This document shows positions 1 through 64,000 of a DNA stretch of 64,000 nucleotides, piece after piece. The stretch covers positions 36,933 to 100,932 of the forward strand of contig DATNEA010000047.1 of assembly GCA_035606845.1 (NCBI GenBank), in the 5' to 3' direction. The DNA is from Candidatus Angelobacter sp. Lineage in GTDB: Bacteria > Verrucomicrobiota > Verrucomicrobiia > Limisphaerales > DASXHY01. Each line of letters opens with the position of its first letter. Position 1 is the first letter of the stretch. The notes beneath the pieces are model-generated. The model saw nothing but the letters and a program-made list of their open reading frames with translations, was not told the DNA's origin and did no database searches. The translations under genes were made by a program, and so were the position numbers.

Positions 1-2
1 AT

Positions 3-1253
3 CATGGCCCCGTGCGCGTGGCCCATACGTACCATTTCGATTACGCGGACGGCACACCTTACCGGGAACTCGGCACGACCTGCTACGTTTGGGAATGGCA
101 GCCGGAAGCGCTCCAGGAGGAGACGTTGAAGACCCTCGCATCATCGCCCTTCAACAAAATTCGCTTTTGCGTCTTCCCCAAGCACTACCAGTGGAACACC
201 AACGAGCCGATTCTCTATCCATTCGAAGGAGAGCCGCTGACACATTGGGATTTCACTCATTTCAACGTCAAATATTTCCAGCACCTCGACCAGAGCGTGC
301 TCGCACTACAGAAGCTTGGTATCCAGGCCGATGTCATTTTGTTCCATCCCTATGATGGAGGGCATTGGGGCTTCGATCGAATGCCGTCGGAAGTCGACGA
401 CCGGTATTTGCATTACGTGGTCGCGCGGCTCTCGGCCTATCGCAACGTCTGGTGGTCGCTCGCGAATGAATGGGATTTCATGAAGGAAAAAAAGGAATCG
501 GATTTTGTGCGCTTCGGCGAAATCATTTCGCACGACGACCCGTATCATCATCTGCTCTCGATTCATAACGGCTCCAAAATCTTCAATGACACGCTGCCAT
601 TTATTACGCACGCGAGCATCCAGAATGGTTCTGCCGTGGAAGATCCCGGTCGCGCGGAGCTGTATCGCGACGTTTACCGCAAGCCCGTCGTTTATGACGA
701 AGTGAAATACGAGGGGAATATCGACAGCCGCTGGGGCCAGCTTTCGCCGCAGGAAATGGTCTTCCGGTTTTGGAACGCCACTGTCGCGGGCACGTATTGC
801 GGCCATGGCGAAACTTACAAAAGCGATGACCAAGTTCTCTGGTGGTCCAAAGGCGGCGTGCTCAAAGGCCAAAGCCCGGCGCGGCTCGCGTTTCTGAAAA
901 AAATCCTCGCCGATTCGCCTCCCGAAGGCATCGATCCCATCGACAAATGGCAGGAACCCGAATACGGCGGCCAGCCCGGAAAATATTATTTGGTCTATCT
1001 CGGCAAACAAACGCCGAAAAGCTGGAAGTTTGAAATTCCCAAACCGCCGCTGGGCAGATTGCAATCCGCCGACGGCATGAAGTTCACCGTGGACGTGCTC
1101 GATACCTGGAACATGACCATCACTCCGGTGGACGGCGTGTTCACACTGAAAAAATTGGAAGGCGGCTATTTCTACGGTGATAAAGACGGGCGCTCCATTG
1201 CGCTGCCCGGAAGGCCCTACATGGCGATCCGGATCAAACGTTTGAACGATTAA
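3..1253 (+). CDS. Clan GH-A TIM-barrel glycosidase-like protein (DUF4038/DUF5605-type); 5' end lies outside the window
   Basis: The frame is open to the window edge (codons 3-11 have no stop). Motifs FCVFPKHY, LFHPYD and WWSLANEWD are present; the last carries the NE acid/base-type signature of clan GH-A. The C-terminal ~90 aa look beta-sandwich-like. The family is recalled from homologues, not searched. Confidence 0.6.
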   Translation, partial: HGPVRVAHTYHFDYADGTPYRELGTTCYVWEWQPEALQEETLKTLASSPFNKIRFCVFPKHYQWNTNEPILYPFEGEPLTHWDFTHFNVKYFQHLDQSVLALQKLGIQADVILFHPYDGGHWGFDRMPSEVDDRYLHYVVARLSAYRNVWWSLANEWDFMKEKKESDFVRFGEIISHDDPYHHLLSIHNGSKIFNDTLPFITHASIQNGSAVEDPGRAELYRDVYRKPVVYDEVKYEGNIDSRWGQLSPQEMVFRFWNATVAGTYCGHGETYKSDDQVLWWSKGGVLKGQSPARLAFLKKILADSPPEGIDPIDKWQEPEYGGQPGKYYLVYLGKQTPKSWKFEIPKPPLGRLQSADGMKFTVDVLDTWNMTITPVDGVFTLKKLEGGYFYGDKDGRSIALPGRPYMAIRIKRLND

Positions 1254-3929
1254 ATGAAATCATTCAGTCAAAAAATCGTCGTGGCGGCATTGCTCGCCGC
1301 CGGTTGCGTGTTCGCGCGCGCGGAAACTATCTCCATCGTCATCCCGACGAACGCCTCACCACGGGTGCAATTCGGCGCGCAGACGCTGGCCGGCACTCTC
1401 AATGTGGATCATCTCACCGCCGTGGTCACAAAGTCGCCCGATAAATCCACACGAGAAATCCATTTGGAAACGCCGCATGACAATTCCATCAAGCGCGAAG
1501 GTTTCCGTTTTGATCTGATGGGCAACAACGACGTCGTCATTACGTCGAGCGATGATTCCGGAACGCTTTATGGCTGTTTGGAATTGGCAAAACGGATTCG
1601 TGAATCTGGACAATACCCGCCCGCTGGAATCGCCAATTTTCAAGATGCTCCCGCCCTGACTCTCCGCGGCACGTGCGTTGGCATGCAAAAGACGTTCATT
1701 TTGCCCGGAAGAAAAGTTTACGAGTATCCCTACACGCCGGAATTGTTCCCCTGGTTCTACGACAAAAAACTTTGGACGGAGTATCTCGATTTTCTCGTGG
1801 AGAACCGCATGAACACGCTCTATCTCTGGAGCGGCCATCCGTTCGCTTCGCTCGTACGGCTCAAGGTATACCCCTACGCAGTCGAAGTGCCGGGCGACGT
1901 TTTCGCAAAAAACCAGGAACAATTCCGCTGGCTCGCGCAGGAATGCGACAAGCGCGGCATCTGGCTCGTGCAGATGTTCTACAACATTCTCGTTTCGAAA
2001 CCGTTCGCCGAAAAGAATCACATTTCGACGCAACTTTCCGCGCCGACGCCGCTCGTGGCCGATTATACGCGCAAATCCATCGCCGAATTCGTGAAGCAAT
2101 ATCCGAATGTCGGTCTCATGGTGTGCCTCGGCGAAGCGCTGCGTGGCACGAGCAATCAAGTCGCATGGGCGACACAGACAATTTTGCCCGGTGTAAAGGA
2201 CGGCATGAAAGCCGCGGGTTTGACAGAACAACCTCCCGTGGTCATCCGCACGCACGCGATGGATCCCTACGCGATCATGCCCGCTTGTTTCCAGGTCTAC
2301 TCCAATCTGTTCACGATCACGAAGTACAACGGCGAATCGCTGACCACCTGGAAGCCGCGCGGAAAAGACCAGGCCACGCATCTCGCCATGAGCAAGCTTG
2401 GGCCGCACCTCGTAAACATTCACATCCTTTCGAATCTCGAACCCTTCCGTTACGGCGACACGGAGTTCATCAAAAAGTCCGTGCAAGCGTCACGAGATCG
2501 GCTCGGCGCGAGCGGAGTCCATGTCTACCCCCTTTCTTATTGGAACTGGCCTTATTCGCCGGACATTGCCAATCCTCCGTTGCTGCAATGGCAGCGCGAC
2601 TGGATCTGGTTCGAAGCCTGGGCGCGATACTCGTGGAATCCGGACATTCCCGAACAACAGGATCACGCGTTTTGGATTTCGCAACTGGCCGATTATTACG
2701 GCAACACCAACGCCGCTGAGAAAATTCTTGAGGTCTACAATAATGCCGGCGAAGTTGCGCCGCGATTGGTTCGCCGCTTTGGCATCACGGAAGGCAATCG
2801 CCAGACCTTGTCGCTTGGCATGACTTTGGACCAGCTCGTGAACCCCCATAAATACGGGGCCATTGAGGACCTTTGGCTGTCGCAAGCGCCTCCCGGCGAG
2901 CGGCTGGATGAATACGTGAAAAAAGAATGGAACCACGAGCCGCACGTTGGCGAAACGCCGGAGAGCATCATCGCGGACGTGTTGACCTATTCGAGCAATG
3001 CCGTGGCCGCGGCGGATGCGGCGGAAACGCTCGTCACGAAAAACCGCGACGAGTTCGAGCGTTTGCGCAACGACGCTCGCTGCATTCAGGCGATGGCGTG
3101 GAATTACACCCACAAGGTGCGCGCCGCCGAATTGGTTTTGCGCTACGATTACAGCCACAACCTCCGCGACATGGAACAAGCCGGCAAACTCCTCGCCGAT
3201 AGCTTCACGGATTTCCAGCATCTGGACAATCTGACCAAAGCGACTTACCACTACGCGAACTCCATGCAAACCTCCCAACGGAAAATTCCGGTGAGCGGCG
3301 GCATGGGTGGCAAGCCGGCCTATTATCTCTGGTCGCAGATGGTGCCGCTTTATCAGCGCGAACTGGCGGATTTTCAAAGGAAGGTCGCCGATCTTCAAAT
3401 GAATAAGACCAACGTTGTCGACGAATTGAGCATCAAACCGTGGCCGGCAGCTCCGTTCAAATTGATTTCGATGAATGCGGAAACCTACAAAGTCGAAGTT
3501 GGCGCCAAAGTTTTCACCGATCGCAATTTTTCGATTCAAAGTCTCGCGCCGGAATTGAACGGTCTTACGGGAATTCGCATCTCACATGAGGCCGCCAAGA
3601 AAGGCCGTTATAAACCAATCGAATTTGAAGCTTCCGAACCGGTGGATGTGCTCGTGGGCTATTTCAAAAGCGACGAAAAAGTGTGGCTGCAGGTGCCGAA
3701 ACTGGAATTCGCCGCGCAGGCCGACGAGCGCGGCGGCATCGATACCGTGATTGAAAATGCGGCCACGATTTCCCAATGCCCCGCTCTGGATATCCACGCC
3801 TTTCGTTTCGACGCGGGCCGGCAAACGTTGGACCTCATCGGCAAAGGCAGTTTTGTCGTGCTCGGCATCGTGCCGCAATCAACCACCCTGACCCCGCGCG
3901 ATGCGCATCGCGGGAAAGGCGCGCCATGA
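1254..3929 (+). CDS. Secreted putative glycoside hydrolase, family unassigned (GH20/GH67/GH115-like N-terminal domain followed by a TIM-barrel-like core)
   Basis: The ATG directly follows the upstream TAA. Signal peptide MKSFSQKIVVAALLAAGCVFARA. The N-terminal segment ...DSGTLYGCLELAKRIRESG resembles the N-domain of alpha-glucuronidase/hexosaminidase-type enzymes. Its stop overlaps the next gene's start (ATGA). Confidence 0.45.
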   Translation: MKSFSQKIVVAALLAAGCVFARAETISIVIPTNASPRVQFGAQTLAGTLNVDHLTAVVTKSPDKSTREIHLETPHDNSIKREGFRFDLMGNNDVVITSSDDSGTLYGCLELAKRIRESGQYPPAGIANFQDAPALTLRGTCVGMQKTFILPGRKVYEYPYTPELFPWFYDKKLWTEYLDFLVENRMNTLYLWSGHPFASLVRLKVYPYAVEVPGDVFAKNQEQFRWLAQECDKRGIWLVQMFYNILVSKPFAEKNHISTQLSAPTPLVADYTRKSIAEFVKQYPNVGLMVCLGEALRGTSNQVAWATQTILPGVKDGMKAAGLTEQPPVVIRTHAMDPYAIMPACFQVYSNLFTITKYNGESLTTWKPRGKDQATHLAMSKLGPHLVNIHILSNLEPFRYGDTEFIKKSVQASRDRLGASGVHVYPLSYWNWPYSPDIANPPLLQWQRDWIWFEAWARYSWNPDIPEQQDHAFWISQLADYYGNTNAAEKILEVYNNAGEVAPRLVRRFGITEGNRQTLSLGMTLDQLVNPHKYGAIEDLWLSQAPPGERLDEYVKKEWNHEPHVGETPESIIADVLTYSSNAVAAADAAETLVTKNRDEFERLRNDARCIQAMAWNYTHKVRAAELVLRYDYSHNLRDMEQAGKLLADSFTDFQHLDNLTKATYHYANSMQTSQRKIPVSGGMGGKPAYYLWSQMVPLYQRELADFQRKVADLQMNKTNVVDELSIKPWPAAPFKLISMNAETYKVEVGAKVFTDRNFSIQSLAPELNGLTGIRISHEAAKKGRYKPIEFEASEPVDVLVGYFKSDEKVWLQVPKLEFAAQADERGGIDTVIENAATISQCPALDIHAFRFDAGRQTLDLIGKGSFVVLGIVPQSTTLTPRDAHRGKGAP

Positions 3930-5968
3930 AGCGCCGATTCCGGATCGCTGCCAAAATCTCGCTCTGTCTGGTCGCCGCCGGAATTTCATTTTCTCTCGTG
4001 GCGAAAGATGCGGGCCTTACGGACACCACTTCCAGCGCCTTTGCACAAATTCGTCCCGTTGGCCTCGATGAAGCCCATTGGACCACGGGATTCTGGGCGG
4101 ACCGCTTCGATTTGTGCCGCACGCAAATGGTCCCCAGCATGGCGCGCCTGATGGAAGGCACCAACTACTCGCAGTTCTTCTACAATTTCAAAATCACCGC
4201 CGGCCTCGCCAAAGGAAAATTCCACGGGGCCTCTTTTAACGACGGCGATTTTTACAAATTCCTCGAAGGCGCCAGCGCCACTCTCGCCGCGACCAACGAT
4301 GCGCCCTTGCGACAAGAGCTCGATGACATCATCGCCGTCATTGCCAAAGCACAGGAGACGAATGGATATATTGATACCTGGGTGCAGCTTCATCGGCGTG
4401 AGGGTGACACCGGCGCCGTGCCGTTCCGAAATCCGGATCATTTCGAAATGTATAATTTGGGCCATCTCATGACGGCAGCATGCGTGCATTATCGAGCCAC
4501 TGGTGAGACAAATTTTCTAACCATTGCATGCAAAGCGGCGGACTTTTTGTGCGACGCCTTCCAGAAACCCACGCCCGCGCTCGCCAACAATCTTGTGTGC
4601 CCATCGCATTACATGGGCATCGTGGAGTTGTACCGCGCCACGCATGAGCCGCGTTATCTGGAACTCGCAAAAAAACTTTTCTCGATGCGCGATCTCGTTA
4701 AGGACGGCGGCGACGATAACCAGGACCGCATCCCCTTCGCGCAACAAAACGAAGCCGAGGGCCACGCTGTCCGCGCCAATTATCTTTACGCCGGCGCGGC
4801 CGATTTGTTTTTGGAAACCGGCGACACCAATCTCTGGCGGCCGCTGACCGAAATCTGGACGAATGTCGTCACGAAAAAAATGTATATCACCGGCGGCTGT
4901 GGTGCGTTGTATGATGGCGCGTCGCCGGACGGCTCGCGCGATCAACGGCACATCACCCGCGTGCACCAAGCCTACGGGCGCAACTTTCAGTTGCCGAACA
5001 CGACGGCCTACAGCGAGACCTGCGCGAACATCGGCAACGTGTTGTGGAACTGGCGCATGTTTCTGGCCACGGGCAACGCGCAGTTCATGGATGTCGTCGA
5101 ACTCGCGCTTTACAACAGTGTCCTCGCCGGCGGCGCGCTCGACGGCACGAATTTCTTTTACACGAACCCGCTGCGCGTCACCGATCCGATGCCGACAGAC
5201 CTGCGTTGGTCGCGGGAACGCATTCCCTTCGTGAGTTCATTCTGCTGCCCACCCAACCTCCTGCGGACCATCGCCGAATCCGCCGATTACGCTTATGGAA
5301 AATCCGGCGATTCCATTTGGGTGAATCTTTACGGCGCCAGCTCGCTGGAAACCAAATTGCCGGACGGCGGTGAGGTCAGGCTCGTCCAGGAAACCGATTA
5401 TCCCTGGAATGGCCGCGTGCGAATCAAGATCGAAAAGTGTGGAACGAAGGAATTTGTTCTGAAGCTCCGGATTCCCGGCTGGGCCGACAGCGCCAGCATC
5501 CGTATCAATGACGCGCCCGCCGACGATTCCCCGCGTCCGGGCAGTTACTTCGAAATTCGCCGCCGCTGGCAGCCCGGAGATTTCGTTGACCTCGATTTGC
5601 CCATGCCGGTGCAGCTGATGGAAGCGAACCCACTCGTCGAAGATGATCTGAATCAAATCGCGATACAGCGCGGCCCAATCGTGTATTGCCTGGAATCGCC
5701 GGACCTGCCGCCGGGCGTCAAAATTTCCGAAGTGCGCATTCCGGCGGACATTCACCTGACGACACGTTACGACCGTCGGTTGCTCGACGGAGTTGTTGTC
5801 CTTGAAGGCAGGGCGCTCACTCAACCGCTAGGGGATTGGGATGAAAAACTGTATCGCGAATGGCATCCTGCTGAAATGAAACCGTTCAACGCCAAATTCA
5901 TCCCTTATTCCGTCTGGCAAAATCGCGGACGCTCGGAAATGTCCGTCTGGCTGCCACGAGTCGATTGA
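3926..5968 (+). CDS. GH127-family beta-L-arabinofuranosidase-like protein (DUF1680)
   Basis: Start chosen at ATG 3926 (ATGA overlap with the upstream stop; signal-like MKRRFRIAAKISLCLVAAG). The track ORF from 3776 is an upstream extension. Motifs GHAVRANYLY, YSETCANIGN and FCCPPN include the Cys-rich signature of GH127. Confidence 0.85.
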   Translation: MKRRFRIAAKISLCLVAAGISFSLVAKDAGLTDTTSSAFAQIRPVGLDEAHWTTGFWADRFDLCRTQMVPSMARLMEGTNYSQFFYNFKITAGLAKGKFHGASFNDGDFYKFLEGASATLAATNDAPLRQELDDIIAVIAKAQETNGYIDTWVQLHRREGDTGAVPFRNPDHFEMYNLGHLMTAACVHYRATGETNFLTIACKAADFLCDAFQKPTPALANNLVCPSHYMGIVELYRATHEPRYLELAKKLFSMRDLVKDGGDDNQDRIPFAQQNEAEGHAVRANYLYAGAADLFLETGDTNLWRPLTEIWTNVVTKKMYITGGCGALYDGASPDGSRDQRHITRVHQAYGRNFQLPNTTAYSETCANIGNVLWNWRMFLATGNAQFMDVVELALYNSVLAGGALDGTNFFYTNPLRVTDPMPTDLRWSRERIPFVSSFCCPPNLLRTIAESADYAYGKSGDSIWVNLYGASSLETKLPDGGEVRLVQETDYPWNGRVRIKIEKCGTKEFVLKLRIPGWADSASIRINDAPADDSPRPGSYFEIRRRWQPGDFVDLDLPMPVQLMEANPLVEDDLNQIAIQRGPIVYCLESPDLPPGVKISEVRIPADIHLTTRYDRRLLDGVVVLEGRALTQPLGDWDEKLYREWHPAEMKPFNAKFIPYSVWQNRGRSEMSVWLPRVD

Positions 5969-6053
5969 ATGTTGATGCATTGGCAGTTTTCGAAAAACGT
6001 TTGTCAGTTTTATAATCGGCAAAAACCGTGAAACTGCTACATTCTGTGGACTC

Positions 6054-7046
6054 ATGCGTCGCCCTTTCGCAACACTTCGATTGAACCCGCTCAAGGTGCT
6101 CATTCTGAGTTTCGCCGCAGCACTACTTTTCTCAGGTTCCACGAGTCCAGCCGCCGCCGCGACAACGGACGATTCGGTTTACCTGTTCACCTCCTTCAGG
6201 AACGCGGACCAGAAATACCTCCGGTTTCTTTACAGCGATGACGGCTATCATTGGACGAACGTCCCGGGAACGTTTCTCGAGGCCAACGTCGGCGCCGCGA
6301 AACAGCTTCGCGACCCCAGCATCGCGCGCGGGCCCGATGGCGTGTTTCACCTCGTTTGGACCGCCGGCTGGCACGATGGCAAAGGTTTCGGTTATGCCAG
6401 TTCCACGGATCTCATCCACTGGTCCGACCAGAAATTTGTCGAAGTAATGACCAACGAACCGACGACCGTCAACGTCTGGGCGCCGGAAGTTTTTTACGAT
6501 TCCAAAGGCAAACAATTCATCATCGTCTGGGCCTCGACCATTCCCGGCCGCTTTCCCGATTTATTGGAGACTCACACCAACAATCATCGGCTCTATTTCA
6601 CGACCACCACCAATTTCAAAACGTTTGCGCCCACAAAATTATTCTTGGATCCGGGCTTCAGCGTGATTGACGCCTTCATTCTCCAGGACGGCGAACGTTA
6701 CGTTCTGGTCTGCAAGGATAATTCGCGGCCGGATTTGAACCTGCGCGTGGCCTTTTCGCAATCGCCAACCGGACCGTGGAAAAACGCGTCCAAACCGTTT
6801 ACCCGCAAATTCACCGAAGGCCCATGCGCCCTGAAAATCGGCGAGGACTGGATTATCTATTTTGATCCGTACCGTGAGAAACGCTACGGCGCAACGAAGA
6901 CCCGCGATTTCAAAGCCTTCACCGATATCACAGCAGAAATGTCCTTTCCCGAAGGCCATAAACACGGAACAGCGTTCCGCGTGCCGCGGAAAATTCTGGA
7001 CGGACTGCTGAAAAGCCACGCCGCAATTTCCCAAACAAATCCATGA
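6054..7046 (+). CDS. GH43-like five-bladed beta-propeller glycoside hydrolase
   Basis: Signal peptide present. Motifs LRDPSIARGPDG, WAPEVFYD and a repeated blade pattern are present. Stop overlaps the next start (ATGA at 7043-7046). Confidence 0.7.
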   Translation: MRRPFATLRLNPLKVLILSFAAALLFSGSTSPAAAATTDDSVYLFTSFRNADQKYLRFLYSDDGYHWTNVPGTFLEANVGAAKQLRDPSIARGPDGVFHLVWTAGWHDGKGFGYASSTDLIHWSDQKFVEVMTNEPTTVNVWAPEVFYDSKGKQFIIVWASTIPGRFPDLLETHTNNHRLYFTTTTNFKTFAPTKLFLDPGFSVIDAFILQDGERYVLVCKDNSRPDLNLRVAFSQSPTGPWKNASKPFTRKFTEGPCALKIGEDWIIYFDPYREKRYGATKTRDFKAFTDITAEMSFPEGHKHGTAFRVPRKILDGLLKSHAAISQTNP

Positions 7047-7669
7047 GAAAAATAATCATTGTCGCACTCGCGTTCCTCTCAGCCGCAACCTTCGCCGCGG
7101 AAACCAACTCCATGTCCGCGGAAGCCGAGGCAAAATATACGCGAGCCATTGAAGGCCGCACCGCGGCCATCCTGAAAATCCTCGCGCTGAGCGATACCAA
7201 CAAGATCGCGCACGTCCATGACGCCATCATCGCCCAATACCGGGCGCTCAATGCCTGGCACGATGCGAATGATTCGAAACTGAAAGCCGCGCGCGGTGAC
7301 AAAAATGCCACCGCCCAAATCCGCGCCTCTTTGGAAACGTTGCACAAGGATTTTCTGGCCAAGCTCGCGCAGGATCTGACACCAGAACAAGTGGACGAGG
7401 TCAAAGACAAGATGACTTACGGCAAAGTCCAGTTCACCTTTAGAGGTTATATCACGCAATACCCAAACCTGTCCGAGGCGAACAAAGAAAAAATTCTGGA
7501 ACTGCTCAAGGAAGCGCGCGAGCTAGCCATGGACGGCGGGAGCGCTGAGGAGAAAACAGCGGTGTTTCAGAAATACAAGGGCAAGATCAACAATTACCTG
7601 TCCAAGCAAGGCATCCATCCGGAAAAGAAAAAGAAGAAGCCGGAGGAATCTGCTGAGCCTGCCAAATAA
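7043..7669 (+). CDS. DUF3826 domain protein (putative sugar-binding, function unknown)
   Basis: Signal peptide present. Motifs NAWHD, TPEQVDEVKDKMTYGKVQFTF and FQKYKGKINNYLSKQG are typical of DUF3826. The C-terminal tail is Lys-rich. A paralogue lies at 27666..28433. Confidence 0.7.
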   Translation: MRKIIIVALAFLSAATFAAETNSMSAEAEAKYTRAIEGRTAAILKILALSDTNKIAHVHDAIIAQYRALNAWHDANDSKLKAARGDKNATAQIRASLETLHKDFLAKLAQDLTPEQVDEVKDKMTYGKVQFTFRGYITQYPNLSEANKEKILELLKEARELAMDGGSAEEKTAVFQKYKGKINNYLSKQGIHPEKKKKKPEESAEPAK

Positions 7670-7700
7670 CCGGGGCTCCAATCGTCCGGGCTAAATTTCT

Positions 7701-8537
7701 GTGAATCGTACCGGTCATAAACCGATTCTGCGTCACATCGCCAATCTTTGGACGCTCCTGGATCATCCATGGTCGTTGGATGAAAAATTACGTGCGTTCA
7801 AGGACGCCGGTTTTGACGGCGTGTGCTGGGCCGGCAGCCCGGAGCTCCGGGCCGGCTGTCAGAAGCATGGTTTGATTTTTGTCGGCGGGATGGCCTCGGG
7901 AAACGCGACGGATTTTTCACGCTTGTTGCAGGAACAAAAGGACTGTGGCGCAATCCATGTCAACGTGCAACTCGCCTCGGACGACGTGCTCACACCGGAA
8001 GGGTTGGAACTGGCCCTCGCGTTGAACCGGGAAGGCAAACGCGTCGACGTCATTCCGGGCATCGAAACGCATCGCGGCACTTGCACCGAGACACCGGAAA
8101 AACATTACGCGCTTTGCGACGCCTATCAAAAGGCCACCGGCGAGCTTCTGCCGCTTTCGATCGACTTCTCACATTTTGCCGTCGTCAAACATCTCGTACC
8201 GGAAAATTTTGCCAAACGATTGCTCGTCCGGCCCGATTTAATCCAGCACGCGCAGCAATTTCATTTCCGCCCCTTCAACGGCCATCATGCCCAGGTTCCC
8301 GTCACCGACGGCAAAGGAAACCTTACGCGAGAATTCGAAGATTGGCTGCCGTTTGCCGAGGCGCTCCTGCAATGCTGGCTCGACGGCAATCGCGATAAAA
8401 ACCGCGAAATCTTCATTTGCCCCGAACTCGGACCCATCACCGGCGGTTATTGCCTTTCAACCTTTCACGACAGTTGGGAGGACAAAAAACTCCTCCGCCA
8501 GGAAATCGATGCGCTCTGGCGCAAGCTCACCGATTAA
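7701..8537 (+). CDS. Xylose-isomerase-like TIM-barrel protein (sugar phosphate isomerase/epimerase family)
   Basis: GTG start. Size (278 aa) and overall pattern fit the AP-endonuclease-2/xylose-isomerase-like fold. Assignment is weak, from general resemblance only. Confidence 0.45.
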   Translation: MNRTGHKPILRHIANLWTLLDHPWSLDEKLRAFKDAGFDGVCWAGSPELRAGCQKHGLIFVGGMASGNATDFSRLLQEQKDCGAIHVNVQLASDDVLTPEGLELALALNREGKRVDVIPGIETHRGTCTETPEKHYALCDAYQKATGELLPLSIDFSHFAVVKHLVPENFAKRLLVRPDLIQHAQQFHFRPFNGHHAQVPVTDGKGNLTREFEDWLPFAEALLQCWLDGNRDKNREIFICPELGPITGGYCLSTFHDSWEDKKLLRQEIDALWRKLTD

Positions 8538-9373
8538 ATTATGGCCGCAGCGTTTTGTCGATGCGGCGATTGACGGCGGTATTCTCCCGGCGAACAACCC
8601 AGCACGCGTTTGAACACGCGATGAAATTGCGGGTAACTCCCAAAACCAGCCTCCAGCGCCGCTTCGAGCATCGTGGTCCGCTGACCGGCGCCGTAGATGG
8701 CGAGAAACTGTTCGATGCGTTGCCGGTTTCGGAAATCCACCAGCGCGATTCCCGTTTGCCGCTTGAACAATCGACTCAATCGCGCCGGGCTTAATCCTGC
8801 GTGCCGCGCCAGTTCCGCCAAACTCAGCGTGTTGTTTTTGTCACGAATATAGCGCGCAGCCCTATCGACCGCCGGATGCACATCGTGAACGGGCACATCG
8901 GCGGCGCTTTCGAAACTTTGCCAGGCCGCCAGCAAAGCATAGCCCAAGCCGGCATTAAAAAAACCAGACTGTTTTCGCGTGGCGGCAATTTCCGCCAGCA
9001 ACGTTTCCAGCCGCGCAAAAACAGGCTGCGGAAGACGTCGGCAATACTCACCCGCCGGATTCGCCTCGCGCAAAACTTTGGCAGCCACGTCCGTGGCCAA
9101 CCGCCGGACGGCCCTCGGCTTCGCGATGCCAATCCACATTTCGAAATCGGGCGATTGCTCAATCAAGACGTGTTCCTGCGCGGGAAACAACCAGAGCAAA
9201 TCGCCCCGGCGAATTTGATATTTGCGATTGGCGAGCAGGTAAAGCCCGCGGCCCTGCGTCACCAGATTGAACTCCAGTTCCGCGTGATGATGCATTGCGT
9301 TCGCCCGGCCGTGATGGCGGTAATGCCACAGGTTACCATCGAGACCGGCAGGGAGTTCGAGCTTTTGGCGCAT
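8534..9373 (-). CDS. AraC-family transcriptional regulator (cupin sensor + HTH)
   Basis: The C-terminal AraC HTH reads LSLAELARHAGLSPARLSRLFKRQTG ... GFGSYPQFHRVFKRVLGCSPGEYRR. The N-terminal cupin-like region reads HHHAELEFNLVTQGRG. Start set at ATG 9373 (MRQKLELP); the 461-aa track ORF is an implausible upstream extension. Confidence 0.85.
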   Translation of the reverse strand: MRQKLELPAGLDGNLWHYRHHGRANAMHHHAELEFNLVTQGRGLYLLANRKYQIRRGDLLWLFPAQEHVLIEQSPDFEMWIGIAKPRAVRRLATDVAAKVLREANPAGEYCRRLPQPVFARLETLLAEIAATRKQSGFFNAGLGYALLAAWQSFESAADVPVHDVHPAVDRAARYIRDKNNTLSLAELARHAGLSPARLSRLFKRQTGIALVDFRNRQRIEQFLAIYGAGQRTTMLEAALEAGFGSYPQFHRVFKRVLGCSPGEYRRQSPHRQNAAAII

Positions 9374-9445
9374 GACGACAAAAAATGATAACAAGTCGGC
9401 GGCAAAATGAGAAGATTCATCTGCGGAATTTGTTACCCTGATGGC

Positions 9446-10267
9446 ATGATCACAATCTCTCAGGCTCAGCGCGATCTTTACCAGAAGGAAGGCTACATGA
9501 TTTTGCCGGGAGTCATTCCCATCGACATGCTCGAAATGCTGCGCGAGGAATGCTCCTATTATCTCGGTTATTACGATTCCATCATGGACAGCAAGGGCGT
9601 GCAGACGGAGGGAATCAGCCATCGCGGCAAACGTTATTTCATCAACAACCGTTACCGCCTGAGCAATCGGTTGTGGCAATTCATTTTCAGCGATCTGATG
9701 GCGAAAGTCGCCGAGGCCACCGTCGGCCCGGACGCGCAATTGTTCCACGAACAATGGGTCGTGAAAGGCGCCGAACAAGGCATGAAGTTTTCCTGGCATC
9801 AGGACAGCGGTTACGTGAAATGGTACGACCCGACCACGAGTCACAAACCCTACGTGACTTGCTGGTGCACGCTCGACGCGGTGAATGAAGAGAACGGAAC
9901 CGTGTATGTTCTTCCCCATTCACGCGGCGGCACCAAGGACAAGATCATCGATCATCACAAGGAACAGGGCACGAACGACCTCATCGGCTACACCGGTTCG
10001 GATCCCGGCGATCCGCTCATCGTTCCCGCCGGCAGCATCGTGGCTTTTGACAGTTATCTGTTTCATCGCAGCGGCCCGAACAAAACCAACCGCATGCGCC
10101 GCATTTACCTCCCGCAGTACAGCGGCGCGCCGATTCGCCGCCCGGACGGCAAACCGTGGGCGATGGCCACGCCGTTTCTCAAAGACGGCAAAAATATTTA
10201 CAATCACGCCGAAGACTCCGCGGATAAATACGGCCCGTTCCCCGATAAAAAGAAAGAGGCCGCTTAG
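9446..10267 (+). CDS. PhyH-family Fe(II)/2-oxoglutarate dioxygenase
   Basis: The HxD motif is in SWHQDSGY, the distal His in LFHRSGPN, and an Arg in NRMRRIYL. Start ATG 9446 is preferred; an alternative ATG lies at 9407. The gene is divergent from the AraC gene. Confidence 0.8.
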   Translation: MITISQAQRDLYQKEGYMILPGVIPIDMLEMLREECSYYLGYYDSIMDSKGVQTEGISHRGKRYFINNRYRLSNRLWQFIFSDLMAKVAEATVGPDAQLFHEQWVVKGAEQGMKFSWHQDSGYVKWYDPTTSHKPYVTCWCTLDAVNEENGTVYVLPHSRGGTKDKIIDHHKEQGTNDLIGYTGSDPGDPLIVPAGSIVAFDSYLFHRSGPNKTNRMRRIYLPQYSGAPIRRPDGKPWAMATPFLKDGKNIYNHAEDSADKYGPFPDKKKEAA

Positions 10268-10335
10268 ATCGTATTGCGTTTTGCATTGCGAAGAAGGGTC
10301 AGCTAATTTTGGCGCAATGGTGCTAACCGCCGCTA

Positions 10336-10419
10336 GTTCCGAAGGAACCATTGAAAATAGCCCGGCAGTTTACTGCCGGGTTGAGAATGGAAGCGGCCCA
10401 AGTCCCGAAGGGACGGCCG
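10336..10419 (+). repeat. Three-hairpin REP-like unit, copy 1
   Basis: Hairpins GTTCCGAAGGAAC, CCCGGCAGTTTACTGCCGGG and GTCCCGAAGGGAC occur in series. A near-identical unit in inverted orientation lies at 54804..54887. Confidence 0.8.
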
Positions 10420-10474
10420 AATGAATCAGTCAATCGGTTATTCATAACAAGCACCTGTGATAAAAAAGCAACGG

Positions 10475-12460
10475 ATGTTTGAAAAAAGCGGCACGCGCCT
10501 CGTTTGGCGATTGAAGGAACAGACTCTCTGGGTCGAGCCCTGGGGACGAGACAGCATTCGCGTTCGCGCGACCACGCTCCCCGAAATGCCGCCGCGCAAC
10601 TGGAGTTTGCTGCCGCCAGAAAAATCTTCTCCAAAAATTTCCATCGAACCAGCCACGGCGAAGTTGGTGAACGGAAAACTCACTGCCACCATCGACGCCA
10701 AATCAGGCCGCGTGCGCTTCTTTAAAACCGGCGAAAGCGAGCCGTTGGTCGAAGAGATTTTTGCGCGCACGAATTATCCCGCCTCGCGCACGTTCAAATC
10801 CGTTGGCGGCGACCTTTCGCATTGCGAAGCCAGCTTCACCGCCTTCGACGGCGAACGAATCTACGGCCTCGGCCAGCGGCGGCACGGGTTGCTGGATCAA
10901 AAGGGCTGCATCCTCGAACTGACTCACCGAAACTCGCAGATTTCGATTCCATTCCTTGTCTCCAGCCGCGGCTACGGCCTGCTCTGGCACAATCCCGGCA
11001 TGGGCCGCGTGGAATTGGGCCGCACGCAGACACGCTGGGTGGCCGATGCTTCGCGATTGATCGATTACGTGGTCACGACCGGCGAGGAATACGCGGGCAT
11101 CATGGAACGTTACGCCGACCTTACCGGCCATGCCCCAGTGATGCCCAAATGGGCCGCCGGTTTCTGGCAATGCAAACTTCGCTACAAAACCCAGGACGAA
11201 TTGCTCGCCGTCGCGCGCGAACACAAACGGCGCGGCCTGCCCATGTCCATCATCGTCATCGATTACTTCAACTGGACGAAAATGGGCGAATGGAAATTTG
11301 ATCCCAGGTGCTGGCCCGATCCGTCCGCCATGGTGCGCGAACTCGACGCGCTGGGCATCAAAGTCATGGTCTCGGTTTGGCCCACCGTGAATCCCGACAG
11401 TGAAAACTTCGCGGAATTGGAGCGCCGCAACCTCCTCGTCCGCACGGAGCGCGGGCTGAACAGCTTCATCAAGTTCACCGATTCCAACGCAAATCAAACC
11501 GTGATTTCCGGTCTGCTCGACAGCACGCATCCGGAGGCGCGGAAATTTTTGTGGAGCAAGGTGCGCGAAAACTATTATCGCCACGGCATCAAGGCGTGGT
11601 GGCTCGACGCCATCGAACCGGAAATGGTCACGTACGACCATGACAACGTTCGCTATTACGCCGGCAATGGCCTCGAAGTGGGCTGCATTTACCCGATGAT
11701 GCAGCAACAGGCGCTTTACGAAGGCATGAGAGCCTCGGGCGAAACGGAAATCATTTCGCTCGGCCGCGCTGGTTTTGCCGGCAGCCAGCGCTACGGCGCG
11801 GCCATCTGGTCGGGAGACATTCATTCGACCTGGGAGGATTTGCGGCAACAAGTCCGCGCCGGCCTCAACATCGGTCTCAGCGGCATCCCCTGGTGGACCA
11901 CGGACATCGGCGGCTTCTTCGGCGGCGAGGTGGACACGCCTTATTTCCGCGAGCTCATCGTGCGCTGGTTTCAATACGGCGTCCTCTGTCCGTTGTTCCG
12001 GCTGCACGGCTGGCGGAACAGCTCGCTGGCGCATCCCGAGACCAGCGATCCCACTCGCGGCGGCCCGAACGAAGTCTGGACTTTCGGCGACCGCGCCTAC
12101 GGCATCATCCGCGAACTGATGTTTCTGCGCGAACGATTGCGGCCTTACATCATGGCGCAAATGAAACTCGCCAGCGCCAAAGGCACGCCGCCCATGCGCC
12201 CGCTGTTCTTCGATTTCCCCAAGGACGCCGCCGCGCCGGAGGTCGACGATCAATTTATGTTCGGCCCGGACCTGCTCGTCGCTCCCGTGCTGCACCAGGG
12301 CGCAAACAAACGAAAAGTTTACCTGCCCGCGGACGTCACCTGGACCGACGCATGGACCGGAAAAAAATTGAAAGGCGGACAAACCATCACCGCCGATGCG
12401 CCGCTGGAGAAAGTTCCGCTGTATCTACGAGCCGGACGCAAATTGCCCATTCGCGGCTGA
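10475..12460 (+). CDS. GH31 alpha-xylosidase/alpha-glucosidase
   Basis: Motifs VIDYFNW, KAWWLDAIEPE, WSGDIHSTWEDL and GIPWWTTDIGGF are present. ATG 10475 chosen (GTG 10457 is possible). A GPH symporter follows after a 6-nt spacer, as in the E. coli yicI-yicJ pair. Confidence 0.85.
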   Translation: MFEKSGTRLVWRLKEQTLWVEPWGRDSIRVRATTLPEMPPRNWSLLPPEKSSPKISIEPATAKLVNGKLTATIDAKSGRVRFFKTGESEPLVEEIFARTNYPASRTFKSVGGDLSHCEASFTAFDGERIYGLGQRRHGLLDQKGCILELTHRNSQISIPFLVSSRGYGLLWHNPGMGRVELGRTQTRWVADASRLIDYVVTTGEEYAGIMERYADLTGHAPVMPKWAAGFWQCKLRYKTQDELLAVAREHKRRGLPMSIIVIDYFNWTKMGEWKFDPRCWPDPSAMVRELDALGIKVMVSVWPTVNPDSENFAELERRNLLVRTERGLNSFIKFTDSNANQTVISGLLDSTHPEARKFLWSKVRENYYRHGIKAWWLDAIEPEMVTYDHDNVRYYAGNGLEVGCIYPMMQQQALYEGMRASGETEIISLGRAGFAGSQRYGAAIWSGDIHSTWEDLRQQVRAGLNIGLSGIPWWTTDIGGFFGGEVDTPYFRELIVRWFQYGVLCPLFRLHGWRNSSLAHPETSDPTRGGPNEVWTFGDRAYGIIRELMFLRERLRPYIMAQMKLASAKGTPPMRPLFFDFPKDAAAPEVDDQFMFGPDLLVAPVLHQGANKRKVYLPADVTWTDAWTGKKLKGGQTITADAPLEKVPLYLRAGRKLPIRG

Positions 12461-12466
12461 CGAGCC

Positions 12467-13834
12467 ATGAAAACGTCGCTCACCAAACGCCTCAGCTACG
12501 CATCCAGCGATACCGCCGGGCAATTGGTGTTCTGCGTCATCTCCTTTTACCTCCTCAATTTCTACACGGACGTTTTCGGCCTTTCGGCCGCCACTGCCGG
12601 GACGATTTTGTTGGTCGCGCGGTGCGTGGACGCCGTGGATGCTCCCGTGTGGGGAATCATCTTCGACAAGACTCAGAGCAAATGGGGAAAAAGCCGCCCC
12701 TGGTTTCTCTGGCTATGCGTGCCATTTGCCGTGTTCGGCGTGCTGACTTTTATGACGCCAAACCTGAGCTATACGGCCAAGGTGATCTACGCGGCGAGCA
12801 CTTACATCATTTGCAGCGTGCTTTACACGGGAATCAATACACCGGTCACGTCCATCCTGTCCGCGCTCACGCCGGATCCGCAAGAGCGCGTCACTCTGAC
12901 CAGCTTCCGCATGTTCGGCTCCAAGTTCGGTGTGGCGCTGGTAAACCTGACCGCGCTTTGGCTCGTGGAATTTTTTGGCCGCGGCAATGACCGGAAAGGC
13001 TACATGATCGTCATGCCGATCTACGCGACCTGCAGCATTCTGCTGTTCCTGTTCGCCTTTCGCAACCTGGAGGAAGTCGTCCATGAGAAAAAACAATCGC
13101 TGCCCATTCGCGACAGCTTGCGAGCGGTCAAAGGCAATTGGCCCTGGATCATTATATTTATCAGCAGCCTCTTTTTCTGGATCGCTTATGTCGCCCGCGT
13201 CAGCATAGCCCCTTATTTTTTCGAATACGTCCTGCACCGCAAAGACTTGATCTCTCTGGCGTTTTTGCTGGATTTCATTTCGCTCGGCACGGCGTTTGGA
13301 TTGCCGTTTTTCTGCCGTTGGACCTCAAAACGCAACGTGTGGCTGATCGGTCTGCTCGGATTGGTCGCCGGACAACTCATTATGGCTGTCGGAATCCGGA
13401 ATCAACTTTCCCTCGCGTGGATCATGGGCGGCTGGGCTTTTGGAATGTTCATCAGCGGCATGGCGATGGCGATACCGTTTTCCATTTTGTCCGATAGCGT
13501 CGATTACGGCGAATGGAAGACCGGCGTTCGCGCGGCCGGCTTTCTGACGGCCATCGGCGCCGCGTTTTGCCTGAAAGCCGGCAGTGGTCTCGGCGGCGCT
13601 TTGCCCGCATGGATTTTGCAGGCCACCCACTACGTCCCCAAAGTGGAACAGACGCCGCAGTCGCTGCGTGGCATCGAATTTTCCACCATTTGGCTCCCGG
13701 CAATCTTCTTTGCGCTCGCGGCCGTGCCGGTTTTGTTCTATCAAAAGTATGAATCGTTGGAGCCGCAAATCCAGGCTGACCTCGAAGTCCGCCGCGCCAA
13801 TTCCGCGGGAACGCTCTCCAACGCGACACGATAA
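12467..13834 (+). CDS. GPH-family (glycoside-pentoside-hexuronide):cation symporter, MFS
   Basis: N-terminal RLSYASSDTAGQLVF...LLNFYTDVFGLSAATAG...DAPVWGIIFDKTQSKWGKSRPW is the classic MelB/YicJ signature. About 12 hydrophobic segments are present. Confidence 0.85.
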   Translation: MKTSLTKRLSYASSDTAGQLVFCVISFYLLNFYTDVFGLSAATAGTILLVARCVDAVDAPVWGIIFDKTQSKWGKSRPWFLWLCVPFAVFGVLTFMTPNLSYTAKVIYAASTYIICSVLYTGINTPVTSILSALTPDPQERVTLTSFRMFGSKFGVALVNLTALWLVEFFGRGNDRKGYMIVMPIYATCSILLFLFAFRNLEEVVHEKKQSLPIRDSLRAVKGNWPWIIIFISSLFFWIAYVARVSIAPYFFEYVLHRKDLISLAFLLDFISLGTAFGLPFFCRWTSKRNVWLIGLLGLVAGQLIMAVGIRNQLSLAWIMGGWAFGMFISGMAMAIPFSILSDSVDYGEWKTGVRAAGFLTAIGAAFCLKAGSGLGGALPAWILQATHYVPKVEQTPQSLRGIEFSTIWLPAIFFALAAVPVLFYQKYESLEPQIQADLEVRRANSAGTLSNATR

Positions 13835-14082
13835 TTTGCCCTTCGGAAGGAATCGCTTTCTGCGTTCTTTTTTGCCCCGCCGACACGATGTGTTTTTACC
13901 CGGCACAACTGGCGGCAACCATTATCTGCCTCAGCGAAAGCACGGTTCGAACACTTCCACGGAATTCGCCCGGGGCTTTAACGCCGGCATTTTGCGCAAA
14001 TTAATTGGCACTTTTTTCGAGTTCCAGACTCGTCAATCACGAGGGCAACGGATACACTGGCGCTCCCATTTTCACCGCGTTT

Positions 14083-17000
14083 ATGCTGTGTTTTAAAAAA
14101 TTCGCAATCGCTTTATCGTTCGGGCTTCTTGCCACCCTCTCGCTCCGCGCTGTCACCGTGGATGAACTGCGCTGCGAAAATCTGACCCAACCGCAAGGTA
14201 TTGACGTCACTCAACCGCGCCTGAGTTGGATTCTCCACTCCTATAACCACAACGAAACGCAGGCTGCCTATGAGATTCTCGTCGCCTCCTCGGCTCGCCA
14301 GCTTTCCGCCGACCACGGCGATTTGTGGGACAGCGGCAAGGTTTCCTCCGACGCCTCGATCCAGGTCGTTTACTCGGGCAAACCGCTCGTCGCGCGCGAA
14401 CAATGCTTCTGGAAAGCGCGAGTCTGGGATTCCGCGGGACACGCTTCGGCCTGGAGCAAACCCGCCCTGTGGACCATGGGCCTGCTCTCGCCCTCCGATT
14501 GGGACAATGCCAAATGGATCGGCCTCGATGGCGTGACACCAACCAATTATCTCGCCCACACAAGCTGGATTTGGTCGCCGGGCGGTGAACCGAGCAAATC
14601 TGCGCCCGCCGGCACAAATTATTTTCGTCGCGTCGTGAAGATTCCCGCCGGCCGCGTCATCACTGGCGCGCGGTTCCAATACACCGGCGACAACGAAGCG
14701 CGCGGCTGGATAGATACTTTCGACCTCGGCGCGCGCAACAATTTCCATACCGTAAAATTCAATGACATCACCACGCGGCTGGAACCCGGGCAAACCTTCG
14801 TGTTTGGCCTCACCGGCTACCACAATCATCCCGGCCAGCCCGCCGGTGTCGTTGGCCTTCTCGAAATTGAATTTGCCGATGGCGAACCGATGATTATTCC
14901 CACGGACGAACATTGGAAAATGTCGGACCACGAAGTTCCCGGCTGGCTCACCACGAATTTTGACGACTCGGCCTGGGTGCCTGCGCACAAAATCGGTCCC
15001 GTCGGCATGGAGCCATGGGGCCACGTCCGCTCCGCCGAACAACGAATCCTCCCCGCGCGCTATCTTCGCAAGGACTTTTCCGTCGAAAAGAAAATCGCCC
15101 ACGCCACGGTTTCCTTTTGCGGCCTGGGATTGTCCGAGCTTTACATCAACGGCAACAAAATCGGCGATCACGTTCTCTCGCCCGCGTTCGCGCAATATAA
15201 CAAGCGCGAATTCACCGTCACTTACGACGTCACTGATAACTTGCGCCGCGGCGCCAATGCTCTCGGCGTGATTCTTGGCAATGGCCGATATTATGCCGAT
15301 CGCAGCAAGGTTTACTCCGGAACCGCCGATTTTGGTTTCCCGAAATTGCTCCTGAACCTGCACATTGATTACACCGACGGCTCCAATTCAGAAATCGTCA
15401 GTGACGCCTCGTGGAAATTGACCGCCGAGGGCCCCATCCTCGCCAACAACGACTACGACGGTGAAGAATATGACGCGCGCAAGGAATTTCCCGACTGGGA
15501 CCGCAGCGGGTTTGACGATTCGAAATGGCAGGCAGCCGAACTCGTTTCCGCGCCGGGTGGCGAACTATCATCGGAAATGAGCGAACCGATTCGTGTCACA
15601 CAGACACTGAAGCCGATTTCCGTGAAGGAATTGCGCCCGGGCGTATTCATTTTCGACATGGGCCAGAACATGGTGGGCTGGTGCCGTCTCCGCGTTTCCG
15701 GACCAGCCGGCACGCGCGTCATATTGCGCCACGCCGAGACGCTGAAGCCCGACGGCTCGCTCTACATGGCCAACTTGCGCGGCGCGCAAGTGACCGATAC
15801 TTATATTCTTCGCGGCCACGGAAAAGAAACCTGGGAACCGCGCTTCGTCTCGCACGGATTTCGTTACGTGGAAATGTCCGGCTATCCCGGCCGGCCGGGC
15901 CTGGATTCGATCGAGGGCCGCGTGGTGAATGACGACGTTGCAACCGCGGGCGAGTTCACCTGCTCGAACGATTTGCTGAATCGGATTTATCACGCGATTG
16001 TCTGGGGCACGCACGGCAATTACCGCAGCATCCCCACCGATTGCCCGCAACGCGACGAACGCCAGGGCTGGCTCGGCGACCGCTCCGAGGAATCCCGCGG
16101 TGAGACGTTTCTCTTCGACAATGGCAACCTCTACGCCCGTTGGTTGCGGGACATCGCCGACGCGCAGCGCCCCAGCGGCAGCGTGCCGGACGCGGCGCCG
16201 GCTTATTGGCCGATTTATTCGGACGATGTCGTCTGGCCGAGCAGCAGCGTCATCATCCCGGAAACATTGCGCGAGCAATTTGACGATACCCGCATCATCG
16301 GCCGCCATTACGCCAGCATGAAGCGCTGGATCGATTACATGAGCGGCTTCATGAACAACGGTCTCATTTCCCGCGACAGCTATGGCGATTGGTGCGTGCC
16401 GCCCGAGGAACTCACGCTGATTCATTCCCAGGATCCCGCGCGCAACACCGATAAAACGCTCCTCGCGACTTCCTATTTCTATCACGATTATAAACTCATG
16501 GAACATTACGCGACGCTCCTTGGAAAAACTGAAGACGCGCGCGCGTTCCGCGAGCAGGCGGAAAAAATCAAAACCGCCTTCAATGAAAAATTTCTCGATC
16601 GCGACCGCGGCCAGTACAGCAACGGCACCCAAACCTCCTGCGTGCTGCCGCTCGCCTTTGGATTGGTGCCGGACGAGTTTCGCGCGCGCGTTTTCCAGCA
16701 TCTCGTGGACAACATCGAAAACGTTACTCACGGACACATCGGCACCGGGCTGGTCGGCGGCCAATATCTCTGCCGCGTGCTGACCGACAACGGCCGCCCG
16801 GACCTGGTTTACACCATCGCCTCGCAAAAGGATTATCCCGGCTGGGGTTACATGATCGAGCACGGCGCGACGACCATCTGGGAATTGTGGAACGGCAACA
16901 CCGCCGATCCCACCATGAATTCCGGCAATCACGTGATGCTCATCGGCGATTACGTCGTCTGGCTTTACGAAGACCTCGCCGGCATCAAGACGGATCCACA

Positions 17001-17289
17001 GCAACCCGGCTTCAAGCACATCCTCATGAAGCCCACGCCCGTCGGCGATCTCACATTCGTCAAAGCCGCGCACGAATCGCCTTACGGCTTGATCAGCAGC
17101 GAATGGCATCGCGAAGGCAAAAAATTCGATTGGCAGATTGAAATTCCTGCGAACACGACAGCCACGGTTTATGTTCCCGCCATGAATCTCGAAGCCGTCA
17201 CCGCCAGAAACGCGAAAGCCTCGCGTTTTGAAGATGGCCGCGCCATTTTCGAACTCGGCAGCGGCAAATATCATTTTGTCAGCGAATGA
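14083..17289 (+). CDS. GH78 alpha-L-rhamnosidase
   Basis: Signal peptide from ATG 14083. The N-terminal signature is ENLTQPQGIDVTQPRLSWIL...AYEILVASS...LWDSGKV. Also present are DCPQRDERQGWLGD and a six-hairpin region. The stop overlaps the next start (ATGA). Confidence 0.85.
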   Translation: MLCFKKFAIALSFGLLATLSLRAVTVDELRCENLTQPQGIDVTQPRLSWILHSYNHNETQAAYEILVASSARQLSADHGDLWDSGKVSSDASIQVVYSGKPLVAREQCFWKARVWDSAGHASAWSKPALWTMGLLSPSDWDNAKWIGLDGVTPTNYLAHTSWIWSPGGEPSKSAPAGTNYFRRVVKIPAGRVITGARFQYTGDNEARGWIDTFDLGARNNFHTVKFNDITTRLEPGQTFVFGLTGYHNHPGQPAGVVGLLEIEFADGEPMIIPTDEHWKMSDHEVPGWLTTNFDDSAWVPAHKIGPVGMEPWGHVRSAEQRILPARYLRKDFSVEKKIAHATVSFCGLGLSELYINGNKIGDHVLSPAFAQYNKREFTVTYDVTDNLRRGANALGVILGNGRYYADRSKVYSGTADFGFPKLLLNLHIDYTDGSNSEIVSDASWKLTAEGPILANNDYDGEEYDARKEFPDWDRSGFDDSKWQAAELVSAPGGELSSEMSEPIRVTQTLKPISVKELRPGVFIFDMGQNMVGWCRLRVSGPAGTRVILRHAETLKPDGSLYMANLRGAQVTDTYILRGHGKETWEPRFVSHGFRYVEMSGYPGRPGLDSIEGRVVNDDVATAGEFTCSNDLLNRIYHAIVWGTHGNYRSIPTDCPQRDERQGWLGDRSEESRGETFLFDNGNLYARWLRDIADAQRPSGSVPDAAPAYWPIYSDDVVWPSSSVIIPETLREQFDDTRIIGRHYASMKRWIDYMSGFMNNGLISRDSYGDWCVPPEELTLIHSQDPARNTDKTLLATSYFYHDYKLMEHYATLLGKTEDARAFREQAEKIKTAFNEKFLDRDRGQYSNGTQTSCVLPLAFGLVPDEFRARVFQHLVDNIENVTHGHIGTGLVGGQYLCRVLTDNGRPDLVYTIASQKDYPGWGYMIEHGATTIWELWNGNTADPTMNSGNHVMLIGDYVVWLYEDLAGIKTDPQQPGFKHILMKPTPVGDLTFVKAAHESPYGLISSEWHREGKKFDWQIEIPANTTATVYVPAMNLEAVTARNAKASRFEDGRAIFELGSGKYHFVSE

Positions 17290-18431
17290 AACGAACGAAT
17301 AGGTTGAAAGTCGCGACAACATCCCGGACTGCGGCAGTCCTCTGCCGCTCGCTCATTATTCTTGGCATATTCAGCACCGCCGTCATGGCGTCCGAAGACC
17401 CGGCAATCGTGAAATCCGAATTCATTTTCCAAACCGCGCCGTTTCCTTCGTGCCACGCCTCGACCATTGCCGAAACAAAATCAGGTCTCGTCGCCGCCTG
17501 GTTCGGCGGCACGGCGGAACGCAATCCGGACGTGTGCATCTACGTTTCGCGCCATGAATCAGGCCACTGGTCCGCGCCCATGAAAGTCGCCGACGGCGTG
17601 GGATTCGCCACGAACCGCCTGCCGACCTGGAACCCGGCACTGTTCCAACCGAAAAACGGCCCGCTGCTGCTTTTCTACAAAGTCGGTCCCGCGCCTGCCT
17701 CTTGGTGGGGCATGATGATGACCTCAACCGATGACGGCAAAACATGGTCCAAACCGAAGCGCCTGCCGGACGGAATTTTAGGCCCGATCAAAAATAAACC
17801 GGTGCAGCTCGCGAACGGCGACATTCTTTGCGGCAGCAGCACCGAAGGCAATGGCTGGCACGTGCACTTCGAGCGCACCCGCGATCTCGGCCAGACCTGG
17901 ACGGCCACGCCGCCGGTGAACGACAGCAAGGAAATCGGCGCGATCCAACCCAGCATTTTATTTCATCCAAACGGCAAGCTGCAGGCGATTGGCCGAACAC
18001 GGAACGATAAATTGTTTCAAATCTGGTCCGACGACAACGGCTTCACCTGGGGCAAAATGACATTGATGGATTTGCCGAATCCAAACTCCGGCATCGACGC
18101 CGTGACGTTGCGCGACGGCCGCCAGCTTCTCGTTTACAATCACAACATCCGCACCGGCTCCCACAACAAAGGCCGCAGCCCGCTAAACGTGGCCGTTTCG
18201 AATAACGGCACCAACTGGCTCGCCGCGCTGGTCCTGGAAGATGATCCGAACGCGCCCAGCGGCTTCGCGTATCCCGCCGTGATTCAGACCGGCGATGGCC
18301 TCGTGCACATCACCTACACCTGGGAACGCAAACGCATCAAACACGTTGTTATCGATCCCGCAAAATTAAAATTGCAGCCAATCATCCACGGCGAATGGCC
18401 AAAATCCGTAGTGCTCGAAAAGAATCCATGA
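17286..18431 (+). CDS. Sialidase-fold (BNR_2-type) exo-hydrolase-like beta-propeller
   Basis: N-terminal hydrophobic anchor present. PFPSCHASTIAETKSGLVAAWFGGTAERNPDVCIYVSRHESGHWS matches the BNR_2 sialidase-like family pattern. ATGA overlaps occur at both ends. Confidence 0.7.
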   Translation: MKRTNRLKVATTSRTAAVLCRSLIILGIFSTAVMASEDPAIVKSEFIFQTAPFPSCHASTIAETKSGLVAAWFGGTAERNPDVCIYVSRHESGHWSAPMKVADGVGFATNRLPTWNPALFQPKNGPLLLFYKVGPAPASWWGMMMTSTDDGKTWSKPKRLPDGILGPIKNKPVQLANGDILCGSSTEGNGWHVHFERTRDLGQTWTATPPVNDSKEIGAIQPSILFHPNGKLQAIGRTRNDKLFQIWSDDNGFTWGKMTLMDLPNPNSGIDAVTLRDGRQLLVYNHNIRTGSHNKGRSPLNVAVSNNGTNWLAALVLEDDPNAPSGFAYPAVIQTGDGLVHITYTWERKRIKHVVIDPAKLKLQPIIHGEWPKSVVLEKNP

Positions 18432-20758
18432 TGAGAAAATTCCTGTTCCTGTTGACACTCCTATCGCCCGCGCTGCTGGTCTGCCGGCCCGCCCACGCCG
18501 ATGAGGAAATCAATAAAGATTTACGCTTGTGGTACACGCAACCGGCGGACAAATGGACCGATGCTCTGCCGGTCGGCAACGGCCGCCTGGGCGCGATGGT
18601 TTTTGGCGGCCTTCCCGACGAACGCATCCAGTTCAATGAAGACACCCTGTGGAAAGGGTTCCCGCACGATTACGACCGCGCCGGCGCGCACGATCATCTC
18701 GCCCAAATTCGCCAGCTTCTTTTCGACGGCAAAACCAAAGAGGCCATCGATCTGACGCGTTCGACTTTTTTGAGCGATCCCGTTCGGCAAAAAGCCTATC
18801 AGCCGTTCGGCGACCTGCATCTTCATTTTGCCGGCCAGACAAATTTTACGGATTACCGCCGCGAACTGGACCTGGATTCCGCCACCGCCGTCACCACGTA
18901 TCGGCTCGGCGGCGTGCGCTTTGAGCGGGACGTTTTTGCGAGTCATCCCGACAAGGCCATCGTCGTAAGAATCACCGCCAACCACCCGCGCAATGTCAAT
19001 TTCTCGCTCACGATGGACAGCCCGCAAACGAATTCGCAGACGCGCGCAATCGCGCGCGACACCCTCGCCATGACCGGCCAGGTGCAAACCAACGGCCTGC
19101 GGTTCGAATCGCGCGTGCGCATCGCCTGTGACGGTGGCATGGTGAAAACGAATGGCAATGTCCTTGTGGTGAACAACGCCAACTCCGCCACGATCTTCCT
19201 CGTCGCCGCCACCAGCTTCAAAAATTTCCAGGACATCAGCGGCAATCCCGCGAAACGCTGCGCGTCGGATTTAGCCGCAGTGAGCCGCAAATCCTTTGAA
19301 TCGGTGCGCGCCGCACAGCTCGCGGATTTTCGCGCGCTGTTTGAACGCGTGAACCTGAACCTCGGCCACACAGCCCGCGCCGATTTGCCGACGGACCAAC
19401 GGTTGGATGCCGTGAAGCACGATGGCCTGAACGGCGACCCGGCGCTCGCCGCGCTTTATTTCCAATATGGCCGCTACCTGCTCATTTCCAGCAGCCGCCC
19501 CGGCGGACAGCCGGCGAATTTGCAGGGCCTTTGGAACGAAGACCTCAATCCGCCCTGGGAAAGCAAATGGACGCTGAACATCAATTGCGAGATGAACTAC
19601 TGGCCCGCCGAACTTTGCAACCTCAGCAAATGCGCCGAACCGCTCTTCGCCTTGATTGACGACCTGTCCGTCGGCGGCGCGCGGACGGCGCGGGACCAAT
19701 ACGGCGCGCGCGGTTGGGTGGTGCATCACAATACCGATCTCTGGCGCGGCACCGCGCCCATCAACAACATCGATGGCGTCTGGCCCACAGGCGGCGCCTG
19801 GCTCTGCTACCATCTTTGGGAGCATTATCTTTTCACCGGCGACAAACAGTTTCTCGCCCACGCCTACCCCGACATGAAAGGCGCCTCGCTGTTTTTCGTG
19901 GATGACCTCGTCAAGGATCCGAAAACCGGCTGGCTCGTCACGTCACCATCGTTTTCTCCGGAACAGGGAACGCTTTGTTACGGCCCCACCATGGACAACC
20001 AGCTCATTCGTGCGCTGATGAACAGCACCATCGCCGCCGCCGGCATCTTGCACACGGATGAAACCTTTGTCGCGAAACTGAAGAAAGTCCGCGATCAGCT
20101 TCCGCCGAATCAAATCGGCCACTACGGCCAGCTCCAGGAATGGCTCGATGACGTGGACAAGCCGAACAATAACCACCGCCATATGTCGCCGCTATGGGCG
20201 TTGTATCCGGGCGCGGGCATCACGCCGGCGGACGGCAAATTATGGGCTGCCGCAAAACTGCTGCTGAAATGGCGCGGCGCCGGCAGCACCGGTTGGAGTT
20301 TCGCCTGGCGCATTCCTCTTTGGGCACGCGCCGGCGATGGCGACTACGCCTGGCAGCAACTCGAAGGCCTCTTCCAGAAGCGCACATTGCCCAATCTCTT
20401 CGACCTGTGCGGTCCGTTCCAAATCGATGGCAACTTCGGCGCGACCGCCGGCATGGTCGAACTGCTGTTGCAAAGCCAGTGGACCGAGCAACACGATGGC
20501 AACGCGCTGCGCATCGTCAGCCTGTTGCCTTCGCTGCCGAAAGCGTGGCCGAACGGCTCCGTCCGCGGCATTTGCGCTCGCGATGGTTTTGTGGTGGACA
20601 TGACCTGGGAAAATGGCGCGTTGAAACAGGCCGTGATTCACTCGAAGCTCGGCAAGCCGTGCCTGCTCCGTTCCGGCGCTTACGAAACAATTTTGAAAAC
20701 GAAACCCGGCGGACAATACGTCTTCGACGGCAAATTGCAGCCGCAGAATTCCAAATAG
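18428..20758 (+). CDS. GH95 alpha-L-fucosidase/alpha-L-galactosidase
   Basis: Signal peptide MMRKFLFLLTLLSPALLVCRPAHA. LWYTQPADKWTDALPVGNGRLGAMVFGG...ERIQFNEDTLW is the GH95 N-terminal signature. NINCEMNYWPAE is also present. Confidence 0.85.
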   Translation: MMRKFLFLLTLLSPALLVCRPAHADEEINKDLRLWYTQPADKWTDALPVGNGRLGAMVFGGLPDERIQFNEDTLWKGFPHDYDRAGAHDHLAQIRQLLFDGKTKEAIDLTRSTFLSDPVRQKAYQPFGDLHLHFAGQTNFTDYRRELDLDSATAVTTYRLGGVRFERDVFASHPDKAIVVRITANHPRNVNFSLTMDSPQTNSQTRAIARDTLAMTGQVQTNGLRFESRVRIACDGGMVKTNGNVLVVNNANSATIFLVAATSFKNFQDISGNPAKRCASDLAAVSRKSFESVRAAQLADFRALFERVNLNLGHTARADLPTDQRLDAVKHDGLNGDPALAALYFQYGRYLLISSSRPGGQPANLQGLWNEDLNPPWESKWTLNINCEMNYWPAELCNLSKCAEPLFALIDDLSVGGARTARDQYGARGWVVHHNTDLWRGTAPINNIDGVWPTGGAWLCYHLWEHYLFTGDKQFLAHAYPDMKGASLFFVDDLVKDPKTGWLVTSPSFSPEQGTLCYGPTMDNQLIRALMNSTIAAAGILHTDETFVAKLKKVRDQLPPNQIGHYGQLQEWLDDVDKPNNNHRHMSPLWALYPGAGITPADGKLWAAAKLLLKWRGAGSTGWSFAWRIPLWARAGDGDYAWQQLEGLFQKRTLPNLFDLCGPFQIDGNFGATAGMVELLLQSQWTEQHDGNALRIVSLLPSLPKAWPNGSVRGICARDGFVVDMTWENGALKQAVIHSKLGKPCLLRSGAYETILKTKPGGQYVFDGKLQPQNSK

Positions 20759-20765
20759 TTACGCA

Positions 20766-21986
20766 ATGCGCCGCAAATTTCCATTTATTTTCGTCGTCCT
20801 TTTTCTCGCCGCATTTTCAATCTCATCCGCGGCTCAGCCGGCGTCGCCATACAAAAGCGAATGGTTAAGCACTGCCATCGGAAAGCGGGCCGCAATGACT
20901 GTGCTCAAGCCAAAGGATTTCAACGCAAACCGGCCAACGGCTCTCATTATTTATCTGGAAAATCTCGCCGCGCCGCGCGTCGGGACGGATCCGGACGGCG
21001 CCATCATTCACGATTTTCTGAACAACGGTTATTTGGTGGCCACGCTGGACTATGCCCGCGATCCCAAGGCCCGGTTGCCATTCATCAACCGTGACATTTA
21101 CGAATTGCGAAACGAAGTGCTTCACAAGACGTTCGTGCCCGGACTGGATATTGATCTCGCGCATGTTTTTATCATCCCCGCCGGTCATCGCTTGCTTCGC
21201 GACGTCGTGTTCTATCGCGACCCTGACCGCACCCTCGCGATGGACATCGTTTACCCCTCGCGCCCGCAACATCCCGTGGGCGCGGTAATTGAGTTCTCCT
21301 GTGACAACGTGAATCGCATGGGTGATGCTTCGCTCTCGATTTGCAGCGATACGATTCTCGACGCTGAAGCGACCGAAGGATTTGCCACCGTCATGGCGGA
21401 CCATCCAGTCAAGGCGCCTTACAAAGGCCTGGACCCGATGCCCGATTGCGCCTGGAAAATAAAAGCCGCCGTACGCACCCTGCGCGCGGAGGGTGCCATG
21501 CTCGGATTGAGCGGGAAAATCGCGCCGGTCGGTTTTTCGCGCGGCAGCGGCATGGCCTTGATGCTGGTCACCACGAAAGGCATGGAGGAATTCGACGGAC
21601 ACGGCGCAAATACGAACGTCGCCAGTGACGTTCAGGGTGCGGTCGTGATGTCCGGCCGCTTCAGCTATCTCGATTTGCTGCCGAAAGACCACATGCTGCC
21701 ACGCTATGCCCTCGCCTGGGGCGATCGCGCCAATCATCTCGACGTCTGGCGCCGCGAAGGCGCGCTGGATTATTTGTCCGACGCCACACTTCCTCTATTT
21801 TTGACCATCAATTGCTCCGAAGGCGCCGACGCCCGGCATCAAATGATTCTGTTGCGGAAACGCCTGGCCGAACTTGGCAATGATGAGATTTTCATGATGG
21901 ACCGCGAACCGCGCGGACACAAAGTCACTTTGGTTCCTGAAATTCTGACGGCCATGGATGCCTACCTGAAATCAAGATTGAACTAA
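20766..21986 (+). CDS. Secreted alpha/beta-hydrolase, putative carbohydrate esterase
   Basis: Signal peptide present. The nucleophile-elbow-like motif G-F-S-R-G sits in PVGFSRGSGMAL. Lies 8 nt after the GH95 stop. Confidence 0.5.
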   Translation: MRRKFPFIFVVLFLAAFSISSAAQPASPYKSEWLSTAIGKRAAMTVLKPKDFNANRPTALIIYLENLAAPRVGTDPDGAIIHDFLNNGYLVATLDYARDPKARLPFINRDIYELRNEVLHKTFVPGLDIDLAHVFIIPAGHRLLRDVVFYRDPDRTLAMDIVYPSRPQHPVGAVIEFSCDNVNRMGDASLSICSDTILDAEATEGFATVMADHPVKAPYKGLDPMPDCAWKIKAAVRTLRAEGAMLGLSGKIAPVGFSRGSGMALMLVTTKGMEEFDGHGANTNVASDVQGAVVMSGRFSYLDLLPKDHMLPRYALAWGDRANHLDVWRREGALDYLSDATLPLFLTINCSEGADARHQMILLRKRLAELGNDEIFMMDREPRGHKVTLVPEILTAMDAYLKSRLN

Positions 21987-21989
21987 CTC

Positions 21990-23147
21990 ATGACTCGCAT
22001 GTTCATTAAATCAGCTCGCACCGTTTTTGCCCTGGTCACGCTGCTACTCGTGTTTGCCTCCGCGCATTCAACCTTCGCAGCCGAACTGGACCGTCAAATT
22101 GTTCCCGCCAAACCGGAAGGCCGCCTCGTCGATCAGGAGGTCATGCAAAAAATCTACGACGAGGTAAAAACACCTTTCAAATACGGCGTCGTTCTCCAAC
22201 GCGACGGCACGAACGAAATGATCGACTGCCCCAGCGTTTTTCGTTTCGGCGAACGTTGGTGCATGATGTATGTCGCCATCACGAATAAGGTCGGTTACCA
22301 AACCTTCCTCGCCAACAGTGACGATCTCCTGCACTGGACGAAACTCGGCACGATTCTTCCGTTCAGCCAAACCAATTGGGACGCGTGGCAGGCGGATGCC
22401 GGGATCGCGCTCGCGGATTATCACTGGAACGGCTCGCATGAACTGGAACAATACGATGGCAAATACTGGCTCTCCTACATTGGCGGCTCGAAACAGGGTT
22501 ACGAGACCGATCCCCTTTCCATCGGCATCGCCTGGACGCGCGACCCGGGCTCGCCGAGACCCTGGAATCGCCTGCCCGAAAACCCGGTACTCTCGCCCAA
22601 ACAACCTGACGCCCGCAATTTCGAAACCAAAACACTCTACAAAAGCCAGATCATTCACGATGAAGCCGCCTCGCTCGGCTGGCCGTTCGTGATGTATTAC
22701 AACGCCAAATACAAAAACGGCTTCGAACAAATCGGCATGGCCGTTTCGCGCGACATGGCGAACTGGCAGCGCTACGGGACCAATTCAGTTGTGGTAAACG
22801 GCGAAGCCAAAAAGAACGGCATCAGCGGCGATCCGCAAATCGTGAAAATCGGCGACGTGTGGGTGATGTTTTATTTCGGCGCCGGCTGGCAACCGCACGC
22901 GTTCGACACCTTCGCCTGCTCCTATGATCTGGTTCACTGGACCAAATGGACCGGCCCCAATCTCATCCAACCCAGCGAACCCTTCGACAAAACCTACGCT
23001 CACAAACCGTGGGTGCTGAAATACAAGGGCGTGGTGTACCATTTCTATTGCGCCGTCGGAACTGAAGGCCGCGTTATTGCGTTGGCAACATCGGTTGATT
23101 TGAAAAATCCCGCCACGAGAGACAATTCGGCGGACACTGGAAAGTGA
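21990..23147 (+). CDS. Five-bladed beta-propeller glycosidase-like protein (GH43/GH130-like superfamily)
   Basis: Signal peptide present. Repeated W/Y-rich blade pattern (KYWLSYIGG, FVMYYNA, VWVMFYFG, VVYHFYCA). The exact family cannot be assigned by eye. Confidence 0.5.
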   Translation: MTRMFIKSARTVFALVTLLLVFASAHSTFAAELDRQIVPAKPEGRLVDQEVMQKIYDEVKTPFKYGVVLQRDGTNEMIDCPSVFRFGERWCMMYVAITNKVGYQTFLANSDDLLHWTKLGTILPFSQTNWDAWQADAGIALADYHWNGSHELEQYDGKYWLSYIGGSKQGYETDPLSIGIAWTRDPGSPRPWNRLPENPVLSPKQPDARNFETKTLYKSQIIHDEAASLGWPFVMYYNAKYKNGFEQIGMAVSRDMANWQRYGTNSVVVNGEAKKNGISGDPQIVKIGDVWVMFYFGAGWQPHAFDTFACSYDLVHWTKWTGPNLIQPSEPFDKTYAHKPWVLKYKGVVYHFYCAVGTEGRVIALATSVDLKNPATRDNSADTGK

Positions 23148-23195
23148 TCTGACCTGAATTAAGACCGTAAACAAAGTGAGACTTCTTGCCGCGGT

Positions 23196-23267
23196 GGTAG
23201 AGCGCGTCGCTCCGCGCGCGCCGCAAAACCGGGCAACAACGGCGCGCACGGAGTGGCGCGCCCTACC
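23196..23267. repeat. Inverted pair of 28-nt GC-rich repeat (GGTAGRGCGCGTCGCTCCGCGCGCGCCG); candidate bidirectional terminator
   Basis: Arms at 23196-23223 and 23240-23267 form a 28-bp stem (2 mismatches, 2 G-U) with a 16-nt loop. The pair lies between convergent genes. Confidence 0.75.
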
Positions 23268-23290
23268 ATCAAAATGCATTTTGTTAACGT

Positions 23291-24862
23291 CTAAGTCTCC
23301 AGTCCTTCGATCTTCAAAACACAGCCGAAATCGCAGGGCCTTTCCTGTGGCAATTCCAGCGCGAGCCCGCTCGCACCGTGCTTCCACAGCACCTTGCCGC
23401 GGCTCCCGAACAGCTTCAGGTGCTGAATTTTGCCAGCCACATAAGGTCGGCTGGTGGCCAGCGCCGGAATCACTAACTTCCCCTGCTCCGGCCAGCCCAT
23501 GAAAAATGCGTAAAGAATTTTCCCCTTGGTCGTGAATCGCACGTCCTCAAACGTGAAATCCTTCCGGTTGCTCTCATTATATTTCTGGCCAGGCGCGGGT
23601 TTTACAATATCCGGGCCTTCACCGAAAATTTTCCACGGGCGCGTGCCGTGAATCGCCTCGCTGTTCATGTCCATCCAGCTCGTGATGGCTGCGAGAATTT
23701 TTTGTTCCTTGGCATCGAGGGCACCGTGCGTATTTAGCGGAAAATTCAGCAGCAGATTTCCGTTCCGGCTCACCACGTCCACCAGCATGTCGATGACGCG
23801 TTTCGGCGTCTTGTATTGCACGTTGCGATCGTAATGCCAATGGCCCACGCACGTGTCCGTCTGCCACGGCTGCGGCCAGATGCCGTCCACCACGCCGCGT
23901 TCCTTGTCGAAAACGCACATGCCCGCATCCGAATCCGACTGGCGTTTGCTCGTGTAAACGCCTTCCATTTTCCCGCCGTGTAGCTTGAGGATTTGATTAT
24001 AAAAATGCGCCACGAGATTCAACCCCCAGCTTTCAAACGGAATCTGCCCGTCGCTGTAAAGCACATCCGGCTCGCTCTGGTTCACCAGGTCCTGGATGCG
24101 CATGAACCATTCGCGTTTCCAGGAATCAGGAATCCCGTCCTCGTCCCACGGCAATTCGCGATAGATTTTTTGGCAATCACCGTAAAGATCGTTGAACGCC
24201 GGGTCAGCGCCATCGTAAGGCACCCCGGCGAGCGGACCGGTCTTATCGCTGCCATGCGCGACCGACATCCATTTATACGCCATCCACAAATGATCGCTCA
24301 CGCCGAACTTCAGCCCGTGCCGGCGCGCCGCGCGGCGAAACAGGCCGACCACATCGCGCCGGATGCCCATTTTCGCGGCGTTCCAACGCTGATATTTCGA
24401 ATCCCACATGTCGAAATTATCCACGTGCACGCCCATGCTCATGAAATATTTCGCGCCGGCTTTTTTGTAGAGGCCAACCAGGTGCTCGGGATCAAACTCC
24501 TCGCCCTTCCACGTTGGAATGATGTCCTTGTAGCCGGACTTGCTCGGGTGCCCGTAACGCGCCAGGTGGTCCTTGTATTGCCTCGTGCCCTGGAGATAAA
24601 GATTGCGCGCATACCAATCGCCATCCTCCGGCGCCGACTGCGGCCCCCAATGCGCCCAGATGCCGAACTTTGCGTCACGAAACCACTCCGGGCAACGATA
24701 CGCCGCGAGCGATTCCCTGGTGCCGGCGAACGGCCCCGGAAAAATTTTCGGCGCATCAGCCGCCGGCGCGATTTCCGCTCCGCGCAATCGCGGCAACATC
24801 ATTCCGGCTCCCGCGCACGCCAGCAATTTGAGCGCTTCACGACGATTCAAGGTGGCTTTCAT
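23291..24862 (-). CDS. GH29 alpha-L-fucosidase (Tat-type signal)
   Basis: Start at ATG 24862, giving MKATLNRREALKLLACAGAG (twin-Arg-like). Motifs WFRDAKFGIWAHWGPQS and AGAKYFMSMGVHVDNFDMWDS are present. Confidence 0.85.
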   Translation of the reverse strand: MKATLNRREALKLLACAGAGMMLPRLRGAEIAPAADAPKIFPGPFAGTRESLAAYRCPEWFRDAKFGIWAHWGPQSAPEDGDWYARNLYLQGTRQYKDHLARYGHPSKSGYKDIIPTWKGEEFDPEHLVGLYKKAGAKYFMSMGVHVDNFDMWDSKYQRWNAAKMGIRRDVVGLFRRAARRHGLKFGVSDHLWMAYKWMSVAHGSDKTGPLAGVPYDGADPAFNDLYGDCQKIYRELPWDEDGIPDSWKREWFMRIQDLVNQSEPDVLYSDGQIPFESWGLNLVAHFYNQILKLHGGKMEGVYTSKRQSDSDAGMCVFDKERGVVDGIWPQPWQTDTCVGHWHYDRNVQYKTPKRVIDMLVDVVSRNGNLLLNFPLNTHGALDAKEQKILAAITSWMDMNSEAIHGTRPWKIFGEGPDIVKPAPGQKYNESNRKDFTFEDVRFTTKGKILYAFFMGWPEQGKLVIPALATSRPYVAGKIQHLKLFGSRGKVLWKHGASGLALELPQERPCDFGCVLKIEGLET

Positions 24863-25004
24863 TCGCACTGCAATCTTAAGGCTATTACTTTGAAAAAGTT
24901 GCGTCCAACAATTCTCCATTCACGGGTTGTTTTTTCTGACAAATCATTTGCCAGAAATGCGAACGGGTTTGCCTCGCCTCAATCCCCTGTTTACAGTCGG
25001 CCCT

Positions 25005-27638
25005 ATGTCGCGAACCAAGTTGTTTTGCATTTTGATGATGCTTGGCCTGGCGCGACTCTGCTTGGGAGAAACGGCTCCTTCACCACGCGAACGCATTTCC
25101 TTCAACGATAATTGGCGATTCACGCACGGAGATCCCGCCGGCATCGGTGACGAGTTAAGCCATACCAATCTCGCCAAATGGATTGAATGCACCGGCGCCG
25201 AATTTTCGACAAGTCCGCCCGCCGAAAAGCCGCCCGGCGAGCCTGGAACGAACGTCTCTTTCGTTCAGCCTACGTTTGACGACCACGATTGGCGCCGGTT
25301 GAATCTGCCGCATGATTGGGCCATTGAAGGCCCCTGCCTGCAAAAATACGCCGGTGAAACCGCAAAGCTGAAATATTGGGGACCCGTTTGGTATCGCAAG
25401 CATTTCGACATCCCGGCGCAGGATTCCGGGAAAAAAATCTTTCTCGATATTGATGGCGCGATGTCCTGTTCCGAAATCTGGCTCAACGGCCATTTCGTCG
25501 GCGGCTGGCCTTACGGTTACACCTCCTTCGAACTCGACCTCTCTCCGTTCATCAACTTCGGCAGCGAAAACGTGCTCGCCATCCGGCTCGACAGCCCGCC
25601 CGATTCCTCCCGTTGGTATCCTGGCGCGGGAATTTATCGCAATGTTTGGCTCGTCAAAACCGCGCCGGTCCATATCACTCACGACGGCACGTTTGTCACC
25701 ACTCCAAACATCACGAGCTCTGTGGCTGACGTCCAAATCGTCGCAAATGTAATCAACCAATCCAGCAGTACCGAACCTGTCTCGGTCAAAAATGAAATCT
25801 ATCGCCTCAAGGAAAACGGGCAAAGAGGAAGCTCCGTCGCTTCCCTCGCCACCACCGATTTAAACATCGCCGCCGGTTGCAAGACCAACAGCACTTTTCA
25901 TATTCTCATCAAGCATCCGATGCTCTGGAGCGTATCCCAACCAAATCGTTACCTCGTCGTCACTTCCATCGAGCAACAGGGAAAGGTTCTGGATCGCTAC
26001 GAAACTCCCTTTGGCATTCGCTCCATTGAATTCACCGTGACCAACGGTTTTTTGCTCAATGGCCAGCGCCTGCAAATCCACGGCGTGTGTCTCCACGACG
26101 ATCTCGGCCCGCTCGGCATGGCGTTCAATCTCCGCGCGCGTGAACGCCAGCTCGAACTGCTCCGCACCATGGGCTGCAATGCCATCCGCACCAGCCACAA
26201 TCCGCCCGCGCCCGAGTTGTTGGAATTGTGCGACCGCATGGGATTCGTCGTCATGGCCGAAGCCTTCGATTGCTGGGCCGAAGCCAAGCGGCCCGGCGAT
26301 TATCATCTGTTCTTTCCCGACTGGCACGAGAAGGACTTGCGCGCGTTCATCCGGCGCGATCGGAATCATCCCTGTGTCGTGCTCTGGAGCATCGGCAATG
26401 AAGTTTACGAGCAGCACGACGCCGACGGTTGGAAGCTTGGCCGGCAACTCGCCGACATTGTCCGCCAGGAAGATCGCACGCGCCCCGTCACCATGGCGCT
26501 CCACACGGTCGCATCCAGCACCAACGGATTCCAAAACGTCGTCGATGTCTTCGGCTACAATTATAAACCGACGGAATACGCCGCCTTCCGCAAAAATAAT
26601 CCCGACGTTCCGCTTATCGGCAGCGAAACCAGTTCCTGCGTCAGCTCGCGCGGCGAATATTTTTTCCCATTCCGCGACGACCGGAAATCCGGCCGCGCCG
26701 ATTTTCAAACAACCTCCTATGACGTCGCGGCGCCCGCGTGGGCTTACAAGCCGGACGTGGAATTCAAAGGCCAGGACGAAAATCCATTCGTCGCCGGCGA
26801 GTTCGTCTGGACCGGCTTCGATTACCTCGGCGAACCGACGCCTTACGACCACGACACCACCAACCGCCTGCTGTTCACCGATCCGCAAGTCCAGGCGAAA
26901 TGGGATGCGGTGCTGAAAAAGGGCGGCAAGATCGAAGTGCCCTCGCGCAGCTCCTATTTCGGCATCTTCGACCTGTGCGGTTTCCGGAAGGATCGGTTCT
27001 ATTTGTATCAGTCGCGCTGGATGCCCGATTTGCCGATGGCTCACATCGTGCCGCAAAATTGGAACTGGCCGGATCGCATCGGCAAAATCACACCGGTTCA
27101 TGTCTACACTTCCGGCGACAGCGCCGAGTTGTTTCTCAACGGCAAATCTCTCGGTGTAAAAAAGAAAGGGCCGTTTGAATACCGGCTTTGCTGGGACGAT
27201 GTTCCCTACGAACCCGGAACTCTCAAAGTCGTAGCCAGAAAAAACGGAAAGCGATGGGCCACGGAGGTCGTGAAAACCACCGGCCCGGCGGCCAAGCTCG
27301 CATTGAAAGCTGACCGCAATTCGATTCGCGCCGACGCCAAAGACCTCGCGTTCGTAACGCTGACCGTCGAAGACAAAAACGGCCGGATGGCGCCCGACGC
27401 GATGAATAAAATCCAATTCAGCATTGAAGGCGCCGGTGAAATCCTTGCCACCGGAAACGGCGATGCCACCAGCCACGTGTCATTTCAATCAAAAGAGCTC
27501 AATGCCTTCAACGGCCTCTGCCTCGCCATCGTGCGCGCCAGCCCTGGCGAGACCGGAAAAATCACCATCAAAGCCCAATCCGACGGATTGATTCCCGCGA
27601 AGCTGACCATCCACAGTTCGAACCGCCGCAAGTGGTAG
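25005..27638 (+). CDS. GH2 glycoside hydrolase (beta-galactosidase/beta-glucuronidase-like)
   Basis: Signal peptide from ATG 25005. Motifs FNDNWRF, IRTSHNPP and NHPCVVLWSIGNE (acid/base region) are present, with C-terminal Ig-like domains. Confidence 0.85.
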   Translation: MSRTKLFCILMMLGLARLCLGETAPSPRERISFNDNWRFTHGDPAGIGDELSHTNLAKWIECTGAEFSTSPPAEKPPGEPGTNVSFVQPTFDDHDWRRLNLPHDWAIEGPCLQKYAGETAKLKYWGPVWYRKHFDIPAQDSGKKIFLDIDGAMSCSEIWLNGHFVGGWPYGYTSFELDLSPFINFGSENVLAIRLDSPPDSSRWYPGAGIYRNVWLVKTAPVHITHDGTFVTTPNITSSVADVQIVANVINQSSSTEPVSVKNEIYRLKENGQRGSSVASLATTDLNIAAGCKTNSTFHILIKHPMLWSVSQPNRYLVVTSIEQQGKVLDRYETPFGIRSIEFTVTNGFLLNGQRLQIHGVCLHDDLGPLGMAFNLRARERQLELLRTMGCNAIRTSHNPPAPELLELCDRMGFVVMAEAFDCWAEAKRPGDYHLFFPDWHEKDLRAFIRRDRNHPCVVLWSIGNEVYEQHDADGWKLGRQLADIVRQEDRTRPVTMALHTVASSTNGFQNVVDVFGYNYKPTEYAAFRKNNPDVPLIGSETSSCVSSRGEYFFPFRDDRKSGRADFQTTSYDVAAPAWAYKPDVEFKGQDENPFVAGEFVWTGFDYLGEPTPYDHDTTNRLLFTDPQVQAKWDAVLKKGGKIEVPSRSSYFGIFDLCGFRKDRFYLYQSRWMPDLPMAHIVPQNWNWPDRIGKITPVHVYTSGDSAELFLNGKSLGVKKKGPFEYRLCWDDVPYEPGTLKVVARKNGKRWATEVVKTTGPAAKLALKADRNSIRADAKDLAFVTLTVEDKNGRMAPDAMNKIQFSIEGAGEILATGNGDATSHVSFQSKELNAFNGLCLAIVRASPGETGKITIKAQSDGLIPAKLTIHSSNRRKW

Positions 27639-27661
27639 TGCGCCTCGCTCCGCGCGCGCCG
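27634..27661 (+). repeat. Single copy of the 28-nt GC-rich repeat
   Basis: GGTAGTGCGCCTCGCTCCGCGCGCGCCG matches the arm at 23196 at 26/28 positions. It overlaps the GH2 stop codon and lies between convergent genes. Confidence 0.75.
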
Positions 27662-27665
27662 CTCT

Positions 27666-28433
27666 CTATTTCTTGTCCTCGGCCGCCGCTTTCGCCGCTT
27701 TCTTCGCCGCCGCTTCCGCCTTTTGCTTGGCCACGAAATCCCGATAGGACTGTTTCACATCATACCCTTGCGAGGTCAAATAAGCTTCAATCTTGATTTT
27801 ATATTTTTTAAAGAACGCGGATTTTTCGTTCATGCTCCCCGCGTTGATCGCCTCCTCGCGCGCGGCCTTGAGATTTTTGAGGATGAACGCCTTTTGCGCA
27901 TCGGTCAGTCCGTGGAAAATCTGCTGATAAGCATTGTAAGTGACCTCCACTTTCTTAACCGTCAACACATCCTTCACCGTCTCCACCTGCTCCGGCGTCA
28001 GCACGGTTCCCAGCTCGGACAAGAATCTGTCGTGCTCCGGCCTGAACGAAGCATACACGCCATCGATCTTCTCCAGCGCGAGATTCGCAATCGCCTCATT
28101 CTTTTTGGAGCGCGCCTGGTTGAAATCCTTCCACAACGCCTTGATTTGCGCGTCGTTTTGCTGATGCCATGCATCCAGCGCCTTTGTGTAGTCCCAGACA
28201 ATGTCCCGCACCTTCGCTTCCTTCGCGGCATCGTCCAGCTTCAAGGCTTTCAACACCGGCCTCGTGTGTTTCTCGATGGTGTGCTGTTCCTGGTCAACCG
28301 CCTTGGGCTGCGTCGCGGCACTGGTTTGGGCGCTGATGGAACACAAATTGCCAGCCAAAATAAAGGCCGCCAGCGCGCATATAAGGGATACTTTCACGCC
28401 AGAAATGGGAACGGCTTGGCAAACCTTAGTCAA
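27666..28433 (-). CDS. DUF3826 domain protein, second paralogue
   Basis: Motifs LDAWHQQNDAQIKAL, TPEQVETVKDVLTVKKVEVTY and FKKYKIKIEAYLTSQGYD align with the protein at 7043..7669. The C-terminal tail is Lys/Ala-rich. Confidence 0.7.
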   Translation of the reverse strand: MTKVCQAVPISGVKVSLICALAAFILAGNLCSISAQTSAATQPKAVDQEQHTIEKHTRPVLKALKLDDAAKEAKVRDIVWDYTKALDAWHQQNDAQIKALWKDFNQARSKKNEAIANLALEKIDGVYASFRPEHDRFLSELGTVLTPEQVETVKDVLTVKKVEVTYNAYQQIFHGLTDAQKAFILKNLKAAREEAINAGSMNEKSAFFKKYKIKIEAYLTSQGYDVKQSYRDFVAKQKAEAAAKKAAKAAAEDKK

Positions 28434-28550
28434 GGCTCAAATATGAGTAGACAACTAAAACGACAGGCTTTCTCGACCAAACTGAAACCCGAAAATAAAA
28501 TTCTGCGTCTGGATTCTTTTGACCCGACAAACTCGCAATCACACGAACCC

Positions 28551-29855
28551 ATGAAAACAGTTCTCCATCCCGCCCGGATTGCCGCGCTCTTCGTCCTCGC
28601 CACCTTCCTCAGCACCCGCGCCCAGGCGCAAACCAATGCGCCAAGGGAATGGATCGATCCGGACACCGGCCATCGCATCGTGCAGCTTTCCACCGAACCC
28701 GGCACTGAGAGCCTGTACTTCAATTTGAACCCCTTCACGCCCGACGGCAAAAAAATGGTCGTCACGTCGCCCACCGGCATCTCGATGATCGACCTCCAGA
28801 CGCACGCTGTGGATAAAATCATTTCCGGCCGCGCGCACGTCATCATGGTCGGCCATAAAACCGGCAGGATCTATTACGGCGCCAGGGAGATCGTCAATGG
28901 CGTGACGAATAACTGGATTTGCTCCGTCGATCCCAACACGAAGGCCGTCCAAAAAATCCTCAAGCTCGCCCGCGGCCAGCAAGTTTCCAGCGTGAATGCC
29001 GACGAAACCCTCCTCGCCGGCACCATCACCGAACGCAACGACTGGGAAACCAACGCGGATTATTTCGACCGCGGCCCCAATCGGCTGAACGACATCGCCA
29101 CCGCCAACAAGTATCGCGGCACGAAGGGCACGATGATGGAGAAACGCCTCGCCAAGCATTACCCGATGGAACTGTTTTTTTACAACATCGCGACCGGCAA
29201 AATCAAAAAATACCATCGTTGCACGGATTGGCTCAATCACCTGCAATTCTCGCCCACCGACCCAAAACTCCTGATGTTTTGTCACGAAGGCCCGTGGCAC
29301 AAGGTCGACCGCATCTGGACCATCCACACCGACGGCTCGCATCTCACATTGATTCACAAACGCACCATGATCATGGAAATCGCCGGCCACGAATTCTTCA
29401 GCGCGGATGGCAAGACCATCTGGTATGACCTGCAAACACCGCGCGGCGAGGATTTCTGGGTGGCTGGTTACAACCTCTACACGGGCAAACGCACCTGGTA
29501 TCACTTGCAGCGCAATGAATGGGGCGTCCATTTCAACATCTCGCCCGACAACACCTTGTTCTCCAGCGATGGCGGCGATGAAAAAATGGTCGCGCACGCG
29601 CCAAACGGAAAATGGCTTTACTTGCTGCGTCCCGAACTCATTACCGACCGATCGCTCGGCACGATTGACACGAAAGGCCTCATTCAGCCCGGCGTGTTCG
29701 AATCCGAAAAACTCGTCAACATGAGCAAACACGATTACGCCCTCGAACCGAACGCGATGTTTTCGCCCGACATGAAATGGCTTATTTTCCGCAGCAACAT
29801 GAGCGGCGCCAACCAGACCTATGCCGTGGAATTGAAGAAAGCGAATGAAAATTAA
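28551..29855 (+). CDS. ogl: PL22 oligogalacturonate lyase
   Basis: Signal peptide from ATG 28551. WLNHLQFSP...FCHEGPWHKVDRIW...AGHEFF and C-terminal EPNAMFSPDMKWLIFRSN align with my recollection of Yersinia/Dickeya Ogl (FCHEGP, HEF). The 710-aa track ORF is an antisense-overlapping extension. Confidence 0.85.
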   Translation: MKTVLHPARIAALFVLATFLSTRAQAQTNAPREWIDPDTGHRIVQLSTEPGTESLYFNLNPFTPDGKKMVVTSPTGISMIDLQTHAVDKIISGRAHVIMVGHKTGRIYYGAREIVNGVTNNWICSVDPNTKAVQKILKLARGQQVSSVNADETLLAGTITERNDWETNADYFDRGPNRLNDIATANKYRGTKGTMMEKRLAKHYPMELFFYNIATGKIKKYHRCTDWLNHLQFSPTDPKLLMFCHEGPWHKVDRIWTIHTDGSHLTLIHKRTMIMEIAGHEFFSADGKTIWYDLQTPRGEDFWVAGYNLYTGKRTWYHLQRNEWGVHFNISPDNTLFSSDGGDEKMVAHAPNGKWLYLLRPELITDRSLGTIDTKGLIQPGVFESEKLVNMSKHDYALEPNAMFSPDMKWLIFRSNMSGANQTYAVELKKANEN

Positions 29856-29929
29856 ACCACGAAGCAGCCTTCGATTTCTTCTCCGCATTTCATTGGCTAT
29901 GTTCGGCGAGAGGCGCTGGAGCAAGTTCT

Positions 29930-29966
29930 CCCTCTCCCGTCGGGCGGAAGAGGGCCGGGGTGAGGG
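29930..29966 (+). repeat. CCCTCTCCC-hairpin / CCGGGGTGAGG repeat, copy 1
   Basis: CCCTCTCCCGTCGGGCGGAAGAGGGCCGGGGTGAGGG lies between ogl and the GH106-like gene. Copy 2 is at 46872. Confidence 0.75.
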
Positions 29967-29991
29967 TTTTGGCGAGCAGAGTTTCACGACT

Positions 29992-32667
29992 ATGTCGTGC
30001 TCACTTAAACGTGATCGTTTTGCCACCGGCGCGCTGAGTCTAATCCTCCTTTTTACGTCGCCCCTTTTTTCCATCGCCGCCGACAGCCCCCTCGCCTGGC
30101 CCGCCATCACTTCAGAAATGCGCCCGTGGGCCTGGTGGTGGTGGCACGGCAGCGCCGTGGATCAAACCAACCTTTCTCACGAACTCCACCGCTTCCACGA
30201 TGCCGGCCTCGGCGGCGTCCAAATCACCTCGATTTACGGCACGGAAGGCGCAGAATCGCGCGACATCCCCTATCTCACGCCCCAATGGCTGGACATGATG
30301 GGCTTCACCGTCAATGAAGCGCACCGGCTCGGCATGGGGGTGGACATGACCCTCGGCTCGGGATGGTGCTTCGGCGGACCGACCGTCAGCACCAACGATG
30401 CGAACGCCAGCGTAATCGTCCACACCTATCAACTCGGCATCGGCGAGCGCATCACGGGCAAAATAAATCCCAAAACCACGCAAGCCCTCGTAGCCTACGG
30501 CCCCGATGGCAAAGCCACTGATCTCACCAGCTCCATCGCTGCCGATGGCGAGGTCAACTTTTCTCCGACGGAAAAATGCACCGTTTACGCCATTTCACAA
30601 AGACCCTCCAGCCAAAAGGTGAAGCGCGCCGCGCCCGGCGGCGAAGGCTGGATGTTGAATCCCGCTTACCCGAAGGCGATGCGCGACTGGCTCAAATGGT
30701 TCGATGGGGCATTCGCCAATTATCATGGCTCCAAACCGCACGGCGTTTTCCAGGATTCCTACGAATATCGCACCGATTGGTCGCCGGATTTCTTCGTCCA
30801 ATTTAAAAAACTCCGCGGCTACAAATTGCAAAATGAACTGCCCGCGCTCTTCGGCAATCAAGAGGACGACCGCGCCGCCCGCGTGAAATACGATTATCGC
30901 CGCACGATCTCCGACATCATGGCCACCGAATCCGAGCCCATTTGGATTGATTGGGCCCACAAGAATGGATTCGCCGCGATTTACCAGGCCCATGGCACGC
31001 CCGGGAACTGGCTCGATCTCTATGCGGATGCGGACGTTCCCGAAACGGAAATGTTCCACCTCGACCGCAACATTCTCATTTCAAAGTTCGCCTCATCCGC
31101 CGCGCACACGCAAGGCCGCCCACTCACCGGCGCGGAAACCGGCACCTGGCTCAAGGAGCATTTCACCGCAACGCTCGCCGACGTGAAATCCGTCGCTGAC
31201 GACATGTTTCTCTCCGGCGTGAACCACATTTATTACCACGGCGCCTGCTATTCGCCCGATGACGCAGCGTGGCCCGGCTGGGTGTTTTACGCATCCACGG
31301 AAATGAACCCGCGCAATCCCATCTGGCACGACGTCGGCACGCTCAATGAATACGTCGCGCGCTGCCAGTCCATTTTTCAATCGAGCAAGCCCGACAATGA
31401 CATCCTGCTCTACTGGCCCATCGCCGATTTTTGGAGCAATCCAAGCGGCCGGTTGTTGTTCCCTATGACTGTCAGCGCCCAGGATTGGTTCGAAAGCCAG
31501 CCCATTGGCAAGGCGGCTCACTGGTTGTGGAACGAAGGCTATTCCTTCGACTATGTTTCTGATGCGCAATTGCAAAACGCAAAAGTTTCCCAAGGCAAAA
31601 TCCAAATGCCCGGAGGCAATTATAAACTCGTTGTCGTGCCCGAATGCCAATTCATGCCGCCCGAAACGCTGAAGCAACTCCTGGCCCTGGCGAAAAGCGG
31701 CGCAAGGATTGTCTTTGAAAATCATTTTCCGTCGGACGTGCCCGGCCTCGAACATCTCGAAGCGCGCCGCAAACAATTCAATTCTTTCCTGCGTAAAATC
31801 AAGGCGCGGAAAGGCAAAGTTTTCGTCGGCGCGCTGGACGATGCGCTGGATCGCGCGTCCGCGCAGGATTGCCAGGAGCTGTTCGCCAGTGCTGGCCGCC
31901 TCTCTTACGTGCGGCTTTCATTCGATGGCGGCTGGAATTATTTCATCGCCAATCGCGCGGACGTGAATTTCGATAAGTGGATCGCATTGGATCGCAAAAC
32001 GAGCTCCATCGTGCTCCTCGATCCCATGACCGGCAAAACCGGATTGGCCGCGTGGGATGACTTCGGCAACATCCACCTGCAATTGGCCGCGGGTGAGTCG
32101 GTCATTCTCCGTGCCTTCGCCAATGAGAATGTGGCAAGCCCCGCCTGGACTTATTGGCACACGAACGGCCAACCACATGCAATCAGCAGCCAGTGGCACA
32201 TCAAGTTTGTCACCGGCGGACCGACATTGCCTGCTGACTTCCAAACCGCGAAGCTCGCCTCCTGGACCACGTTTCCCGATGCCAACACACAGGCCTTTGC
32301 CGGCACCGCAAGATACGAAACCACGTTCGACGCTCCCAACGCCGCCGGAAAAACATGCGTTCTCAATCTCGGCGATGTCCGCCAAAGCGCGCGTGTAAAG
32401 CTCAACGGCAAGGATTACGGCACTCTCATCGCCCCGCCCTTCCGTGTGCTGGTCGATAATCTCAAACCGACCGGCAACCAGCTCGAAGTGGAAGTCACCA
32501 GCGTCGCCGCCAACCGCATCCGCGACCTCGACCGGCGCGGCGTTCACTGGAAAATCTTCAAGGACATCAACGTGGTCAACGTGAATTACCGCCCGTTCAA
32601 CGCAGCCGACTGGCCCCTCACCGATTGCGGCCTTCTCGGCCCCGTCACGCTCACGTCCCAGGATTAA
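29992..32667 (+). CDS. GH106-like alpha-L-rhamnosidase-type glycoside hydrolase
   Basis: Signal peptide from ATG 29992. MRPWAWWWWHGSAVDQTNLSHELHRFHDAGLGGVQI and C-terminal LNLGDVRQSARVKLNGKDYGTLIAPPFRV resemble the GH106 family pattern as I recall it. Confidence 0.6.
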   Translation: MSCSLKRDRFATGALSLILLFTSPLFSIAADSPLAWPAITSEMRPWAWWWWHGSAVDQTNLSHELHRFHDAGLGGVQITSIYGTEGAESRDIPYLTPQWLDMMGFTVNEAHRLGMGVDMTLGSGWCFGGPTVSTNDANASVIVHTYQLGIGERITGKINPKTTQALVAYGPDGKATDLTSSIAADGEVNFSPTEKCTVYAISQRPSSQKVKRAAPGGEGWMLNPAYPKAMRDWLKWFDGAFANYHGSKPHGVFQDSYEYRTDWSPDFFVQFKKLRGYKLQNELPALFGNQEDDRAARVKYDYRRTISDIMATESEPIWIDWAHKNGFAAIYQAHGTPGNWLDLYADADVPETEMFHLDRNILISKFASSAAHTQGRPLTGAETGTWLKEHFTATLADVKSVADDMFLSGVNHIYYHGACYSPDDAAWPGWVFYASTEMNPRNPIWHDVGTLNEYVARCQSIFQSSKPDNDILLYWPIADFWSNPSGRLLFPMTVSAQDWFESQPIGKAAHWLWNEGYSFDYVSDAQLQNAKVSQGKIQMPGGNYKLVVVPECQFMPPETLKQLLALAKSGARIVFENHFPSDVPGLEHLEARRKQFNSFLRKIKARKGKVFVGALDDALDRASAQDCQELFASAGRLSYVRLSFDGGWNYFIANRADVNFDKWIALDRKTSSIVLLDPMTGKTGLAAWDDFGNIHLQLAAGESVILRAFANENVASPAWTYWHTNGQPHAISSQWHIKFVTGGPTLPADFQTAKLASWTTFPDANTQAFAGTARYETTFDAPNAAGKTCVLNLGDVRQSARVKLNGKDYGTLIAPPFRVLVDNLKPTGNQLEVEVTSVAANRIRDLDRRGVHWKIFKDINVVNVNYRPFNAADWPLTDCGLLGPVTLTSQD

Positions 32668-32692
32668 AACCATTGCTCAAGTTCGGCCCGGA

Positions 32693-32714
32693 GCGCCGAT
32701 CTCCTAATCGGCGC
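32693..32714 (+). terminator. Hairpin GCGCCGAT-CTCCTA-ATCGGCGC downstream of the GH106-like gene (weak T tract)
   Basis: An 8-bp perfect stem lies 26 nt after the stop at 32667, followed by GTTGTT. Confidence 0.4.
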
Positions 32715-32756
32715 GTTGTTAACGAAGCTCCTAAATCATTACGGACTCCGCAGACC

Positions 32757-32847
32757 GGTAGGGCGCGTCGCTCCGCGCGCGCCGTGAGATGATCAATACG
32801 CGCGGCAAGATTCCAAACGGCGCGGCCACGAAGTGACACGCCCCGCC
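32757..32847. repeat. 28-nt GC-rich repeat copy plus a degenerate inverted partner
   Basis: 32757-32784 reads GGTAGGGCGCGTCGCTCCGCGCGCGCCG. A degenerate reverse-complement-like arm lies at 32818-32847. Confidence 0.65.
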
Positions 32848-32976
32848 ACGATTCCTTTCGCAATGCGGACGGACTTTGAACTATACTCCCAACAGCCATC
32901 TCGGATGTATGTCTGATGGACGGCGGCACGAATCTAAATTTAATCTGACAAAACAGATCACCATATCAAACAGGCC

Positions 32977-35900
32977 ATGGCACAATCAGTGGGAACAAAT
33001 CATCGCGCCTGCTTCGGCTCCGCCAGTGCTCTCGTCCTCGTCCTCCTTCTCGTCCTCGGTTCGCGCAATTTTTGTTCGGCCCAATCCCACGGCAACTTCG
33101 AAACCAACATCGATCGCCCGCTGCGCTACTGGCCCATCGGAACCGATTTCGTCATCACGAATGGCCCGGAATTTTTCAACCGGCCTCTTTACTGCCTGAA
33201 TTCCGGCTTCCGCATCGACGGCGGCGACAAACCGGAATTCTCGCTTTATCTGCCCGGGCGCGGCGGCAACATCCGGTTCGGAATCCAAACCTCATCCGGC
33301 ACGAAATGGCTCAATGGCGCCGCGCAAATCATCACCCGCTACCGTCCCGGCTCGTTGCTTTACGAAATCCACGATCCGCTCCTGAATCAAGGAAAACTGA
33401 ACCTTGCCGTCATTCCCCTGGCGAACCATAAAGGCTTCATCACGCGCGCCGAACTCCACGGCGCAGCCGCCGATTTGATTATGGCCTTTGGCGGCGCGAA
33501 CGGCATGCGCGGCGCGCGCGATGGCGACATCGGCTGCGAAAAGGAGCCCGTCTCCGAATTTTTCCAATTGCAGCCCGACCAATGCCGTGGCGATTCCGTT
33601 TCAATTTCCTCCAACATCGTCATCCTCACCGGTCCAAAAGCCACCATCGCTGCCGTCATGCCGCCCGGCGCAATACTGTTCATCGCCAGCGCGACGAATT
33701 GGAACTCCCCGCGCGCGCTGCTCGCGTCGCCCGCGCCGGCCACGGAGTTTCCGTTGGCCGTCGGCCGAGTCACGCTGCGGTCGGATCAACCCGTTTATCT
33801 CGCCTGGGAGCAACTGTCGCAGGACGGGCAGGAGGAATTGCCGGTTTATCGCGACGTGAGCAAAAGCCAATCCGCCAGCTCGCCTGCCGATAATCGACCG
33901 GTTTCATTGTTCGACGCAACCGAGTTGCCCACTGTTTTTTCTCACGCCGAGGAATACCGCCGCACGGTTGCCCAACGCGCGCGCGTCGAAACGCCGGACG
34001 CGTTCATCAATGCCGCCGCTGCCGCGTTGTGCGTCGCCGCCGACGCCATTTGGGACGAAAAACAGCAATGCTTCATGCATGGCGCCGTCGCCTGGCGCAC
34101 GCGCCTGCTCGGCTGGCGCGGCCAATACGCCGGCGACGACCTCGGCTGGCACGAACGCACCGCCGCGCATTTCGCCGGCTTCGCCAAACAGCAAAACACC
34201 AGCCCCATTCCCGCCACCATTCCGCCGCCCGACGAGCAATTCAATCTCGCCCGCAGCGAAGCCGCCATTCATTCCAACGGCGACCTTTCCAAAAATCACT
34301 ACGACATGAACCTGGTAGCGGTGGACGCGTTTTTCCGCCACCTGCTCTGGACCGGCGACCTCGCTTACGCGCGCAAAATGTGGCCTGTGATCGAGCGGCA
34401 TTTCGCCTGGGAACACCGCTTGTTTCGCCGCGAATTCGGCCCGGACAAATTGCCGCTCTATGAAGCCTATGCCGCGATTTGGGCCAGCGACGATTTGAGT
34501 TACAACGGCGCGGGCACGGCCCACGCCAGCGCCTATAATTATTTCGCCAACAAAATGGCCGCGCGCGTGGCCGCCATGATCGGCAAGGACCCGACGCCGT
34601 ACCAGCGCGAAGCCGATTTGATTTTGCGCGCCATGAACAAATATCTCTGGCTGCCACACGAAGGCAATTTCGCCGAGAGCAAAGATTTGCTCGGCTTGCA
34701 ACTCGCGCATCCCAACTCCGGCCTGTGGACGTTTTATCACACGCTGGATTCCGAAGTGCCCACGCCCGAGCAGGCCTGGCAGATGTCGCGCTGGATTGAT
34801 AATCACATCGCGCACATCCCCATTCGCGGCGCCAACGTCCCCAACCAAAATCTGTTCACGCTGCCCGAAACCAGTTGGATGCCCTATCAATGGTCGCTCA
34901 ACAACGTCGTGATGGCCGAAGCCGCTCACACGTCCCTCGGATTCTGGCTGGCAAACCGGCCGGAAACCGCCTTTCGCCTTTTCAAAGGCGAACTCCTCGA
35001 TTCGATGTTCCTCGGCCTCTGTCCGGGAAACGTCGGCGCGATGACTTCGCACGATGCGGCGCGCGGCGAGGCCCAACGCGATTTCGCGGACGGCATCGGC
35101 GTCAATTCGCGCGCGCTGGTGGAAGGACTCTTCGGCGTGAAACCGGACGCGCTCGCGGGCGAATTGAAAATCATCCCCGGCTTTCCGGAAAATTGGAACT
35201 TCGCGACGATGCATCATCCCGATTTCGATTTTGATTTCCATCGCGACGGTTCGACGGATACCTACTTCATCCAGCCCAAGTTCACGAAACCGATGGAACT
35301 GAATTTGCAAATCCCGGGCCGCCGCACCAAACCAGAAATCACCGTCAATGGCAAACCGGCTGAGTGGAACTGGCTTGAAACCTTCGGCACGGCCCGGATC
35401 GCCATCAAAGTTCCAGCCGCCGAAAAGTATCAAGTTGTCGCAAAATGGACCGGCGAAATCCCGACCGCGAAAACGCCCCCGGAAATTCCACCCGCCGCGC
35501 CAACTCCAGCCGCAGCCTACGATTGGAAGAAAAAGGCACTCGCCAGTGAAAAATTCGAAACCATCAATCTCGCGCCTTTCTTCAACGACAAAGTCACCCA
35601 AATTTTCCGCAACGACTATCGCGCCCCGCGCTCGCCCTTTGCATCGCTGGCCACGCCGAAGCAAGGCATTGGCGGATGGTGCGAACCGAATGCCAGCTTT
35701 GACGTGGATGATTCCGGCCTGCGCTCGCTGGCCGCTCGACACGGCGGCAAAATCATTCTGCCCGACGGCATTCCCCTCGCCACGCCCGGCGAAACCGGCG
35801 CGAAAAACATCCTTTTCACCTCGCAATGGTATAATTATCCGCCCGAAGCCTCCGTTCCGCTCTCCGGAAAATCATCGCACGCTTTCCTCCTCATGGCCGG

Positions 35901-36267
35901 TTCGACGGGCCCGATGCAAAGCCGGTTCGATGACGGCGAAATCCTCGTCACCTATACCGATGGCACCACCGCCCGCCTCGCTTTGAACAATCCCGTGAAC
36001 TGGTGGCCGATCGATCAGGATTATTTTATCGACGACTACGCGTTCCGACGCGATGAACCGATTCCGCCGCGCGTCGATTTGCGCACCGGCCGAATCCGCC
36101 TGCTCGACGTGGCGAACTTCAAGGGCAAAGGCGGAAAAATCCCGGGCGGCGCCGCGACGGTTCTGGACATGCCGCTCAATCCCGCCAAGGAATTGAAATC
36201 CCTGACCGTCCGCACCCTCGCCAACGAAGTCGTCATCGGCCTCATGAGCGTGACCCTCGCGCGATAG
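32977..36267 (+). CDS. Large secreted protein, probable six-hairpin-type glycosidase, family unassigned
   Basis: Signal peptide present; 1096 aa. The central region is rich in W/Y/helix-forming segments (…AVDAFFRHLLWTGDLAYARKMWPVIERHF…) as in (alpha/alpha)6 glycosidases. There are no motifs I can tie to a named family. Confidence 0.35.
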   Translation: MAQSVGTNHRACFGSASALVLVLLLVLGSRNFCSAQSHGNFETNIDRPLRYWPIGTDFVITNGPEFFNRPLYCLNSGFRIDGGDKPEFSLYLPGRGGNIRFGIQTSSGTKWLNGAAQIITRYRPGSLLYEIHDPLLNQGKLNLAVIPLANHKGFITRAELHGAAADLIMAFGGANGMRGARDGDIGCEKEPVSEFFQLQPDQCRGDSVSISSNIVILTGPKATIAAVMPPGAILFIASATNWNSPRALLASPAPATEFPLAVGRVTLRSDQPVYLAWEQLSQDGQEELPVYRDVSKSQSASSPADNRPVSLFDATELPTVFSHAEEYRRTVAQRARVETPDAFINAAAAALCVAADAIWDEKQQCFMHGAVAWRTRLLGWRGQYAGDDLGWHERTAAHFAGFAKQQNTSPIPATIPPPDEQFNLARSEAAIHSNGDLSKNHYDMNLVAVDAFFRHLLWTGDLAYARKMWPVIERHFAWEHRLFRREFGPDKLPLYEAYAAIWASDDLSYNGAGTAHASAYNYFANKMAARVAAMIGKDPTPYQREADLILRAMNKYLWLPHEGNFAESKDLLGLQLAHPNSGLWTFYHTLDSEVPTPEQAWQMSRWIDNHIAHIPIRGANVPNQNLFTLPETSWMPYQWSLNNVVMAEAAHTSLGFWLANRPETAFRLFKGELLDSMFLGLCPGNVGAMTSHDAARGEAQRDFADGIGVNSRALVEGLFGVKPDALAGELKIIPGFPENWNFATMHHPDFDFDFHRDGSTDTYFIQPKFTKPMELNLQIPGRRTKPEITVNGKPAEWNWLETFGTARIAIKVPAAEKYQVVAKWTGEIPTAKTPPEIPPAAPTPAAAYDWKKKALASEKFETINLAPFFNDKVTQIFRNDYRAPRSPFASLATPKQGIGGWCEPNASFDVDDSGLRSLAARHGGKIILPDGIPLATPGETGAKNILFTSQWYNYPPEASVPLSGKSSHAFLLMAGSTGPMQSRFDDGEILVTYTDGTTARLALNNPVNWWPIDQDYFIDDYAFRRDEPIPPRVDLRTGRIRLLDVANFKGKGGKIPGGAATVLDMPLNPAKELKSLTVRTLANEVVIGLMSVTLAR

Positions 36268-36323
36268 AAGCTCCAATGTTGGGTGTGATTTGAACCGAGG
36301 GCCAAACGCTCGGAGCTGGCGTA

Positions 36324-36350
36324 GTGGCACGGGCGTCTCGCCCGTGCCAC
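36324..36350 (+). terminator. 12-bp perfect GC-rich hairpin (GTGGCACGGGCG-TCT-CGCCCGTGCCAC) after the 1096-aa gene
   Basis: Read directly; 57 nt after the stop at 36267. There is no U tract, so function as a terminator is uncertain. Confidence 0.4.
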
Positions 36351-36445
36351 TATATTCGCGCAACCTTGTTTTTGCCGTCGCCGATGCCCATAATTCCCGC
36401 ATGGTCCGCCACAATCAAGAAACCGTGTTCGCATCGGTTTCCGCC

Positions 36446-39400
36446 ATGGTGACGAGGCTGGCCATCGTCGTTTTTTTCCTCGCCACGGCCCTGTTTCTCC
36501 GCGCTTCAAACGAACAATACCTCACCGACGTCTGGACCTCTGACGACGGACTGCCGGACAGTTCCGTCACCGCCATCGCCCAAACTCCCGACGGTTACCT
36601 CTGGATCGGCACCTACAATGGCCTCGTGCGTTTCGATGGAATGCGCTTTGTCACCTTCGACCCCGGCAACACACCGGCGCTCGCCCACGCGCGCGTGAGA
36701 AAACTTTCCGTGGATGACCAAGGCACGCTTTGGGTGAACACGTTCGATGGCTCGATGACTTCGGTCCGGCAAGGCGTCTTCACGCGCGAATGGAACCGGG
36801 AAGCCGGTCTCGACCCCGATGCCACGCTCGTTTCCTGCGCCTCGAACCAGGTCACTTTTCTGCTGCATCACGGTTCGCTTCGCCGCCGCACCCAATCAAA
36901 TCCGCCCGGCACCGGTTGGGAGGATTTGTTTCCCACCAACCGCGCCGTTGGCGGTCTTTGCCTCGCGGACGGCGCCGGCACCATTTGGTATCGTGGTTCG
37001 GACAAACACCTGTTGCGCGTCTCGGGAAACGGCTTCGTTCCTCTCCCGGAAAACTGCGGGCTGAAGGATGACCAGGTCAACTGCATGACCACCGATCCGC
37101 AAGGCCGCTTGTGGGTGGGCACCAGCGCTGAAATTGCGATGTGGACGGGCACCTATTTTGAATCGGCCACTCCGACGAACGGCCCATGGCCCGGCGAGGT
37201 CACCTTCCTTTGCGTCGCTGGAGGCGGCCGGATTTGGGCCGGCGTCGGCAGTTCAGTGCGGGAAATCATCCATCGCCAATGGAAAGCTGAAGCGCCCGCG
37301 CTCAAAAATGTCTTCACGAACGGCCTCACGCGCGGAGGCACTCAGGAAGATCACCACGGCGGCGCGTGGATTTATGATTACACACTCGGCCTTTGGCACG
37401 TTGATGCCGAAGGACGCGCGCGGCAATTCGGCATCCAGGACGGATTTCCCGGCGAACGCGTCAATTGCCTGTTCGAGGATCATGAAGGCAATTTGTGGGC
37501 GGGTCTCGACGCCGCCGGCCTGGTGCGCATCCGCGAACGGCGTTTTCAAATCATCGATTCCGGCAGCCCGCTTTCGGGCCGGCCCGCGCGCTCCGTTTGC
37601 GAGGACACCAATGGCGCGCTTTGGATCGGCACGCTCGGCGATGGCCTGGCCCGCTGGCAGTCCGGCAACCTCACCGACCTGCCGATGCCCGGCGGCACGG
37701 GCAAAGGCTTTGTCTTTTGCGTGTGTCCGGATGCCACCGGAAGAATCTGGGCCAGCGCCGGCGATGAAGATTTGTATGTGCGTAAAAACGGCGTGTTCAC
37801 TCGCGTCAAACCCATCGTTCATGGAGTGAAAGTGATTTTCGTCGACCAGAAAAACCGCGTTTGGGTCGGCACCAAAAGCGGCTTGTATTTTGCCGATGCC
37901 GGTTCCACCAACGCTTTCCGGCAACTGGACGGCATCGGACGTCACGATGTCCGCGCGCTCTCGGAAGATGGCCGTGGAAATCTTTGGGCTGGCACCGAAG
38001 ATGGCACCTTGTTTTGCATCACGGGAGATTCTGTTAAAACATTCCATCCCTCCGACGGCAAAACCTCCCAAGCCATTTGGTCCTTGTATGCGGAGCCGAA
38101 CGGCACCGTCTGGGCGGGCACGTTTCGCGGCGGTCTGCTGCGCCTGCGCGATAATCAATTCACTCGATTCAGCATCAGTGAAGGCCTGCCCGACAATGTC
38201 ATTTGCCAGATTCTCCCCGATGACACCGGTCATCTGTGGCTGGGTTCGCATCAGGGAATTCTTGAGGTCGCCAAGGCGGATCTCGACCGTTTTGCAAAAG
38301 GTGAAACCAATGCCATTCGAGTCTCGGCTTTTGGCCGCTCGGACGGTCTGCCGTCGCTCGAATGTTCCGGCGGCTATCAACCCGCCGCCTGCCGCACCCG
38401 CGATGGCCGGCTCTGGTTCACCACCGTCAAAGGCGCGGTTTCCGTCCAGCCCGACGAAATTCGTCCCAACCGCCTCGCGCCTCCGGTGGTCATCGAAGAC
38501 ATTCTCGTGGACGGCAGAAATTTGGGCCCTCTCGCTGACCCGGAGGAATCATCAGTGCCGCTCGCGCTCAAAACCAACGCCACCTTTGATCGCCGCAAAA
38601 ACTTTCTCCAGATCCCGCCCGGCAAACACCAGCTCGAATTCCGTTACACCGGCCTGAGCCTCGTTGCCTCTGATCGCGTGCAATTCCGCTATCGTTTGGA
38701 AGGCGCCGACGCCGCGTGGGTGGATGCCGGCAAACGCCGCTCCGTGCAATACAATTTGCTTCCCGCCGGCACATACAATTTCCGCGTCATCGCCTGCAAT
38801 AGCGACGGCGTCTGGAACCAAACCGGCGCCGGCCTTCGCGTGAAAATCCTCCCGCACTTCTACGAAACCTGGTGGTTCCGGCTGCTCGCGGGCCTGATCG
38901 CTTTCGCCATCGTGGCGTTCACCATTCGCAACATCAGCCTGCGGCGGTTGCGCTCGAAAATGCAGCAATTGGAACGCCAGCATGCCATCGAACGCGAACG
39001 CTCCCGCATCGCGCGCGACATTCATGATGACCTGGGTGCCAGCCTGAACCTCATCGCCGTGCTCGGCGACCTCGCCAAAAAGCAAAAAACCGACGAGCGC
39101 ATCGAAAAAATGTCCGCCACCGCGCGCCAGGCCGTCACCTCGCTCGACGAAATCGTCTGGGCCGTCAATCCCCGCAACGACACGCTCGCCCACCTCGTGG
39201 ACTATGCCGGCCAATACGCCACCGGCTACTTGCGCGCCGCCGGCATCCGTTGCCGGCTCGATGTGCCTGAGGGAATGCCCGCCGGCGAAATCGCCTCCGA
39301 CGTCCGCCACAATCTCTTTCTCGTCATCAAGGAGGGCCTGCAAAACATCGTGAAACATTCACGCGCCACCGAAGTCTGGCTGCGCATAAGCACCGGCGAG

Positions 39401-39595
39401 AACAAACTGCGCGTCGGCATCGAGGACAATGGCCGCGGGTTCGAAAAAACCGCCGACGATCCCTGGGCCGACGGCCTCCGCAACATGCGCGAGCGGATGA
39501 TGGAAATCAGCGGCGAATGCCGCGTGGAAAGCCGCGTCGGCGCCGGCACCACCATTCAAATCGAAATCCCCTGGCAATCGGGCGAGAGCCTCTGA
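36446..39595 (+). CDS. Sensor histidine kinase with periplasmic two-component-regulator propeller + Y_Y_Y domain, HisKA_3/HATPase_c output
   Basis: Propeller repeats read DGLPDSSVTAIAQTPDGYLWIGTYNGLVRFDG. Y_Y_Y region reads LEFRYTGLSL...RVQFRYRLEG...WNQ. TM segment WWFRLLAGLIAFAIVAF. H-box ERERSRIARDIHDDLGASL. Start ATG 36446 chosen (alternative 36401). Confidence 0.85.
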   Translation: MVTRLAIVVFFLATALFLRASNEQYLTDVWTSDDGLPDSSVTAIAQTPDGYLWIGTYNGLVRFDGMRFVTFDPGNTPALAHARVRKLSVDDQGTLWVNTFDGSMTSVRQGVFTREWNREAGLDPDATLVSCASNQVTFLLHHGSLRRRTQSNPPGTGWEDLFPTNRAVGGLCLADGAGTIWYRGSDKHLLRVSGNGFVPLPENCGLKDDQVNCMTTDPQGRLWVGTSAEIAMWTGTYFESATPTNGPWPGEVTFLCVAGGGRIWAGVGSSVREIIHRQWKAEAPALKNVFTNGLTRGGTQEDHHGGAWIYDYTLGLWHVDAEGRARQFGIQDGFPGERVNCLFEDHEGNLWAGLDAAGLVRIRERRFQIIDSGSPLSGRPARSVCEDTNGALWIGTLGDGLARWQSGNLTDLPMPGGTGKGFVFCVCPDATGRIWASAGDEDLYVRKNGVFTRVKPIVHGVKVIFVDQKNRVWVGTKSGLYFADAGSTNAFRQLDGIGRHDVRALSEDGRGNLWAGTEDGTLFCITGDSVKTFHPSDGKTSQAIWSLYAEPNGTVWAGTFRGGLLRLRDNQFTRFSISEGLPDNVICQILPDDTGHLWLGSHQGILEVAKADLDRFAKGETNAIRVSAFGRSDGLPSLECSGGYQPAACRTRDGRLWFTTVKGAVSVQPDEIRPNRLAPPVVIEDILVDGRNLGPLADPEESSVPLALKTNATFDRRKNFLQIPPGKHQLEFRYTGLSLVASDRVQFRYRLEGADAAWVDAGKRRSVQYNLLPAGTYNFRVIACNSDGVWNQTGAGLRVKILPHFYETWWFRLLAGLIAFAIVAFTIRNISLRRLRSKMQQLERQHAIERERSRIARDIHDDLGASLNLIAVLGDLAKKQKTDERIEKMSATARQAVTSLDEIVWAVNPRNDTLAHLVDYAGQYATGYLRAAGIRCRLDVPEGMPAGEIASDVRHNLFLVIKEGLQNIVKHSRATEVWLRISTGENKLRVGIEDNGRGFEKTADDPWADGLRNMRERMMEISGECRVESRVGAGTTIQIEIPWQSGESL

Positions 39596-39676
39596 AAAAT
39601 ATTCCACATCGTATCTTCATCCGATGACTGCAAAAGAAGTTTTAAACTACTCTGGAGCAAATCAAGAAAGACTATG

Positions 39677-39744
39677 GCCGCAAAAGAACGCAGAGAACGC
39701 ACAGAAACAAAGTGTTCTTCGCGTTCTCTGCGTTCTTTTGCGGC
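39677..39744 (+). repeat. 24-bp perfect inverted repeat between the kinase and response-regulator genes
   Basis: Arms GCCGCAAAAGAACGCAGAGAACGC (39677-39700) and GCGTTCTCTGCGTTCTTTTGCGGC (39721-39744) flank a 20-nt loop. Confidence 0.85.
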
Positions 39745-39789
39745 TATGAATTTATTTTATCTGTTCTTACATCGATTTCTAAGGGTTTG

Positions 39790-40419
39790 ATGAGCATCAC
39801 CATTTCCATCGTCGAAGATCAGAATGAAATGCGCGAAAGCCTCGTCGCCTGGTTGAGCGACGCTCCCGGCTTGAAATGCGTGGGCGCGCACGCCACCGGC
39901 GAGGAAGCATTGAAAAAAATTCCGCAGGAACAGCCCGACGTGGTCTTGATGGACATCAATCTCACCGGCATGAACGGCATCCAGTGCGTGGCGCGCCTCA
40001 AGGAAACGCTGCCCAGGACCCAGGTTCTCATGCTCACGACCTACGACGAAGGTGACATGATTTTCGATTCCCTGCGCGCCGGCGCCAACGGCTATCTATT
40101 GAAAAACATGCCGCAGGCCGAACTGGTCGAAGCCGTCCAGCAGGTCCATTCCGGCGGAGCACCCATGTCGCTTCAAATCGCGCGCAAAGTCATCAATCAC
40201 TTTCATCAAATCAAAAAACCCGACCCGCAGGTGGCGCAACTGACCAGTCGCGAGCAGGAAATCCTGAAATTGCTCGCCAAAGGCTACATGTATAAAGAAA
40301 TCGCCGACCAGCTCGCCATCAGCATGAGCACCGTGCGTTCCCATGTCTGCGCCGTTTACGACAAGCTGCACGTCCATTCTCGGCTCGAAGCGGCCAAAAA
40401 GCTGGCTGGAGAAGGCTAA
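39790..40419 (+). CDS. NarL/LuxR-family response regulator
   Basis: Receiver domain (DVVLMDINLTGMNG) plus LuxR HTH (LTSREQEILKLLAKGYMYKEIADQLAISMSTVRSHV). Start at ATG 39790. Confidence 0.9.
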   Translation: MSITISIVEDQNEMRESLVAWLSDAPGLKCVGAHATGEEALKKIPQEQPDVVLMDINLTGMNGIQCVARLKETLPRTQVLMLTTYDEGDMIFDSLRAGANGYLLKNMPQAELVEAVQQVHSGGAPMSLQIARKVINHFHQIKKPDPQVAQLTSREQEILKLLAKGYMYKEIADQLAISMSTVRSHVCAVYDKLHVHSRLEAAKKLAGEG

Positions 40420-40599
40420 ATCATTCCGGCATGCGCCCATGCGCCGCAGGGGACGTAAGAAAAACGTTCTCAGATGAACATCCGATATGATAGAATGCCC
40501 GAATCCGTTCTAATCGAAAATCATACCGCACCCGAAGTAAACATGAATCGTTTTGACGCGAACCCCCGCAACTGTCCGACAACTCCCCCCAAACGCACG

Positions 40600-43500
40600 A
40601 TGAACACCCCAATAAAACCCGCAATCGCTTGGTTTCTAGCCGCGATAATGGCCCTGGCAACCGGCGCGCAGGGACAAACCACCGCCAACTGGATCGGACC
40701 CGCCGCCGGCGGCGAATGGAACACCGGCGCAAACTGGGACACCGGTTTCCCCCCGCTGGACGCCACCACGAATGCCTACATCGGCAGCGGCTCGAACGTC
40801 AATTACAGCTTGCCGATGGCCGCCTCCAGTTTCGGCACCCTCACGCTCGACGGGGTTCTGAACGTAAACGCAAGCGGGTTTAACAGCAGCGGGATAAGCA
40901 TGATCCATCCTGGCGGCGGCAGCGCCTTGTTTATCAATAATTCCGGCGTGGTAAACCTAAGCGGGGATCTGGCGATTAGCTCGAATGCCGCCGTCAGTAT
41001 TGCCACTGGAGGCGCCTTCACCACCACCGCCACCTTGCGAGTTGGCTCCGGCAGCACCGCCGGCTCCGGTGGCTTCATGACCAATTATGGCGGCAACATT
41101 ACCGCGACCACCACGACCATCAATAACAACAACGCCAGCGCCAGTTCAGCTCTGGTCATTTCCGGCGGCACGAACAACCTCGGCGACGTCACCATCAACC
41201 GGGCCGGCCCCAGCAAACAGCCCGCGCTCGGGACCGAAGGTTTGATCGTCTCCAATGGCATCGTGAATGTCACCAGCCTCACCGTCGGCGGTTCTTCCGC
41301 CAATTCCTTTTTGTCGATGTACATGGCCGGCGGAATTGTCACCAACAGCGGCGCAATGACCGTTCACCTCAGCAGCACATCCGGCCGGCCGGCCCGGTTC
41401 CTGCAAACCGGCGGTCTGGCCGTCACGATGGAACCGAACGTCGTCACGATGAATCCGCAAGGCACCTCGGCCGGCGTTACCACCGTTTATGCCATCCTGG
41501 GCGGCACCAATTACGCCGGTGGATTTCAATTCGGCGACGTGGCGGGAGCCAACCTTGGCACCGCCAATTTCACGAACGCCGCCGCGATTTATGTGGGCAG
41601 CGAGGGCATGAATTCCAACGGCGCCGTCAATCTGAACGCGATGCTGAACAATGGCGGCCTTTTCGGCGCGTCCGCGGATTGGACCGGCAATGCGGGAATG
41701 GTCCTGAACGGCGGCACGTTTACCTTCCAGGCCGCGGCCGAGGACGGAACCGCGCACAACATCCTGCTAAATGGGATTCTAAGCGGACCCGGCGGCCTGG
41801 TTAAAACCGGCGCTGGCACCCTGACGATGGACGCTTCCAACACCTATGCGGGCATCACTTATGTCAAAGAGGGCACGCTTGCGCTGGGGTCCAATGACGT
41901 TTCCGGCTCGGTCGGCTCCCTCGCCAGTGAGTCCGTCATCGTCGGTTCCGGCACTATTTTCGATGTTTCGCAGGCAGGTTACTCGGTTCAACCACTCCAA
42001 ATTCTTGGCGGTTTTGGTTCGGTGAGTGGTGCAGTGACGGTCGCACCCAATGGCGTCATTAATCCGGGCAGCAATAACATCACAGGCGCTCTCAGTTTCA
42101 ACAATGATGTCATTGAAACGAACGGGGCCGTAAACCATTTCGATATTCCCGGCGACGTGATTAATATCACCGGCTCTCTGACCGCCAGCGGCGTCAATAC
42201 GATGGATGTTTCCGGCAGTGTGCCCCCCGGCACCGCGTATGCCCTGGTTCATTATGGCACCTTCAATGGCGACGTCAGCAATTTCGCCGTCACCGGCGCC
42301 ACCGGCGTTCTGTCCAACAGCGTCACCGACAAAACCATCTATCTGATCGTCTCCTCCAGCCTCCGGGCCAACACGAATCTCACCTGGGTGGGCAACAGCA
42401 CCAACAATGTCTGGGACACGCACAACTCCACCAACTGGGTGGACAGTGGCTCCAGCACGCCCGATTTCTTCCTTTCGGGCGACAACGCGCGCTTTGACGA
42501 TTCCGCCGCCAATAACACGAACGTAACCATTCCCGATTTTGTCAGCCCTGCTTCCGTCGTCGTGGATAGCACTCTGAATTATGTATTCACTGGCGACGGC
42601 AGCATCAGCGGCCAGACAGCCACTCTCACGAAGACCAATTCGGGCACACTGACCATACTCACCACCAACACCTACGCGGGCGCCACCACACTGGGCGGCG
42701 GGGTTTTGGAAATTCTCTCGATCACGAACAGTTCCATCCCCAGCCCCATCGGCGCTGCCACCTCCGACCCCGGTTCCCTGGTCTTCAACGGCGGCACGTT
42801 GCGTTATTCCGGCGACATTGCCAGCACGGACCGCGGCGCCACGTTCAACACCAACGCCATTATCGACGTGACCAACAGCGCCACAACCCTGACGCTTAAC
42901 GGCACCATGACCGGTGTGGGCGGATTGACCAAACTCGGCGCGGGCGAATTGAGCCTGGCCGGCCTCAACGGCTATCTCGGCGCAACCACACTCAGCAACG
43001 GCGTCCTGACCGTGAACGCCGTTTCGGCCATCAGTCCCAATACCATCAATTATGCCGGCGGCACCTTGAACCTCGCCAGCGCCAGCAGCCAGCAATTCTA
43101 CGGCAACCTGAACAACGTCGTTACGACGGGCACCATTGTTCAGAACGGCGCAAATGCCAACTCCATCCTCAGCGGCGGCTGGACCGGCGACGGCACCATT
43201 AACATCGATATTCAGGATAGCGGCGGCACGCTCTCACTGAACCACGATATCACCTCCAACTTCGGCGGCACGATGCGCCTGACCGACGCCAGCACCGGCA
43301 CGCTCCGCTTCAACAGCGGCGGAAATGCCACCAGCGCCCAGCAATGCACCGGCAGTCCCACGGTGACGTTTGACCTCGGCAACGGCTCGGCTTCGCTCAT
43401 CAATCGCAACGGTGGCGGTACCAGCTTCGGCAATTACGACCTCGGCGCTCTCATGGGCGGCCCGGGCACCTTCCTCAAAGGCAGCGCCAACAATGGCAGC

Positions 43501-44400
43501 CTCAGCACTTACTTCATCGGAGCCAAAAACCTCGACACCGCCTTCGCCGGCACCATCGCCGACGGCAACAGCGGACCGACCGCCATTGCGAAAGTCGGCG
43601 CCGGCACGCTCACGCTCACTGGCAACAACACCTACACCGGTTCGACCATCGTCAGCAACGGCGTCCTCGCCCTGGGCGACGGCACCACGGATGGTTTCAT
43701 CAGCAGCAGCACGAACATCGATATCGAAGCAGGCGCGGTGCTCGATGTTTCCAAGCTCAGCGGCGGCACGCTCTTCCTCGGGAGCCAGACCATTCAAGGC
43801 AATGGCACGTTGAACGGCAGCCTCAGCGATAATAGCGGCATCGTGGCGCCCGGCGGCGGCATCTACGGCGGCATCGGCACGCTCACCGTCACGAACACCA
43901 CTGCACTGTTCAACGAGACCTGGATGAAGCTCGACCGCACCGCCGCGCAAAATAGCGACCGGCTGGTTTCCCCGAGCATCAGCCTCAATGGCAGCACGCT
44001 GATCGTGACCAACATCGGCCCGAGCTTAAAACCTGGCGACACCTTCACCCTGTTCAGCGGCACATTGTCCGGCGCCTTTGGCAACGTTATTCTGCCGAAC
44101 TACTACACGTGGGACACCAACCAACTCGCCCTGAATGGCACCATCCGCGTGGTCTCCTTCAATCCGCCCGGGCTGGGCATGGACTTCAGCCAGTTTTCCA
44201 GCGGCGTCATTACCTTCAACGCCACCAATGGCTTGCAAGGCGGCGCGGTCTCGGTGCTCTCCACCACCAATCTCTCGCTGCCCGTCAGCCAATGGACCAA
44301 CGTCGTAAGCGGCTTCTTTGATGGCTTCGGCAATTTCACGTCGCCCGTCACGGTCGATCCGACCGTGCCGACGCAGTTCTTTATATTGTCGGTGCAGTGA
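40600..44400 (+). CDS. Giant secreted protein with autotransporter-associated beta-strand (PATR) repeats
   Basis: Signal peptide MNTPIKPAIAWFLAAIMALATGAQG. Many GAGTLT(L/M)xxxNTYxGxTxVxxGxL units are present. No C-terminal beta-barrel-like domain is evident. A rho-independent terminator follows. Confidence 0.8.
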   Translation: MNTPIKPAIAWFLAAIMALATGAQGQTTANWIGPAAGGEWNTGANWDTGFPPLDATTNAYIGSGSNVNYSLPMAASSFGTLTLDGVLNVNASGFNSSGISMIHPGGGSALFINNSGVVNLSGDLAISSNAAVSIATGGAFTTTATLRVGSGSTAGSGGFMTNYGGNITATTTTINNNNASASSALVISGGTNNLGDVTINRAGPSKQPALGTEGLIVSNGIVNVTSLTVGGSSANSFLSMYMAGGIVTNSGAMTVHLSSTSGRPARFLQTGGLAVTMEPNVVTMNPQGTSAGVTTVYAILGGTNYAGGFQFGDVAGANLGTANFTNAAAIYVGSEGMNSNGAVNLNAMLNNGGLFGASADWTGNAGMVLNGGTFTFQAAAEDGTAHNILLNGILSGPGGLVKTGAGTLTMDASNTYAGITYVKEGTLALGSNDVSGSVGSLASESVIVGSGTIFDVSQAGYSVQPLQILGGFGSVSGAVTVAPNGVINPGSNNITGALSFNNDVIETNGAVNHFDIPGDVINITGSLTASGVNTMDVSGSVPPGTAYALVHYGTFNGDVSNFAVTGATGVLSNSVTDKTIYLIVSSSLRANTNLTWVGNSTNNVWDTHNSTNWVDSGSSTPDFFLSGDNARFDDSAANNTNVTIPDFVSPASVVVDSTLNYVFTGDGSISGQTATLTKTNSGTLTILTTNTYAGATTLGGGVLEILSITNSSIPSPIGAATSDPGSLVFNGGTLRYSGDIASTDRGATFNTNAIIDVTNSATTLTLNGTMTGVGGLTKLGAGELSLAGLNGYLGATTLSNGVLTVNAVSAISPNTINYAGGTLNLASASSQQFYGNLNNVVTTGTIVQNGANANSILSGGWTGDGTINIDIQDSGGTLSLNHDITSNFGGTMRLTDASTGTLRFNSGGNATSAQQCTGSPTVTFDLGNGSASLINRNGGGTSFGNYDLGALMGGPGTFLKGSANNGSLSTYFIGAKNLDTAFAGTIADGNSGPTAIAKVGAGTLTLTGNNTYTGSTIVSNGVLALGDGTTDGFISSSTNIDIEAGAVLDVSKLSGGTLFLGSQTIQGNGTLNGSLSDNSGIVAPGGGIYGGIGTLTVTNTTALFNETWMKLDRTAAQNSDRLVSPSISLNGSTLIVTNIGPSLKPGDTFTLFSGTLSGAFGNVILPNYYTWDTNQLALNGTIRVVSFNPPGLGMDFSQFSSGVITFNATNGLQGGAVSVLSTTNLSLPVSQWTNVVSGFFDGFGNFTSPVTVDPTVPTQFFILSVQ

Positions 44401-44410
44401 CGGTTGGTTG

Positions 44411-44446
44411 AAAAACGTCCCGCCGCGAGGCGGGACGTTTTTTGTT
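44411..44446 (+). terminator. Rho-independent terminator after the PATR gene
   Basis: AAAAACGTCCCGCC-GCGA-GGCGGGACGTTTTTT has a 9-bp GC stem flanked by A and T tracts. It lies 11 nt after the stop. Confidence 0.85.
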
Positions 44447-44646
44447 GTTCCCGCGCATGAAATCTGCGGTGATATGCATGTTGAACAGGATTCACATCAC
44501 CGGAGGAACGGATGCTTCCCCCGGCCACCGACCTTATTACGTCCAATCCATATTGGCGCAGAAGCAATAATCGCACTGGCACGAAACCTAATGCAATGGC
44601 TTCAGTTGACCCACCGTGTGTGCCATGGCTTATGACGATCCGCCCA

Positions 44647-46791
44647 ATGGTTAACTTCAACAAAATCCAAACACTTTCATTCGCGACTTTAATTCTGGCT
44701 TGCGCCCTGTCGGCCAGCGCCGCTCCGATCGATCGCCACGCGCTTGTCATTCGGCACAACGTCGAATTGGGCCAGTTCGATGCGAACAACCCGCTCACCG
44801 TCGGCAATGGCGAATTCGCCTTCACCGTCGATGCCACCGGTCTCCAAACATTTGCCAAAACATTTGAGCATACGATTCCGCTCGGCACGCTCTCGGACTG
44901 GGGCTGGCATACCTTTCCGAACCCCAGCGGCTGGAGCATCGACACCTTCCATTTCAAAACCTACACCAACCTCGATGGCCGCCCCGTTCCCTACGCCGAT
45001 GTTCCGCACAATCAGCAAACGCCCGAAATCAAATGGCTGCGCGCCAATCCGCACCGCCTCGATCTGGGCCAAATCGGGTTCGTGCTCAAAAAAGCCGGCG
45101 GTTCGCTCGCCCAAACCAACGATTTATCCAACATTTCGCAAACACTCGACCTGTGGAACGGCGAAATCATCAGCCACTTTGAATTTGCTAATCAGCCCGT
45201 CGACGTCCAAACCCTTTGCACGCCGGACATCGATGCCATCGCCGTCCGCGTGCAATCGCCGCTGCTGAAATCCGGCCAACTCGCCATCCAAATCCATTTT
45301 CCCTACGGCACCGGCGATACCATCACCGCCGATTGGTCTCATCCCGACGCGCACGAAACCATCGCCACCCAACCCGCCCCCAACCAGGCCCTCTTCGCGC
45401 GCAAGCTGGACAACGACACCTATTCCGCCCTCGCCAATTGGACCTCTGGCGCCACGCTCACCAACATCGCCAGGCATCAATACGAAATCGTTCCAAACAA
45501 AACCTCCGATACGCTCGAACTCGTCTGCGCATTTTCGCCCACGAACTTTGCCACGCCCGTTCTTCCTTCCTTCGCGCAAGCCAAAGAGTCTGCGCAGAAA
45601 AATTGGAATCATTTCTGGCAAACCGGCGGCGCGATTGACTTGTCCGGCAGCAAGGACCCGCGCTGGTTCGAATTGGAGCGCCGGATTGTTTTGTCGCAAT
45701 ACCTGACCGCCATCCAGGACGCCGGCAAAAACCCACCGCAGGAAACCGGCCTCACCTACAACACGTGGGAAGGCAAATTCCACCTCGAAATGCATTTCTG
45801 GCACGAAGCGCATTTCGCGTTGTGGGACCGCCTGCCGCTCCTCGAGAAAAGTTTGGATTACTACATCCGCATCCTCCCGCGCGCCGAAGGCACCGCCCGC
45901 AAGCAAGGCTACGCCGGCGCGCGCTGGCCCAAGATGACCAGCCCCAGCGGCGCCGAATCGCCCTCGCCCGTCGGCCCGTTCCTCGTCTGGCAGGAGCCGC
46001 ACCCGATTTTTTACGCGGAACTTTGTTACCGCGCTCACCACGACCGGGCCACGCTGGAAAAATTCAAGGACGTCGTCTTTCAAACCGCAAATTTCATGGC
46101 CAGCTATGCGGCCTGGGACAAAAAAACCAAACGCTACGTCCTCGGCCCGATACTGCAATGCGCGCAGGAAATTTTTCCCAAAGACAAAACCTTCAATCCA
46201 ACGTTCGAGCTGACCTATTGGCGCTGGGGCTTGGAGACCGCTCAAACCTGGCGCACTCGCCTCGGCCTTCCGCGCGAAGAAACCTGGGACAACGTTCTCC
46301 GCCATCTCGCCAAGCCGCCCGTTGGCGACGGAAAATATCTTTTCACCGAAACCACGCCCGATTGTTACACCAACCCGAAGTGGAACAAAGATCATCCCGC
46401 CGTCGTCGGCGCCTTGAGCTTTGTGCCCGGTCCCGGAATTGATCACCAAACCATGCGCAATACCTTCGATTGGATTTGGGATAACTGGAATTGGCCGGAC
46501 ACGTGGGGTTGGGATTATCCGATGCTCGCCATGACCGCCGCCCGCCTCGGCGATCCGGCTCGCGCCGTTGACACCCTTCTGCTCGACACGCCCAAAAATC
46601 ACTACGCCATAAACGGCCACGTTTATCAGCGCCCCGGCCTGACGCTCTATCTCCCCGCCAATGGCGGCTTGCTTTATGCGACCGCCCTCATGGCTGCCGG
46701 CTGGGACGGCGCCCCGTCAAGAAACGCCCCCGGCTTCCCCGACAACGGCCAATGGACCGTCCGCTGGGAAAATCTAAAACGCGCCCCATGA
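44647..46791 (+). CDS. Secreted putative (alpha/alpha)6-type glycoside hydrolase, family unassigned
   Basis: Signal peptide from ATG 44647. N-terminal IDRHALVIRHNVELGQFDANNPLTVGNGEFAFTVDATGLQTF. The C-terminal half is helical and W-rich (WQEPHPIFYAELCYR, TYWRWGLETAQTW). Confidence 0.35.
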   Translation: MVNFNKIQTLSFATLILACALSASAAPIDRHALVIRHNVELGQFDANNPLTVGNGEFAFTVDATGLQTFAKTFEHTIPLGTLSDWGWHTFPNPSGWSIDTFHFKTYTNLDGRPVPYADVPHNQQTPEIKWLRANPHRLDLGQIGFVLKKAGGSLAQTNDLSNISQTLDLWNGEIISHFEFANQPVDVQTLCTPDIDAIAVRVQSPLLKSGQLAIQIHFPYGTGDTITADWSHPDAHETIATQPAPNQALFARKLDNDTYSALANWTSGATLTNIARHQYEIVPNKTSDTLELVCAFSPTNFATPVLPSFAQAKESAQKNWNHFWQTGGAIDLSGSKDPRWFELERRIVLSQYLTAIQDAGKNPPQETGLTYNTWEGKFHLEMHFWHEAHFALWDRLPLLEKSLDYYIRILPRAEGTARKQGYAGARWPKMTSPSGAESPSPVGPFLVWQEPHPIFYAELCYRAHHDRATLEKFKDVVFQTANFMASYAAWDKKTKRYVLGPILQCAQEIFPKDKTFNPTFELTYWRWGLETAQTWRTRLGLPREETWDNVLRHLAKPPVGDGKYLFTETTPDCYTNPKWNKDHPAVVGALSFVPGPGIDHQTMRNTFDWIWDNWNWPDTWGWDYPMLAMTAARLGDPARAVDTLLLDTPKNHYAINGHVYQRPGLTLYLPANGGLLYATALMAAGWDGAPSRNAPGFPDNGQWTVRWENLKRAP

Positions 46792-46871
46792 TTCTATCAC
46801 GCTCAAAAATCCCGCCCACACGCAGGATCGAGCCTTCGTTTCGTGATTTTCCAGAAGCGTCACAAATTTCC

Positions 46872-46907
46872 CCCTCTCCCATCGGATGGGAGAGGGCCGG
46901 GGTGAGG
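46872..46907 (+). repeat. CCCTCTCCC-hairpin / CCGGGGTGAGG repeat, copy 2
   Basis: CCCTCTCCCATCGGATGGGAGAGGGCCGGGGTGAGG has a perfect 9-bp stem. It lies between the 714-aa putative GH and the PL1 gene, in the same orientation as copy 1. Confidence 0.75.
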
Positions 46908-46926
46908 CGCCTTGTTCGAAAAAACC

Positions 46927-48069
46927 ATGTGTAACTCCTCAACGCAACCTCACGTCCGTCCAACTGTGAAACTTCTCACTCTCGTCACCTTCGCCGTCCT
47001 CGCTTCGTCGCAGCTTATCTTCGCCGCGGAAAAACCCCTCGCCTTTCCCGGCGCCGAAGGCTTCGGCCAATTCGCCACCGGCGGCCGCGGCGGCCAAACC
47101 ATCCACGTCACCACGCTCGACGATTCCGGCCCCGGCTCATTCCGCGACGCCGTCAGCAAACCCAATCGCACCATCATTTTCGACGTCAGCGGCACCATCC
47201 ATCTGAAATCAAATGTTGCCGTCAGCAGCGACCTTACGCTCGACGGCAAATCCGCGCCGGGCGAAGGCATCACGCTCTACGGCCGTTCCGTCTCCTTCAG
47301 TGGCGAAAAAAATGTCATCGTGCGCTACCTGCGCTTCCGCGAAGGCATCGCCGGCGACAGGGGCAAGTGCTCGGTGAATCTTTCCAACGGCGGCGATATG
47401 ATTTTCGATCATTGCAGCATCGAATGGGGACGCTGGGATTGTCTCGGCCTCACGCGCGGCAGTCACGATATCACCTTTCAGTATTGCATCATCGGCGAAG
47501 GCATCGACCCGCAACGCTTCGGTTCGCTCTCCGATACCATCACAAACATCACCTACACTCACAATCTCTGGATCAACAACCAAAGCCGCAATCCCAAGGC
47601 GAAGGGTCATATTCAATACATCAACAACGTGGTCTACAACTGGGGCGTCTGCGGCCTCGTCGGCGGCCATTCCGAAGCTGATCATTTTCTGGATGCCATC
47701 GGCAATTATTTCATCGCCGGCCCCAACTCCAATTCACGCGCCACCGGCGAATTCAAGGCCACCGATCACGTCTTCCAAAGAGACAATCTCGTTGATTTAA
47801 ACAAAGATGGAAAACTCGACGGCCAGCCGCTGACCCCGGGCAATTTCGGCACTGGCGAAAACGCTCCCACTTTTTCCAAAGAGCTCACCGTCGCCCCGCT
47901 CACGAACGTCACGGTCGAAACCGCCCCCGCCGCTCTCTCCAACGTCCTCGCCCAGGCCGGCTGCTCGCTCCATCGCGACCTAGTCGACACCCGCCTGATC
48001 GACGCCGTCAAATCCTTCGGCAAAACCGGCCAAATCATCCACAGCGAAACCGAGGCGAAACTTCCTTAA
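46927..48069 (+). CDS. PL1 pectate lyase
   Basis: Signal peptide present. Motifs AFPGAEGFGQFATGGRGGQTIHVTTL, MIFDHCSIEWG and NQSRNPKAKG (the vWiDH and RxPxxR-type motifs of PL1). ATG 46927 chosen (TTG 46912 is possible). Confidence 0.8.
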   Translation: MCNSSTQPHVRPTVKLLTLVTFAVLASSQLIFAAEKPLAFPGAEGFGQFATGGRGGQTIHVTTLDDSGPGSFRDAVSKPNRTIIFDVSGTIHLKSNVAVSSDLTLDGKSAPGEGITLYGRSVSFSGEKNVIVRYLRFREGIAGDRGKCSVNLSNGGDMIFDHCSIEWGRWDCLGLTRGSHDITFQYCIIGEGIDPQRFGSLSDTITNITYTHNLWINNQSRNPKAKGHIQYINNVVYNWGVCGLVGGHSEADHFLDAIGNYFIAGPNSNSRATGEFKATDHVFQRDNLVDLNKDGKLDGQPLTPGNFGTGENAPTFSKELTVAPLTNVTVETAPAALSNVLAQAGCSLHRDLVDTRLIDAVKSFGKTGQIIHSETEAKLP

Positions 48070-48149
48070 CTCGTAGCAGTCGACGTAAGGAGGCTCTGTT
48101 TTTCGGAGCGCAGAGAGTTCGAGAGCCTCCTTACGTCGGCTGCTACGAG
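48070..48149. terminator. 27-bp-arm hairpin between convergent PL1 and GH43-like genes (candidate bidirectional terminator / REP)
   Basis: Arms CTCGTAGCAGTCGACGTAAGGAGGCTC (48070-48096) and GAGCCTCCTTACGTCGGCTGCTACGAG (48123-48149) have one G-U position and a 26-nt loop. Confidence 0.6.
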
Positions 48150-48162
48150 GTTCTACCAACGA

Positions 48163-49239
48163 TCACTTCACAACTGGCAACTCATCCGTCTTCTTCTCGC
48201 GCCGGGGCTTCAGATCAATATAAGTCGGCTGATTCGGATTCGTATACATCAGCTTTCCATCAATCACCTTCAACTCGACGACATTGATCGAAATACCATG
48301 GCGCGGACGAGCACCGGAGTCGCCCGCCTCCGCAGGCGCGGCAGCCGGGGCATTGGTGGAAGGAATCACCGCCCAATGAATATTCCCGATCCGTTGCCCG
48401 CCAAAATAAAACCACCACGCCCGCCCGCCGCTGACCACCACATCACCGTGGCTGCCATAAAGCGTGCTGTCCTGCGGCGTCCAATGCGTGCAATCATCCG
48501 AGGACCAGATCGCCTGGCCCTCCGGCCGGTCCGTGTCGGCGAGCAGCCAGTATTTTCCGCCGAAACGGAAACACGCCGGACCTTCGCCGTTTCGATCCGT
48601 CACCGCGTTGCCCTTCACGTCCCAATGATAAAGATCGGTGCTGTCCGCGTAACAAATCGTGCGCCGCCTTGCCTCGTCCTTGTAGAACATGCGCCAGACG
48701 CCATTGGTCATTCGAAAAATGGCCGGATCAATCACCTTTTCCGAATGGAGATCCACTTTCCCAACCGTGTCCCACTTGACGCCGTCCCGGCTCGTGAGAT
48801 GCGCAATCTCCCGTGGATGCCCCCAATCGCTGAAAATTCCCGGCACGAACGCGAGAAACATGTGGTATTTGCCGTAGGCCCATAAAACCTCCGGCGCCCA
48901 ATACGTGTAATTCGTCGGGCACCGATCCTGCCCGTATGTGATATCCGCCGTGCCCATATATTTCCACGTCGCGCCGCCATCTTCCGAAGTCGCCATGCCG
49001 ATCTTTGTTCCATGAATCAGCGGAATGCCGTCGCCGCGACGTTGGGTGTAATACATGAACCACTTTTTCGCTTCCGGCTCATAAACAATGACCGGATCGG
49101 TCGGATGATCAAAAACCGGGTCGCGATAAAGCGGCCGGGCGGCAATTTTGCCCGCCGGATGAGTTTGGATATCCGACGCCTGCGCCGAAACCAACCCCGC
49201 GCAAACGCAAGCCAGGAACACTTGGGAAATGATTTTCAT
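48163..49239 (-). CDS. GH43/GH32-superfamily five-bladed beta-propeller glycoside hydrolase
   Basis: Signal peptide present. Motifs FDHPTDPVIV, YWAPEVLWAYGKYHMF and VIDPAIFRMTNGVWRMFY are present. Confidence 0.6.
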   Translation of the reverse strand: MKIISQVFLACVCAGLVSAQASDIQTHPAGKIAARPLYRDPVFDHPTDPVIVYEPEAKKWFMYYTQRRGDGIPLIHGTKIGMATSEDGGATWKYMGTADITYGQDRCPTNYTYWAPEVLWAYGKYHMFLAFVPGIFSDWGHPREIAHLTSRDGVKWDTVGKVDLHSEKVIDPAIFRMTNGVWRMFYKDEARRRTICYADSTDLYHWDVKGNAVTDRNGEGPACFRFGGKYWLLADTDRPEGQAIWSSDDCTHWTPQDSTLYGSHGDVVVSGGRAWWFYFGGQRIGNIHWAVIPSTNAPAAAPAEAGDSGARPRHGISINVVELKVIDGKLMYTNPNQPTYIDLKPRREKKTDELPVVK

Positions 49240-49483
49240 GAAATCGAGCCAGCCGTGAATACATTTTTGATTCCAAACATAATCCAGTAATCCATTGGAT
49301 GATAGCTAGGGCCGGTTAATCGAACACCTCTTTTTCCATGGCCAACATGGGTAGGCCATTAAAACAGAGAAAAACATTTTCCAATGGCGATGGCGTGCTG
49401 ATCTTTGTGGCTCCGTTGATGATGAGCTTGCCGCTTACACGAATTCAGGCATAGTATTCTGCCGAAGAAGGCAGCGAACGGTC

Positions 49484-49560
49484 GCGCCCGTAGCTCAGTT
49501 GGATAGAGCATCTGCCTTCTAAGCAGGTGGTCCCGCGTTCGAATCGCGGCGGGCGCGCCA
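49484..49560 (+). tRNA. tRNA-Arg (anticodon UCU), CCA encoded
   Basis: Manual cloverleaf: acceptor GCGCCCG/CGGGCGC, D-arm GCTC-AGTTGGATA-GAGC, anticodon arm TCTGC-CTTCTAA-GCAGG (anticodon TCT), variable TGGTC, T-arm CCGCG-TTCGAAT-CGCGG, discriminator G, then CCA. Confidence 0.9.
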
Positions 49561-49835
49561 TTCCAGTTGTCAGCCTGTTGCATGCGCGGATAGTCCGTTT
49601 GGCTGGCCACGGATGATCAATCCCAAAAACTTCAACCTCAGGTTTCTGTTTCGTTTTTCACCCTCAGCGGCGTGCCGAGCCTGAGCGTGATACAAAGTTT
49701 TTTGATGTGGTTGTGCTCGTCCGGCGACCGCGTCACGCCTGCTCCGTGACACTATTGAAAAATTTTCAGCGATTTCTTGAAAGAATTGCCCATTTTCCAC
49801 GTATAACTGGAAACAAAGAGTGGGAGCATTGACAC

Positions 49836-50015
49836 ATGGCTTACACCATAAATTTAGACGGGGAATCCATCCCCAAGGAAGAGCTGGACTTGCTGAGAAT
49901 CAAGCAAGCCATTCTGGACAAGTTGCGTGTCCGCTTCGGTGAAAACCCGAATCAGATGCCGTGGAACTCCGCCCAAAACGCGGCCACCGAAACCAAATCC
50001 CTCCGCCGGCAATAA
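49836..50015 (+). CDS. Hypothetical 59-aa protein (below the ORF-track cutoff)
   Basis: ATG..TAA read by hand: MAYTINLDGESIPKEELDLLRIKQAILDKLRVRFGENPNQMPWNSAQNAATETKSLRRQ. GGGAG lies ~12 nt upstream, and a TTGAAA...TATAAC promoter-like pair lies upstream. It uses AT-rich codons (ATA, TTA, AGA) atypical for the window. It may not be expressed. Confidence 0.25.
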   Translation: MAYTINLDGESIPKEELDLLRIKQAILDKLRVRFGENPNQMPWNSAQNAATETKSLRRQ

Positions 50016-50054
50016 GCCCGCGCCCGCCGCGATCAATCAAATGCATCCGGGCGC

Positions 50055-50642
50055 TCAGGCGTGGACGCTTTCCTGTTCCGGCACGTCTCCACTCGCTTCG
50101 GTTTCGAACGTTTCAGCAGATCGAGCTTCATTCACCAGCCGCTCGTAGAGAAACAGACAGGAGTCCTCGTCCATTGTCGGCAGCAAGTTTGAGCAGTGCG
50201 GGCAACTGGCATATTGGCTCGCGCTCACGCACTGAAGGAAAGTCTGCGGCCGTTCGAGGCGAAAAATTGTTTCGGGATACCGCTCCACCGGCTCATGCAG
50301 CGTCACCAGCACCGGAATTCCCGGCGCCGGAAGATACTCATAAAAATCCAATCCGTGCATGTGGATCAGGTCAATCGGCCACTTCTCAAGAAAGGTTTGC
50401 AAGGTATACCGGTACTGAGCATGGATGCGCTGGCGTTCGGCTTCGACTTGGGGATTGGCGGGTTTCGGCGTGGCCAGCAGAATTCCTTCCGTCACCGAGC
50501 CTTCGCACGCCATCACAAAAGATTCATGCCCGAGGCGGGCAAGCGCCGAGTCGAGGCGCGCCACGACCTGTTCGGCGCCGCCCAATGCGTCCGGGCAAAC
50601 CCTGGCGAACGGATGGGCAACATTCAGTACCACTAATTTCAT
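50055..50642 (-). CDS. GT4-type glycosyltransferase, N-terminal (Glyco_trans_4-like) domain only; probably truncated
   Basis: MKLVVLNVAHPF...GGAEQVVARLDSALARLGHESFV...IHMHGLDF...PVLVTLHEP matches the N-half of GT4 enzymes. The usual C-terminal Rossmann half (EX7E region) is absent and no downstream frame supplies it. Confidence 0.5.
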   Translation of the reverse strand: MKLVVLNVAHPFARVCPDALGGAEQVVARLDSALARLGHESFVMACEGSVTEGILLATPKPANPQVEAERQRIHAQYRYTLQTFLEKWPIDLIHMHGLDFYEYLPAPGIPVLVTLHEPVERYPETIFRLERPQTFLQCVSASQYASCPHCSNLLPTMDEDSCLFLYERLVNEARSAETFETEASGDVPEQESVHA

Positions 50643-50754
50643 AGCGAGTTAATGAACGCCTCCTTCGAGTCGCACTCAATAAGGGGTTCCCCTATCTGGG
50701 ATTGGATTTTCTACGGCGTACCTTCGGCTACCGCGATCGTCGATTCGCGGTTGG

Positions 50755-50845
50755 TCGTCCTCGTCCTCCTTCTCGTGTTCCTTCTCGTGTTCGTTCTCGA
50801 AATTCCCGGCAGATCGAGGACGAGGAGGAGAACGAGCAACGAACT
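50755..50845. repeat. Low-complexity pyrimidine tract (GTC/CTC)n followed by a complementary purine tract (GAG/GAC)n
   Basis: The tract reads GTCGTCCTCGTCCTCCTTCTCGTGTTCCTTCTCGTGTTCGTTCTCG ... CGAGGACGAGGAGGAGAACGAGCAACGAAC. TCCTCGTCCTC can pair with GAGGACGAGGA. An internal 12-bp unit CCTTCTCGTGTT occurs twice. Confidence 0.7.
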
Positions 50846-50889
50846 TTTGAAAGCGTTTGGATGAAGCTGAATTTTTGCGACCGAAATAA

Positions 50890-52113
50890 TCACACTGCGG
50901 CGAGTTTCAAAACCTCCAGCGCATACTTCTCCAACTCGAACGCCCGATGCCGCGTGGTGTGCTTCGCCAGCACGCATTCGCGCGCCCGGTAACCGATTCG
51001 CCGCCGTTGCAGCTCGGAAATTTCCTCCAGATAAATCATCGTCTCATCCGCCGTATGGGAAATCAGGATTTCATCGTCCGGTTTGAAAAACGTTTCCAGC
51101 CCCGGCCAGAATTCCGTAATCACCGGCGTGCCGCAGGCCGCCGCTTCAAACATCCGGAGATTCGGAGAAAAACCGGCCGCAATCGAATTGGGCGGCGTCA
51201 AGTTCAGCGCAAAGCGTTGCGAATTGTAAAACTCGCGATGCCTTCGTTCTGGCACATCCGGTCGGCGCTTCACGTTTTTAGGCCAGCGCGCACTGCGCGG
51301 ATATCCCGAACCTGCCACCATGAAAATGCCGTCCTCCCATCGCCGCGCCGGTTCGATCAGCAAGCGTTCCAAGGCCGGCTGTCGCTCCTCGCAATAATCG
51401 CCCAGATAACCGAGGTCCCATTTCGCTTCCTGTCGCTCCGGGAAAAATTGCCGGGCATCCACCGAACAATAAAGCGGCCGCGCCATCCGCGCGCCCCAGT
51501 GCTTTTCCATGTAATCCAGGAACGGCCCGCCCACCAGCGAAAGATAAAGGTCAAACCGCCGTGCCAATGCCGGTGAAATCGAACTTCCGTTTCCACCGGC
51601 GAACTTTGTCATCGTGGCGGGTGCAGCCAGATCGTAAAAGGCCGCCGCTCCCCGCGCGCGCCGAACAACCCATTCGGCAATTTCAGTCCCCTCGTCCAAG
51701 TGTGAACTGACGACGATTAGATCGGCTTCGCGAATTTCGCCTGCGAAGCGCTCTTTCAATTCCTTCAGCCCGGCGTAGTGCTGCTTGCGCCCGAAAGGCC
51801 ACTGCTTCGATTCCCCATCAACGGGCAGGTTTCGCTCGCGCTCCAGAAAACCCGCGTCATGACCTCGCGCGCTCAGATCCCGGATGAGCCCGCCGAAAAT
51901 CGTCGCCTTAGTCTGATCGGATGGCCCAAGAAAAACCATTTTCAAGCGCCGAAAATCCGGCTGGCCATTGCCATGCCCCAACAATGACCGCGGCGGACTT
52001 AACAAGGCCTTCGTATCCAGCCGCGAAACCAAATCCGATCTCGCAGCGCCGTTTACCGCGCTTCGCTCAACCAAGCCGTTGTGAGCCGGAAGGTCCAATT
52101 GTCTCGATTTCAC
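50890..52113 (-). CDS. CgeB-like / Glyco_trans_1_2-type glycosyltransferase-like protein (paralogue B)
   Basis: C-terminal GFSPNLRMFEAAACGTPVITEFWPGLETFFKPDDEIL...AKHTTRHRA is typical of the CgeB/DUF3880 family. Start 52113 gives an ATGA overlap with the upstream gene. An alternative ATG at 51939 (MVFLG) aligns better with paralogue A. Confidence 0.6.
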   Translation of the reverse strand: MKSRQLDLPAHNGLVERSAVNGAARSDLVSRLDTKALLSPPRSLLGHGNGQPDFRRLKMVFLGPSDQTKATIFGGLIRDLSARGHDAGFLERERNLPVDGESKQWPFGRKQHYAGLKELKERFAGEIREADLIVVSSHLDEGTEIAEWVVRRARGAAAFYDLAAPATMTKFAGGNGSSISPALARRFDLYLSLVGGPFLDYMEKHWGARMARPLYCSVDARQFFPERQEAKWDLGYLGDYCEERQPALERLLIEPARRWEDGIFMVAGSGYPRSARWPKNVKRRPDVPERRHREFYNSQRFALNLTPPNSIAAGFSPNLRMFEAAACGTPVITEFWPGLETFFKPDDEILISHTADETMIYLEEISELQRRRIGYRARECVLAKHTTRHRAFELEKYALEVLKLAAV

Positions 52114-53204
52114 GCGATCACCCTTCCCAATTTGTTCTCCGACACTTTCTCCAGCAATTCCGCGCGGTTCGCATACGTATGCGCCGCGAGCACGCGCGCA
52201 TGCGCGGCGCGGCCGATTTCCCGCGCTTTTTCCGGAGTCAATTGCCGCAAATGTTCAGCCACTTCCTCGCCGTTCCCCGCCGTGAGCACCTCGCGGTCTG
52301 GTTCAAGGAACATTTCGATCCCCTCCCATTTGTTCGAAATCACGCATGCGCCGGCTCCGGCGGCTTCGAAAACTCCCGCCGGCGGCGAAAACCCGTACCG
52401 CGCCATGCAGCCGCGATTCATGTTCAGGATCGCGCGCGGTGAACTGTTGAACGCGTTATGTTCGTGGCCTTCGATGGCGCCGGCGTAATTCACATTCGCC
52501 GGCATTGTTTTGTCCTGCCAACCGCCGCCAGTGAGGAGAAATTTCTTTTCCGCCAAAGCCGTTGCCGGTTTGAAAAAGAATTCCTCCACGCGCGCCTCTC
52601 GTTCCGGCACCCGGTTGTTCAAAAATCCCAAATCGGCGTCAAAGCGTTTTTCCCGCGGCACCGGAAAATGCGTGTTCGGATCGAGCGCATCATGCATCAG
52701 CACGCACTCCGTCGCGCCAAGGCCCGTATAAGCTTCGATCAGGGGCGCCCCGCCGCCACGCGCCAGGATGAAATCATATTCCGGAACCAGCGTGCGAAAC
52801 GAGTTTTCCGGGTCGCTGGCCATTCGATCCAGAGTCACCGGCGATTCCAAATCCAGGAAAGCCACGAGCGTTTCCGGCCGTTTCAATTCCAGCACCGCCG
52901 CTTCCAGCAACTCATCGCACACGCCCACGCCGCTGCACTTGATGATCAGATCACTCGTTTCCGCCTTCTCCAAAGCATCCAGCGCGCTCTCGTCATCAGC
53001 CCGATATGCCACCACTCTCGCCCAATGCGGATCCGGCAGATCGCGATGGTTGCGTCGCTCGGCAACATCCGGTTCGTAGAAGGTGACGCGATGACCGCGC
53101 TCGGACAACGCCCGGATAAGCCCGCGGTAAAAAGCTGCGGCAGTGTTTTGATAAGCCGAGACAAGGCTCGAACCGAAAAAGGAAATGTTCAGTCGATGCC
53201 TCAT
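52110..53204 (-). CDS. CgeB-like / Glyco_trans_1_2-type glycosyltransferase-like protein (paralogue A)
   Basis: Aligns along its length with 50890..52113: RGLIRALSERGH/GGLIRDLSARGH, DLGFLNN/DLGYLGD, GFSPPAGVFEAAGAGACVISN/GFSPNLRMFEAAACGTPVITE. Four-nt overlaps occur at both ends. Confidence 0.6.
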   Translation of the reverse strand: MRHRLNISFFGSSLVSAYQNTAAAFYRGLIRALSERGHRVTFYEPDVAERRNHRDLPDPHWARVVAYRADDESALDALEKAETSDLIIKCSGVGVCDELLEAAVLELKRPETLVAFLDLESPVTLDRMASDPENSFRTLVPEYDFILARGGGAPLIEAYTGLGATECVLMHDALDPNTHFPVPREKRFDADLGFLNNRVPEREARVEEFFFKPATALAEKKFLLTGGGWQDKTMPANVNYAGAIEGHEHNAFNSSPRAILNMNRGCMARYGFSPPAGVFEAAGAGACVISNKWEGIEMFLEPDREVLTAGNGEEVAEHLRQLTPEKAREIGRAAHARVLAAHTYANRAELLEKVSENKLGRVIA

Positions 53205-53494
53205 GGCGCAGGCGCGGTTTGCTTTGGTTGTTTTGCTTCCGCGGCCATGTCCCCGGCCGGCGAATCGCCGGTTCCTGAATCAGCCAGGCCACGCCCGAAC
53301 GCGATCTTCGCCGCTTCACCCCGCGACTCGTTCGGCGTGGCCATGGCCGTCCCATCCAATCCCACCTCCAGTAAATTGCTCAACCTGGTTAACACCGCGG
53401 TTTCAAGAAAGGTGCGCTCATTTTTTTTGACCCCGGAAAGATTTTGTTCAGGCAGGCAATGGGGCGGAATCGATTCATCAAGCAGCGTTCTCAT
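53201..53494 (-). CDS. Hypothetical 97-aa protein, first gene of the CgeB-like operon
   Basis: Its stop overlaps the start of 52110..53204 by 4 nt, suggesting translational coupling. No recognisable motif. The C-terminus is Ala/Gly/Pro-rich and acidic. Confidence 0.4.
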   Translation of the reverse strand: MRTLLDESIPPHCLPEQNLSGVKKNERTFLETAVLTRLSNLLEVGLDGTAMATPNESRGEAAKIAFGRGLADSGTGDSPAGDMAAEAKQPKQTAPAP

Positions 53495-53706
53495 GCGTCA
53501 GCCATTTTTGTGTCGAAGGCGTGCAGCCATGTTTTGTTCATTCAATCCCATGTCTCTATTTATGTTCGTTAAGGATATTAAGCGGGGAATTTACAACAAT
53601 CGGGCGACAACCCCGTTTGAGTATTGGAATACCCTCCACGTAAAAAGCGAAACGTGTCAGACAAACCCGGCGCTTCTCCTCGGAAAAGAACTCCGCGCCC
53701 CTCACT

Positions 53707-54636
53707 TTGCATTTACGAGTCGCGGTTTACGATTTACGATGCCTCCCCGTGCTGAACCTGGAACAACTTTCTGAACTATTGGAAAAAAATCGGGCCGCGG
53801 CTTCCGTCCGCGTGAAGGAATTTTCCATCGGCGCGAAACAATTCAGCTTTAATTCCGCTCCCGCCATCATGGGCGTCGTGAATCTCTCGGCCGACTCCTG
53901 GTATCGCGAAAGCGTTTGCCTCACGGCCGATGCCGCCATCCAGCGCGGGCGCGTATTGCACGCGCAAGGCGCGGATATCATCGATATTGGCGCTGAATCG
54001 ACCCTCGCGCAGGCCGCGCGCGCCGACGAAGCCCTCCAGAACAGCCGGCTCATTCCGGTGATCGAAAGCCTCCATGCCGCCGACATTCTCGTCTCCGTGG
54101 AAACCTACCAACCCGCCGTCATTCGCGCTTGTTTCGACGCCGGCGCGAGCGTGTTGAACCTCACCGGCGCGGAGCAAACTGAGGAATTGTTCCGCACCGT
54201 CGCCGCGCACGATGCGGCGGTGATCATTTGTTACGTCCAGGGCAAAAACGTGCGCGAAGTCGGCGATTTCGATTTCACTGTCGATCCCATCGGCATGATG
54301 CGCGATTATTTTTCCCGCCAGATTGAAATCGCGCAGCGCAACGGCGTGGAAAAAATCATTCTCGATCCCGGCTTGGGGTTTTATTATCGCAACCTGCAGG
54401 ACAGCGCCGTTCGTGTGCGGCATCAGATGAATATTTTCCTGAACACGTTCCGCCTCCGCACGCTCGGCTTTCCCATCTGCCACGCGCTGCCCCACGCCTT
54501 CGAATATTTCAGCGAAGAAGTCCGTTGCGCCGAGCCTTTCTTCGCCGTCCTCGCCGCCTTGGGCAAAACCGATTTGTTCCGCACCCACGAAGTCCCCCGC
54601 ATCCGCAGCGTGCTGGAAACGATGAAAGTGATTTGA
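53707..54636 (+). CDS. Pterin-binding, dihydropteroate-synthase-like protein (divergent)
   Basis: Motifs MGVVNLSADSW, ADIIDIGAEST, VSVETYQP, VLNLTGA, ILDPGLGF and FRTHEV parallel the DHPS motifs GILNVTPDSF, DIIDIGGESTRPG, ISVDT, INDISG, DPGFGF and RVHDV. Several canonical residues are replaced. The start is uncertain (TTG 53707 or GTG 53749). Confidence 0.6.
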   Translation: MHLRVAVYDLRCLPVLNLEQLSELLEKNRAAASVRVKEFSIGAKQFSFNSAPAIMGVVNLSADSWYRESVCLTADAAIQRGRVLHAQGADIIDIGAESTLAQAARADEALQNSRLIPVIESLHAADILVSVETYQPAVIRACFDAGASVLNLTGAEQTEELFRTVAAHDAAVIICYVQGKNVREVGDFDFTVDPIGMMRDYFSRQIEIAQRNGVEKIILDPGLGFYYRNLQDSAVRVRHQMNIFLNTFRLRTLGFPICHALPHAFEYFSEEVRCAEPFFAVLAALGKTDLFRTHEVPRIRSVLETMKVI

Positions 54637-54704
54637 AGCGATCGAGCAGGAATACGACAACGAAGGCAGCTTCCATTTTTGACGGCCCGATGCCAAGCAC
54701 CCCG

Positions 54705-54887
54705 GTCCCGAAGGGACTTTCGACAATAGCGCGGCGTTTTAACGCCGGGAATCGACCAGTCGCCTCACGAGTTCCGGAGGGACGGCTGAATTGGTGACCT
54801 TTCCAGCCGTCCCTCCGGGACTTGGCTGCTTTCACGTTCGGCCCGGCAGTAAACTGCCGGGCTATTTTCATAGGTTCCTTCGGAACC
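54705..54887. repeat. Composite of the three-hairpin REP-like unit (inverted copy plus partial second copy)
   Basis: 54841-54887 is the reverse complement of 10336-10384, with only a few differences. A 15-bp perfect stem is formed by CCGGAGGGACGGCTG (54774-54788) and CAGCCGTCCCTCCGG (54804-54818). GTCCCGAAGGGAC lies at 54705-54717. The composite sits between convergent genes. Confidence 0.8.
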
Positions 54888-54910
54888 AAGCGGCACGACC
54901 GTTCAAAAAT

Positions 54911-55888
54911 TCAGATGCGTCGCCGGCAAAGAAACACCCCTTCCTCTTCCGATTTGGTAATCCATTGGCCAAGCACCGCCAACCCATGCCGTTCCAAACG
55001 CTCGCGAACCAATTCAGCCGTGTATCGATACGAGAAGAAAAGCCGGATGAACTCACCGTTGCGAAACTCAAACCGTTCGCTCTCCAGCGCGACCGCGCGG
55101 GCTTTTTCGAAGCGAAAACGCGCCACAATCCGTTTCAATTCGGCAACATCTTCAATGTCAAATCGCAATTCCCCATCGTCCTCCTGAACACCCAAATCCA
55201 GAAGAAACGTCATCAGCCAGTCGCGCGTGAGCGCATTGTCATACTGCGGCAGGACTTTTTTGACGCCCGCCTCATAATCGCCCCCCGGCGCCAGATTTGC
55301 GCTAAATAACAGCCAGTCCTCCGCCCGCACACTCGACGCCAGTTTCGTCAGAATCATCTCCGGCTCAAAATTCGGAATCATGCCGAAAAATGTAAGCAGA
55401 CGTGTTGCGTGTTGGGTGTTGCGTTGCTCGAACGCGCGCGATAAATCATCCGCGCCGGCCAAATCGCACACGAAGGGAAAACAGTTCTCGTCCGCGCAAA
55501 CTGACAGCGCCGTTTGCCGCGCCGTCAACACCATCGCCGTGCTGACATCGCATGGCGTGTAAAAAATATCCACGCCGCGATTGTTCAACAGCCGCAGCAA
55601 GCGCGTGTCCTTTTGCCCGCCGCCGCAGCCGAGGCCGATCAAATGCACCCGTTTCGCCTCAATTCCTGCCGCCGCCACCTCAAAGCCCGCGTCATAAATC
55701 GCCGCGCAATCCTCGTCGTTGCGCGATGGCGAATGGATTTGATGCAGCGCCAGCCACTTTTGCGTTTGCTTGACGCTATCGTAATGAAATTTGTGGTTCA
55801 CCGCGCGCGCGCGCAGCGATTCCACCAAATCCCGCCGCACCGCGTCCGGGAACTGGCTCGAATGAATGGCCACATTGACCTGCGACAT
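54911..55888 (-). CDS. EgtD-like (Methyltransf_33) SAM-dependent methyltransferase
   Basis: HLIGLGCGGGQKD (SAM-binding G-rich loop), LLTFFGMIPNFEPE (cf. FLGSTIGNF) and QYDNALTRDWLMTFLLDLG resemble the histidine N-alpha-methyltransferase family. No egtB/egtC-like neighbour is present. Confidence 0.6.
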   Translation of the reverse strand: MSQVNVAIHSSQFPDAVRRDLVESLRARAVNHKFHYDSVKQTQKWLALHQIHSPSRNDEDCAAIYDAGFEVAAAGIEAKRVHLIGLGCGGGQKDTRLLRLLNNRGVDIFYTPCDVSTAMVLTARQTALSVCADENCFPFVCDLAGADDLSRAFEQRNTQHATRLLTFFGMIPNFEPEMILTKLASSVRAEDWLLFSANLAPGGDYEAGVKKVLPQYDNALTRDWLMTFLLDLGVQEDDGELRFDIEDVAELKRIVARFRFEKARAVALESERFEFRNGEFIRLFFSYRYTAELVRERLERHGLAVLGQWITKSEEEGVFLCRRRI

Positions 55889-55964
55889 GACTCGTTTTCG
55901 CCTAAATTACATGACAAAACAAGCGTGCGTTGACTTGCCGCCACTTCGCGTTCATATTCGCCCC

Positions 55965-56735
55965 ATGGACTTCGACATTTCTCCATTGCTCGAGCACTGG
56001 GCGTACAAACCCGGACAGGTTGTTGTCAGGAAATTCAAGGGCAAGGACGGCAAGGAAAAAATCCAATTGCGTGTCGATCTCGGCCTGCTGCAGATGAACG
56101 CCGAAGGCCGGCCCGATGGCAAGCGTCCCTTCGGCCATAATTCGCTCTTCGATTACTACCAGGCCAGGCTGCACAAGCATCTGGCGGCCAATAAAGGCAG
56201 CGACGATGGCTTCAGGCTCTCCGCCGAGGATTGCGCGAAGCTCCAGCTTGAGTCCCTGCAATATCATCACCGCTATATCTGCCTCCTCCAACTGGAGGAT
56301 TACGCCGGCGTGGTGCGCGATGCCGAACGCAATCTCGCGGTGTTCAATTTCGCCGGCAAACACGCCGAAACCGAGGAACTCGCCTGGTCGCTGCGCCAAT
56401 TCCAGCCGCAGTTGCTCATGATCCTCACCCGCGGCCGCGCCACGCAATCGCTCGATGCCAAGGATTATGCCGTGGCCATCGCGCAAATCGAGGAAGGCAT
56501 CGAAAGCATCCGCGAATTTTATCGCGAATACACCCGCGGCGAAACCGCCGAGCAAAGCGGCGAACTCTATTCGCTCCAGACCTGGCTCGCTGAAATCCGC
56601 GCCAATCGCCCGCTTTCACCGCGGGAAAAATTGGAACAAGCCCTGAACGACGCTGTCCAGCGCGAGGATTACGAAAAAGCCGCCCAGGTCCGCGACGAAT
56701 TGAAAAACCTGAAACCCAATAAACCCGGGGACTAA
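55965..56735 (+). CDS. UVR-motif (UvrB/UvrC-type) domain protein, conserved hypothetical
   Basis: C-terminal REDYEKAAQVRDELKNL is a UVR motif. Start at ATG 55965 (MDFDISPLLEHW); the track ORF from 55866 would overlap the divergent promoter region. Confidence 0.6.
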   Translation: MDFDISPLLEHWAYKPGQVVVRKFKGKDGKEKIQLRVDLGLLQMNAEGRPDGKRPFGHNSLFDYYQARLHKHLAANKGSDDGFRLSAEDCAKLQLESLQYHHRYICLLQLEDYAGVVRDAERNLAVFNFAGKHAETEELAWSLRQFQPQLLMILTRGRATQSLDAKDYAVAIAQIEEGIESIREFYREYTRGETAEQSGELYSLQTWLAEIRANRPLSPREKLEQALNDAVQREDYEKAAQVRDELKNLKPNKPGD

Positions 56736-56798
56736 CCACAGAATAGGCCCGCACAACCCAGGCGCGCGGCCCTCCCGTCACTCGACACTCGTCACCTT

Positions 56799-57245
56799 AT
56801 GACGCTTCAAGAACGTCTCAGCCAGGAAATGAAGTCCGCGATGCTCACCAAGGATGCGGACCGGCTCTCCACCTTGCGCCTGCTCAAGTCCGCCATAGGC
56901 TATGTGCTCGTCGAGCGCAAAGCCGAGACTTTGTCCGACGCTGATTTTGTAGCGCTCGTCCAAAAGGAAGTGAAGAAGCGCCGCGACGCCGTCGAACAAT
57001 ACGAAAAAGGCGGCCGCCCCGAACTCGCCGCCAAGGAAAAAGCCGAAATCGCCGTTCTCGAAACCTTCCTGCCGCAGCCGCTCTCACCCGAGGAACTCGA
57101 ACAACTGGTCAAAGCGACCCTCGCCGAAACCGGCGCCAAGAGCAAAAAAGACATGGGCCCGGTCATCAAAGCCGTCCAAGCCAAAGCCGCCGGCCGCGCG
57201 GATGGGAAGACAATCAGCGGGCTGGTTGGCAAGTTGTTGCCCTAG
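56799..57245 (+). CDS. yqeY: GatB/YqeY-domain protein
   Basis: Motifs MKSAMLTKDADRLSTLRLLKSAI, KEVKKRRDAVEQYEKGGRPELAAKEKAEIAVLETFLP and DMGPVIKAV are present. Typical 148-aa YqeY. Confidence 0.85.
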   Translation: MTLQERLSQEMKSAMLTKDADRLSTLRLLKSAIGYVLVERKAETLSDADFVALVQKEVKKRRDAVEQYEKGGRPELAAKEKAEIAVLETFLPQPLSPEELEQLVKATLAETGAKSKKDMGPVIKAVQAKAAGRADGKTISGLVGKLLP

Positions 57246-57295
57246 AATTTTCCACACCTAAAGCGCCAGAGGGCCGCCGCTCTTAATCTGGTCTT

Positions 57296-57727
57296 CTATC
57301 GCTGCTGCGGAAAAATCTGGTAGAGCAACAAATAAATCAGCACTCCCGTCACCGAAACATACATCCAGATCGGCCAGGTCCAGCGCGCGATTCGTTTGTG
57401 CTTATCAAACCGCTGCCGCAAGGCGAACGTCAGCGTGATGATAACCAGCGGCACAATGATCATCGCGAGAATCGTGTGCGTGGCCAAAATCGCGAGGTAA
57501 ATCGGCCGAAACCACGTCGGATTCCGGAAATGCGTGATGCCCGGAACCATGAAATGATAAGTGAGGTAACTGGCCAGGAAGAGCACCGAGCTGCACACCG
57601 CCGCAATCATGCAGTTCCGGTGCGCGATGACTTTGCCGCGTTTGACGAAGTAATAACCGAACCCCAGGAACACGCCGGCCAGGCCGTTGAATGTTGCGTT
57701 GCAGGCCGGCAGATCGTGAACCGTCAC
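57296..57727 (-). CDS. DUF420 membrane protein (cytochrome-oxidase-cluster associated)
   Basis: Four hydrophobic segments; HRNCM...HTILA...RQRFDKHKRIARWTWPIWMYVSVTG is typical of DUF420. Start set at GTG 57727, giving a GTGA overlap with the SCO stop. The 190-aa track ORF overlaps the SCO gene. Confidence 0.7.
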   Translation of the reverse strand: MTVHDLPACNATFNGLAGVFLGFGYYFVKRGKVIAHRNCMIAAVCSSVLFLASYLTYHFMVPGITHFRNPTWFRPIYLAILATHTILAMIIVPLVIITLTFALRQRFDKHKRIARWTWPIWMYVSVTGVLIYLLLYQIFPQQR

Positions 57728-58380
57728 GGCTCGCGCTCCAATTGCTTGGCTTCTGCCAGAAGCTTTTGCTTCTCCGCCGGCCAGCTCACATCGTCGCCGC
57801 CCGTCTGACAAATCGCCCGCAACTGCCCATGCTTGTCCACCAGCACAAAGATCGTGCTGTGCACCCACAAATCCTCCGGCGTGACGCGTTCTTCCGGCGT
57901 CTTTTCCACGGCGGACAATTTCAGGCTATCCACGGCCAGATGGTTGACCTGCTTCTTCGTGCCGGTCAAAAACAACCAACGGCTCGCATCCGCGCCATTC
58001 CGTTCGGCATAACGTTTCAAAACGGCCGGCGTATCGTAATCGGGATCGGTGGTCAGCGTAATCAGCCGCGTGGAATCATCCTTGGGCAAGGCATCCTGCA
58101 GCTCCTTCATTTGATGCGTCATCCGGATGCACGGTCCCGGGCACCGGGTAAAAATGATGTCGGCAATCCACACGCGCCCTTGCAAATCATTCAGGGAAAC
58201 AACGCCGCCATCCTGATTGGTGAGCGAAAAATCCGCGACCTGCGCGTATACCGGAAGCGGCGGTTGGTCCGCCGTGCGCGCCTCAACCCGGGCGAACCAA
58301 AACGCCAGCCCCGCCACGAGCGCGAGGAGCACAAACCCGATCCCTATCGTCCATGGGAATCTGCGCGGGGCCGGGTTCAT
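57724..58380 (-). CDS. SCO1/SenC-family copper chaperone (thioredoxin fold)
   Basis: N-terminal TM segment; CxxxC motif in FTRCPGPCIRMT; conserved downstream His region. Confidence 0.85.
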   Translation of the reverse strand: MNPAPRRFPWTIGIGFVLLALVAGLAFWFARVEARTADQPPLPVYAQVADFSLTNQDGGVVSLNDLQGRVWIADIIFTRCPGPCIRMTHQMKELQDALPKDDSTRLITLTTDPDYDTPAVLKRYAERNGADASRWLFLTGTKKQVNHLAVDSLKLSAVEKTPEERVTPEDLWVHSTIFVLVDKHGQLRAICQTGGDDVSWPAEKQKLLAEAKQLEREP

Positions 58381-58413
58381 AACTTAAGCGTCCGAAACGA
58401 CGCCTTTGTACAC

Positions 58414-59175
58414 TTATTCAAAGCTGCCGCCGCCGGCGCCCGTCGGAGTCTGGCTGGCGATCCATTTATCGTAATCTTCCTGCGTTTGGACATACAAATA
58501 ACCACCTGCCATGCTCGCATGCCCCTGGCCGCACAATTGCGCGCAATTGATCTGGTAAATGCCGACCTTCGTGGGGATGAAGTGAATCGGAATGCGCATG
58601 CCCGGGATCGCGTCCTGCGTCACGCGCATCGCAATCACCTTGAACGAATGGATCACGTCCTTCGACGAAAGCTTGATGATGACCGGCTTGTTCACGACCA
58701 CATGCACCTGGTTCATCGTCTGGATGTCGTCCTTGCCGGCGGGATCGTTGGTATCCACGCCGAACATGTTCTCCGAAGTCACGAAACTCATGTCCTGCCT
58801 GCCAAAAACGCCATCCTTGCCTGGATAACGCACGTTCCAGGCGAATTGCTGCGCCACGATTTGAATGACCGTCGCGTCTTTCTCGTTTGGCGGAGGCGTC
58901 ACATTTTTGGCCCACAGCGGCACGGCGACGAAAATCAGGAGCAACGCTTCCACCAATGCCACCACCACTTCAATGTAGTTCGACGCGTGGTTTCTCACGC
59001 CCAGGTAATCGGCCTTGGGATTGCGCGACTTGTGGAACCGGAACAGCACGTACGCAAAATACGAGAGCCAGCCGATGAAGAGCGCGATCATCAAGTAGTG
59101 GACATAAATAATCAGCCGGTCCACGTCCGCGCCGTGTTTGGAAGCGAGGGGAGGTAATCCAAGAAGTTTTTCCAT
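58414..59175 (-). CDS. ctaC: Cytochrome c oxidase subunit II (no fused cytochrome c domain)
   Basis: Two N-terminal TM helices and a cupredoxin domain. CuA site VIHSF...CAQLCGQGHASM. No CxxCH motif. Confidence 0.9.
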   Translation of the reverse strand: MEKLLGLPPLASKHGADVDRLIIYVHYLMIALFIGWLSYFAYVLFRFHKSRNPKADYLGVRNHASNYIEVVVALVEALLLIFVAVPLWAKNVTPPPNEKDATVIQIVAQQFAWNVRYPGKDGVFGRQDMSFVTSENMFGVDTNDPAGKDDIQTMNQVHVVVNKPVIIKLSSKDVIHSFKVIAMRVTQDAIPGMRIPIHFIPTKVGIYQINCAQLCGQGHASMAGGYLYVQTQEDYDKWIASQTPTGAGGGSFE

Positions 59176-59177
59176 CG

Positions 59178-59456
59178 TCAGGCCTTTTCAGTGGGTTCGG
59201 TCTTCGTTGCAGGATCCGCGTCGGGTTGGTTCGCAGCCTCCGCGGACTTTTTTCCAATAAAAACAAAAAATGTCGCAATGCTGCCCAGCACCATGACCAC
59301 CACGCCCAGCAAGCTAAAAATCCCCCAGTTCATGCCCTTGGCCATCGGCGCGTCCGACGCGCCATAACAAGCGGCGCAGGCAAACAACGAGGCGGGCTGG
59401 AGCGCCAGCGCGACCAGCAATCCCGCAACCAGAGTTTTATATTTCCGCAAATTCAT
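59178..59456 (-). CDS. Small membrane protein (92 aa) with CAACYG motif
   Basis: Start ATG 59456 (MNLRKYKTLVAGLL...) overlaps the upstream stop (ATGA). It has a signal/TM segment, the CAACYG motif, a second TM and an acidic/Pro-rich tail. The 137-aa track ORF is an extension. Confidence 0.5.
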   Translation of the reverse strand: MNLRKYKTLVAGLLVALALQPASLFACAACYGASDAPMAKGMNWGIFSLLGVVVMVLGSIATFFVFIGKKSAEAANQPDADPATKTEPTEKA

Positions 59457-59659
59457 AAATAACTCACGTTTTTGGTTTTCTTGAGAAAATAGCGCTCGTA
59501 AAAAATCAGCCCAACCCCGGCCGCGACCGAAACCAGCGCGAAAATCAGCTTCAACACGCCGCCTTCGTGGAAAAAATCCGTCGCCAGCCACGCGCCGAAT
59601 CCGAACGCCAGCGTGATGGACGCCACGATGAACACAACATGGAAGGCTTTCAGTGACAT
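59453..59659 (-). CDS. Small two-TM membrane protein (68 aa)
   Basis: Two clear hydrophobic helices. Sits between subunit IV and the 92-aa ORF with a 4-nt overlap. Confidence 0.5.
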   Translation of the reverse strand: MSLKAFHVVFIVASITLAFGFGAWLATDFFHEGGVLKLIFALVSVAAGVGLIFYERYFLKKTKNVSYL

Positions 59660-59672
59660 AATTCAGCGCGCG

Positions 59673-59999
59673 TTAATGGGTGACCGTCAGGGCCGGAAAA
59701 TCGGCAAACGACCAAATCGTCAGCGCCATCAGGCCGGCAAAGAAAAACGCCGTGAAGCAAAGGATTCCATAAATCATCTTGCGCTCCGAAATCAAATGCA
59801 TGAAGAACCCCGCCACCAGGGAGGCCTTGCTGGCCGCAATGAACAAGGCCACGGCGACGTTGATTTCACGGGTGGGAAAGCGGATGTACGAGGCCCATAC
59901 CGTAAGGATGGTGCCGAAAATCAACGCCACAAAAACCAGGAGATAGCGCCGGACGTGCGAGGCAAAATGATCAGGATGCTCGGTATGTTGTTCGCTCAT
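59673..59999 (-). CDS. Cytochrome c oxidase subunit IV (prokaryotic COX4_pro family)
   Basis: 108 aa. An N-terminal His-rich stretch followed by RRYLLVFVALIFGTILTV and two more TM helices is typical of CtaF/CyoD-like subunits. Confidence 0.75.
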   Translation of the reverse strand: MSEQHTEHPDHFASHVRRYLLVFVALIFGTILTVWASYIRFPTREINVAVALFIAASKASLVAGFFMHLISERKMIYGILCFTAFFFAGLMALTIWSFADFPALTVTH

Positions 60000-60006
60000 A
60001 AATCAA

Positions 60007-60843
60007 TCACAATAAGTATAGGACGGGGAACAGAAAAATCCAAACCAGGTCGACAAAGTGCCAGAACAACCCGGAAACCTCCACCCGGTTCGTGAACCGC
60101 TCCGGGTCTTCCTTCCACATCTTGCCGCCAAAAGCCCAGAGGTAAAAAATCACAATCGCGCCGCCGATGACGTGCAACGCGTGCAACCCCGTGAGGGTAA
60201 AATAAAGCGCCGTGTAGGTGTTCTGCCAGGGAGCGTAGTTCCGCATCGAAACGATGTCCGAAGCATTGTACTTCAATTCCTTGTAAACGATCGTCTTCGC
60301 TTCCGGCGAACGCATGTCATACAATTTGTTCAGCTCCGTTTGCAGTTCCTTGCCGGTTTTGTTGCGAAAATCCAATTCATGGCCGTGAATCACGAAGTAA
60401 CCCGTCTTTTTCTCGAGATTGAAATCCGGTGATTTTTCCACCAAGTGTCCGTCGGCAGTGAGCCCGTTTGTCAGCTCGATGCGGTAGTGGATCCATTTGT
60501 CGTGATACTCGTATGATTTGATGCACAAAAACGTGATCGCGCAGCAGAGCGTGATGGCGTGGAAAAATTTGAACTTTCCGTAGTTGTTCATCTTCAGCGA
60601 CGCCCAGGCCATCACGGTGGTGATGGAGGACGTGATGAGCACGAGCGTGTTCGCCGTGCCGAGGGGGATGTTCAGCCAGCCGTGCGGCCAGTAACCTTCC
60701 TGCGAACCGACGCGCAGGAGGATGTAGGCCGAAAACAGCGCGCCGAAGAGCATCACTTCCGATGCGAGGAAAAGCCAGATACCGACCTTGGCGTTGTAAA
60801 GACCGGTGTCCTTGCGAATCTCTGTTGTGTACGGAATTTCCAT
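60007..60843 (-). CDS. ctaE: Cytochrome c oxidase subunit III, with a long hydrophilic insertion
   Basis: Motifs MLFGALFSAYILLR, TLTGLHALHVIGG and FWHFVDLVWIFLFPVLYL are present. About 95 hydrophilic residues (nt ~60220-60504) lie between TM3 and TM4. Confidence 0.85.
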   Translation of the reverse strand: MEIPYTTEIRKDTGLYNAKVGIWLFLASEVMLFGALFSAYILLRVGSQEGYWPHGWLNIPLGTANTLVLITSSITTVMAWASLKMNNYGKFKFFHAITLCCAITFLCIKSYEYHDKWIHYRIELTNGLTADGHLVEKSPDFNLEKKTGYFVIHGHELDFRNKTGKELQTELNKLYDMRSPEAKTIVYKELKYNASDIVSMRNYAPWQNTYTALYFTLTGLHALHVIGGAIVIFYLWAFGGKMWKEDPERFTNRVEVSGLFWHFVDLVWIFLFPVLYLL

Positions 60844-60855
60844 GAATAGATAAAG

Positions 60856-62673
60856 TTAAGCTTTCTCCGGTTCGTTTTGCGGCGTGAAATCCCTGGCATG
60901 GCCGGGCACGCTGTATTCGTAAGGGCCGCGATAAACCACCGGGGCTTTGGCAAAATTGCCGTGCGGCGGCGGGGTGGGCGTCTGCCATTCAAGCGTGGTG
61001 GCTTGCCAGGGATTGTCCGAGCCGGCCGGTTTGCCGTGCTTGATGCTCCAGAAGAAATTGATAATGAACGGAATCTGCGAAATCCCCAAACCAACCACCG
61101 CCCACAGGATGAACACATGCAGCCGAATCAGGCTGTCGCTCAAGCCGCCGGTCACAATCAGGCCCGTGGCCGCGTTATGCGCCGCGGTGTAATTCGCGCC
61201 GCCGTCGGACATGCGCCGGATCATCCCCGCCATGCCCTGCGCGAACATCGGCTGGAAAATCAGGTTCATGCAGATCAATGACAGCCAGAAATGCACTTGG
61301 CCCCAGAATTCATTCATCATGCGGCCCGTCATTTTCGGGTACCAATAGTAAATGCCCGCAAACAGCGCAAAAATCGTCCCCGGCGCCACGATATAATGGA
61401 AGTGCGCGATCACGTAATAGGTGTCGTGCAGGTGCAAATCGCTGAAGTTGAAACCCAGCGGCAATCCCGTCAAACCGCCGATGCCGAACATCGGCAGAAA
61501 CGCCATCACAAACAACATCGGCGTGTTAAAGCGAATCGAACCGCCCCACAGCGACAGGAACATGCAGGTCAGGATGATGACCGAAGGAATCGAAATGATC
61601 ATCGTGGTGGTCTGGAAGAACGTCGCCACCCGGACGCCCATGCCCGTCAGATACATATGGTGCGCCCACACGATGAACGACATGAAACCGATGGTCAGCG
61701 CCGAGTAGACCAGCGATTTGTAACCCCAAATCGGCTTGCGCGTGTTGTTCGCGATGATTTCCGCCACAATGCCCATCGCGGGCAGGATCAGCACGTACAC
61801 TTCCGGATGTCCCAGGAACCAGAACAAGTGCTGCCACAACAACGGACTGCCGCCGCCGCTGATGGTTCCCAGCGTGCCGACCGCCAGACCGGTGGGCAGA
61901 AAGAAACTCGTATGCGCGACTTTGTCCATCAATTGCATGATGCTCGCCGCTTCCAGCGGCGGGAATGCCAGCAAGAGCAGGAACGCCGTCACGAATTGCG
62001 ACCACACAAAAAACGGCAAGCGCATCCAGGTCATGCCCGGCGCGCGAAGCTGGATGATTGTCGCAATGAAATTCACCGCGCCCAGCAGCGAGGACGTGAT
62101 CAGGAAAATCATGCCGATCAGCCAGAAGGTCTGGCCGTTCGTCGCGACGGCGGTCGCCAGCGGTGAATAGGAGGTCCAGCCGGCCTGCGCCGCGCCGCCC
62201 GGGATGAAAAAGCTGGTGAGCATGACAACACCGCCGACCACATACGATTGATAGCTCGCCATGTTCACGCGCGGGAACGCCATATCTGGCGCGCCAATCA
62301 TCAGCGGCACCACGTAATTCCCGAACGCCGCAAACGCCAGCGGCACAATCGCGAGAAACACCATGATGGTCCCGTGCATGGCGCCGAAGGAATTATAGAG
62401 TTCGGCCGAAATCTTGCCCTGGCTGGCCACGCTGCCCAGCACTTTTTCCAGCAACGGCCCGACAATCGGAACCGGGACGTTCGGATGCGCAATCTGCCAG
62501 CGCATCATCATCATCAGCAGAAACCCAAAAAACAAAAAGCACAGCGCGGTGATGCCGTACTGAATGCCGATGATTTTATGATCGGTGGAGAAGATGTAGG
62601 TGCGCCAGAAGCCCGCATGCTCGTGATGCTCCTCATGAACTCCGGTATGTGGAATTGCGTGTGTCGCCTGCAT
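60856..62673 (-). CDS. ctaD: Cytochrome c oxidase subunit I (heme-copper oxidase)
   Basis: 605 aa. Motifs WFLGHPEVYVLILPAMG, HHMYLTG and AHFHYIV are canonical heme a/a3-CuB ligand regions. Confidence 0.95.
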   Translation of the reverse strand: MQATHAIPHTGVHEEHHEHAGFWRTYIFSTDHKIIGIQYGITALCFLFFGFLLMMMMRWQIAHPNVPVPIVGPLLEKVLGSVASQGKISAELYNSFGAMHGTIMVFLAIVPLAFAAFGNYVVPLMIGAPDMAFPRVNMASYQSYVVGGVVMLTSFFIPGGAAQAGWTSYSPLATAVATNGQTFWLIGMIFLITSSLLGAVNFIATIIQLRAPGMTWMRLPFFVWSQFVTAFLLLLAFPPLEAASIMQLMDKVAHTSFFLPTGLAVGTLGTISGGGSPLLWQHLFWFLGHPEVYVLILPAMGIVAEIIANNTRKPIWGYKSLVYSALTIGFMSFIVWAHHMYLTGMGVRVATFFQTTTMIISIPSVIILTCMFLSLWGGSIRFNTPMLFVMAFLPMFGIGGLTGLPLGFNFSDLHLHDTYYVIAHFHYIVAPGTIFALFAGIYYWYPKMTGRMMNEFWGQVHFWLSLICMNLIFQPMFAQGMAGMIRRMSDGGANYTAAHNAATGLIVTGGLSDSLIRLHVFILWAVVGLGISQIPFIINFFWSIKHGKPAGSDNPWQATTLEWQTPTPPPHGNFAKAPVVYRGPYEYSVPGHARDFTPQNEPEKA

Positions 62674-62777
62674 TTTATCAATTCATTAGCTAAACATCTT
62701 TTGACCAACCGATGCCAAATGCGAATTAGTGAACTGGACTCAGCCAGACGTGTCAACGGCGGAGTCAAGTTTGACTC

Positions 62778-62927
62778 GTTAAATAAGTTAAAATGTTAAT
62801 CAAGTTAAATAGGTCAAATGGTTAAATTGGAAACGCGAATGTCGCGGTTTGACTTTTAACAAGTCACTTATTTAACCATTTAACGAATCACTCATTTAAC
62901 TCACTTAACTCACTTAACTCACTTAAC
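62778..62927. repeat. Two head-to-head arrays of 8-9 bp GTTAA(A/G)T-type units flanking a GC-rich core, in the ctaB-ctaD spacer
   Basis: GTTAA on the + strand occurs at 62778, 62787, 62795, 62804, (GTCAA at 62813) and 62821. TTAAC on the + strand (GTTAA on the minus strand) occurs at 62856, 62872, 62880, 62896, 62905, 62914 and 62923. The core AAACGCGAATGTCGCGGTTT lies at 62831-62850. Confidence 0.85.
62892..62927 (-). repeat. Four tandem 9-bp units (GTTAAGTGA x3, GTTAAATGA) that include the ctaB stop codon
   Basis: The minus strand reads ...GAT AAG GTT AAG TGA GTT AAG TGA GTT AAG TGA GTT AAA TGA. Each unit is in frame as Val-Lys-stop. Confidence 0.9.
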
Positions 62928-63824
62928 CTTATCCAAGACCATCATCACCAGCAGCATCGGCAAATATAAAATCGAAACAAAAAACAGTTGTCGCGCGCGC
63001 GGAATCGTCATGTACCGGGCAAATTGCACCGCGAACCAAAGAAAGGCCACGCCCAGCACCAGCGCGCCCACCAGGTAAATCGGACCGGTGACGTGAAACA
63101 AAAACGGACACAAACTCACCGGCAACAAGCCCAGCGTGTAAACCACCGCCTGGCGTCCGGTGCGTTCTCCGTGCGGATCCACCACAGGCAGCATTTTGAA
63201 CCCCGCCTTCGCATATTCCTCGCGATACATCCAGGCGATCGCCATGAAATGCGGCAATTGCCAAAAGGCCAGGATCGCAAACAGCGCCCAGCCTTCATGG
63301 CTCAATTCACCCCGCGCCGCCGTCCACCCCATGAGCGGCGGCAAAGCGCCCGGCACCGCGCCGACCGCTGTGTTCAGCCACGTCATGCGCTTCAACGGCG
63401 TGTAAATGAACACGTAGCTCATCAGCGAAATCGCGCCGATGACGCTCGTCGTCAGGTTCACCGCCACCGCCAATTCCAACAGGCCCGCGCACGCGGTCAC
63501 GCCGCCAAAGACCATCACCGTCGTCGGCTGCAACCGGCCCGACGGCAGCGGACGATTTTTCGTGCGGCGCATTTTCGCATCGTGCTCGCGCTCGATAAGC
63601 TGGTTCAACGCCGCCGCTCCGCTCGCCACCAGCGCCGTGCCAAACACCGCATGAAACATCAGCAAATAATTCACCGGGCCGGGGGACGCGAGATAAAAAC
63701 CAACCAGCGTGGTCAGCACCACCAGAAACGTGAGCCGTGCCTTGATCAAATCCGCATACACCGCCACCCAGCCCTTTTCGGCTGGGTTCACTTCATTCAA
63801 CGTTTGTACTGATGCTTCTTTCAT
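62919..63824 (-). CDS. ctaB: Protoheme IX farnesyltransferase (heme O synthase)
   Basis: UbiA-family motifs NQLIEREHDAKMRRTKNRPLPSGRL and multiple TM helices. The stop codon is embedded in a 9-bp tandem repeat. Confidence 0.9.
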   Translation of the reverse strand: MKEASVQTLNEVNPAEKGWVAVYADLIKARLTFLVVLTTLVGFYLASPGPVNYLLMFHAVFGTALVASGAAALNQLIEREHDAKMRRTKNRPLPSGRLQPTTVMVFGGVTACAGLLELAVAVNLTTSVIGAISLMSYVFIYTPLKRMTWLNTAVGAVPGALPPLMGWTAARGELSHEGWALFAILAFWQLPHFMAIAWMYREEYAKAGFKMLPVVDPHGERTGRQAVVYTLGLLPVSLCPFLFHVTGPIYLVGALVLGVAFLWFAVQFARYMTIPRARQLFFVSILYLPMLLVMMVLDKVK

Positions 63825-63827
63825 GCT

Positions 63828-64000
63828 CTAACGTGCTGCCGGCATCTTGCCGGCAGAACCCGCTCTCATCAAATCCACTGACTCCGCAGTTTTCAAAATC
63901 GCAGTCGAAGCCACGGCTTCCGGAAATCGAACTGCGATTATACTGATCAGCGCGCCCGTGGCCAGAGAAAGTGCGCCCACCAACACATGCGCCGTGGCAA
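63828..64000 (-). CDS. Probable heme A synthase (CtaA/COX15-like) C-terminus, partial
   Basis: Hand translation of the minus strand gives ...ATAHVLVGALSLATGALISIIAVRFPEAVASTAILKTAESVDLMRAGSAGKMPAAR*. The His-containing last TM helix and the position upstream of ctaB fit CtaA. Only 57 codons are visible, and the last 9 codons run through a hairpin repeat. Confidence 0.4.
   Translation of the reverse strand, partial: ATAHVLVGALSLATGALISIIAVRFPEAVASTAILKTAESVDLMRAGSAGKMPAAR
63836..63856. repeat. 9-bp hairpin CTGCCGGCA-TCT-TGCCGGCAG at the ctaA/ctaB junction
   Basis: Read directly. It lies 12 nt upstream of the ctaB start, within the last codons of the putative ctaA ORF. Confidence 0.6.

Follow-up and report, generated by a model that had tools for sequence, protein, structure and literature searches.

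Which glycan is taken apart by a large cluster of carbohydrate-active enzymes (CAZymes) that encodes no SusC/SusD pair, the outer-membrane importer of gut Bacteroides, and could it be rhamnogalacturonan II (RG-II), the most complex plant pectin? We addressed this question in a window of 64,000 nucleotides, the whole stretch of DNA analysed, in which a sequence-only reading had described a dense CAZyme locus and likened it to the RG-II PULs of Bacteroides thetaiotaomicron. Our results suggest that the cluster probably dismantles RG-II and the surrounding homogalacturonan and RG-I, in an uncultured soil bacterium that most likely belongs to Verrucomicrobiota subdivision 3 (Limisphaerales/Pedosphaerales), a placement based on its relatives.

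The dense locus at positions 3-49239 was confirmed: once gene starts were corrected, it holds 27 genes at a coding fraction of 0.95, with five 4-bp overlaps between genes and a widest gap of 309 bp (Table 1). Families were called with Pfam, NCBIfam and PDB sequence searches. Signal peptides were scored by eye and with a hydropathy script (basic N-terminus, hydrophobic segment, AxA-like site); a signal-peptide-like N-terminus occurs on 20 of the 27 products and is absent from GH31, PhyH, the 278-aa protein and AraC. Every family named in the sequence-only reading was found again, the second, minus-strand DUF3826 among them. Some of the large ORFs it had left unassigned now fall in RG-II-specific families, and two large proteins, one of the DUF4450 family and one of 714-759 aa, are still without a CAZy assignment. 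Two gene calls changed: AraC, taken as a 461-aa ORF, is shorter, and the PL22-like gene is present with a later start, the 5' part of its long plus-strand ORF (from 27723) being antisense to DUF3826 protein b. The PhyH dioxygenase, the 278-aa protein and the PATR protein were missing from the earlier list.

Table 1. Features of the locus, by position in the window (SP, signal peptide).
Feature	Position	Strand	Evidence
GH78, GH141, two more PL1-type lyases, MGH1-like GH, DUF6298 protein, acid-sugar MFS transporter, aldolase	upstream 18.7 kb		
GH140 apiosidase-like, C-terminal 416 aa	3..1253	+	Pfam Apiosidase 3e-15, DUF5605 2.8e-21
GH138 alpha-D-galacturonidase homologue, 891 aa, SP	1254..3929	+	PDB 6HZE/6HZF, NF049878
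GH127, aceric-acid-hydrolase (BT1003) type, 680 aa, SP	3926..5968	+	Pfam, NF049879
GH43-superfamily five-bladed propeller, putative alpha-L-arabinofuranosidase, 330 aa, SP	6054..7046	+	Pfam BT_3657-like_N 8e-12, Glyco_hydro_43 weak; NF052546 alpha-arabinofuranosidase 1.6e-21, under cut-off
DUF3826 protein a, 208 aa, SP	7043..7669	+	Pfam DUF3826 4e-48
Conserved cytoplasmic protein of no known family, 278 aa	7701..8537	+	
AraC-family regulator, 279 aa from internal Met	8534..9373	-	Pfam HTH_18 1e-18, AraC_binding 9e-10
PhyH-family Fe(II)/2-oxoglutarate dioxygenase, 273 aa, no SP	9446..10267	+	Pfam PhyH 2e-22
GH31 alpha-xylosidase/alpha-glucosidase-like, 667 aa, no SP	10457..12460	+	Pfam TIM barrel 3e-82
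GPH/MFS_2 glycoside-cation symporter, 455 aa	12467..13834	+	Pfam MFS_2 9e-85
GH78 alpha-L-rhamnosidase, 1068 aa, SP	14083..17289	+	five Pfam GH78 domains, 3e-110; NF041573 877 bits
BNR_2 sialidase-fold hydrolase, putative Kdo/Dha hydrolase, 381 aa, SP	17286..18431	+	Pfam BNR_2 3.9e-89; PDB, weak GH33 sialidases only
GH95 (alpha-L-fucosidase/alpha-L-galactosidase family), SP	18395..20758	+	Pfam catalytic domain 9.5e-164
Alpha/beta-hydrolase serine esterase, 406 aa, SP	20766..21986	+	Pfam BD-FAE 6e-8, GFSRGSG motif
GH137 beta-L-arabinofuranosidase homologue, 385 aa, SP	21990..23147	+	PDB, NF049877
GH29 alpha-L-fucosidase, 523 aa, RR/Tat-like signal	23291..24862	-	Pfam Alpha_L_fucos 3e-80; gene call in contig L082
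GH2 beta-galactosidase, GalB type, 867 aa, SP	25035..27638	+	Pfam GH2 domains; NF041463 GalB 1138 bits, over 900-bit cut-off
DUF3826 protein b, 243 aa, SP	27666..28397	-	Pfam DUF3826 3.3e-48; gene call also in contig L082
PL22-like seven-bladed propeller, putative oligogalacturonide lyase, 434 aa, SP	28551..29855	+	Pfam Pectate_lyase22 1.6e-12; PDB 3C5M/3PE7 E 4e-11
GH106 alpha-L-rhamnosidase, BT4145-like, 922 aa, SP	29899..32667	+	Pfam GH106 5.7e-55; NF049897 840 bits over full length, below 1300-bit cut-off
DUF4450-family protein, 1096 aa, SP	32977..36267	+	Pfam DUF4450 5e-36
Sensor histidine kinase, periplasmic Reg_prop/Y_Y_Y propeller, HisKA_3, HATPase_c	36401..39595	+	Pfam; gene call in contig L082
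LuxR/NarL-type response regulator	39790..40419	+	Pfam Response_reg 2.6e-26, GerE 1.5e-18
PATR beta-strand-repeat protein, 1285 aa, SP	40543..44400	+	Pfam PATR 3e-19, TIGR02601
Unassigned protein, 714-759 aa, SP	44512..46791	+	weak Pfam GH65m match
PL1 pectate lyase, 380 aa, SP	46927..48069	+	Pfam Pectate_lyase_4 3e-6; NF041900 PelZ-like 3.8e-28
GH159-like five-bladed propeller, last CAZyme gene of the locus, 358 aa, SP	48163..49239	-	PDB 7ZEI Ch_Gaf159A E 4.5e-55; Pfam BNR_2 and GH43 weak
tRNA-Arg(TCT), right-hand boundary	49484..49560	+	ARAGORN, Rfam

The left edge of the window cuts the locus, which runs on for at least 18.7 kb upstream. The whole chromosomal CAZyme cluster therefore spans at least 68 kb, of which positions 3-49239 are the right-hand 49 kb. 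No GH or PL gene turned up in the next 14.8 kb on the right-hand side. If 5% of genes are assumed to encode GH or PL (our own upper figure), a run of at least 15 of them in 27 consecutive genes is vanishingly unlikely by chance. The sequence comes from a metagenome, is divided between two contigs of a single ENA assembly, the break falling inside GH31 (at about position 11507), and carries conflicting taxonomic labels, an identical protein being assigned by NCBI to an acidobacterial MAG. Even so, an assembly or binning artefact, or the chance juxtaposition of unrelated CAZyme genes, is extremely improbable: the two ENA contigs match the window exactly on either side of the break, stop and start codons overlap at a coding density of 95%, and four sub-blocks each recur in many independent assemblies (GH140-GH138-GH127-GH43-DUF3826, AraC-PhyH-GH31-GPH, GH78-BNR_2, and kinase-regulator-PATR-759aa). 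Dozens of contigs from Verrucomicrobiota and Planctomycetota carry the gene blocks of the locus.

The RG-II/pectin reading appears better supported than when it was proposed, given the presence of GH140, GH138, GH137, an aceric-acid-type GH127 and GH141 (16-18 kb upstream of the window, in the same organism); HMM and PDB-sequence searches moved none of the key ORFs to other families. GH138 matches PDB 6HZE/6HZF (BPa0997) at E 1e-235 and NF049878 over its full length (1071 bits, below the cut-off of 1300), and it keeps the CLGEA motif as well as the BPa0997 residue E361, the position changed in 6HZG (E361S). GH127 has the Pfam catalytic, middle and C-terminal domains (1.5e-107) and covers positions 2-656 of the 657 of NF049879 'aceric acid hydrolase', at 936.2 bits against a cut-off of 950. 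GH137 matches NF049877 (N-terminal part, 1.5e-113) and PDB 5MT2/5MUI/5MUJ (E 6e-87), presumably the N-terminal domain of BT0996. The full GH140 gene (528 aa) starts 334 bp before the window, and full-length versions (contigs L001/L164) also carry DUF5060 and a signal peptide.

The roles of these five families on RG-II have been reviewed, and the same review assigns the BT0996 N-terminus to GH137 (PMC13501991). The sole substrates known are aceric acid for BT1003-type GH127, the chain A alpha-GalA linkage for GH138 and the chain B beta-L-Araf linkage for GH137 (PMC13501991). GH137 and GH138 are also members of one module, found to co-occur across genomes and attributed to RG-II (PMC7922503). 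Together with the conserved E361 and the co-occurrence of GH127, GH138 and GH137 with GH140, GH141, GH95, GH78+BNR_2, PL1 and DUF3826, this makes it unlikely that the target is a different glycan sharing RG-II sugars, on which RG-II-family enzymes have diverged in specificity. Candidates would be apiogalacturonan, other apiose-, rhamnose- or fucose-rich plant or algal polymers, arabinogalactan-protein or a microbial exopolysaccharide. Such a target would nevertheless fit the scores of GH138, GH127 and GH106, which lie under the NCBIfam equivalog cut-offs, the presence of GH29, GH31 and GH159-like proteins, which are outside the known RG-II apparatus, and the failure to find GH139, GH142 and GH143 in 83 kb. 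Moreover, the GH139 of Verrucomicrobium sp. GAS474, the only verrucomicrobial RG-II-family member assayed, showed no activity on RG-II and probably binds a different ligand (PMC12282258). Measured against B. thetaiotaomicron, the pathway is incomplete, since searches of the 83 kb gave no GH139, GH142/143, GH28, GH105 or CE19; the unassigned proteins may stand in for these families, or their genes may be located elsewhere.

The remaining enzymes extend the RG-II reading to neighbouring pectin. GH106 and the DUF4450-family protein resemble the RG-I-type BT4145 and BT_4147 of B. thetaiotaomicron, and GH2 weakly resembles BT4151/BT4156, which is why we take the target to be RG-II plus neighbouring pectin. 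In the BT4145-BT4147 region, whose BT4145 and BT4147 we take to be members of an RG-I PUL, a BT4145-type GH106 likewise adjoins a DUF4450-family protein (BT_4147, PDB 4E0E), whereas the pair here sits among RG-II genes. The GH78 and BNR_2 genes overlap by 4 bp and are fused in five of eight long homologues; this GH78-sialidase-fold fusion is the architecture of BT1013, whose substrate is the chain C Rha-Kdo (PMC13501991). The DUF3826 domain occurs in BT1022 and at the C-terminus of BT1017, in an RG-II PUL (PMC7939467). The PDB search gave no BT1017/CE19 match for the esterase.

These assignments suggest how degradation could proceed. PL1 lyases would cut the galacturonan backbone and the PL22-like lyase would finish the oligogalacturonides, while exported exo-enzymes would strip the RG-II side chains: GH95, GH138 and the upstream GH141 on chain A; GH137, aceric-acid-type GH127, GH2, GH78 and GH106 on chain B; and the coupled GH78 and BNR_2 pair on the Rha-Kdo of chain C. 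GH140 would take off the apiose stubs, arabinofuranose would be removed by the GH43-like and GH159-like propellers, and ester groups by the serine esterase. All this would occur outside the cytoplasm, the sequence fitting either the periplasm or the cell surface.

Passage across the outer membrane would do without a locus-encoded SusC/SusD pair. The earlier claim that the window lacks a TonB-dependent transporter or SusD was borne out, including the 15 kb downstream of the locus inside the window, and the search just outside it, in the 18.7 kb upstream, also gave none; the negative result thus covers 83 kb (-18.7 kb to +64 kb of the window). Neither a TonB-dependent receptor nor SusD was found in about 60 loci of PVC relatives. 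In Bacteroidia relatives, SusC/SusD directly precede the PL1-DUF3826-DUF6298 block.

RG-II might instead enter mostly intact, by an outer-membrane route other than SusC/SusD, and be broken down in the periplasm (the 'selfish' mode of Bacteroides); the route could be a TonB-dependent receptor whose gene lies elsewhere, or the locus-linked PATR and pseudopilin-like proteins. Such import is possible, if rather doubtful. Every debranching enzyme has a Sec or Tat signal, the periplasmic propeller of the kinase resembles the propellers in the hybrid two-component systems of Bacteroides, and some freshwater Verrucomicrobia have TonB-receptor loci for pectin (PMC5615132). PATR paralogues and N_methyl genes also recur beside the locus in relatives; one of these (L083) has the kinase, response regulator, PATR and a 711-aa homologue in the same order as here, with two N_methyl genes between the last two. 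However, this adjacency is weak evidence, since both PATR and prepilin-like genes form very large paralogue families in these phyla. The PATR protein is rich in G/T/S/N, and no beta-barrel domain was found in it. The absence of a receptor from the 83 kb and from the PVC loci argues against import of intact RG-II, as do inner-membrane carriers of the mono- or disaccharide type.

Under the preferred reading, small products would cross the inner membrane through such MFS-type carriers. The GPH symporter had been described as the sole transporter, which holds inside the window, but a D-galactonate/ACS-type MFS lies about 5.8-7.1 kb upstream of it, adjoining a gene of the NanA/DapA/KDG-aldolase family. 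These two could handle keto-deoxy acid sugars, e.g. Kdo or Dha. The GPH symporter, with cytoplasmic GH31, PhyH and the 278-aa protein, would take up a glycoside and finish it inside the cell. E. coli yicI-yicJ, which we take to be a GH31 alpha-xylosidase with a GPH symporter, offers a parallel: here too a cytoplasmic GH31 adjoins a GPH-family symporter, and the NCBIfam model it matches best is that of YicI-type alpha-xylosidases (NF007940). Unlike in E. coli, the score is well under the cut-off (252 bits), and the pair is joined to AraC, the PhyH dioxygenase and the conserved 278-aa protein. The latter shows no Pfam, NCBIfam or AP_endonuc_2 similarity, and about 28 contigs from soil metagenomes keep it beside AraC and PhyH; PhyH has weak NCBIfam hydroxylase matches and 255 relatives in metagenome contigs. 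The control genes are as first described, an AraC regulator and a split propeller-sensor system (Reg_prop/Y_Y_Y/HisKA_3 kinase and LuxR-type regulator in Pfam). Expression is probably set by the kinase and its NarL-type response regulator, and AraC probably controls the cytoplasmic module.

The two proteins without CAZy assignment are putative glycosidases. The DUF4450-family protein, a putative beta-sandwich plus (alpha/alpha)6 enzyme, has over 3000 homologues, all of them lacking a functional name; Foldseek with its low-confidence AF2 model (pLDDT 52) gave GH94/65/63/116 and 4E0E at TM about 0.3. The 714-759 aa protein, putatively a GH65/GH95/GH139-like (alpha/alpha)6 enzyme, has no PDB sequence match; PGGHG-like is the name given to some of its homologues, PF14498 occurs in one, and Foldseek with a low-confidence model placed GH65/GH95 on top and GH139 at 5e-5.

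We compared the locus with the B. thetaiotaomicron RG-II PULs of Ndeh et al. 2017, as described in PMC13501991, PMC12282258 and bioRxiv 10.64898/2026.03.13.711244. Both have GH140, GH138, GH137, aceric-acid-type GH127, GH141 (upstream here), GH95, GH78, GH106, GH2, a GH78 and sialidase-fold pair, PL1, DUF3826 and an esterase, all exported, and a sensor with a periplasmic Reg_prop/Y_Y_Y propeller. Here, in contrast, SusC/SusD are lacking, a HisKA_3 kinase and a NarL-type regulator replace the hybrid two-component system, the counterparts of the fusions BT0996 and BT1013 are separate genes, and GH29, GH31 with GPH, the PhyH dioxygenase, GH159-like, PL22-like, PATR, DUF4450 and DUF6298 proteins are extra. 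The Flavobacterium johnsoniae-type RG-II PUL (bioRxiv 10.64898/2026.03.13.711244) is similar in having nearly all genes on one strand, an AraC-like regulator, no hybrid two-component system, and a main locus without some B. thetaiotaomicron families; being from Bacteroidota, it should carry SusC/SusD, unlike the locus here.

RG-II families outside Bacteroidota are already known from published surveys. They are reported in one 'Verrucomicrobia sp.', with one or two families missing (bioRxiv 10.64898/2026.03.13.711244), in Verrucomicrobium sp. GAS474, as the GH139 mentioned above (PMC12282258), and in five Acidobacteria (PMC7922503); like the present locus, these are cases of RG-II-specific GH families in soil bacteria. 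The reports consist of family counts or a single protein, and the sections consulted do not describe gene order, transporter absence, regulators or conservation across PVC phyla. Rather than a new kind of system, the locus is a useful comparison case to the Bacteroides RG-II PULs.

Six-frame ORFs combined with Pfam, NCBIfam, and PDB-sequence searches resolve window 3–49239 into 27 genes, 23 of which lie on the plus strand. With starts corrected, the coding fraction is 95%, neighbouring genes share 4 bp in five cases, and gaps do not exceed 309 bp. The sequence-only reading had counted about 20 enzymes with signal peptides, and we find 20 products with such N-termini, in which a basic segment precedes a hydrophobic one and a small-residue cleavage-type motif; the calls were made by visual inspection and a hydropathy script. 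The signal of GH29 carries an RR motif. The right boundary is sharp: the locus ends with a GH159-like gene, and past a tRNA-Arg there are glycosyltransferases, a pterin-binding enzyme, a methyltransferase, cytochrome oxidase subunits, and a UbiA-family prenyltransferase. Some of these, a GT4-like ORF (195 aa, N-terminal domain only) and two Glyco_trans_1_2 genes, may form a small surface-polysaccharide synthesis cluster unrelated to the rhamnogalacturonan-II (RG-II) locus. The left edge of the window falls inside a GH140 gene. The left part is identical to the ENA soil-metagenome contig ERZ27256653 k141_273001 (114,912 bp), which extends upstream. CAZyme genes go on there, so the cluster spans at least 68 kb (see table). 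The right part is covered by k141_513590 of the same ENA assembly, whose gene calls agree with ours. The two contigs break at window ~11507, inside the GH31 gene; since the window bridges both, it stems from another assembly of this population with higher contiguity.

Features of the cluster, its flanks, and related loci (L164, region upstream of the window in the same organism, listed from far to near; L002, L007, L026, L083, loci of relatives; L045, Bacteroidia relative)
Sequence	Feature	Coordinates	Strand	Remark
L164, 1	GH78		minus	
L164, 2	GH141	903-2570	minus	GH141_M and Beta_helix; 16-18 kb upstream of window
L164, 3	Prepilin-like N_methyl protein			
L164, 4	1228-aa protein			No domain
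L164, 5	758-aa protein			PelZ-like PL1 domain
L164, 6	561-aa PL1 paralogue			
L164, 7	MFS transporter			D-galactonate/ACS type
L164, 8	NanA/DapA/KDG-aldolase-family protein			
L164, 9	MGH1-like (alpha/alpha)6 GH			
L164, 10	1031-aa DUF6298 protein			
L164, 11	GH140			Runs on into window
Window	GH138	1254-3929		
Window	278-aa protein	7701-8537		
Window	278-aa/AraC/PhyH/(GH31)/GPH module	7701-13834		
Window	Acido-Lenti-1 RNA motif match	10335-10380	minus	RF01687
Window	Second DUF3826 gene	27666-28397	minus	
Window	PL22-like gene	28551-29855		Own signal peptide
Window	DUF4450-family protein	32977-36267		
Window	PATR protein	40543-44400		
Window	759-aa protein	44512-46791		
Window	Last CAZyme gene (GH159-like)	ends 49239		
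Window	tRNA-Arg(TCT)	49484-49560	plus	245 bp past last CAZyme gene, at switch to housekeeping/glycosyltransferase genes
Window	GT4-like ORF and two Glyco_trans_1_2 genes	50055-53204	minus	Right of locus
L164	PATR site	2925-7566		
L083	PATR site	4387-9943		
L083	RuBisCO-like/kinase/racemase/SBF set	18623-22136		
L002, L007, L026	PATR sites			In upstream regions
L045	Signal-peptide AP_endonuc_2 protein	13261-14142		

All the CAZyme families listed in that reading were recovered, including the second DUF3826 gene, and several families known from RG-II breakdown can be added. The GH140 apiosidase has the Pfam Apiosidase and DUF5605 domains, to which the full-length gene adds DUF5060; no NCBIfam model matched it. 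The GH138 alpha-galacturonidase aligns with BPa0997, the GH138 of PDB 6HZE/6HZF, across residues 12–874 (E = 1e-235), and keeps the glutamate equivalent to E361, the residue mutated in 6HZG (E361S). GH137, a beta-L-arabinofuranosidase, matches PDB 5MT2/5MUI (E = 6e-87) and positions 15–353 of NF049877 (E = 1.5e-113), and is here a stand-alone protein without a GH2 fusion. GH127 membership is clear from Pfam. Both GH138 and GH127 score under the NCBIfam equivalog cut-offs: 1071 bits against 1300 (NF049878) for the former, and 936.2 bits against 950 over model positions 2–656 of 657 for the latter (NF049879, aceric-acid hydrolase, BT1003 of Bacteroides thetaiotaomicron). The GH141 alpha-L-fucosidase is absent from the window and present upstream in the same organism, as well as in the relative L002. 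There are three PL1 lyases, one in the window and two upstream. GH29, GH31, and GH159 fall outside the known RG-II set. GH106 has BT4145 as its closest model, and the DUF4450 protein shares its domain with BT_4147; BT4145 and BT_4147 are both proteins of the rhamnogalacturonan-I PUL. The literature search on BT4147 returned nothing relevant.

Other families of the pathway were not found. The 83 kb examined, which reach from −18.7 kb to +64 kb relative to the window start, contain neither GH28 nor GH105; a GH88/105 gene adjoins the homologous locus in the relative L083. Neither large unassigned protein matches the GH139 2-O-methyl-fucosidase structures 9HYQ or 9HMB by sequence, and the only Foldseek match to this family is weak (5e-5, TM 0.2) and comes from a low-confidence model. 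For GH142 and GH143, the beta-L-arabinofuranosidase and Dha hydrolase of BT1020, the PDB sequence search gave no match between a window protein and a BT1020-like chain, BT1020 being presumably among the chains searched. The BNR_2 protein matches only GH33 sialidases in the PDB, and weakly. The locus encodes two DUF3826 proteins and a serine esterase with a GxSxG motif. CE19 was not detected, and the PDB sequence search revealed no resemblance of the esterase to the BT1017 structure. The RG-II methylesterase BT1017 ends in a DUF3826 domain, and BT1022 consists of this domain alone; DUF3826 showed no RG-II binding in vitro (PMC7939467).

The three large proteins initially left as unassigned glycosidases fared differently: one is the GH138, a second belongs to the DUF4450 family, and only the 759-aa (or 714-aa) protein is still without a family. 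AlphaFold2 models of the last two were poor (pLDDT 52), having been built from 30-sequence alignments without diversity, as the homologues are all 68–84% identical. Their Foldseek matches suggest a beta-sandwich plus (alpha/alpha)6 architecture with no family assignment; at this pLDDT, an (alpha/alpha)6 glycosidase label is weakly based. PDB sequence searches gave no match for either protein, nor for the upstream DUF6298 protein, and the 714-aa family has no significant hhalign match to the GH95 of the window (probability 2%). Two of the proposed GH43-superfamily propellers are better placed elsewhere, one as the GH137 and another as GH159-like (PDB 7ZEI, E = 4.5e-55). PL22 is present, but the start of its long ORF was wrong. 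Its 5′ 828 bases run antisense to the minus-strand DUF3826 gene and are noise; accordingly, the plus-strand stretch 27723–28550, which has no domain, was rejected as coding. For the AraC ORF the first 182 codons (no domain) were likewise rejected, as was ORF 9885–10424. Genes added to the initial list encode a PhyH-family dioxygenase, the 278-aa protein without a family, and the 1285-aa PATR repeat protein.

The BNR_2 sialidase-fold gene directly follows GH78, with a 4-bp overlap. HMMER searches of 1.8 billion representative proteins returned many BNR_2 homologues, and GH78-BNR_2 fusions account for five of the eight long ones examined. In BT1013, where the two folds are also fused, the two halves take off the Rha and Kdo of RG-II chain C (PMC13501991). 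Here, in contrast, they are separate overlapping genes. We infer from these sequence relationships that the pair may act jointly, as in BT1013. One BNR_2 homologue (P0270) is a triple fusion of GH78, BNR_2, and AP_endonuc_2, a xylose-isomerase-like TIM barrel. A signal-peptide AP_endonuc_2 protein is also found within the PL1-DUF3826 block of the Bacteroidia relative L045. No role in pectin breakdown is known for an exported TIM barrel of this type.

The proposed lack of SusC and SusD holds in the window and in the 18.7 kb upstream of it: Pfam searches found no Plug, TonB_dep_Rec, or SusD domain in the window and upstream genes. Bacteroidota PULs have an adjacent SusC-like TonB-dependent transporter and SusD-like lipoprotein, and in the Bacteroidia relative L045, SusC and SusD lie directly ahead of the same PL1-DUF3826-DUF6298 block. 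Searches by tblastn with these two proteins gave matches in Bacteroidia loci only, so their absence is a lineage feature that goes beyond this one locus. The TonB-dependent CUT loci of Xanthomonas and some Verrucomicrobia (PMC5615132) place a TonB receptor beside glycoside hydrolases and inner-membrane transporters; here there are hydrolases and MFS transporters, but no TonB-dependent receptor over the same range. Nothing recognisable for outer-membrane passage is encoded in the 83 kb. The GPH symporter is the sole transporter inside the window, as first thought, but not beyond it, where an ACS-type MFS carrier and a NanA/DapA-family aldolase lie between the PL1 lyases and the MGH1-like GH. 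The MFS-aldolase pair is conserved in nearly all verrucomicrobial relatives and looks like a system for uptake and cleavage of a 3-deoxy-ulosonic acid such as Kdo or Dha. Regulation also differs from Bacteroidota PULs, whose hybrid two-component systems join sensor, kinase, receiver, and AraC HTH in one protein. Here the propeller-sensor system is split, in agreement with the sequence-only reading: a Reg_prop/Y_Y_Y/HisKA_3/HATPase kinase and a REC+GerE regulator are encoded by separate genes.

A survey of 80 related loci, drawn from GTDB species representatives, shows that Verrucomicrobiota conserve the PL1-MFS-aldolase-GH-DUF6298-GH140-GH138 block and that parts of it are found in Phycisphaerae, Pirellulales, and Gemmataceae, beside GH127, GH137, GH138, GH78, and the 759-aa family. 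By far most of the nearest homologues, which are 72–86% identical, stem from MAGs that bear the label Verrucomicrobiia, Verrucomicrobia subdivision 3, or Limisphaerales; PATR repeats and prepilin-like genes are in keeping with Verrucomicrobiota. By these sequence comparisons, a verrucomicrobial origin of the locus is most likely. A protein identical to one upstream PL1 (P0393) belongs to a MAG named "Candidatus Angelobacter sp." at NCBI (Acidobacteriota), and the same block occurs in several other soil MAGs of the same catalogue labelled Acidobacteria. In other studies, nearly every close relative carries a Verrucomicrobia subdivision 3 or Limisphaerales label. This conflict is probably a labelling or binning problem in the catalogue.

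The module formed by the 278-aa protein, AraC, PhyH, (GH31), and GPH genes is conserved in more than 30 soil-metagenome contigs (L094–L163), often flanked by GH138/GH127/GH43/DUF3826 and, at its opposite end, by BNR_2/GH78. Some relatives have sugar-acid catabolic genes inserted into it, which encode an RraA-like aldolase, an enolase-superfamily dehydratase, an altronate-dehydratase-like protein, an SDR, a Gfo/Idh/MocA oxidoreductase, and a DUF1537-type kinase. The module may process methylated or rare RG-II sugars in the cytoplasm. Bacteroides thetaiotaomicron cleaves all RG-II linkages but one, which to our knowledge is 2-O-methyl-xylose-fucose; it is conceivable, if improbable, that the module imports and cleaves this disaccharide, with the PhyH dioxygenase as a sugar O-demethylase. 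We dropped the label of xylose-isomerase-like TIM barrel for the 278-aa protein because it shows no detectable resemblance to AP_endonuc_2 proteins and matches no Pfam or NCBIfam model. The 189-bp PhyH-GH31 spacer contains, opposite to both genes, a match to the Acido-Lenti-1 RNA motif (39.5 bits, gathering threshold 37, E = 2e-5); seven related loci gave no gathering-level match to it. In L083, on a 940-kb contig, genes for a RuBisCO-like protein, a DUF1537-type sugar-acid kinase, an Asp/Glu-racemase-like protein, and an SBF transporter directly adjoin the homologous locus, and in L099, another relative, kinase, racemase, and SBF genes adjoin AraC-PhyH. The pairing of a RuBisCO-like protein with a DUF1537 kinase is typical of apiose catabolism, and the L083 set presumably resembles published apiose catabolic gene sets.

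Giant PATR/beta-strand-repeat proteins recur beside the sensor kinase and PL1 block in this organism and several relatives, often with one or two prepilin-like (N_methyl) genes before or after them. It is conceivable, if improbable, that PATR and N_methyl proteins form a cell-surface apparatus, independent of SusC/SusD, which captures RG-II fragments and passes them to the periplasm. If true, this would be a PVC-specific import route for very complex glycans.

Judged by its sequence families, the cluster would cover most of the B. thetaiotaomicron RG-II pathway (PMC13501991). Chain A would be degraded by GH95, GH138, and GH141; chain B by GH137, GH127, GH2, GH78, and GH106; and chain C by GH78 and BNR_2. 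GH140 would clear chains A and B of their apiose stubs, the backbone would be cut by PL1 and the PL22-like lyase, and the serine esterase would act on ester groups. Since the side-chain, backbone, and ester enzymes are all exported, degradation would be periplasmic or take place at the surface. Two carriers would then admit small products: the ACS-type carrier, whose partner aldolase suits 3-deoxy-ulosonic acids such as Kdo or Dha, and the GPH symporter, which goes together with cytoplasmic GH31, PhyH, and the 278-aa protein. The likely switches are the propeller-sensor kinase with its NarL-type regulator, plus AraC.

RG-II families beyond Bacteroidota are already on record. In one study, the GH137/138/139/141/142/143 co-occurrence module is found mainly in Bacteroidetes, plus five Acidobacteria (PMC7922503). 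A 2026 bioRxiv preprint on 22,053 CAZy genomes reports complete RG-II degradomes in Bacteroidota only and one "Verrucomicrobia sp." among the genomes short of one or two families. An Opitutaceae genome announcement lists GH138, GH140, and GH143. The GH139 of Verrucomicrobium sp. GAS474 lacks the catalytic acid and is inactive on RG-II; it is the only verrucomicrobial protein of an RG-II-specific family tested so far (PMC12282258). To these reports the locus adds its physical arrangement, with the genes gathered in a single co-oriented cluster of at least 68 kb; the conservation of this cluster in both Verrucomicrobiota and Planctomycetota; a consistent lack of SusC/SusD and of every TonB-dependent transporter, compared with their presence in Bacteroidia; the split sensor system; and the associated cytoplasmic and PATR/pseudopilin modules.

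RG-II breakdown is biochemically understood only in gut Bacteroides, where it relies on SusC/SusD import. Most plant cell wall is recycled in soil, where Verrucomicrobiota and Planctomycetota are abundant, and in these phyla the RG-II enzyme set forms one conserved, co-oriented cluster without the import machinery of Bacteroidota. The locus alone reveals no new mechanism. It provides candidate substitutes for the missing families (the DUF4450, DUF6298, 759-aa, and MGH1-like proteins) and candidate downstream steps (the acid-sugar transporter with its aldolase, and the PhyH/GH31/GPH module), and is thus a gene list for testing how these bacteria handle the most complex plant glycan known.

Follow-up and report, generated by a model that had tools for sequence, protein, structure and literature searches.

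Between ctaB and ctaD, the window (the whole 64-kb stretch of DNA analyzed here) carries a 150-bp imperfect palindrome at positions 62778–62927, in which 8–9-bp GTTAAAT-type units flank a small GC hairpin. With moderate confidence, we interpret this element as a member of a dispersed family of short tandem repeats that form hairpins and are built by slippage, similar to STRR and REP sequences. Judging from sequence features and their conservation, its probable role after ctaB is that of a 3'-end hairpin or terminator-insulator, and the arm on the promoter side probably serves as an upstream promoter element as well. The data support arrays that are genuine, depart from randomness and have been maintained during evolution. 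The element sits just upstream of the likely ctaD promoter and is not a unique oxidase switch.

Both genes lie on the – strand, ctaB at 63824–62919 and ctaD at 62673–60856 (ATG at 62673–62671); Pfam identified UbiA and COX1, respectively, on the identical contig L001. The 245-bp spacer between them (62674–62918) had been described in a first-pass annotation as strongly AT-rich, and its GC content is indeed 0.32–0.43, versus ∼0.57 in the surroundings. The head-to-head arrays were also recovered, with units and coordinates as first described. On the + strand, GTTAAATAA, GTTAAAATG, TTAATCAA, GTTAAATAG, GTCAAATG and GTTAAATTG follow one another from 62778 to 62829, and the core, AAACGCGAATGTCGCGGTTT, occupies 62831–62850. 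The opposite-strand array at 62856–62927 was confirmed, with seven exact GTTAA units; it ends in three copies of GTTAAGTGA and one of GTTAAATGA. Tandem Repeats Finder gave a period of 9 for both arrays, with 5.8 copies at 62778–62827 and 4.2 copies (96%) at 62890–62927. The element holds 12 of the 40 GTTAA sites of the whole window. The pattern TTAAC-N3/4-TTAAC-N3/4-TTAAC occurs four times within it and nowhere else in the 64 kb (0.00 expected from 100 shuffles). The ctaB-side and ctaD-side arrays are mutually complementary (inverted repeats I1–I15).

Read along the – strand, the palindrome starts inside the ctaB stop codon. Its first distal unit, GTTAAGTGA (62919–62927), reads GTT AAG TGA, the last two ctaB codons plus the stop (Val-Lys-stop), with the TGA at 62921–62919 as final triplet. 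In relatives, ctaB ends in ...AAA GTG AAG TAG/TAA, and the protein end, DKVK*, is alike. Two further copies of GTTAAGTGA and one of GTTAAATGA make up the copy-number-variable part (62892–62918). The remainder of the distal, ctaB-side arm (62851–62891) consists of GTGATTC GTTAAATG GTTAAATAA GTGACTT GTTAAAAGTC, and the invariant ACTTATTTAAC of the proximal arm has its exact complement in GTTAAATAAGT here. The GC-rich core, AAACCGCGACATTCGCGTTT on this strand (62831–62850), contains an ATTCG motif common to all orthologues. Its 5-bp stem, CGCGA/TCGCG with loop CAT (62834–62846), is preceded by AAA and followed by TTT, making a terminator-like tip. The proximal, ctaD-side arm (62778–62830) is composed of CCAATTTAAC CATTTGAC CTATTTAAC TTGATTAAC ATTTTAAC TTATTTAAC. 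The last four of these units form the block conserved in all eight lineages (alignment A1), and the 34-bp invariant block is CATTTAACTCATTTAACAATTTAACTTATTTAAC. Units are spaced 8–9 bp apart in all cta orthologues (9, 8, 9 bp).

Near-identical contigs with identical CtaB differ in the number of GTTAAGTGA copies (two versus four), L003 having two fewer than L001. Length also varies at orthologous positions among the eight cta orthologues and between L136 and L190. These comparisons indicate that the ctaB-side arm grows by slippage; its repeat unit is ctaB's last codons. Both the copy-number difference and the codon-derived unit would likewise be expected of a functionless, slippage-prone, microsatellite-like AT-rich tract, in which palindromy arises from template switching between the arms. 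Three further observations fit such a neutral by-product: other tandem repeats fill the same spacer in relatives at another locus (see below), tandem hairpins of unrelated units exist elsewhere in the window, and arm swaps gave no lineage-specific compensation. We nonetheless regard this explanation as quite unlikely.

The element is carried by eight lineages of one clade (Candidatus Angelobacter-like Verrucomicrobiae, CtaB identity 84–100%), always between the ctaB stop and TCCGCCGTTGACAC, and its architecture is retained in all eight. A comparison of ctaB–ctaD spacers in relatives, proposed at the outset, separates these lineages from more distant ones (CtaD identity ≤84%), which keep the TTGACA box of that motif without the arrays. 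In the proximal block, 27 of 43 columns are invariant (63%) and pairwise identity is 0.83 across the eight lineages. By comparison, 59 of 356 four-fold sites are invariant (17%; range 9–20%), with pairwise identity of 0.51–0.61 (Fisher P = 4.5e-10 for invariance). A neutral tract would not be expected to show this difference, a fixed 21-bp distance to TTGACA in eight lineages or an architecture kept by all of them. The distal arm and core have 4% invariant columns, and the ctaB-side arm is not positionally conserved; despite this variability, it still pairs with the proximal arm. These alignments demonstrate selection on the proximal arm; slippage, family and anatomy are likewise established.

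The ctaD-side end of the palindrome lies exactly 21 bp upstream of the conserved TTGACA (62756–62751), a –35-like box; 13 of the 14 columns of TCCGCCGTTGACAC are invariant. The intervening spacer, GAGTCAAACTTGACTCCGCCG (62757–62777), is fixed at 21 nt in 8/8 lineages while its sequence drifts: its 5' part is variable, and it contains a conserved TCCGCCG. Also in this spacer is the 7-bp-arm palindrome GAGTCAA-GT-TTGACTC (62762–62777), which is present as first reported but not conserved in any of seven orthologous spacers. As a conserved operator, this window-specific palindrome was rejected. Beyond TTGACA lies a conserved AGTTCACT (62728–62735; consensus GTTCACTA; 7 of 8 columns invariant). 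TTCACT (62733–62728), 17 nt after TTGACA, resembles a weak –10 box without A at position 2. The promoter-like box as a whole, (TCCGCCG)TTGACAC-N15-GTTCACT, spans 62763–62728. We predict from its conservation that TTGACA-N17-TTCACT is the likely ctaD promoter. The putative ctaD leader (62674–62727) has 20 of 54 columns invariant and a conserved motif, CAAAAGATGTTnAGCTAAT, at 62703–62685. A sigma-70 consensus scan flagged no promoter in the window or in L214, and among relatives L052 alone scored (TTGACA-18-TATTTT, 10/12).

These results do not support the idea that the arrays occupy the ctaD promoter. The conserved box is downstream of them, and it is present in eight of nine array-less relatives, whose spacers measure 88–126 bp. 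Because the element ends 21 bp upstream of TTGACA, it is not itself the ctaD promoter. Since the proximal array is conserved and always 21 bp from TTGACA, upstream control of ctaD is plausible. To this extent the suggestion of a ctaD control region stands; what does not stand is its specificity for the oxidase, as the layout is also found at lptB–hprK, ptsN and gcvT.

The head-to-head GTTAAAT/ATTTAAC layout recurs in unrelated spacers of the same taxon. One member (L101) is in the LptB–HprK spacer of 'Candidatus Angelobacter sp.', a name shared with the window's CtaB; others adjoin PtsN (L094) and GcvT (L165). At least 10 soil contigs share the layout, and the proteins flanking it carry the names Candidatus Angelobacter sp. 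or Verrucomicrobiae. Unrelated loci have the unit consensus, GTTAAATGAG/CTCATTTAAC, in common, whereas the cores differ at every locus. Polarity is strict, with GTTAA...TTAAC order at 32 loci versus the reverse at one, another feature that a neutral origin leaves unexplained. With this polarity, the GC tip is preceded by AAA and followed by UUU whichever strand is read, as in a bidirectional terminator. Family elements adjoin or overlap stop codons and occupy co-directional or convergent spacers. Inverted partner arrays were rare outside bacterial metagenome loci among the matches listed (viral-contig controls, at least 120 each for the TTAAC pattern and a permuted motif). A rule by which every solo TTAAC array points at a downstream start codon was discarded, as GC3-filtered ORF calls showed about equal numbers abutting a convergent stop. 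The lptB–hprK element is not conserved among relatives at 85–95% HprK identity, where (ACGCAAC)n and (AACTAAA)n repeats replace it, so many family members may be dispensable.

Protein binding offers another way to read a conserved array in register with a promoter. The TTTAAC units might bind a protein that polymerizes on 8–9-bp-phased repeats, with the proximal array as a fixed-phase site that activates or represses the ctaD promoter, the distal array as cooperative or bridging sites, and other family members as further sites for the same factor. We consider such an operator or activator array possible but unlikely. It would account for a proximal array as conserved as the –35 box, for the invariant 21-bp distance, for the strict polarity and for a unit consensus shared by loci with differing cores. 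The –10 region also fits activator dependence, being a degenerate TTCACT in the array-bearing clade and a TAnnnT box in array-less relatives. Known regulators use comparable sites: OmpR-family proteins recognize TTAAC-type half-sites (TTAA-N7-TTAAC for CtrA, GTTAA repeats for ArcA), and ribbon-helix-helix proteins bind short tandem units (8-bp boxes for MetJ, 7-bp heptads for omega). Yet 8–9-bp phasing would set successive sites on different helix faces. Arrays elsewhere keep no constant promoter distance, lying 6–13 nt from start codons or overlapping stop codons, and the 21-bp distance to a TTGACA box was not seen at other family members. Arrays turn over rapidly at the L136/L190 locus, as at lptB–hprK; the genes adjoining family members have no common theme; and no regulator gene is linked to the cta loci examined. 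Nor would an operator predict the sense-strand excess of G:U pairs at cta described below. A literature search for GTTAAAT/ATTTAAC binding sites returned nothing relevant.

Similar considerations apply to established short-repeat operator and centromere arrays, such as R1 parC/ParR, omega-repressor heptads, MetJ met boxes and CtrA/ArcA half-sites. These too place a short motif in direct and inverted copies by a promoter, and one cta array is in register with the –35 box. But the cta period is 8–9 bp instead of 10–11, the arrays are separated by a 15–35-bp core, unrelated genes have the same layout at their stop and start codons, and no cognate protein is known. The proposed likeness to iterons holds for the proximal arm, where the motif is in register with the promoter, and fails on spacing, which is not the ∼10.5 bp that would keep sites on one helix face. 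Curved DNA was also suggested earlier; planar curvature would not be expected, because a period of 8–9 bp does not stay in phase with the turn of the helix.

A MITE or foldback element was the other origin raised by the first-pass annotation; here this would be a transposon inserted between ctaB and ctaD, its sub-repeated inverted ends being transposase-binding sites. The element does resemble one in being small, non-coding and intergenic, with inverted arms composed of sub-repeats. It is also absent from the cta locus of more distant relatives, and the dispersed family has the same end motif in the same taxon. In gut metagenomes, a family with GTTAARGRA arrays has a conserved core in both orientations and looks MITE-like. 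However, when the element and its 30-bp core were BLASTed against 3.8 Mb of loci (120 array-selected loci included), matches came only from L001–L003, at the same locus. The window holds no other array, cores are not shared between loci, and no transposase lies near the locus. No flanking direct repeat was seen, with the array-less L005 and L052 too diverged for exact empty-site comparison. The element is orthologous and stable in position through at least eight lineages, without near-identical copies, and grows by local duplication of gene-terminal codons. We regard insertion of a transposon as very improbable. With only the unit motif shared, the layout recurring in unrelated spacers and no second copy found in these 3.8 Mb, the element is neither a plain MITE nor specific to cta.

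We turn to the hairpin. The sense (–) strand of the element folds into one long hairpin (–58.6 kcal/mol, z –6.8), and the antisense strand gives –43.1 (z –4.4). Sense-strand z values are –2.8 to –7.7 in eight of nine cta versions, and –1.8 to –11.6 at other family members (n = 11). Summed over the eight cta lineages, the sense strand has 45 G:U pairs and the antisense strand 15, the G coming mostly from the variable arm. The asymmetry in stability holds at cta and is absent at four other co-directional family members, so it was dropped as a general family signature. Long hairpins are also present at other gene ends in the window; two consist of tandem units unrelated to those described here.

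The tip of the cta hairpin, which starts at the ctaB stop, is a GC-rich stem-loop like that of an intrinsic terminator. A consensus terminator scan found no sense-strand terminator in the window's spacer or in L214, and flagged the core on the + (antisense) strand only. On the sense strand, the U-tract after the stem is just UUU(AAC/CC) (tail TTTCCAAT), short of five U in eight. In L013, a distant relative, a canonical intrinsic terminator follows ctaB, TCGCGAATGGGTCGCGG plus TTTTTT, with the same CGCGA/TCGCG stem as the window's core. Statistical covariation between the arms was not found. RNAalifold on the orthologues returned 0 pairs, with a MAFFT alignment of the variable arm that was too poor, and arm-swap chimeras between lineages folded equally well (P = 0.43–0.52). 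Because the arm-swap test was not significant, we do not claim the compensatory core-stem changes seen by eye. An Rfam scan of the spacer gave RF03084 as best hit, at chance level (16.6 bits versus a gathering score of 41.2; E = 5.3).

Several known repeat classes resemble the element. Cyanobacterial STRR hairpins, as in hupS–hupL of Nostoc/Anabaena, are short tandem units dispersed in many spacers, with proposed and unproven roles in transcript stability, translational coupling or termination (PMC2670836). The cta family likewise has short tandem units, their 8–9 bp lying within the roughly 6–9 nt typical of such families, in many unrelated spacers of one lineage, forms hairpins between genes or near the upstream 3' end, and varies in length at orthologous positions. 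STRR units, in contrast, are 7 bp and of other sequence, whereas the cta element has 8–9-bp AT-rich GTTAAATNN in a GC-rich Verrucomicrobia genome, arrays that regularly meet head-to-head at a GC stem-loop and keep a strict polarity, and one arm that is strongly constrained by purifying selection and keeps its distance from a promoter box. Intergenic heptamer SSRs (GGGAATC in Xanthomonas, GGGGAYT in Nostoc) lie much closer to the upstream ORF end than to the following ORF and recur in orthologous spacers of related species, where their extensive differences in length and sequence are ascribed to slippage (PMC4692102). The cta family shares this placement and mode of variation, but the SSRs are G-rich, G-quadruplex-forming and mostly single arrays, unlike AT-rich inverted arrays that form duplex hairpins. 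REP/BIME/REPIN sequences are extragenic palindromes mostly 3' of coding regions, transcribed as RNA hairpins, with proposed roles in termination and mRNA stabilization (PMC3733652, PMC3116915). The cta element is also an extragenic palindrome after a coding region and is predicted to form an RNA hairpin. REPs are defined as 20–40-bp palindromes with a GTAG or CGTC tag (PMC3733652); the cta element has arms of 50–70 nt built of GTTAAAT units in variable number, neither tag at either end, and cores not shared between loci. Nothing like a REP-associated RAYT transposase was found near the cta locus. Bidirectional intrinsic terminators are similar in that either strand reads AAA, a GC stem-loop and then UUU, after a stop codon and often between convergent genes, and L013 has a canonical terminator of the same stem in this spacer. 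The cta version differs in its 3-U tract, in arms that extend 50–70 nt as repeated units, and in a sense strand that the standard consensus scan does not recognize.

We return to the dispersed hairpin family. Its members are lineage-specific extragenic palindromes, two head-to-head 8–9-bp GTTAAAT-type arrays around a short GC-rich stem-loop, whose arrays arise and change length by replication slippage. At cta, transcripts reading out of ctaA–ctaB would contain both arms, and the read-through RNA would fold into a long AU-rich hairpin with a GC-stem tip, AAA 5' and UUU 3'. This hairpin may end, block or at least stabilize the ctaAB message, and would thereby insulate the ctaD-E-F-C promoter 21 bp further on. 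A pure hairpin does not predict one frozen and one free arm. As the promoter-side arm is fixed both in sequence and in its spacing to the –35 box, it would also be used at the DNA level, probably doubling as an upstream promoter element that activates ctaD; the other arm would be constrained solely to remain complementary to it.

A bolder proposal, which we consider decidedly unlikely, is that an undescribed sequence-specific factor of Angelobacter-like Verrucomicrobiae reads the TTTAAC/GTTAAA units as its recognition code, in convergent orientation only, with a hairpin-versus-protein switch at ctaD. If so, head-to-head arrays would be genome-wide nucleoprotein sites at gene boundaries, coated by the factor on 9-bp-phased repeats much as ribbon-helix-helix repressors coat 7–8-bp units. 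The fixed-phase ctaD array would couple oxidase transcription to the factor, whose binding would face competition from read-through RNA or extruded DNA, made possible by the complementary arm.

Cyanobacteria and xanthomonads have dispersed families of short intergenic repeats, so far without a settled function. The version described here is AT-rich, strictly head-to-head, made of 9-bp units and found in an abundant uncultured lineage of soil Verrucomicrobia. When these genomes are annotated, AT-rich blocks of repeats found at gene ends should be read as a recurrent element class, not as locus-specific regulators or assembly artefacts. The cta locus is an unusually clean natural experiment, with one arm frozen in register with a promoter box and the other free to change by slippage. 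It teases apart sequence-specific constraint on the DNA from constraint on pairing only, two layers that are usually confounded in extragenic palindromes, and it supplies concrete constructs for asking whether such elements terminate, insulate or activate.

The element lies between ctaB (63824..62919, minus strand, 301 aa) and ctaD (62673..60856, minus strand, 605 aa), which carry Pfam domains UbiA and COX1, respectively, on an identical metagenome contig with the gene order ctaA–ctaB–spacer–ctaD–ctaE–ctaF–x–x–ctaC–sco1–DUF420. The 245-bp spacer has a GC content of 0.32–0.43, versus ∼0.57 around it. Tandem Repeats Finder detected two 9-bp arrays there, and an inverted-repeat search showed them to be complementary to each other. 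They form a 150-bp imperfect palindrome (62778–62927), with a distal (ctaB-side, free) and a proximal (ctaD-side) arm around a GC-rich core. The AT-rich spacer, the units, the core and a small palindrome were all located correctly by the first-pass annotation, as checked against the sequence. Of the 40 GTTAA sites in the window, 12 fall inside these 150 bp, and a three-unit TTAAC pattern occurs four times in the element but is absent from the rest of the 64 kb; shuffles predict none. Missed earlier was that the first distal unit ends with the ctaB stop codon (GTT AAG TGA, Val-Lys-stop), so the perfect tandem copies duplicate ctaB's own last nine bases. NCBI assigns an identical CtaB to a 'Candidatus Angelobacter sp.' MAG of the class Verrucomicrobiae. 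Three public contigs carry this cta locus. One of them (L003, a Logan assembly, 977–1107) has 2 terminal units instead of 4 (two fewer GTTAAGTGA copies), and its core loop has lost 1 nt (CGACATCGCG); this reflects either true strain copy-number variation or short-read assembly collapse.

CtaB homologues at 84–89% identity gave seven more distinct lineages, each with a shorter element (60–95 bp). On the ctaB side, 2–3 GTTAAAT-like units are followed by a GC-rich segment, with yATTCG in every case; on the ctaD side, TTTAAC-N3-TTTAAC-AATTTAAC-TTATTTAAC is followed by exactly 21 nt and then TTGACAC (alignment A1). Across the eight lineages, 11 of 121 four-fold sites are invariant in ctaB (mean pairwise identity 0.51) and 48 of 235 in ctaD (0.61). 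The proximal block, from ATTCG to the last TTAAC, has 27 of 43 columns invariant (0.83; Fisher p 4.5e-10 versus four-fold sites), with corresponding values of 13/14 (0.98) for TCCGCCGTTGACAC and 7/8 (0.94) for GTTCACTA. The variable part of the 21-nt spacer, constant in length, has 1 of 14 columns invariant (0.52), and the distal arm plus core 4 of 90 (0.24). These figures contradict pure neutrality of the element and show selection on the ctaD-side arm, as a cis-element whose register with the TTGACA box is fixed. The ctaB-side arm is free of positional constraint.

The best CtaD matches in GTDB species representatives were 79–84% identical; where ctaB and ctaD were adjacent, the spacer was 3–146 bp and contained arrays in none. 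The comparison of related spacers, proposed at first pass, places the element in eight lineages, with no arrays in more distant relatives. TTGACA is present in eight of nine array-less relatives with 88–126-bp spacers, 12–25 nt past the ctaB stop and 68–105 nt ahead of the ctaD ATG. In the closest (L052), TTGACA-18-TATTTT scores 10/12 in a promoter consensus scan. In the window, the box (62756–62751, minus strand) has the same left flank, TCCGCCG, and lies downstream of the arrays. Because it is so placed, and is found also in relatives without arrays, the arrays are not the promoter; they have been added after the ctaB stop, ahead of a promoter-like box that already existed. The earlier idea of a control region for ctaD survives in part: the proximal arm, conserved and in fixed register, is plausibly a control element, but not the promoter itself. 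In the array clade the –10 is degenerate (TTCACT, lacking A at position 2), in contrast to TAnnnT in array-less relatives, a difference that would fit an upstream activating role and has a single evolutionary event behind it.

A conserved leader motif, CAAAAGATGTTnAGCTAAT (62685–62703, minus strand), precedes the ctaD ATG by 12–30 nt in 8/8 lineages. Within it is a mini-ORF of 3 codons (ATG TTx AGC TAA), lost in locus L218 (ACG). Shine–Dalgarno-like tetramers lie upstream of just 4 of the window's 40 confident gene starts, at which leaders are A/C-rich and G-poor; translation initiation in this lineage seems to occur largely without SD pairing.

The sense (minus) strand of the element folds into one long hairpin of –58.6 kcal/mol (z –6.8), versus –43.1 kcal/mol (z –4.4) for the antisense strand. 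An Rfam scan of the spacer matched no family. Orthologous versions fold more stably than shuffled sequences (z –2.8 to –7.7), except for the most compact, L084. The free arm repeatedly has GTTAAATAAGT or GTTAAATGGGT, exact or G:U-compatible complements of the invariant ACTTATTTAAC. Summed over eight lineages, sense-strand folds contain 45 G:U pairs versus 15 for antisense, with the G mainly in the free arm, as expected if pairing is kept in the transcript leaving ctaB. RNAalifold predicted nothing on the orthologue alignment, which is poor. Arms swapped between lineages fold equally well (p 0.43–0.52), with no lineage-specific compensation, so pairing is generic: any GTTAAAT array with any ATTTAAC array. 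Selection on the hairpin itself thus has mixed support, and our claim is one of maintained hairpin potential rather than proven covariation.

When metagenomes were scanned for four TTAAC units spaced 8–9 bp apart, at least 120 loci were returned; the cta loci were not among the matches listed. At least 10 contigs of GC 0.51–0.60 have the window's architecture in unrelated spacers, so the structure is not specific to the oxidase. Each consists of (GTTAAATnn)n, a GC-rich core of 15–35 nt that is unrelated in sequence, and (nnATTTAAC)n, often with GTTAAATGAG/CTCATTTAAC as the boundary unit. Examples lie between LptB and HprK (L101, flanking proteins of 'Candidatus Angelobacter sp.') and beside PtsN (L094) and GcvT (L165), both in Verrucomicrobiae MAGs by flanking protein. 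All members folded gave strong hairpins. Where an inverted partner was present, polarity was GTTAA...TTAAC at 32 loci versus the reverse at 1, among the matches listed; a permuted control motif never had an inverted partner among its listed matches. In viral contigs, the pattern is nearly always a solo tandem repeat (2 versus 5, among the matches listed). Family elements typically start in or beside a stop codon and end a few nt from the next start codon or a convergent gene's stop, by ORF calls that are noisy in these GC-rich contigs.

The first-pass annotation had also raised a foldback or MITE. BLAST of the element and core against 3.8 Mb of fetched loci matched its own locus alone, and what the family has in common is unit and layout rather than sequence, which speaks against a copy-and-paste MITE. 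The stable orthologous position and slippage growth from gene-terminal codons also contradict it, and no target-site duplication is visible against array-less relatives (L005, L052), whose divergence prevents exact comparison with an empty site.

Family turnover can be fast. L136 and L190 (flanking protein 93.7% identical) keep an element with differing arrays. Among relatives at 85–95% HprK identity, different short tandem repeats substitute for each other in the lptB–hprK spacer: L461 has just three GTTAAAT units, L460 (ACGCAAC)n just ahead of the hprK ATG, L462 (AACTAAA)n (9915–10000), and in L463 no repeat was found. Strong conservation therefore belongs to the cta locus, not to the family. 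The L460 spacer also holds a two-gene insertion (84- and 89-aa ORFs; with the repeat, 9300–10000). Orthologous spacers in L119 (∼11100–11190) and L187 (4190–4234), with ∼71% flank identity, both have TTAAC arrays of differing units (TTAACGTT versus TTAACCTTT), which are homogenised within one array and diverge between species; in L119, ∼45 nt separate the array from a downstream gene whose product begins MGVPKRKTSK (L32-like).

A second, distinct family occurs in gut-metagenome contigs of GC 0.38–0.57 (L104, L111, L112, L155, L161, L172; also L124, L151, L156, L182). GTTAARGRA/TYCYTTAAC arrays surround a conserved 70–100-nt core (...GACAACAGTCTTTTTGGCGTAGTTTTTTAAGCAGCAAGACATATGTC...), which occurs in either orientation. 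This family appears to be a true dispersed element, and may be MITE-like or invertible.

Other genes in the window also end in hairpins. Tandem 9-bp AGAACGCAS units form a head-to-head hairpin at 39655–39766, after an ORF ending at 39595 (AGAACGCAG AGAACGCAC versus TCGCGTTCT CTGCGTTCT; 52-nt arms, 77% complementary); the building principle is that of the cta element, the unit sequence unrelated. A further head-to-head hairpin of unrelated tandem units is at 50755–50836, between convergent ORFs (49961..50644, plus; 50890..52113, minus), where inverted arrays (TCGTCC)n ... (GGACGA)n enclose a 12-bp repeat (TCCTTCTCGTGT x2.8). Long near-perfect hairpins at 48070–48149 (28-nt arms, 96%) and 23195–23268 (29-nt arms, 86%) lie between convergent genes and abut stop codons. 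Neither has an obvious T-tract, and both probably represent the usual kind of 3'-end structure in this genome. Gene-end hairpins, some slippage-built, are thus habitual here.

The strict polarity puts AAA directly 5' and UUU directly 3' of the GC stem-loop on either strand, which is how a bidirectional intrinsic terminator is arranged. In a distant relative (L013, CtaD 71% identical), the ctaB–ctaD spacer lacks a TTGACA box and contains a canonical intrinsic terminator, TCGCGAATGGGTCGCGG+TTTTTT (3254–3285), whose stem, CGCGA/TCGCG, is identical to that of the window's core. These two observations lead us to interpret the element as a 3'-end hairpin. A consensus scan flagged no sense-strand terminator, and the U-tract is just three U. 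An operator array bound by some protein would account for the frozen proximal arm and for the motif common to loci, but leaves unexplained the 8–9-bp phasing, the stop- and start-codon positions at other loci and the G:U excess. As the 3'-end hairpin of the ctaAB transcript, the element may act as terminator, insulator or stabiliser, its stem lengthened by repeat units; just upstream of the ctaD promoter, it would shield this from read-through. The promoter-side arm is under a second, DNA-level constraint, seen in its invariant sequence and fixed 21-bp distance.

The closest described systems are cyanobacterial STRR hairpins, such as that of hupS–hupL, with 7-bp units and proposed roles in transcript stability, coupling or termination (PMC2670836), and the heptamer intergenic repeats of Xanthomonas and Nostoc, which lie near the end of the upstream ORF and keep orthologous positions while varying in length (PMC4692102). 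A GTAG/CGTC tag and association with RAYT define REPs (PMC3733652); the cta element lacks the tag, and no RAYT gene lies near the locus. Our literature search found no such elements described for Verrucomicrobia.
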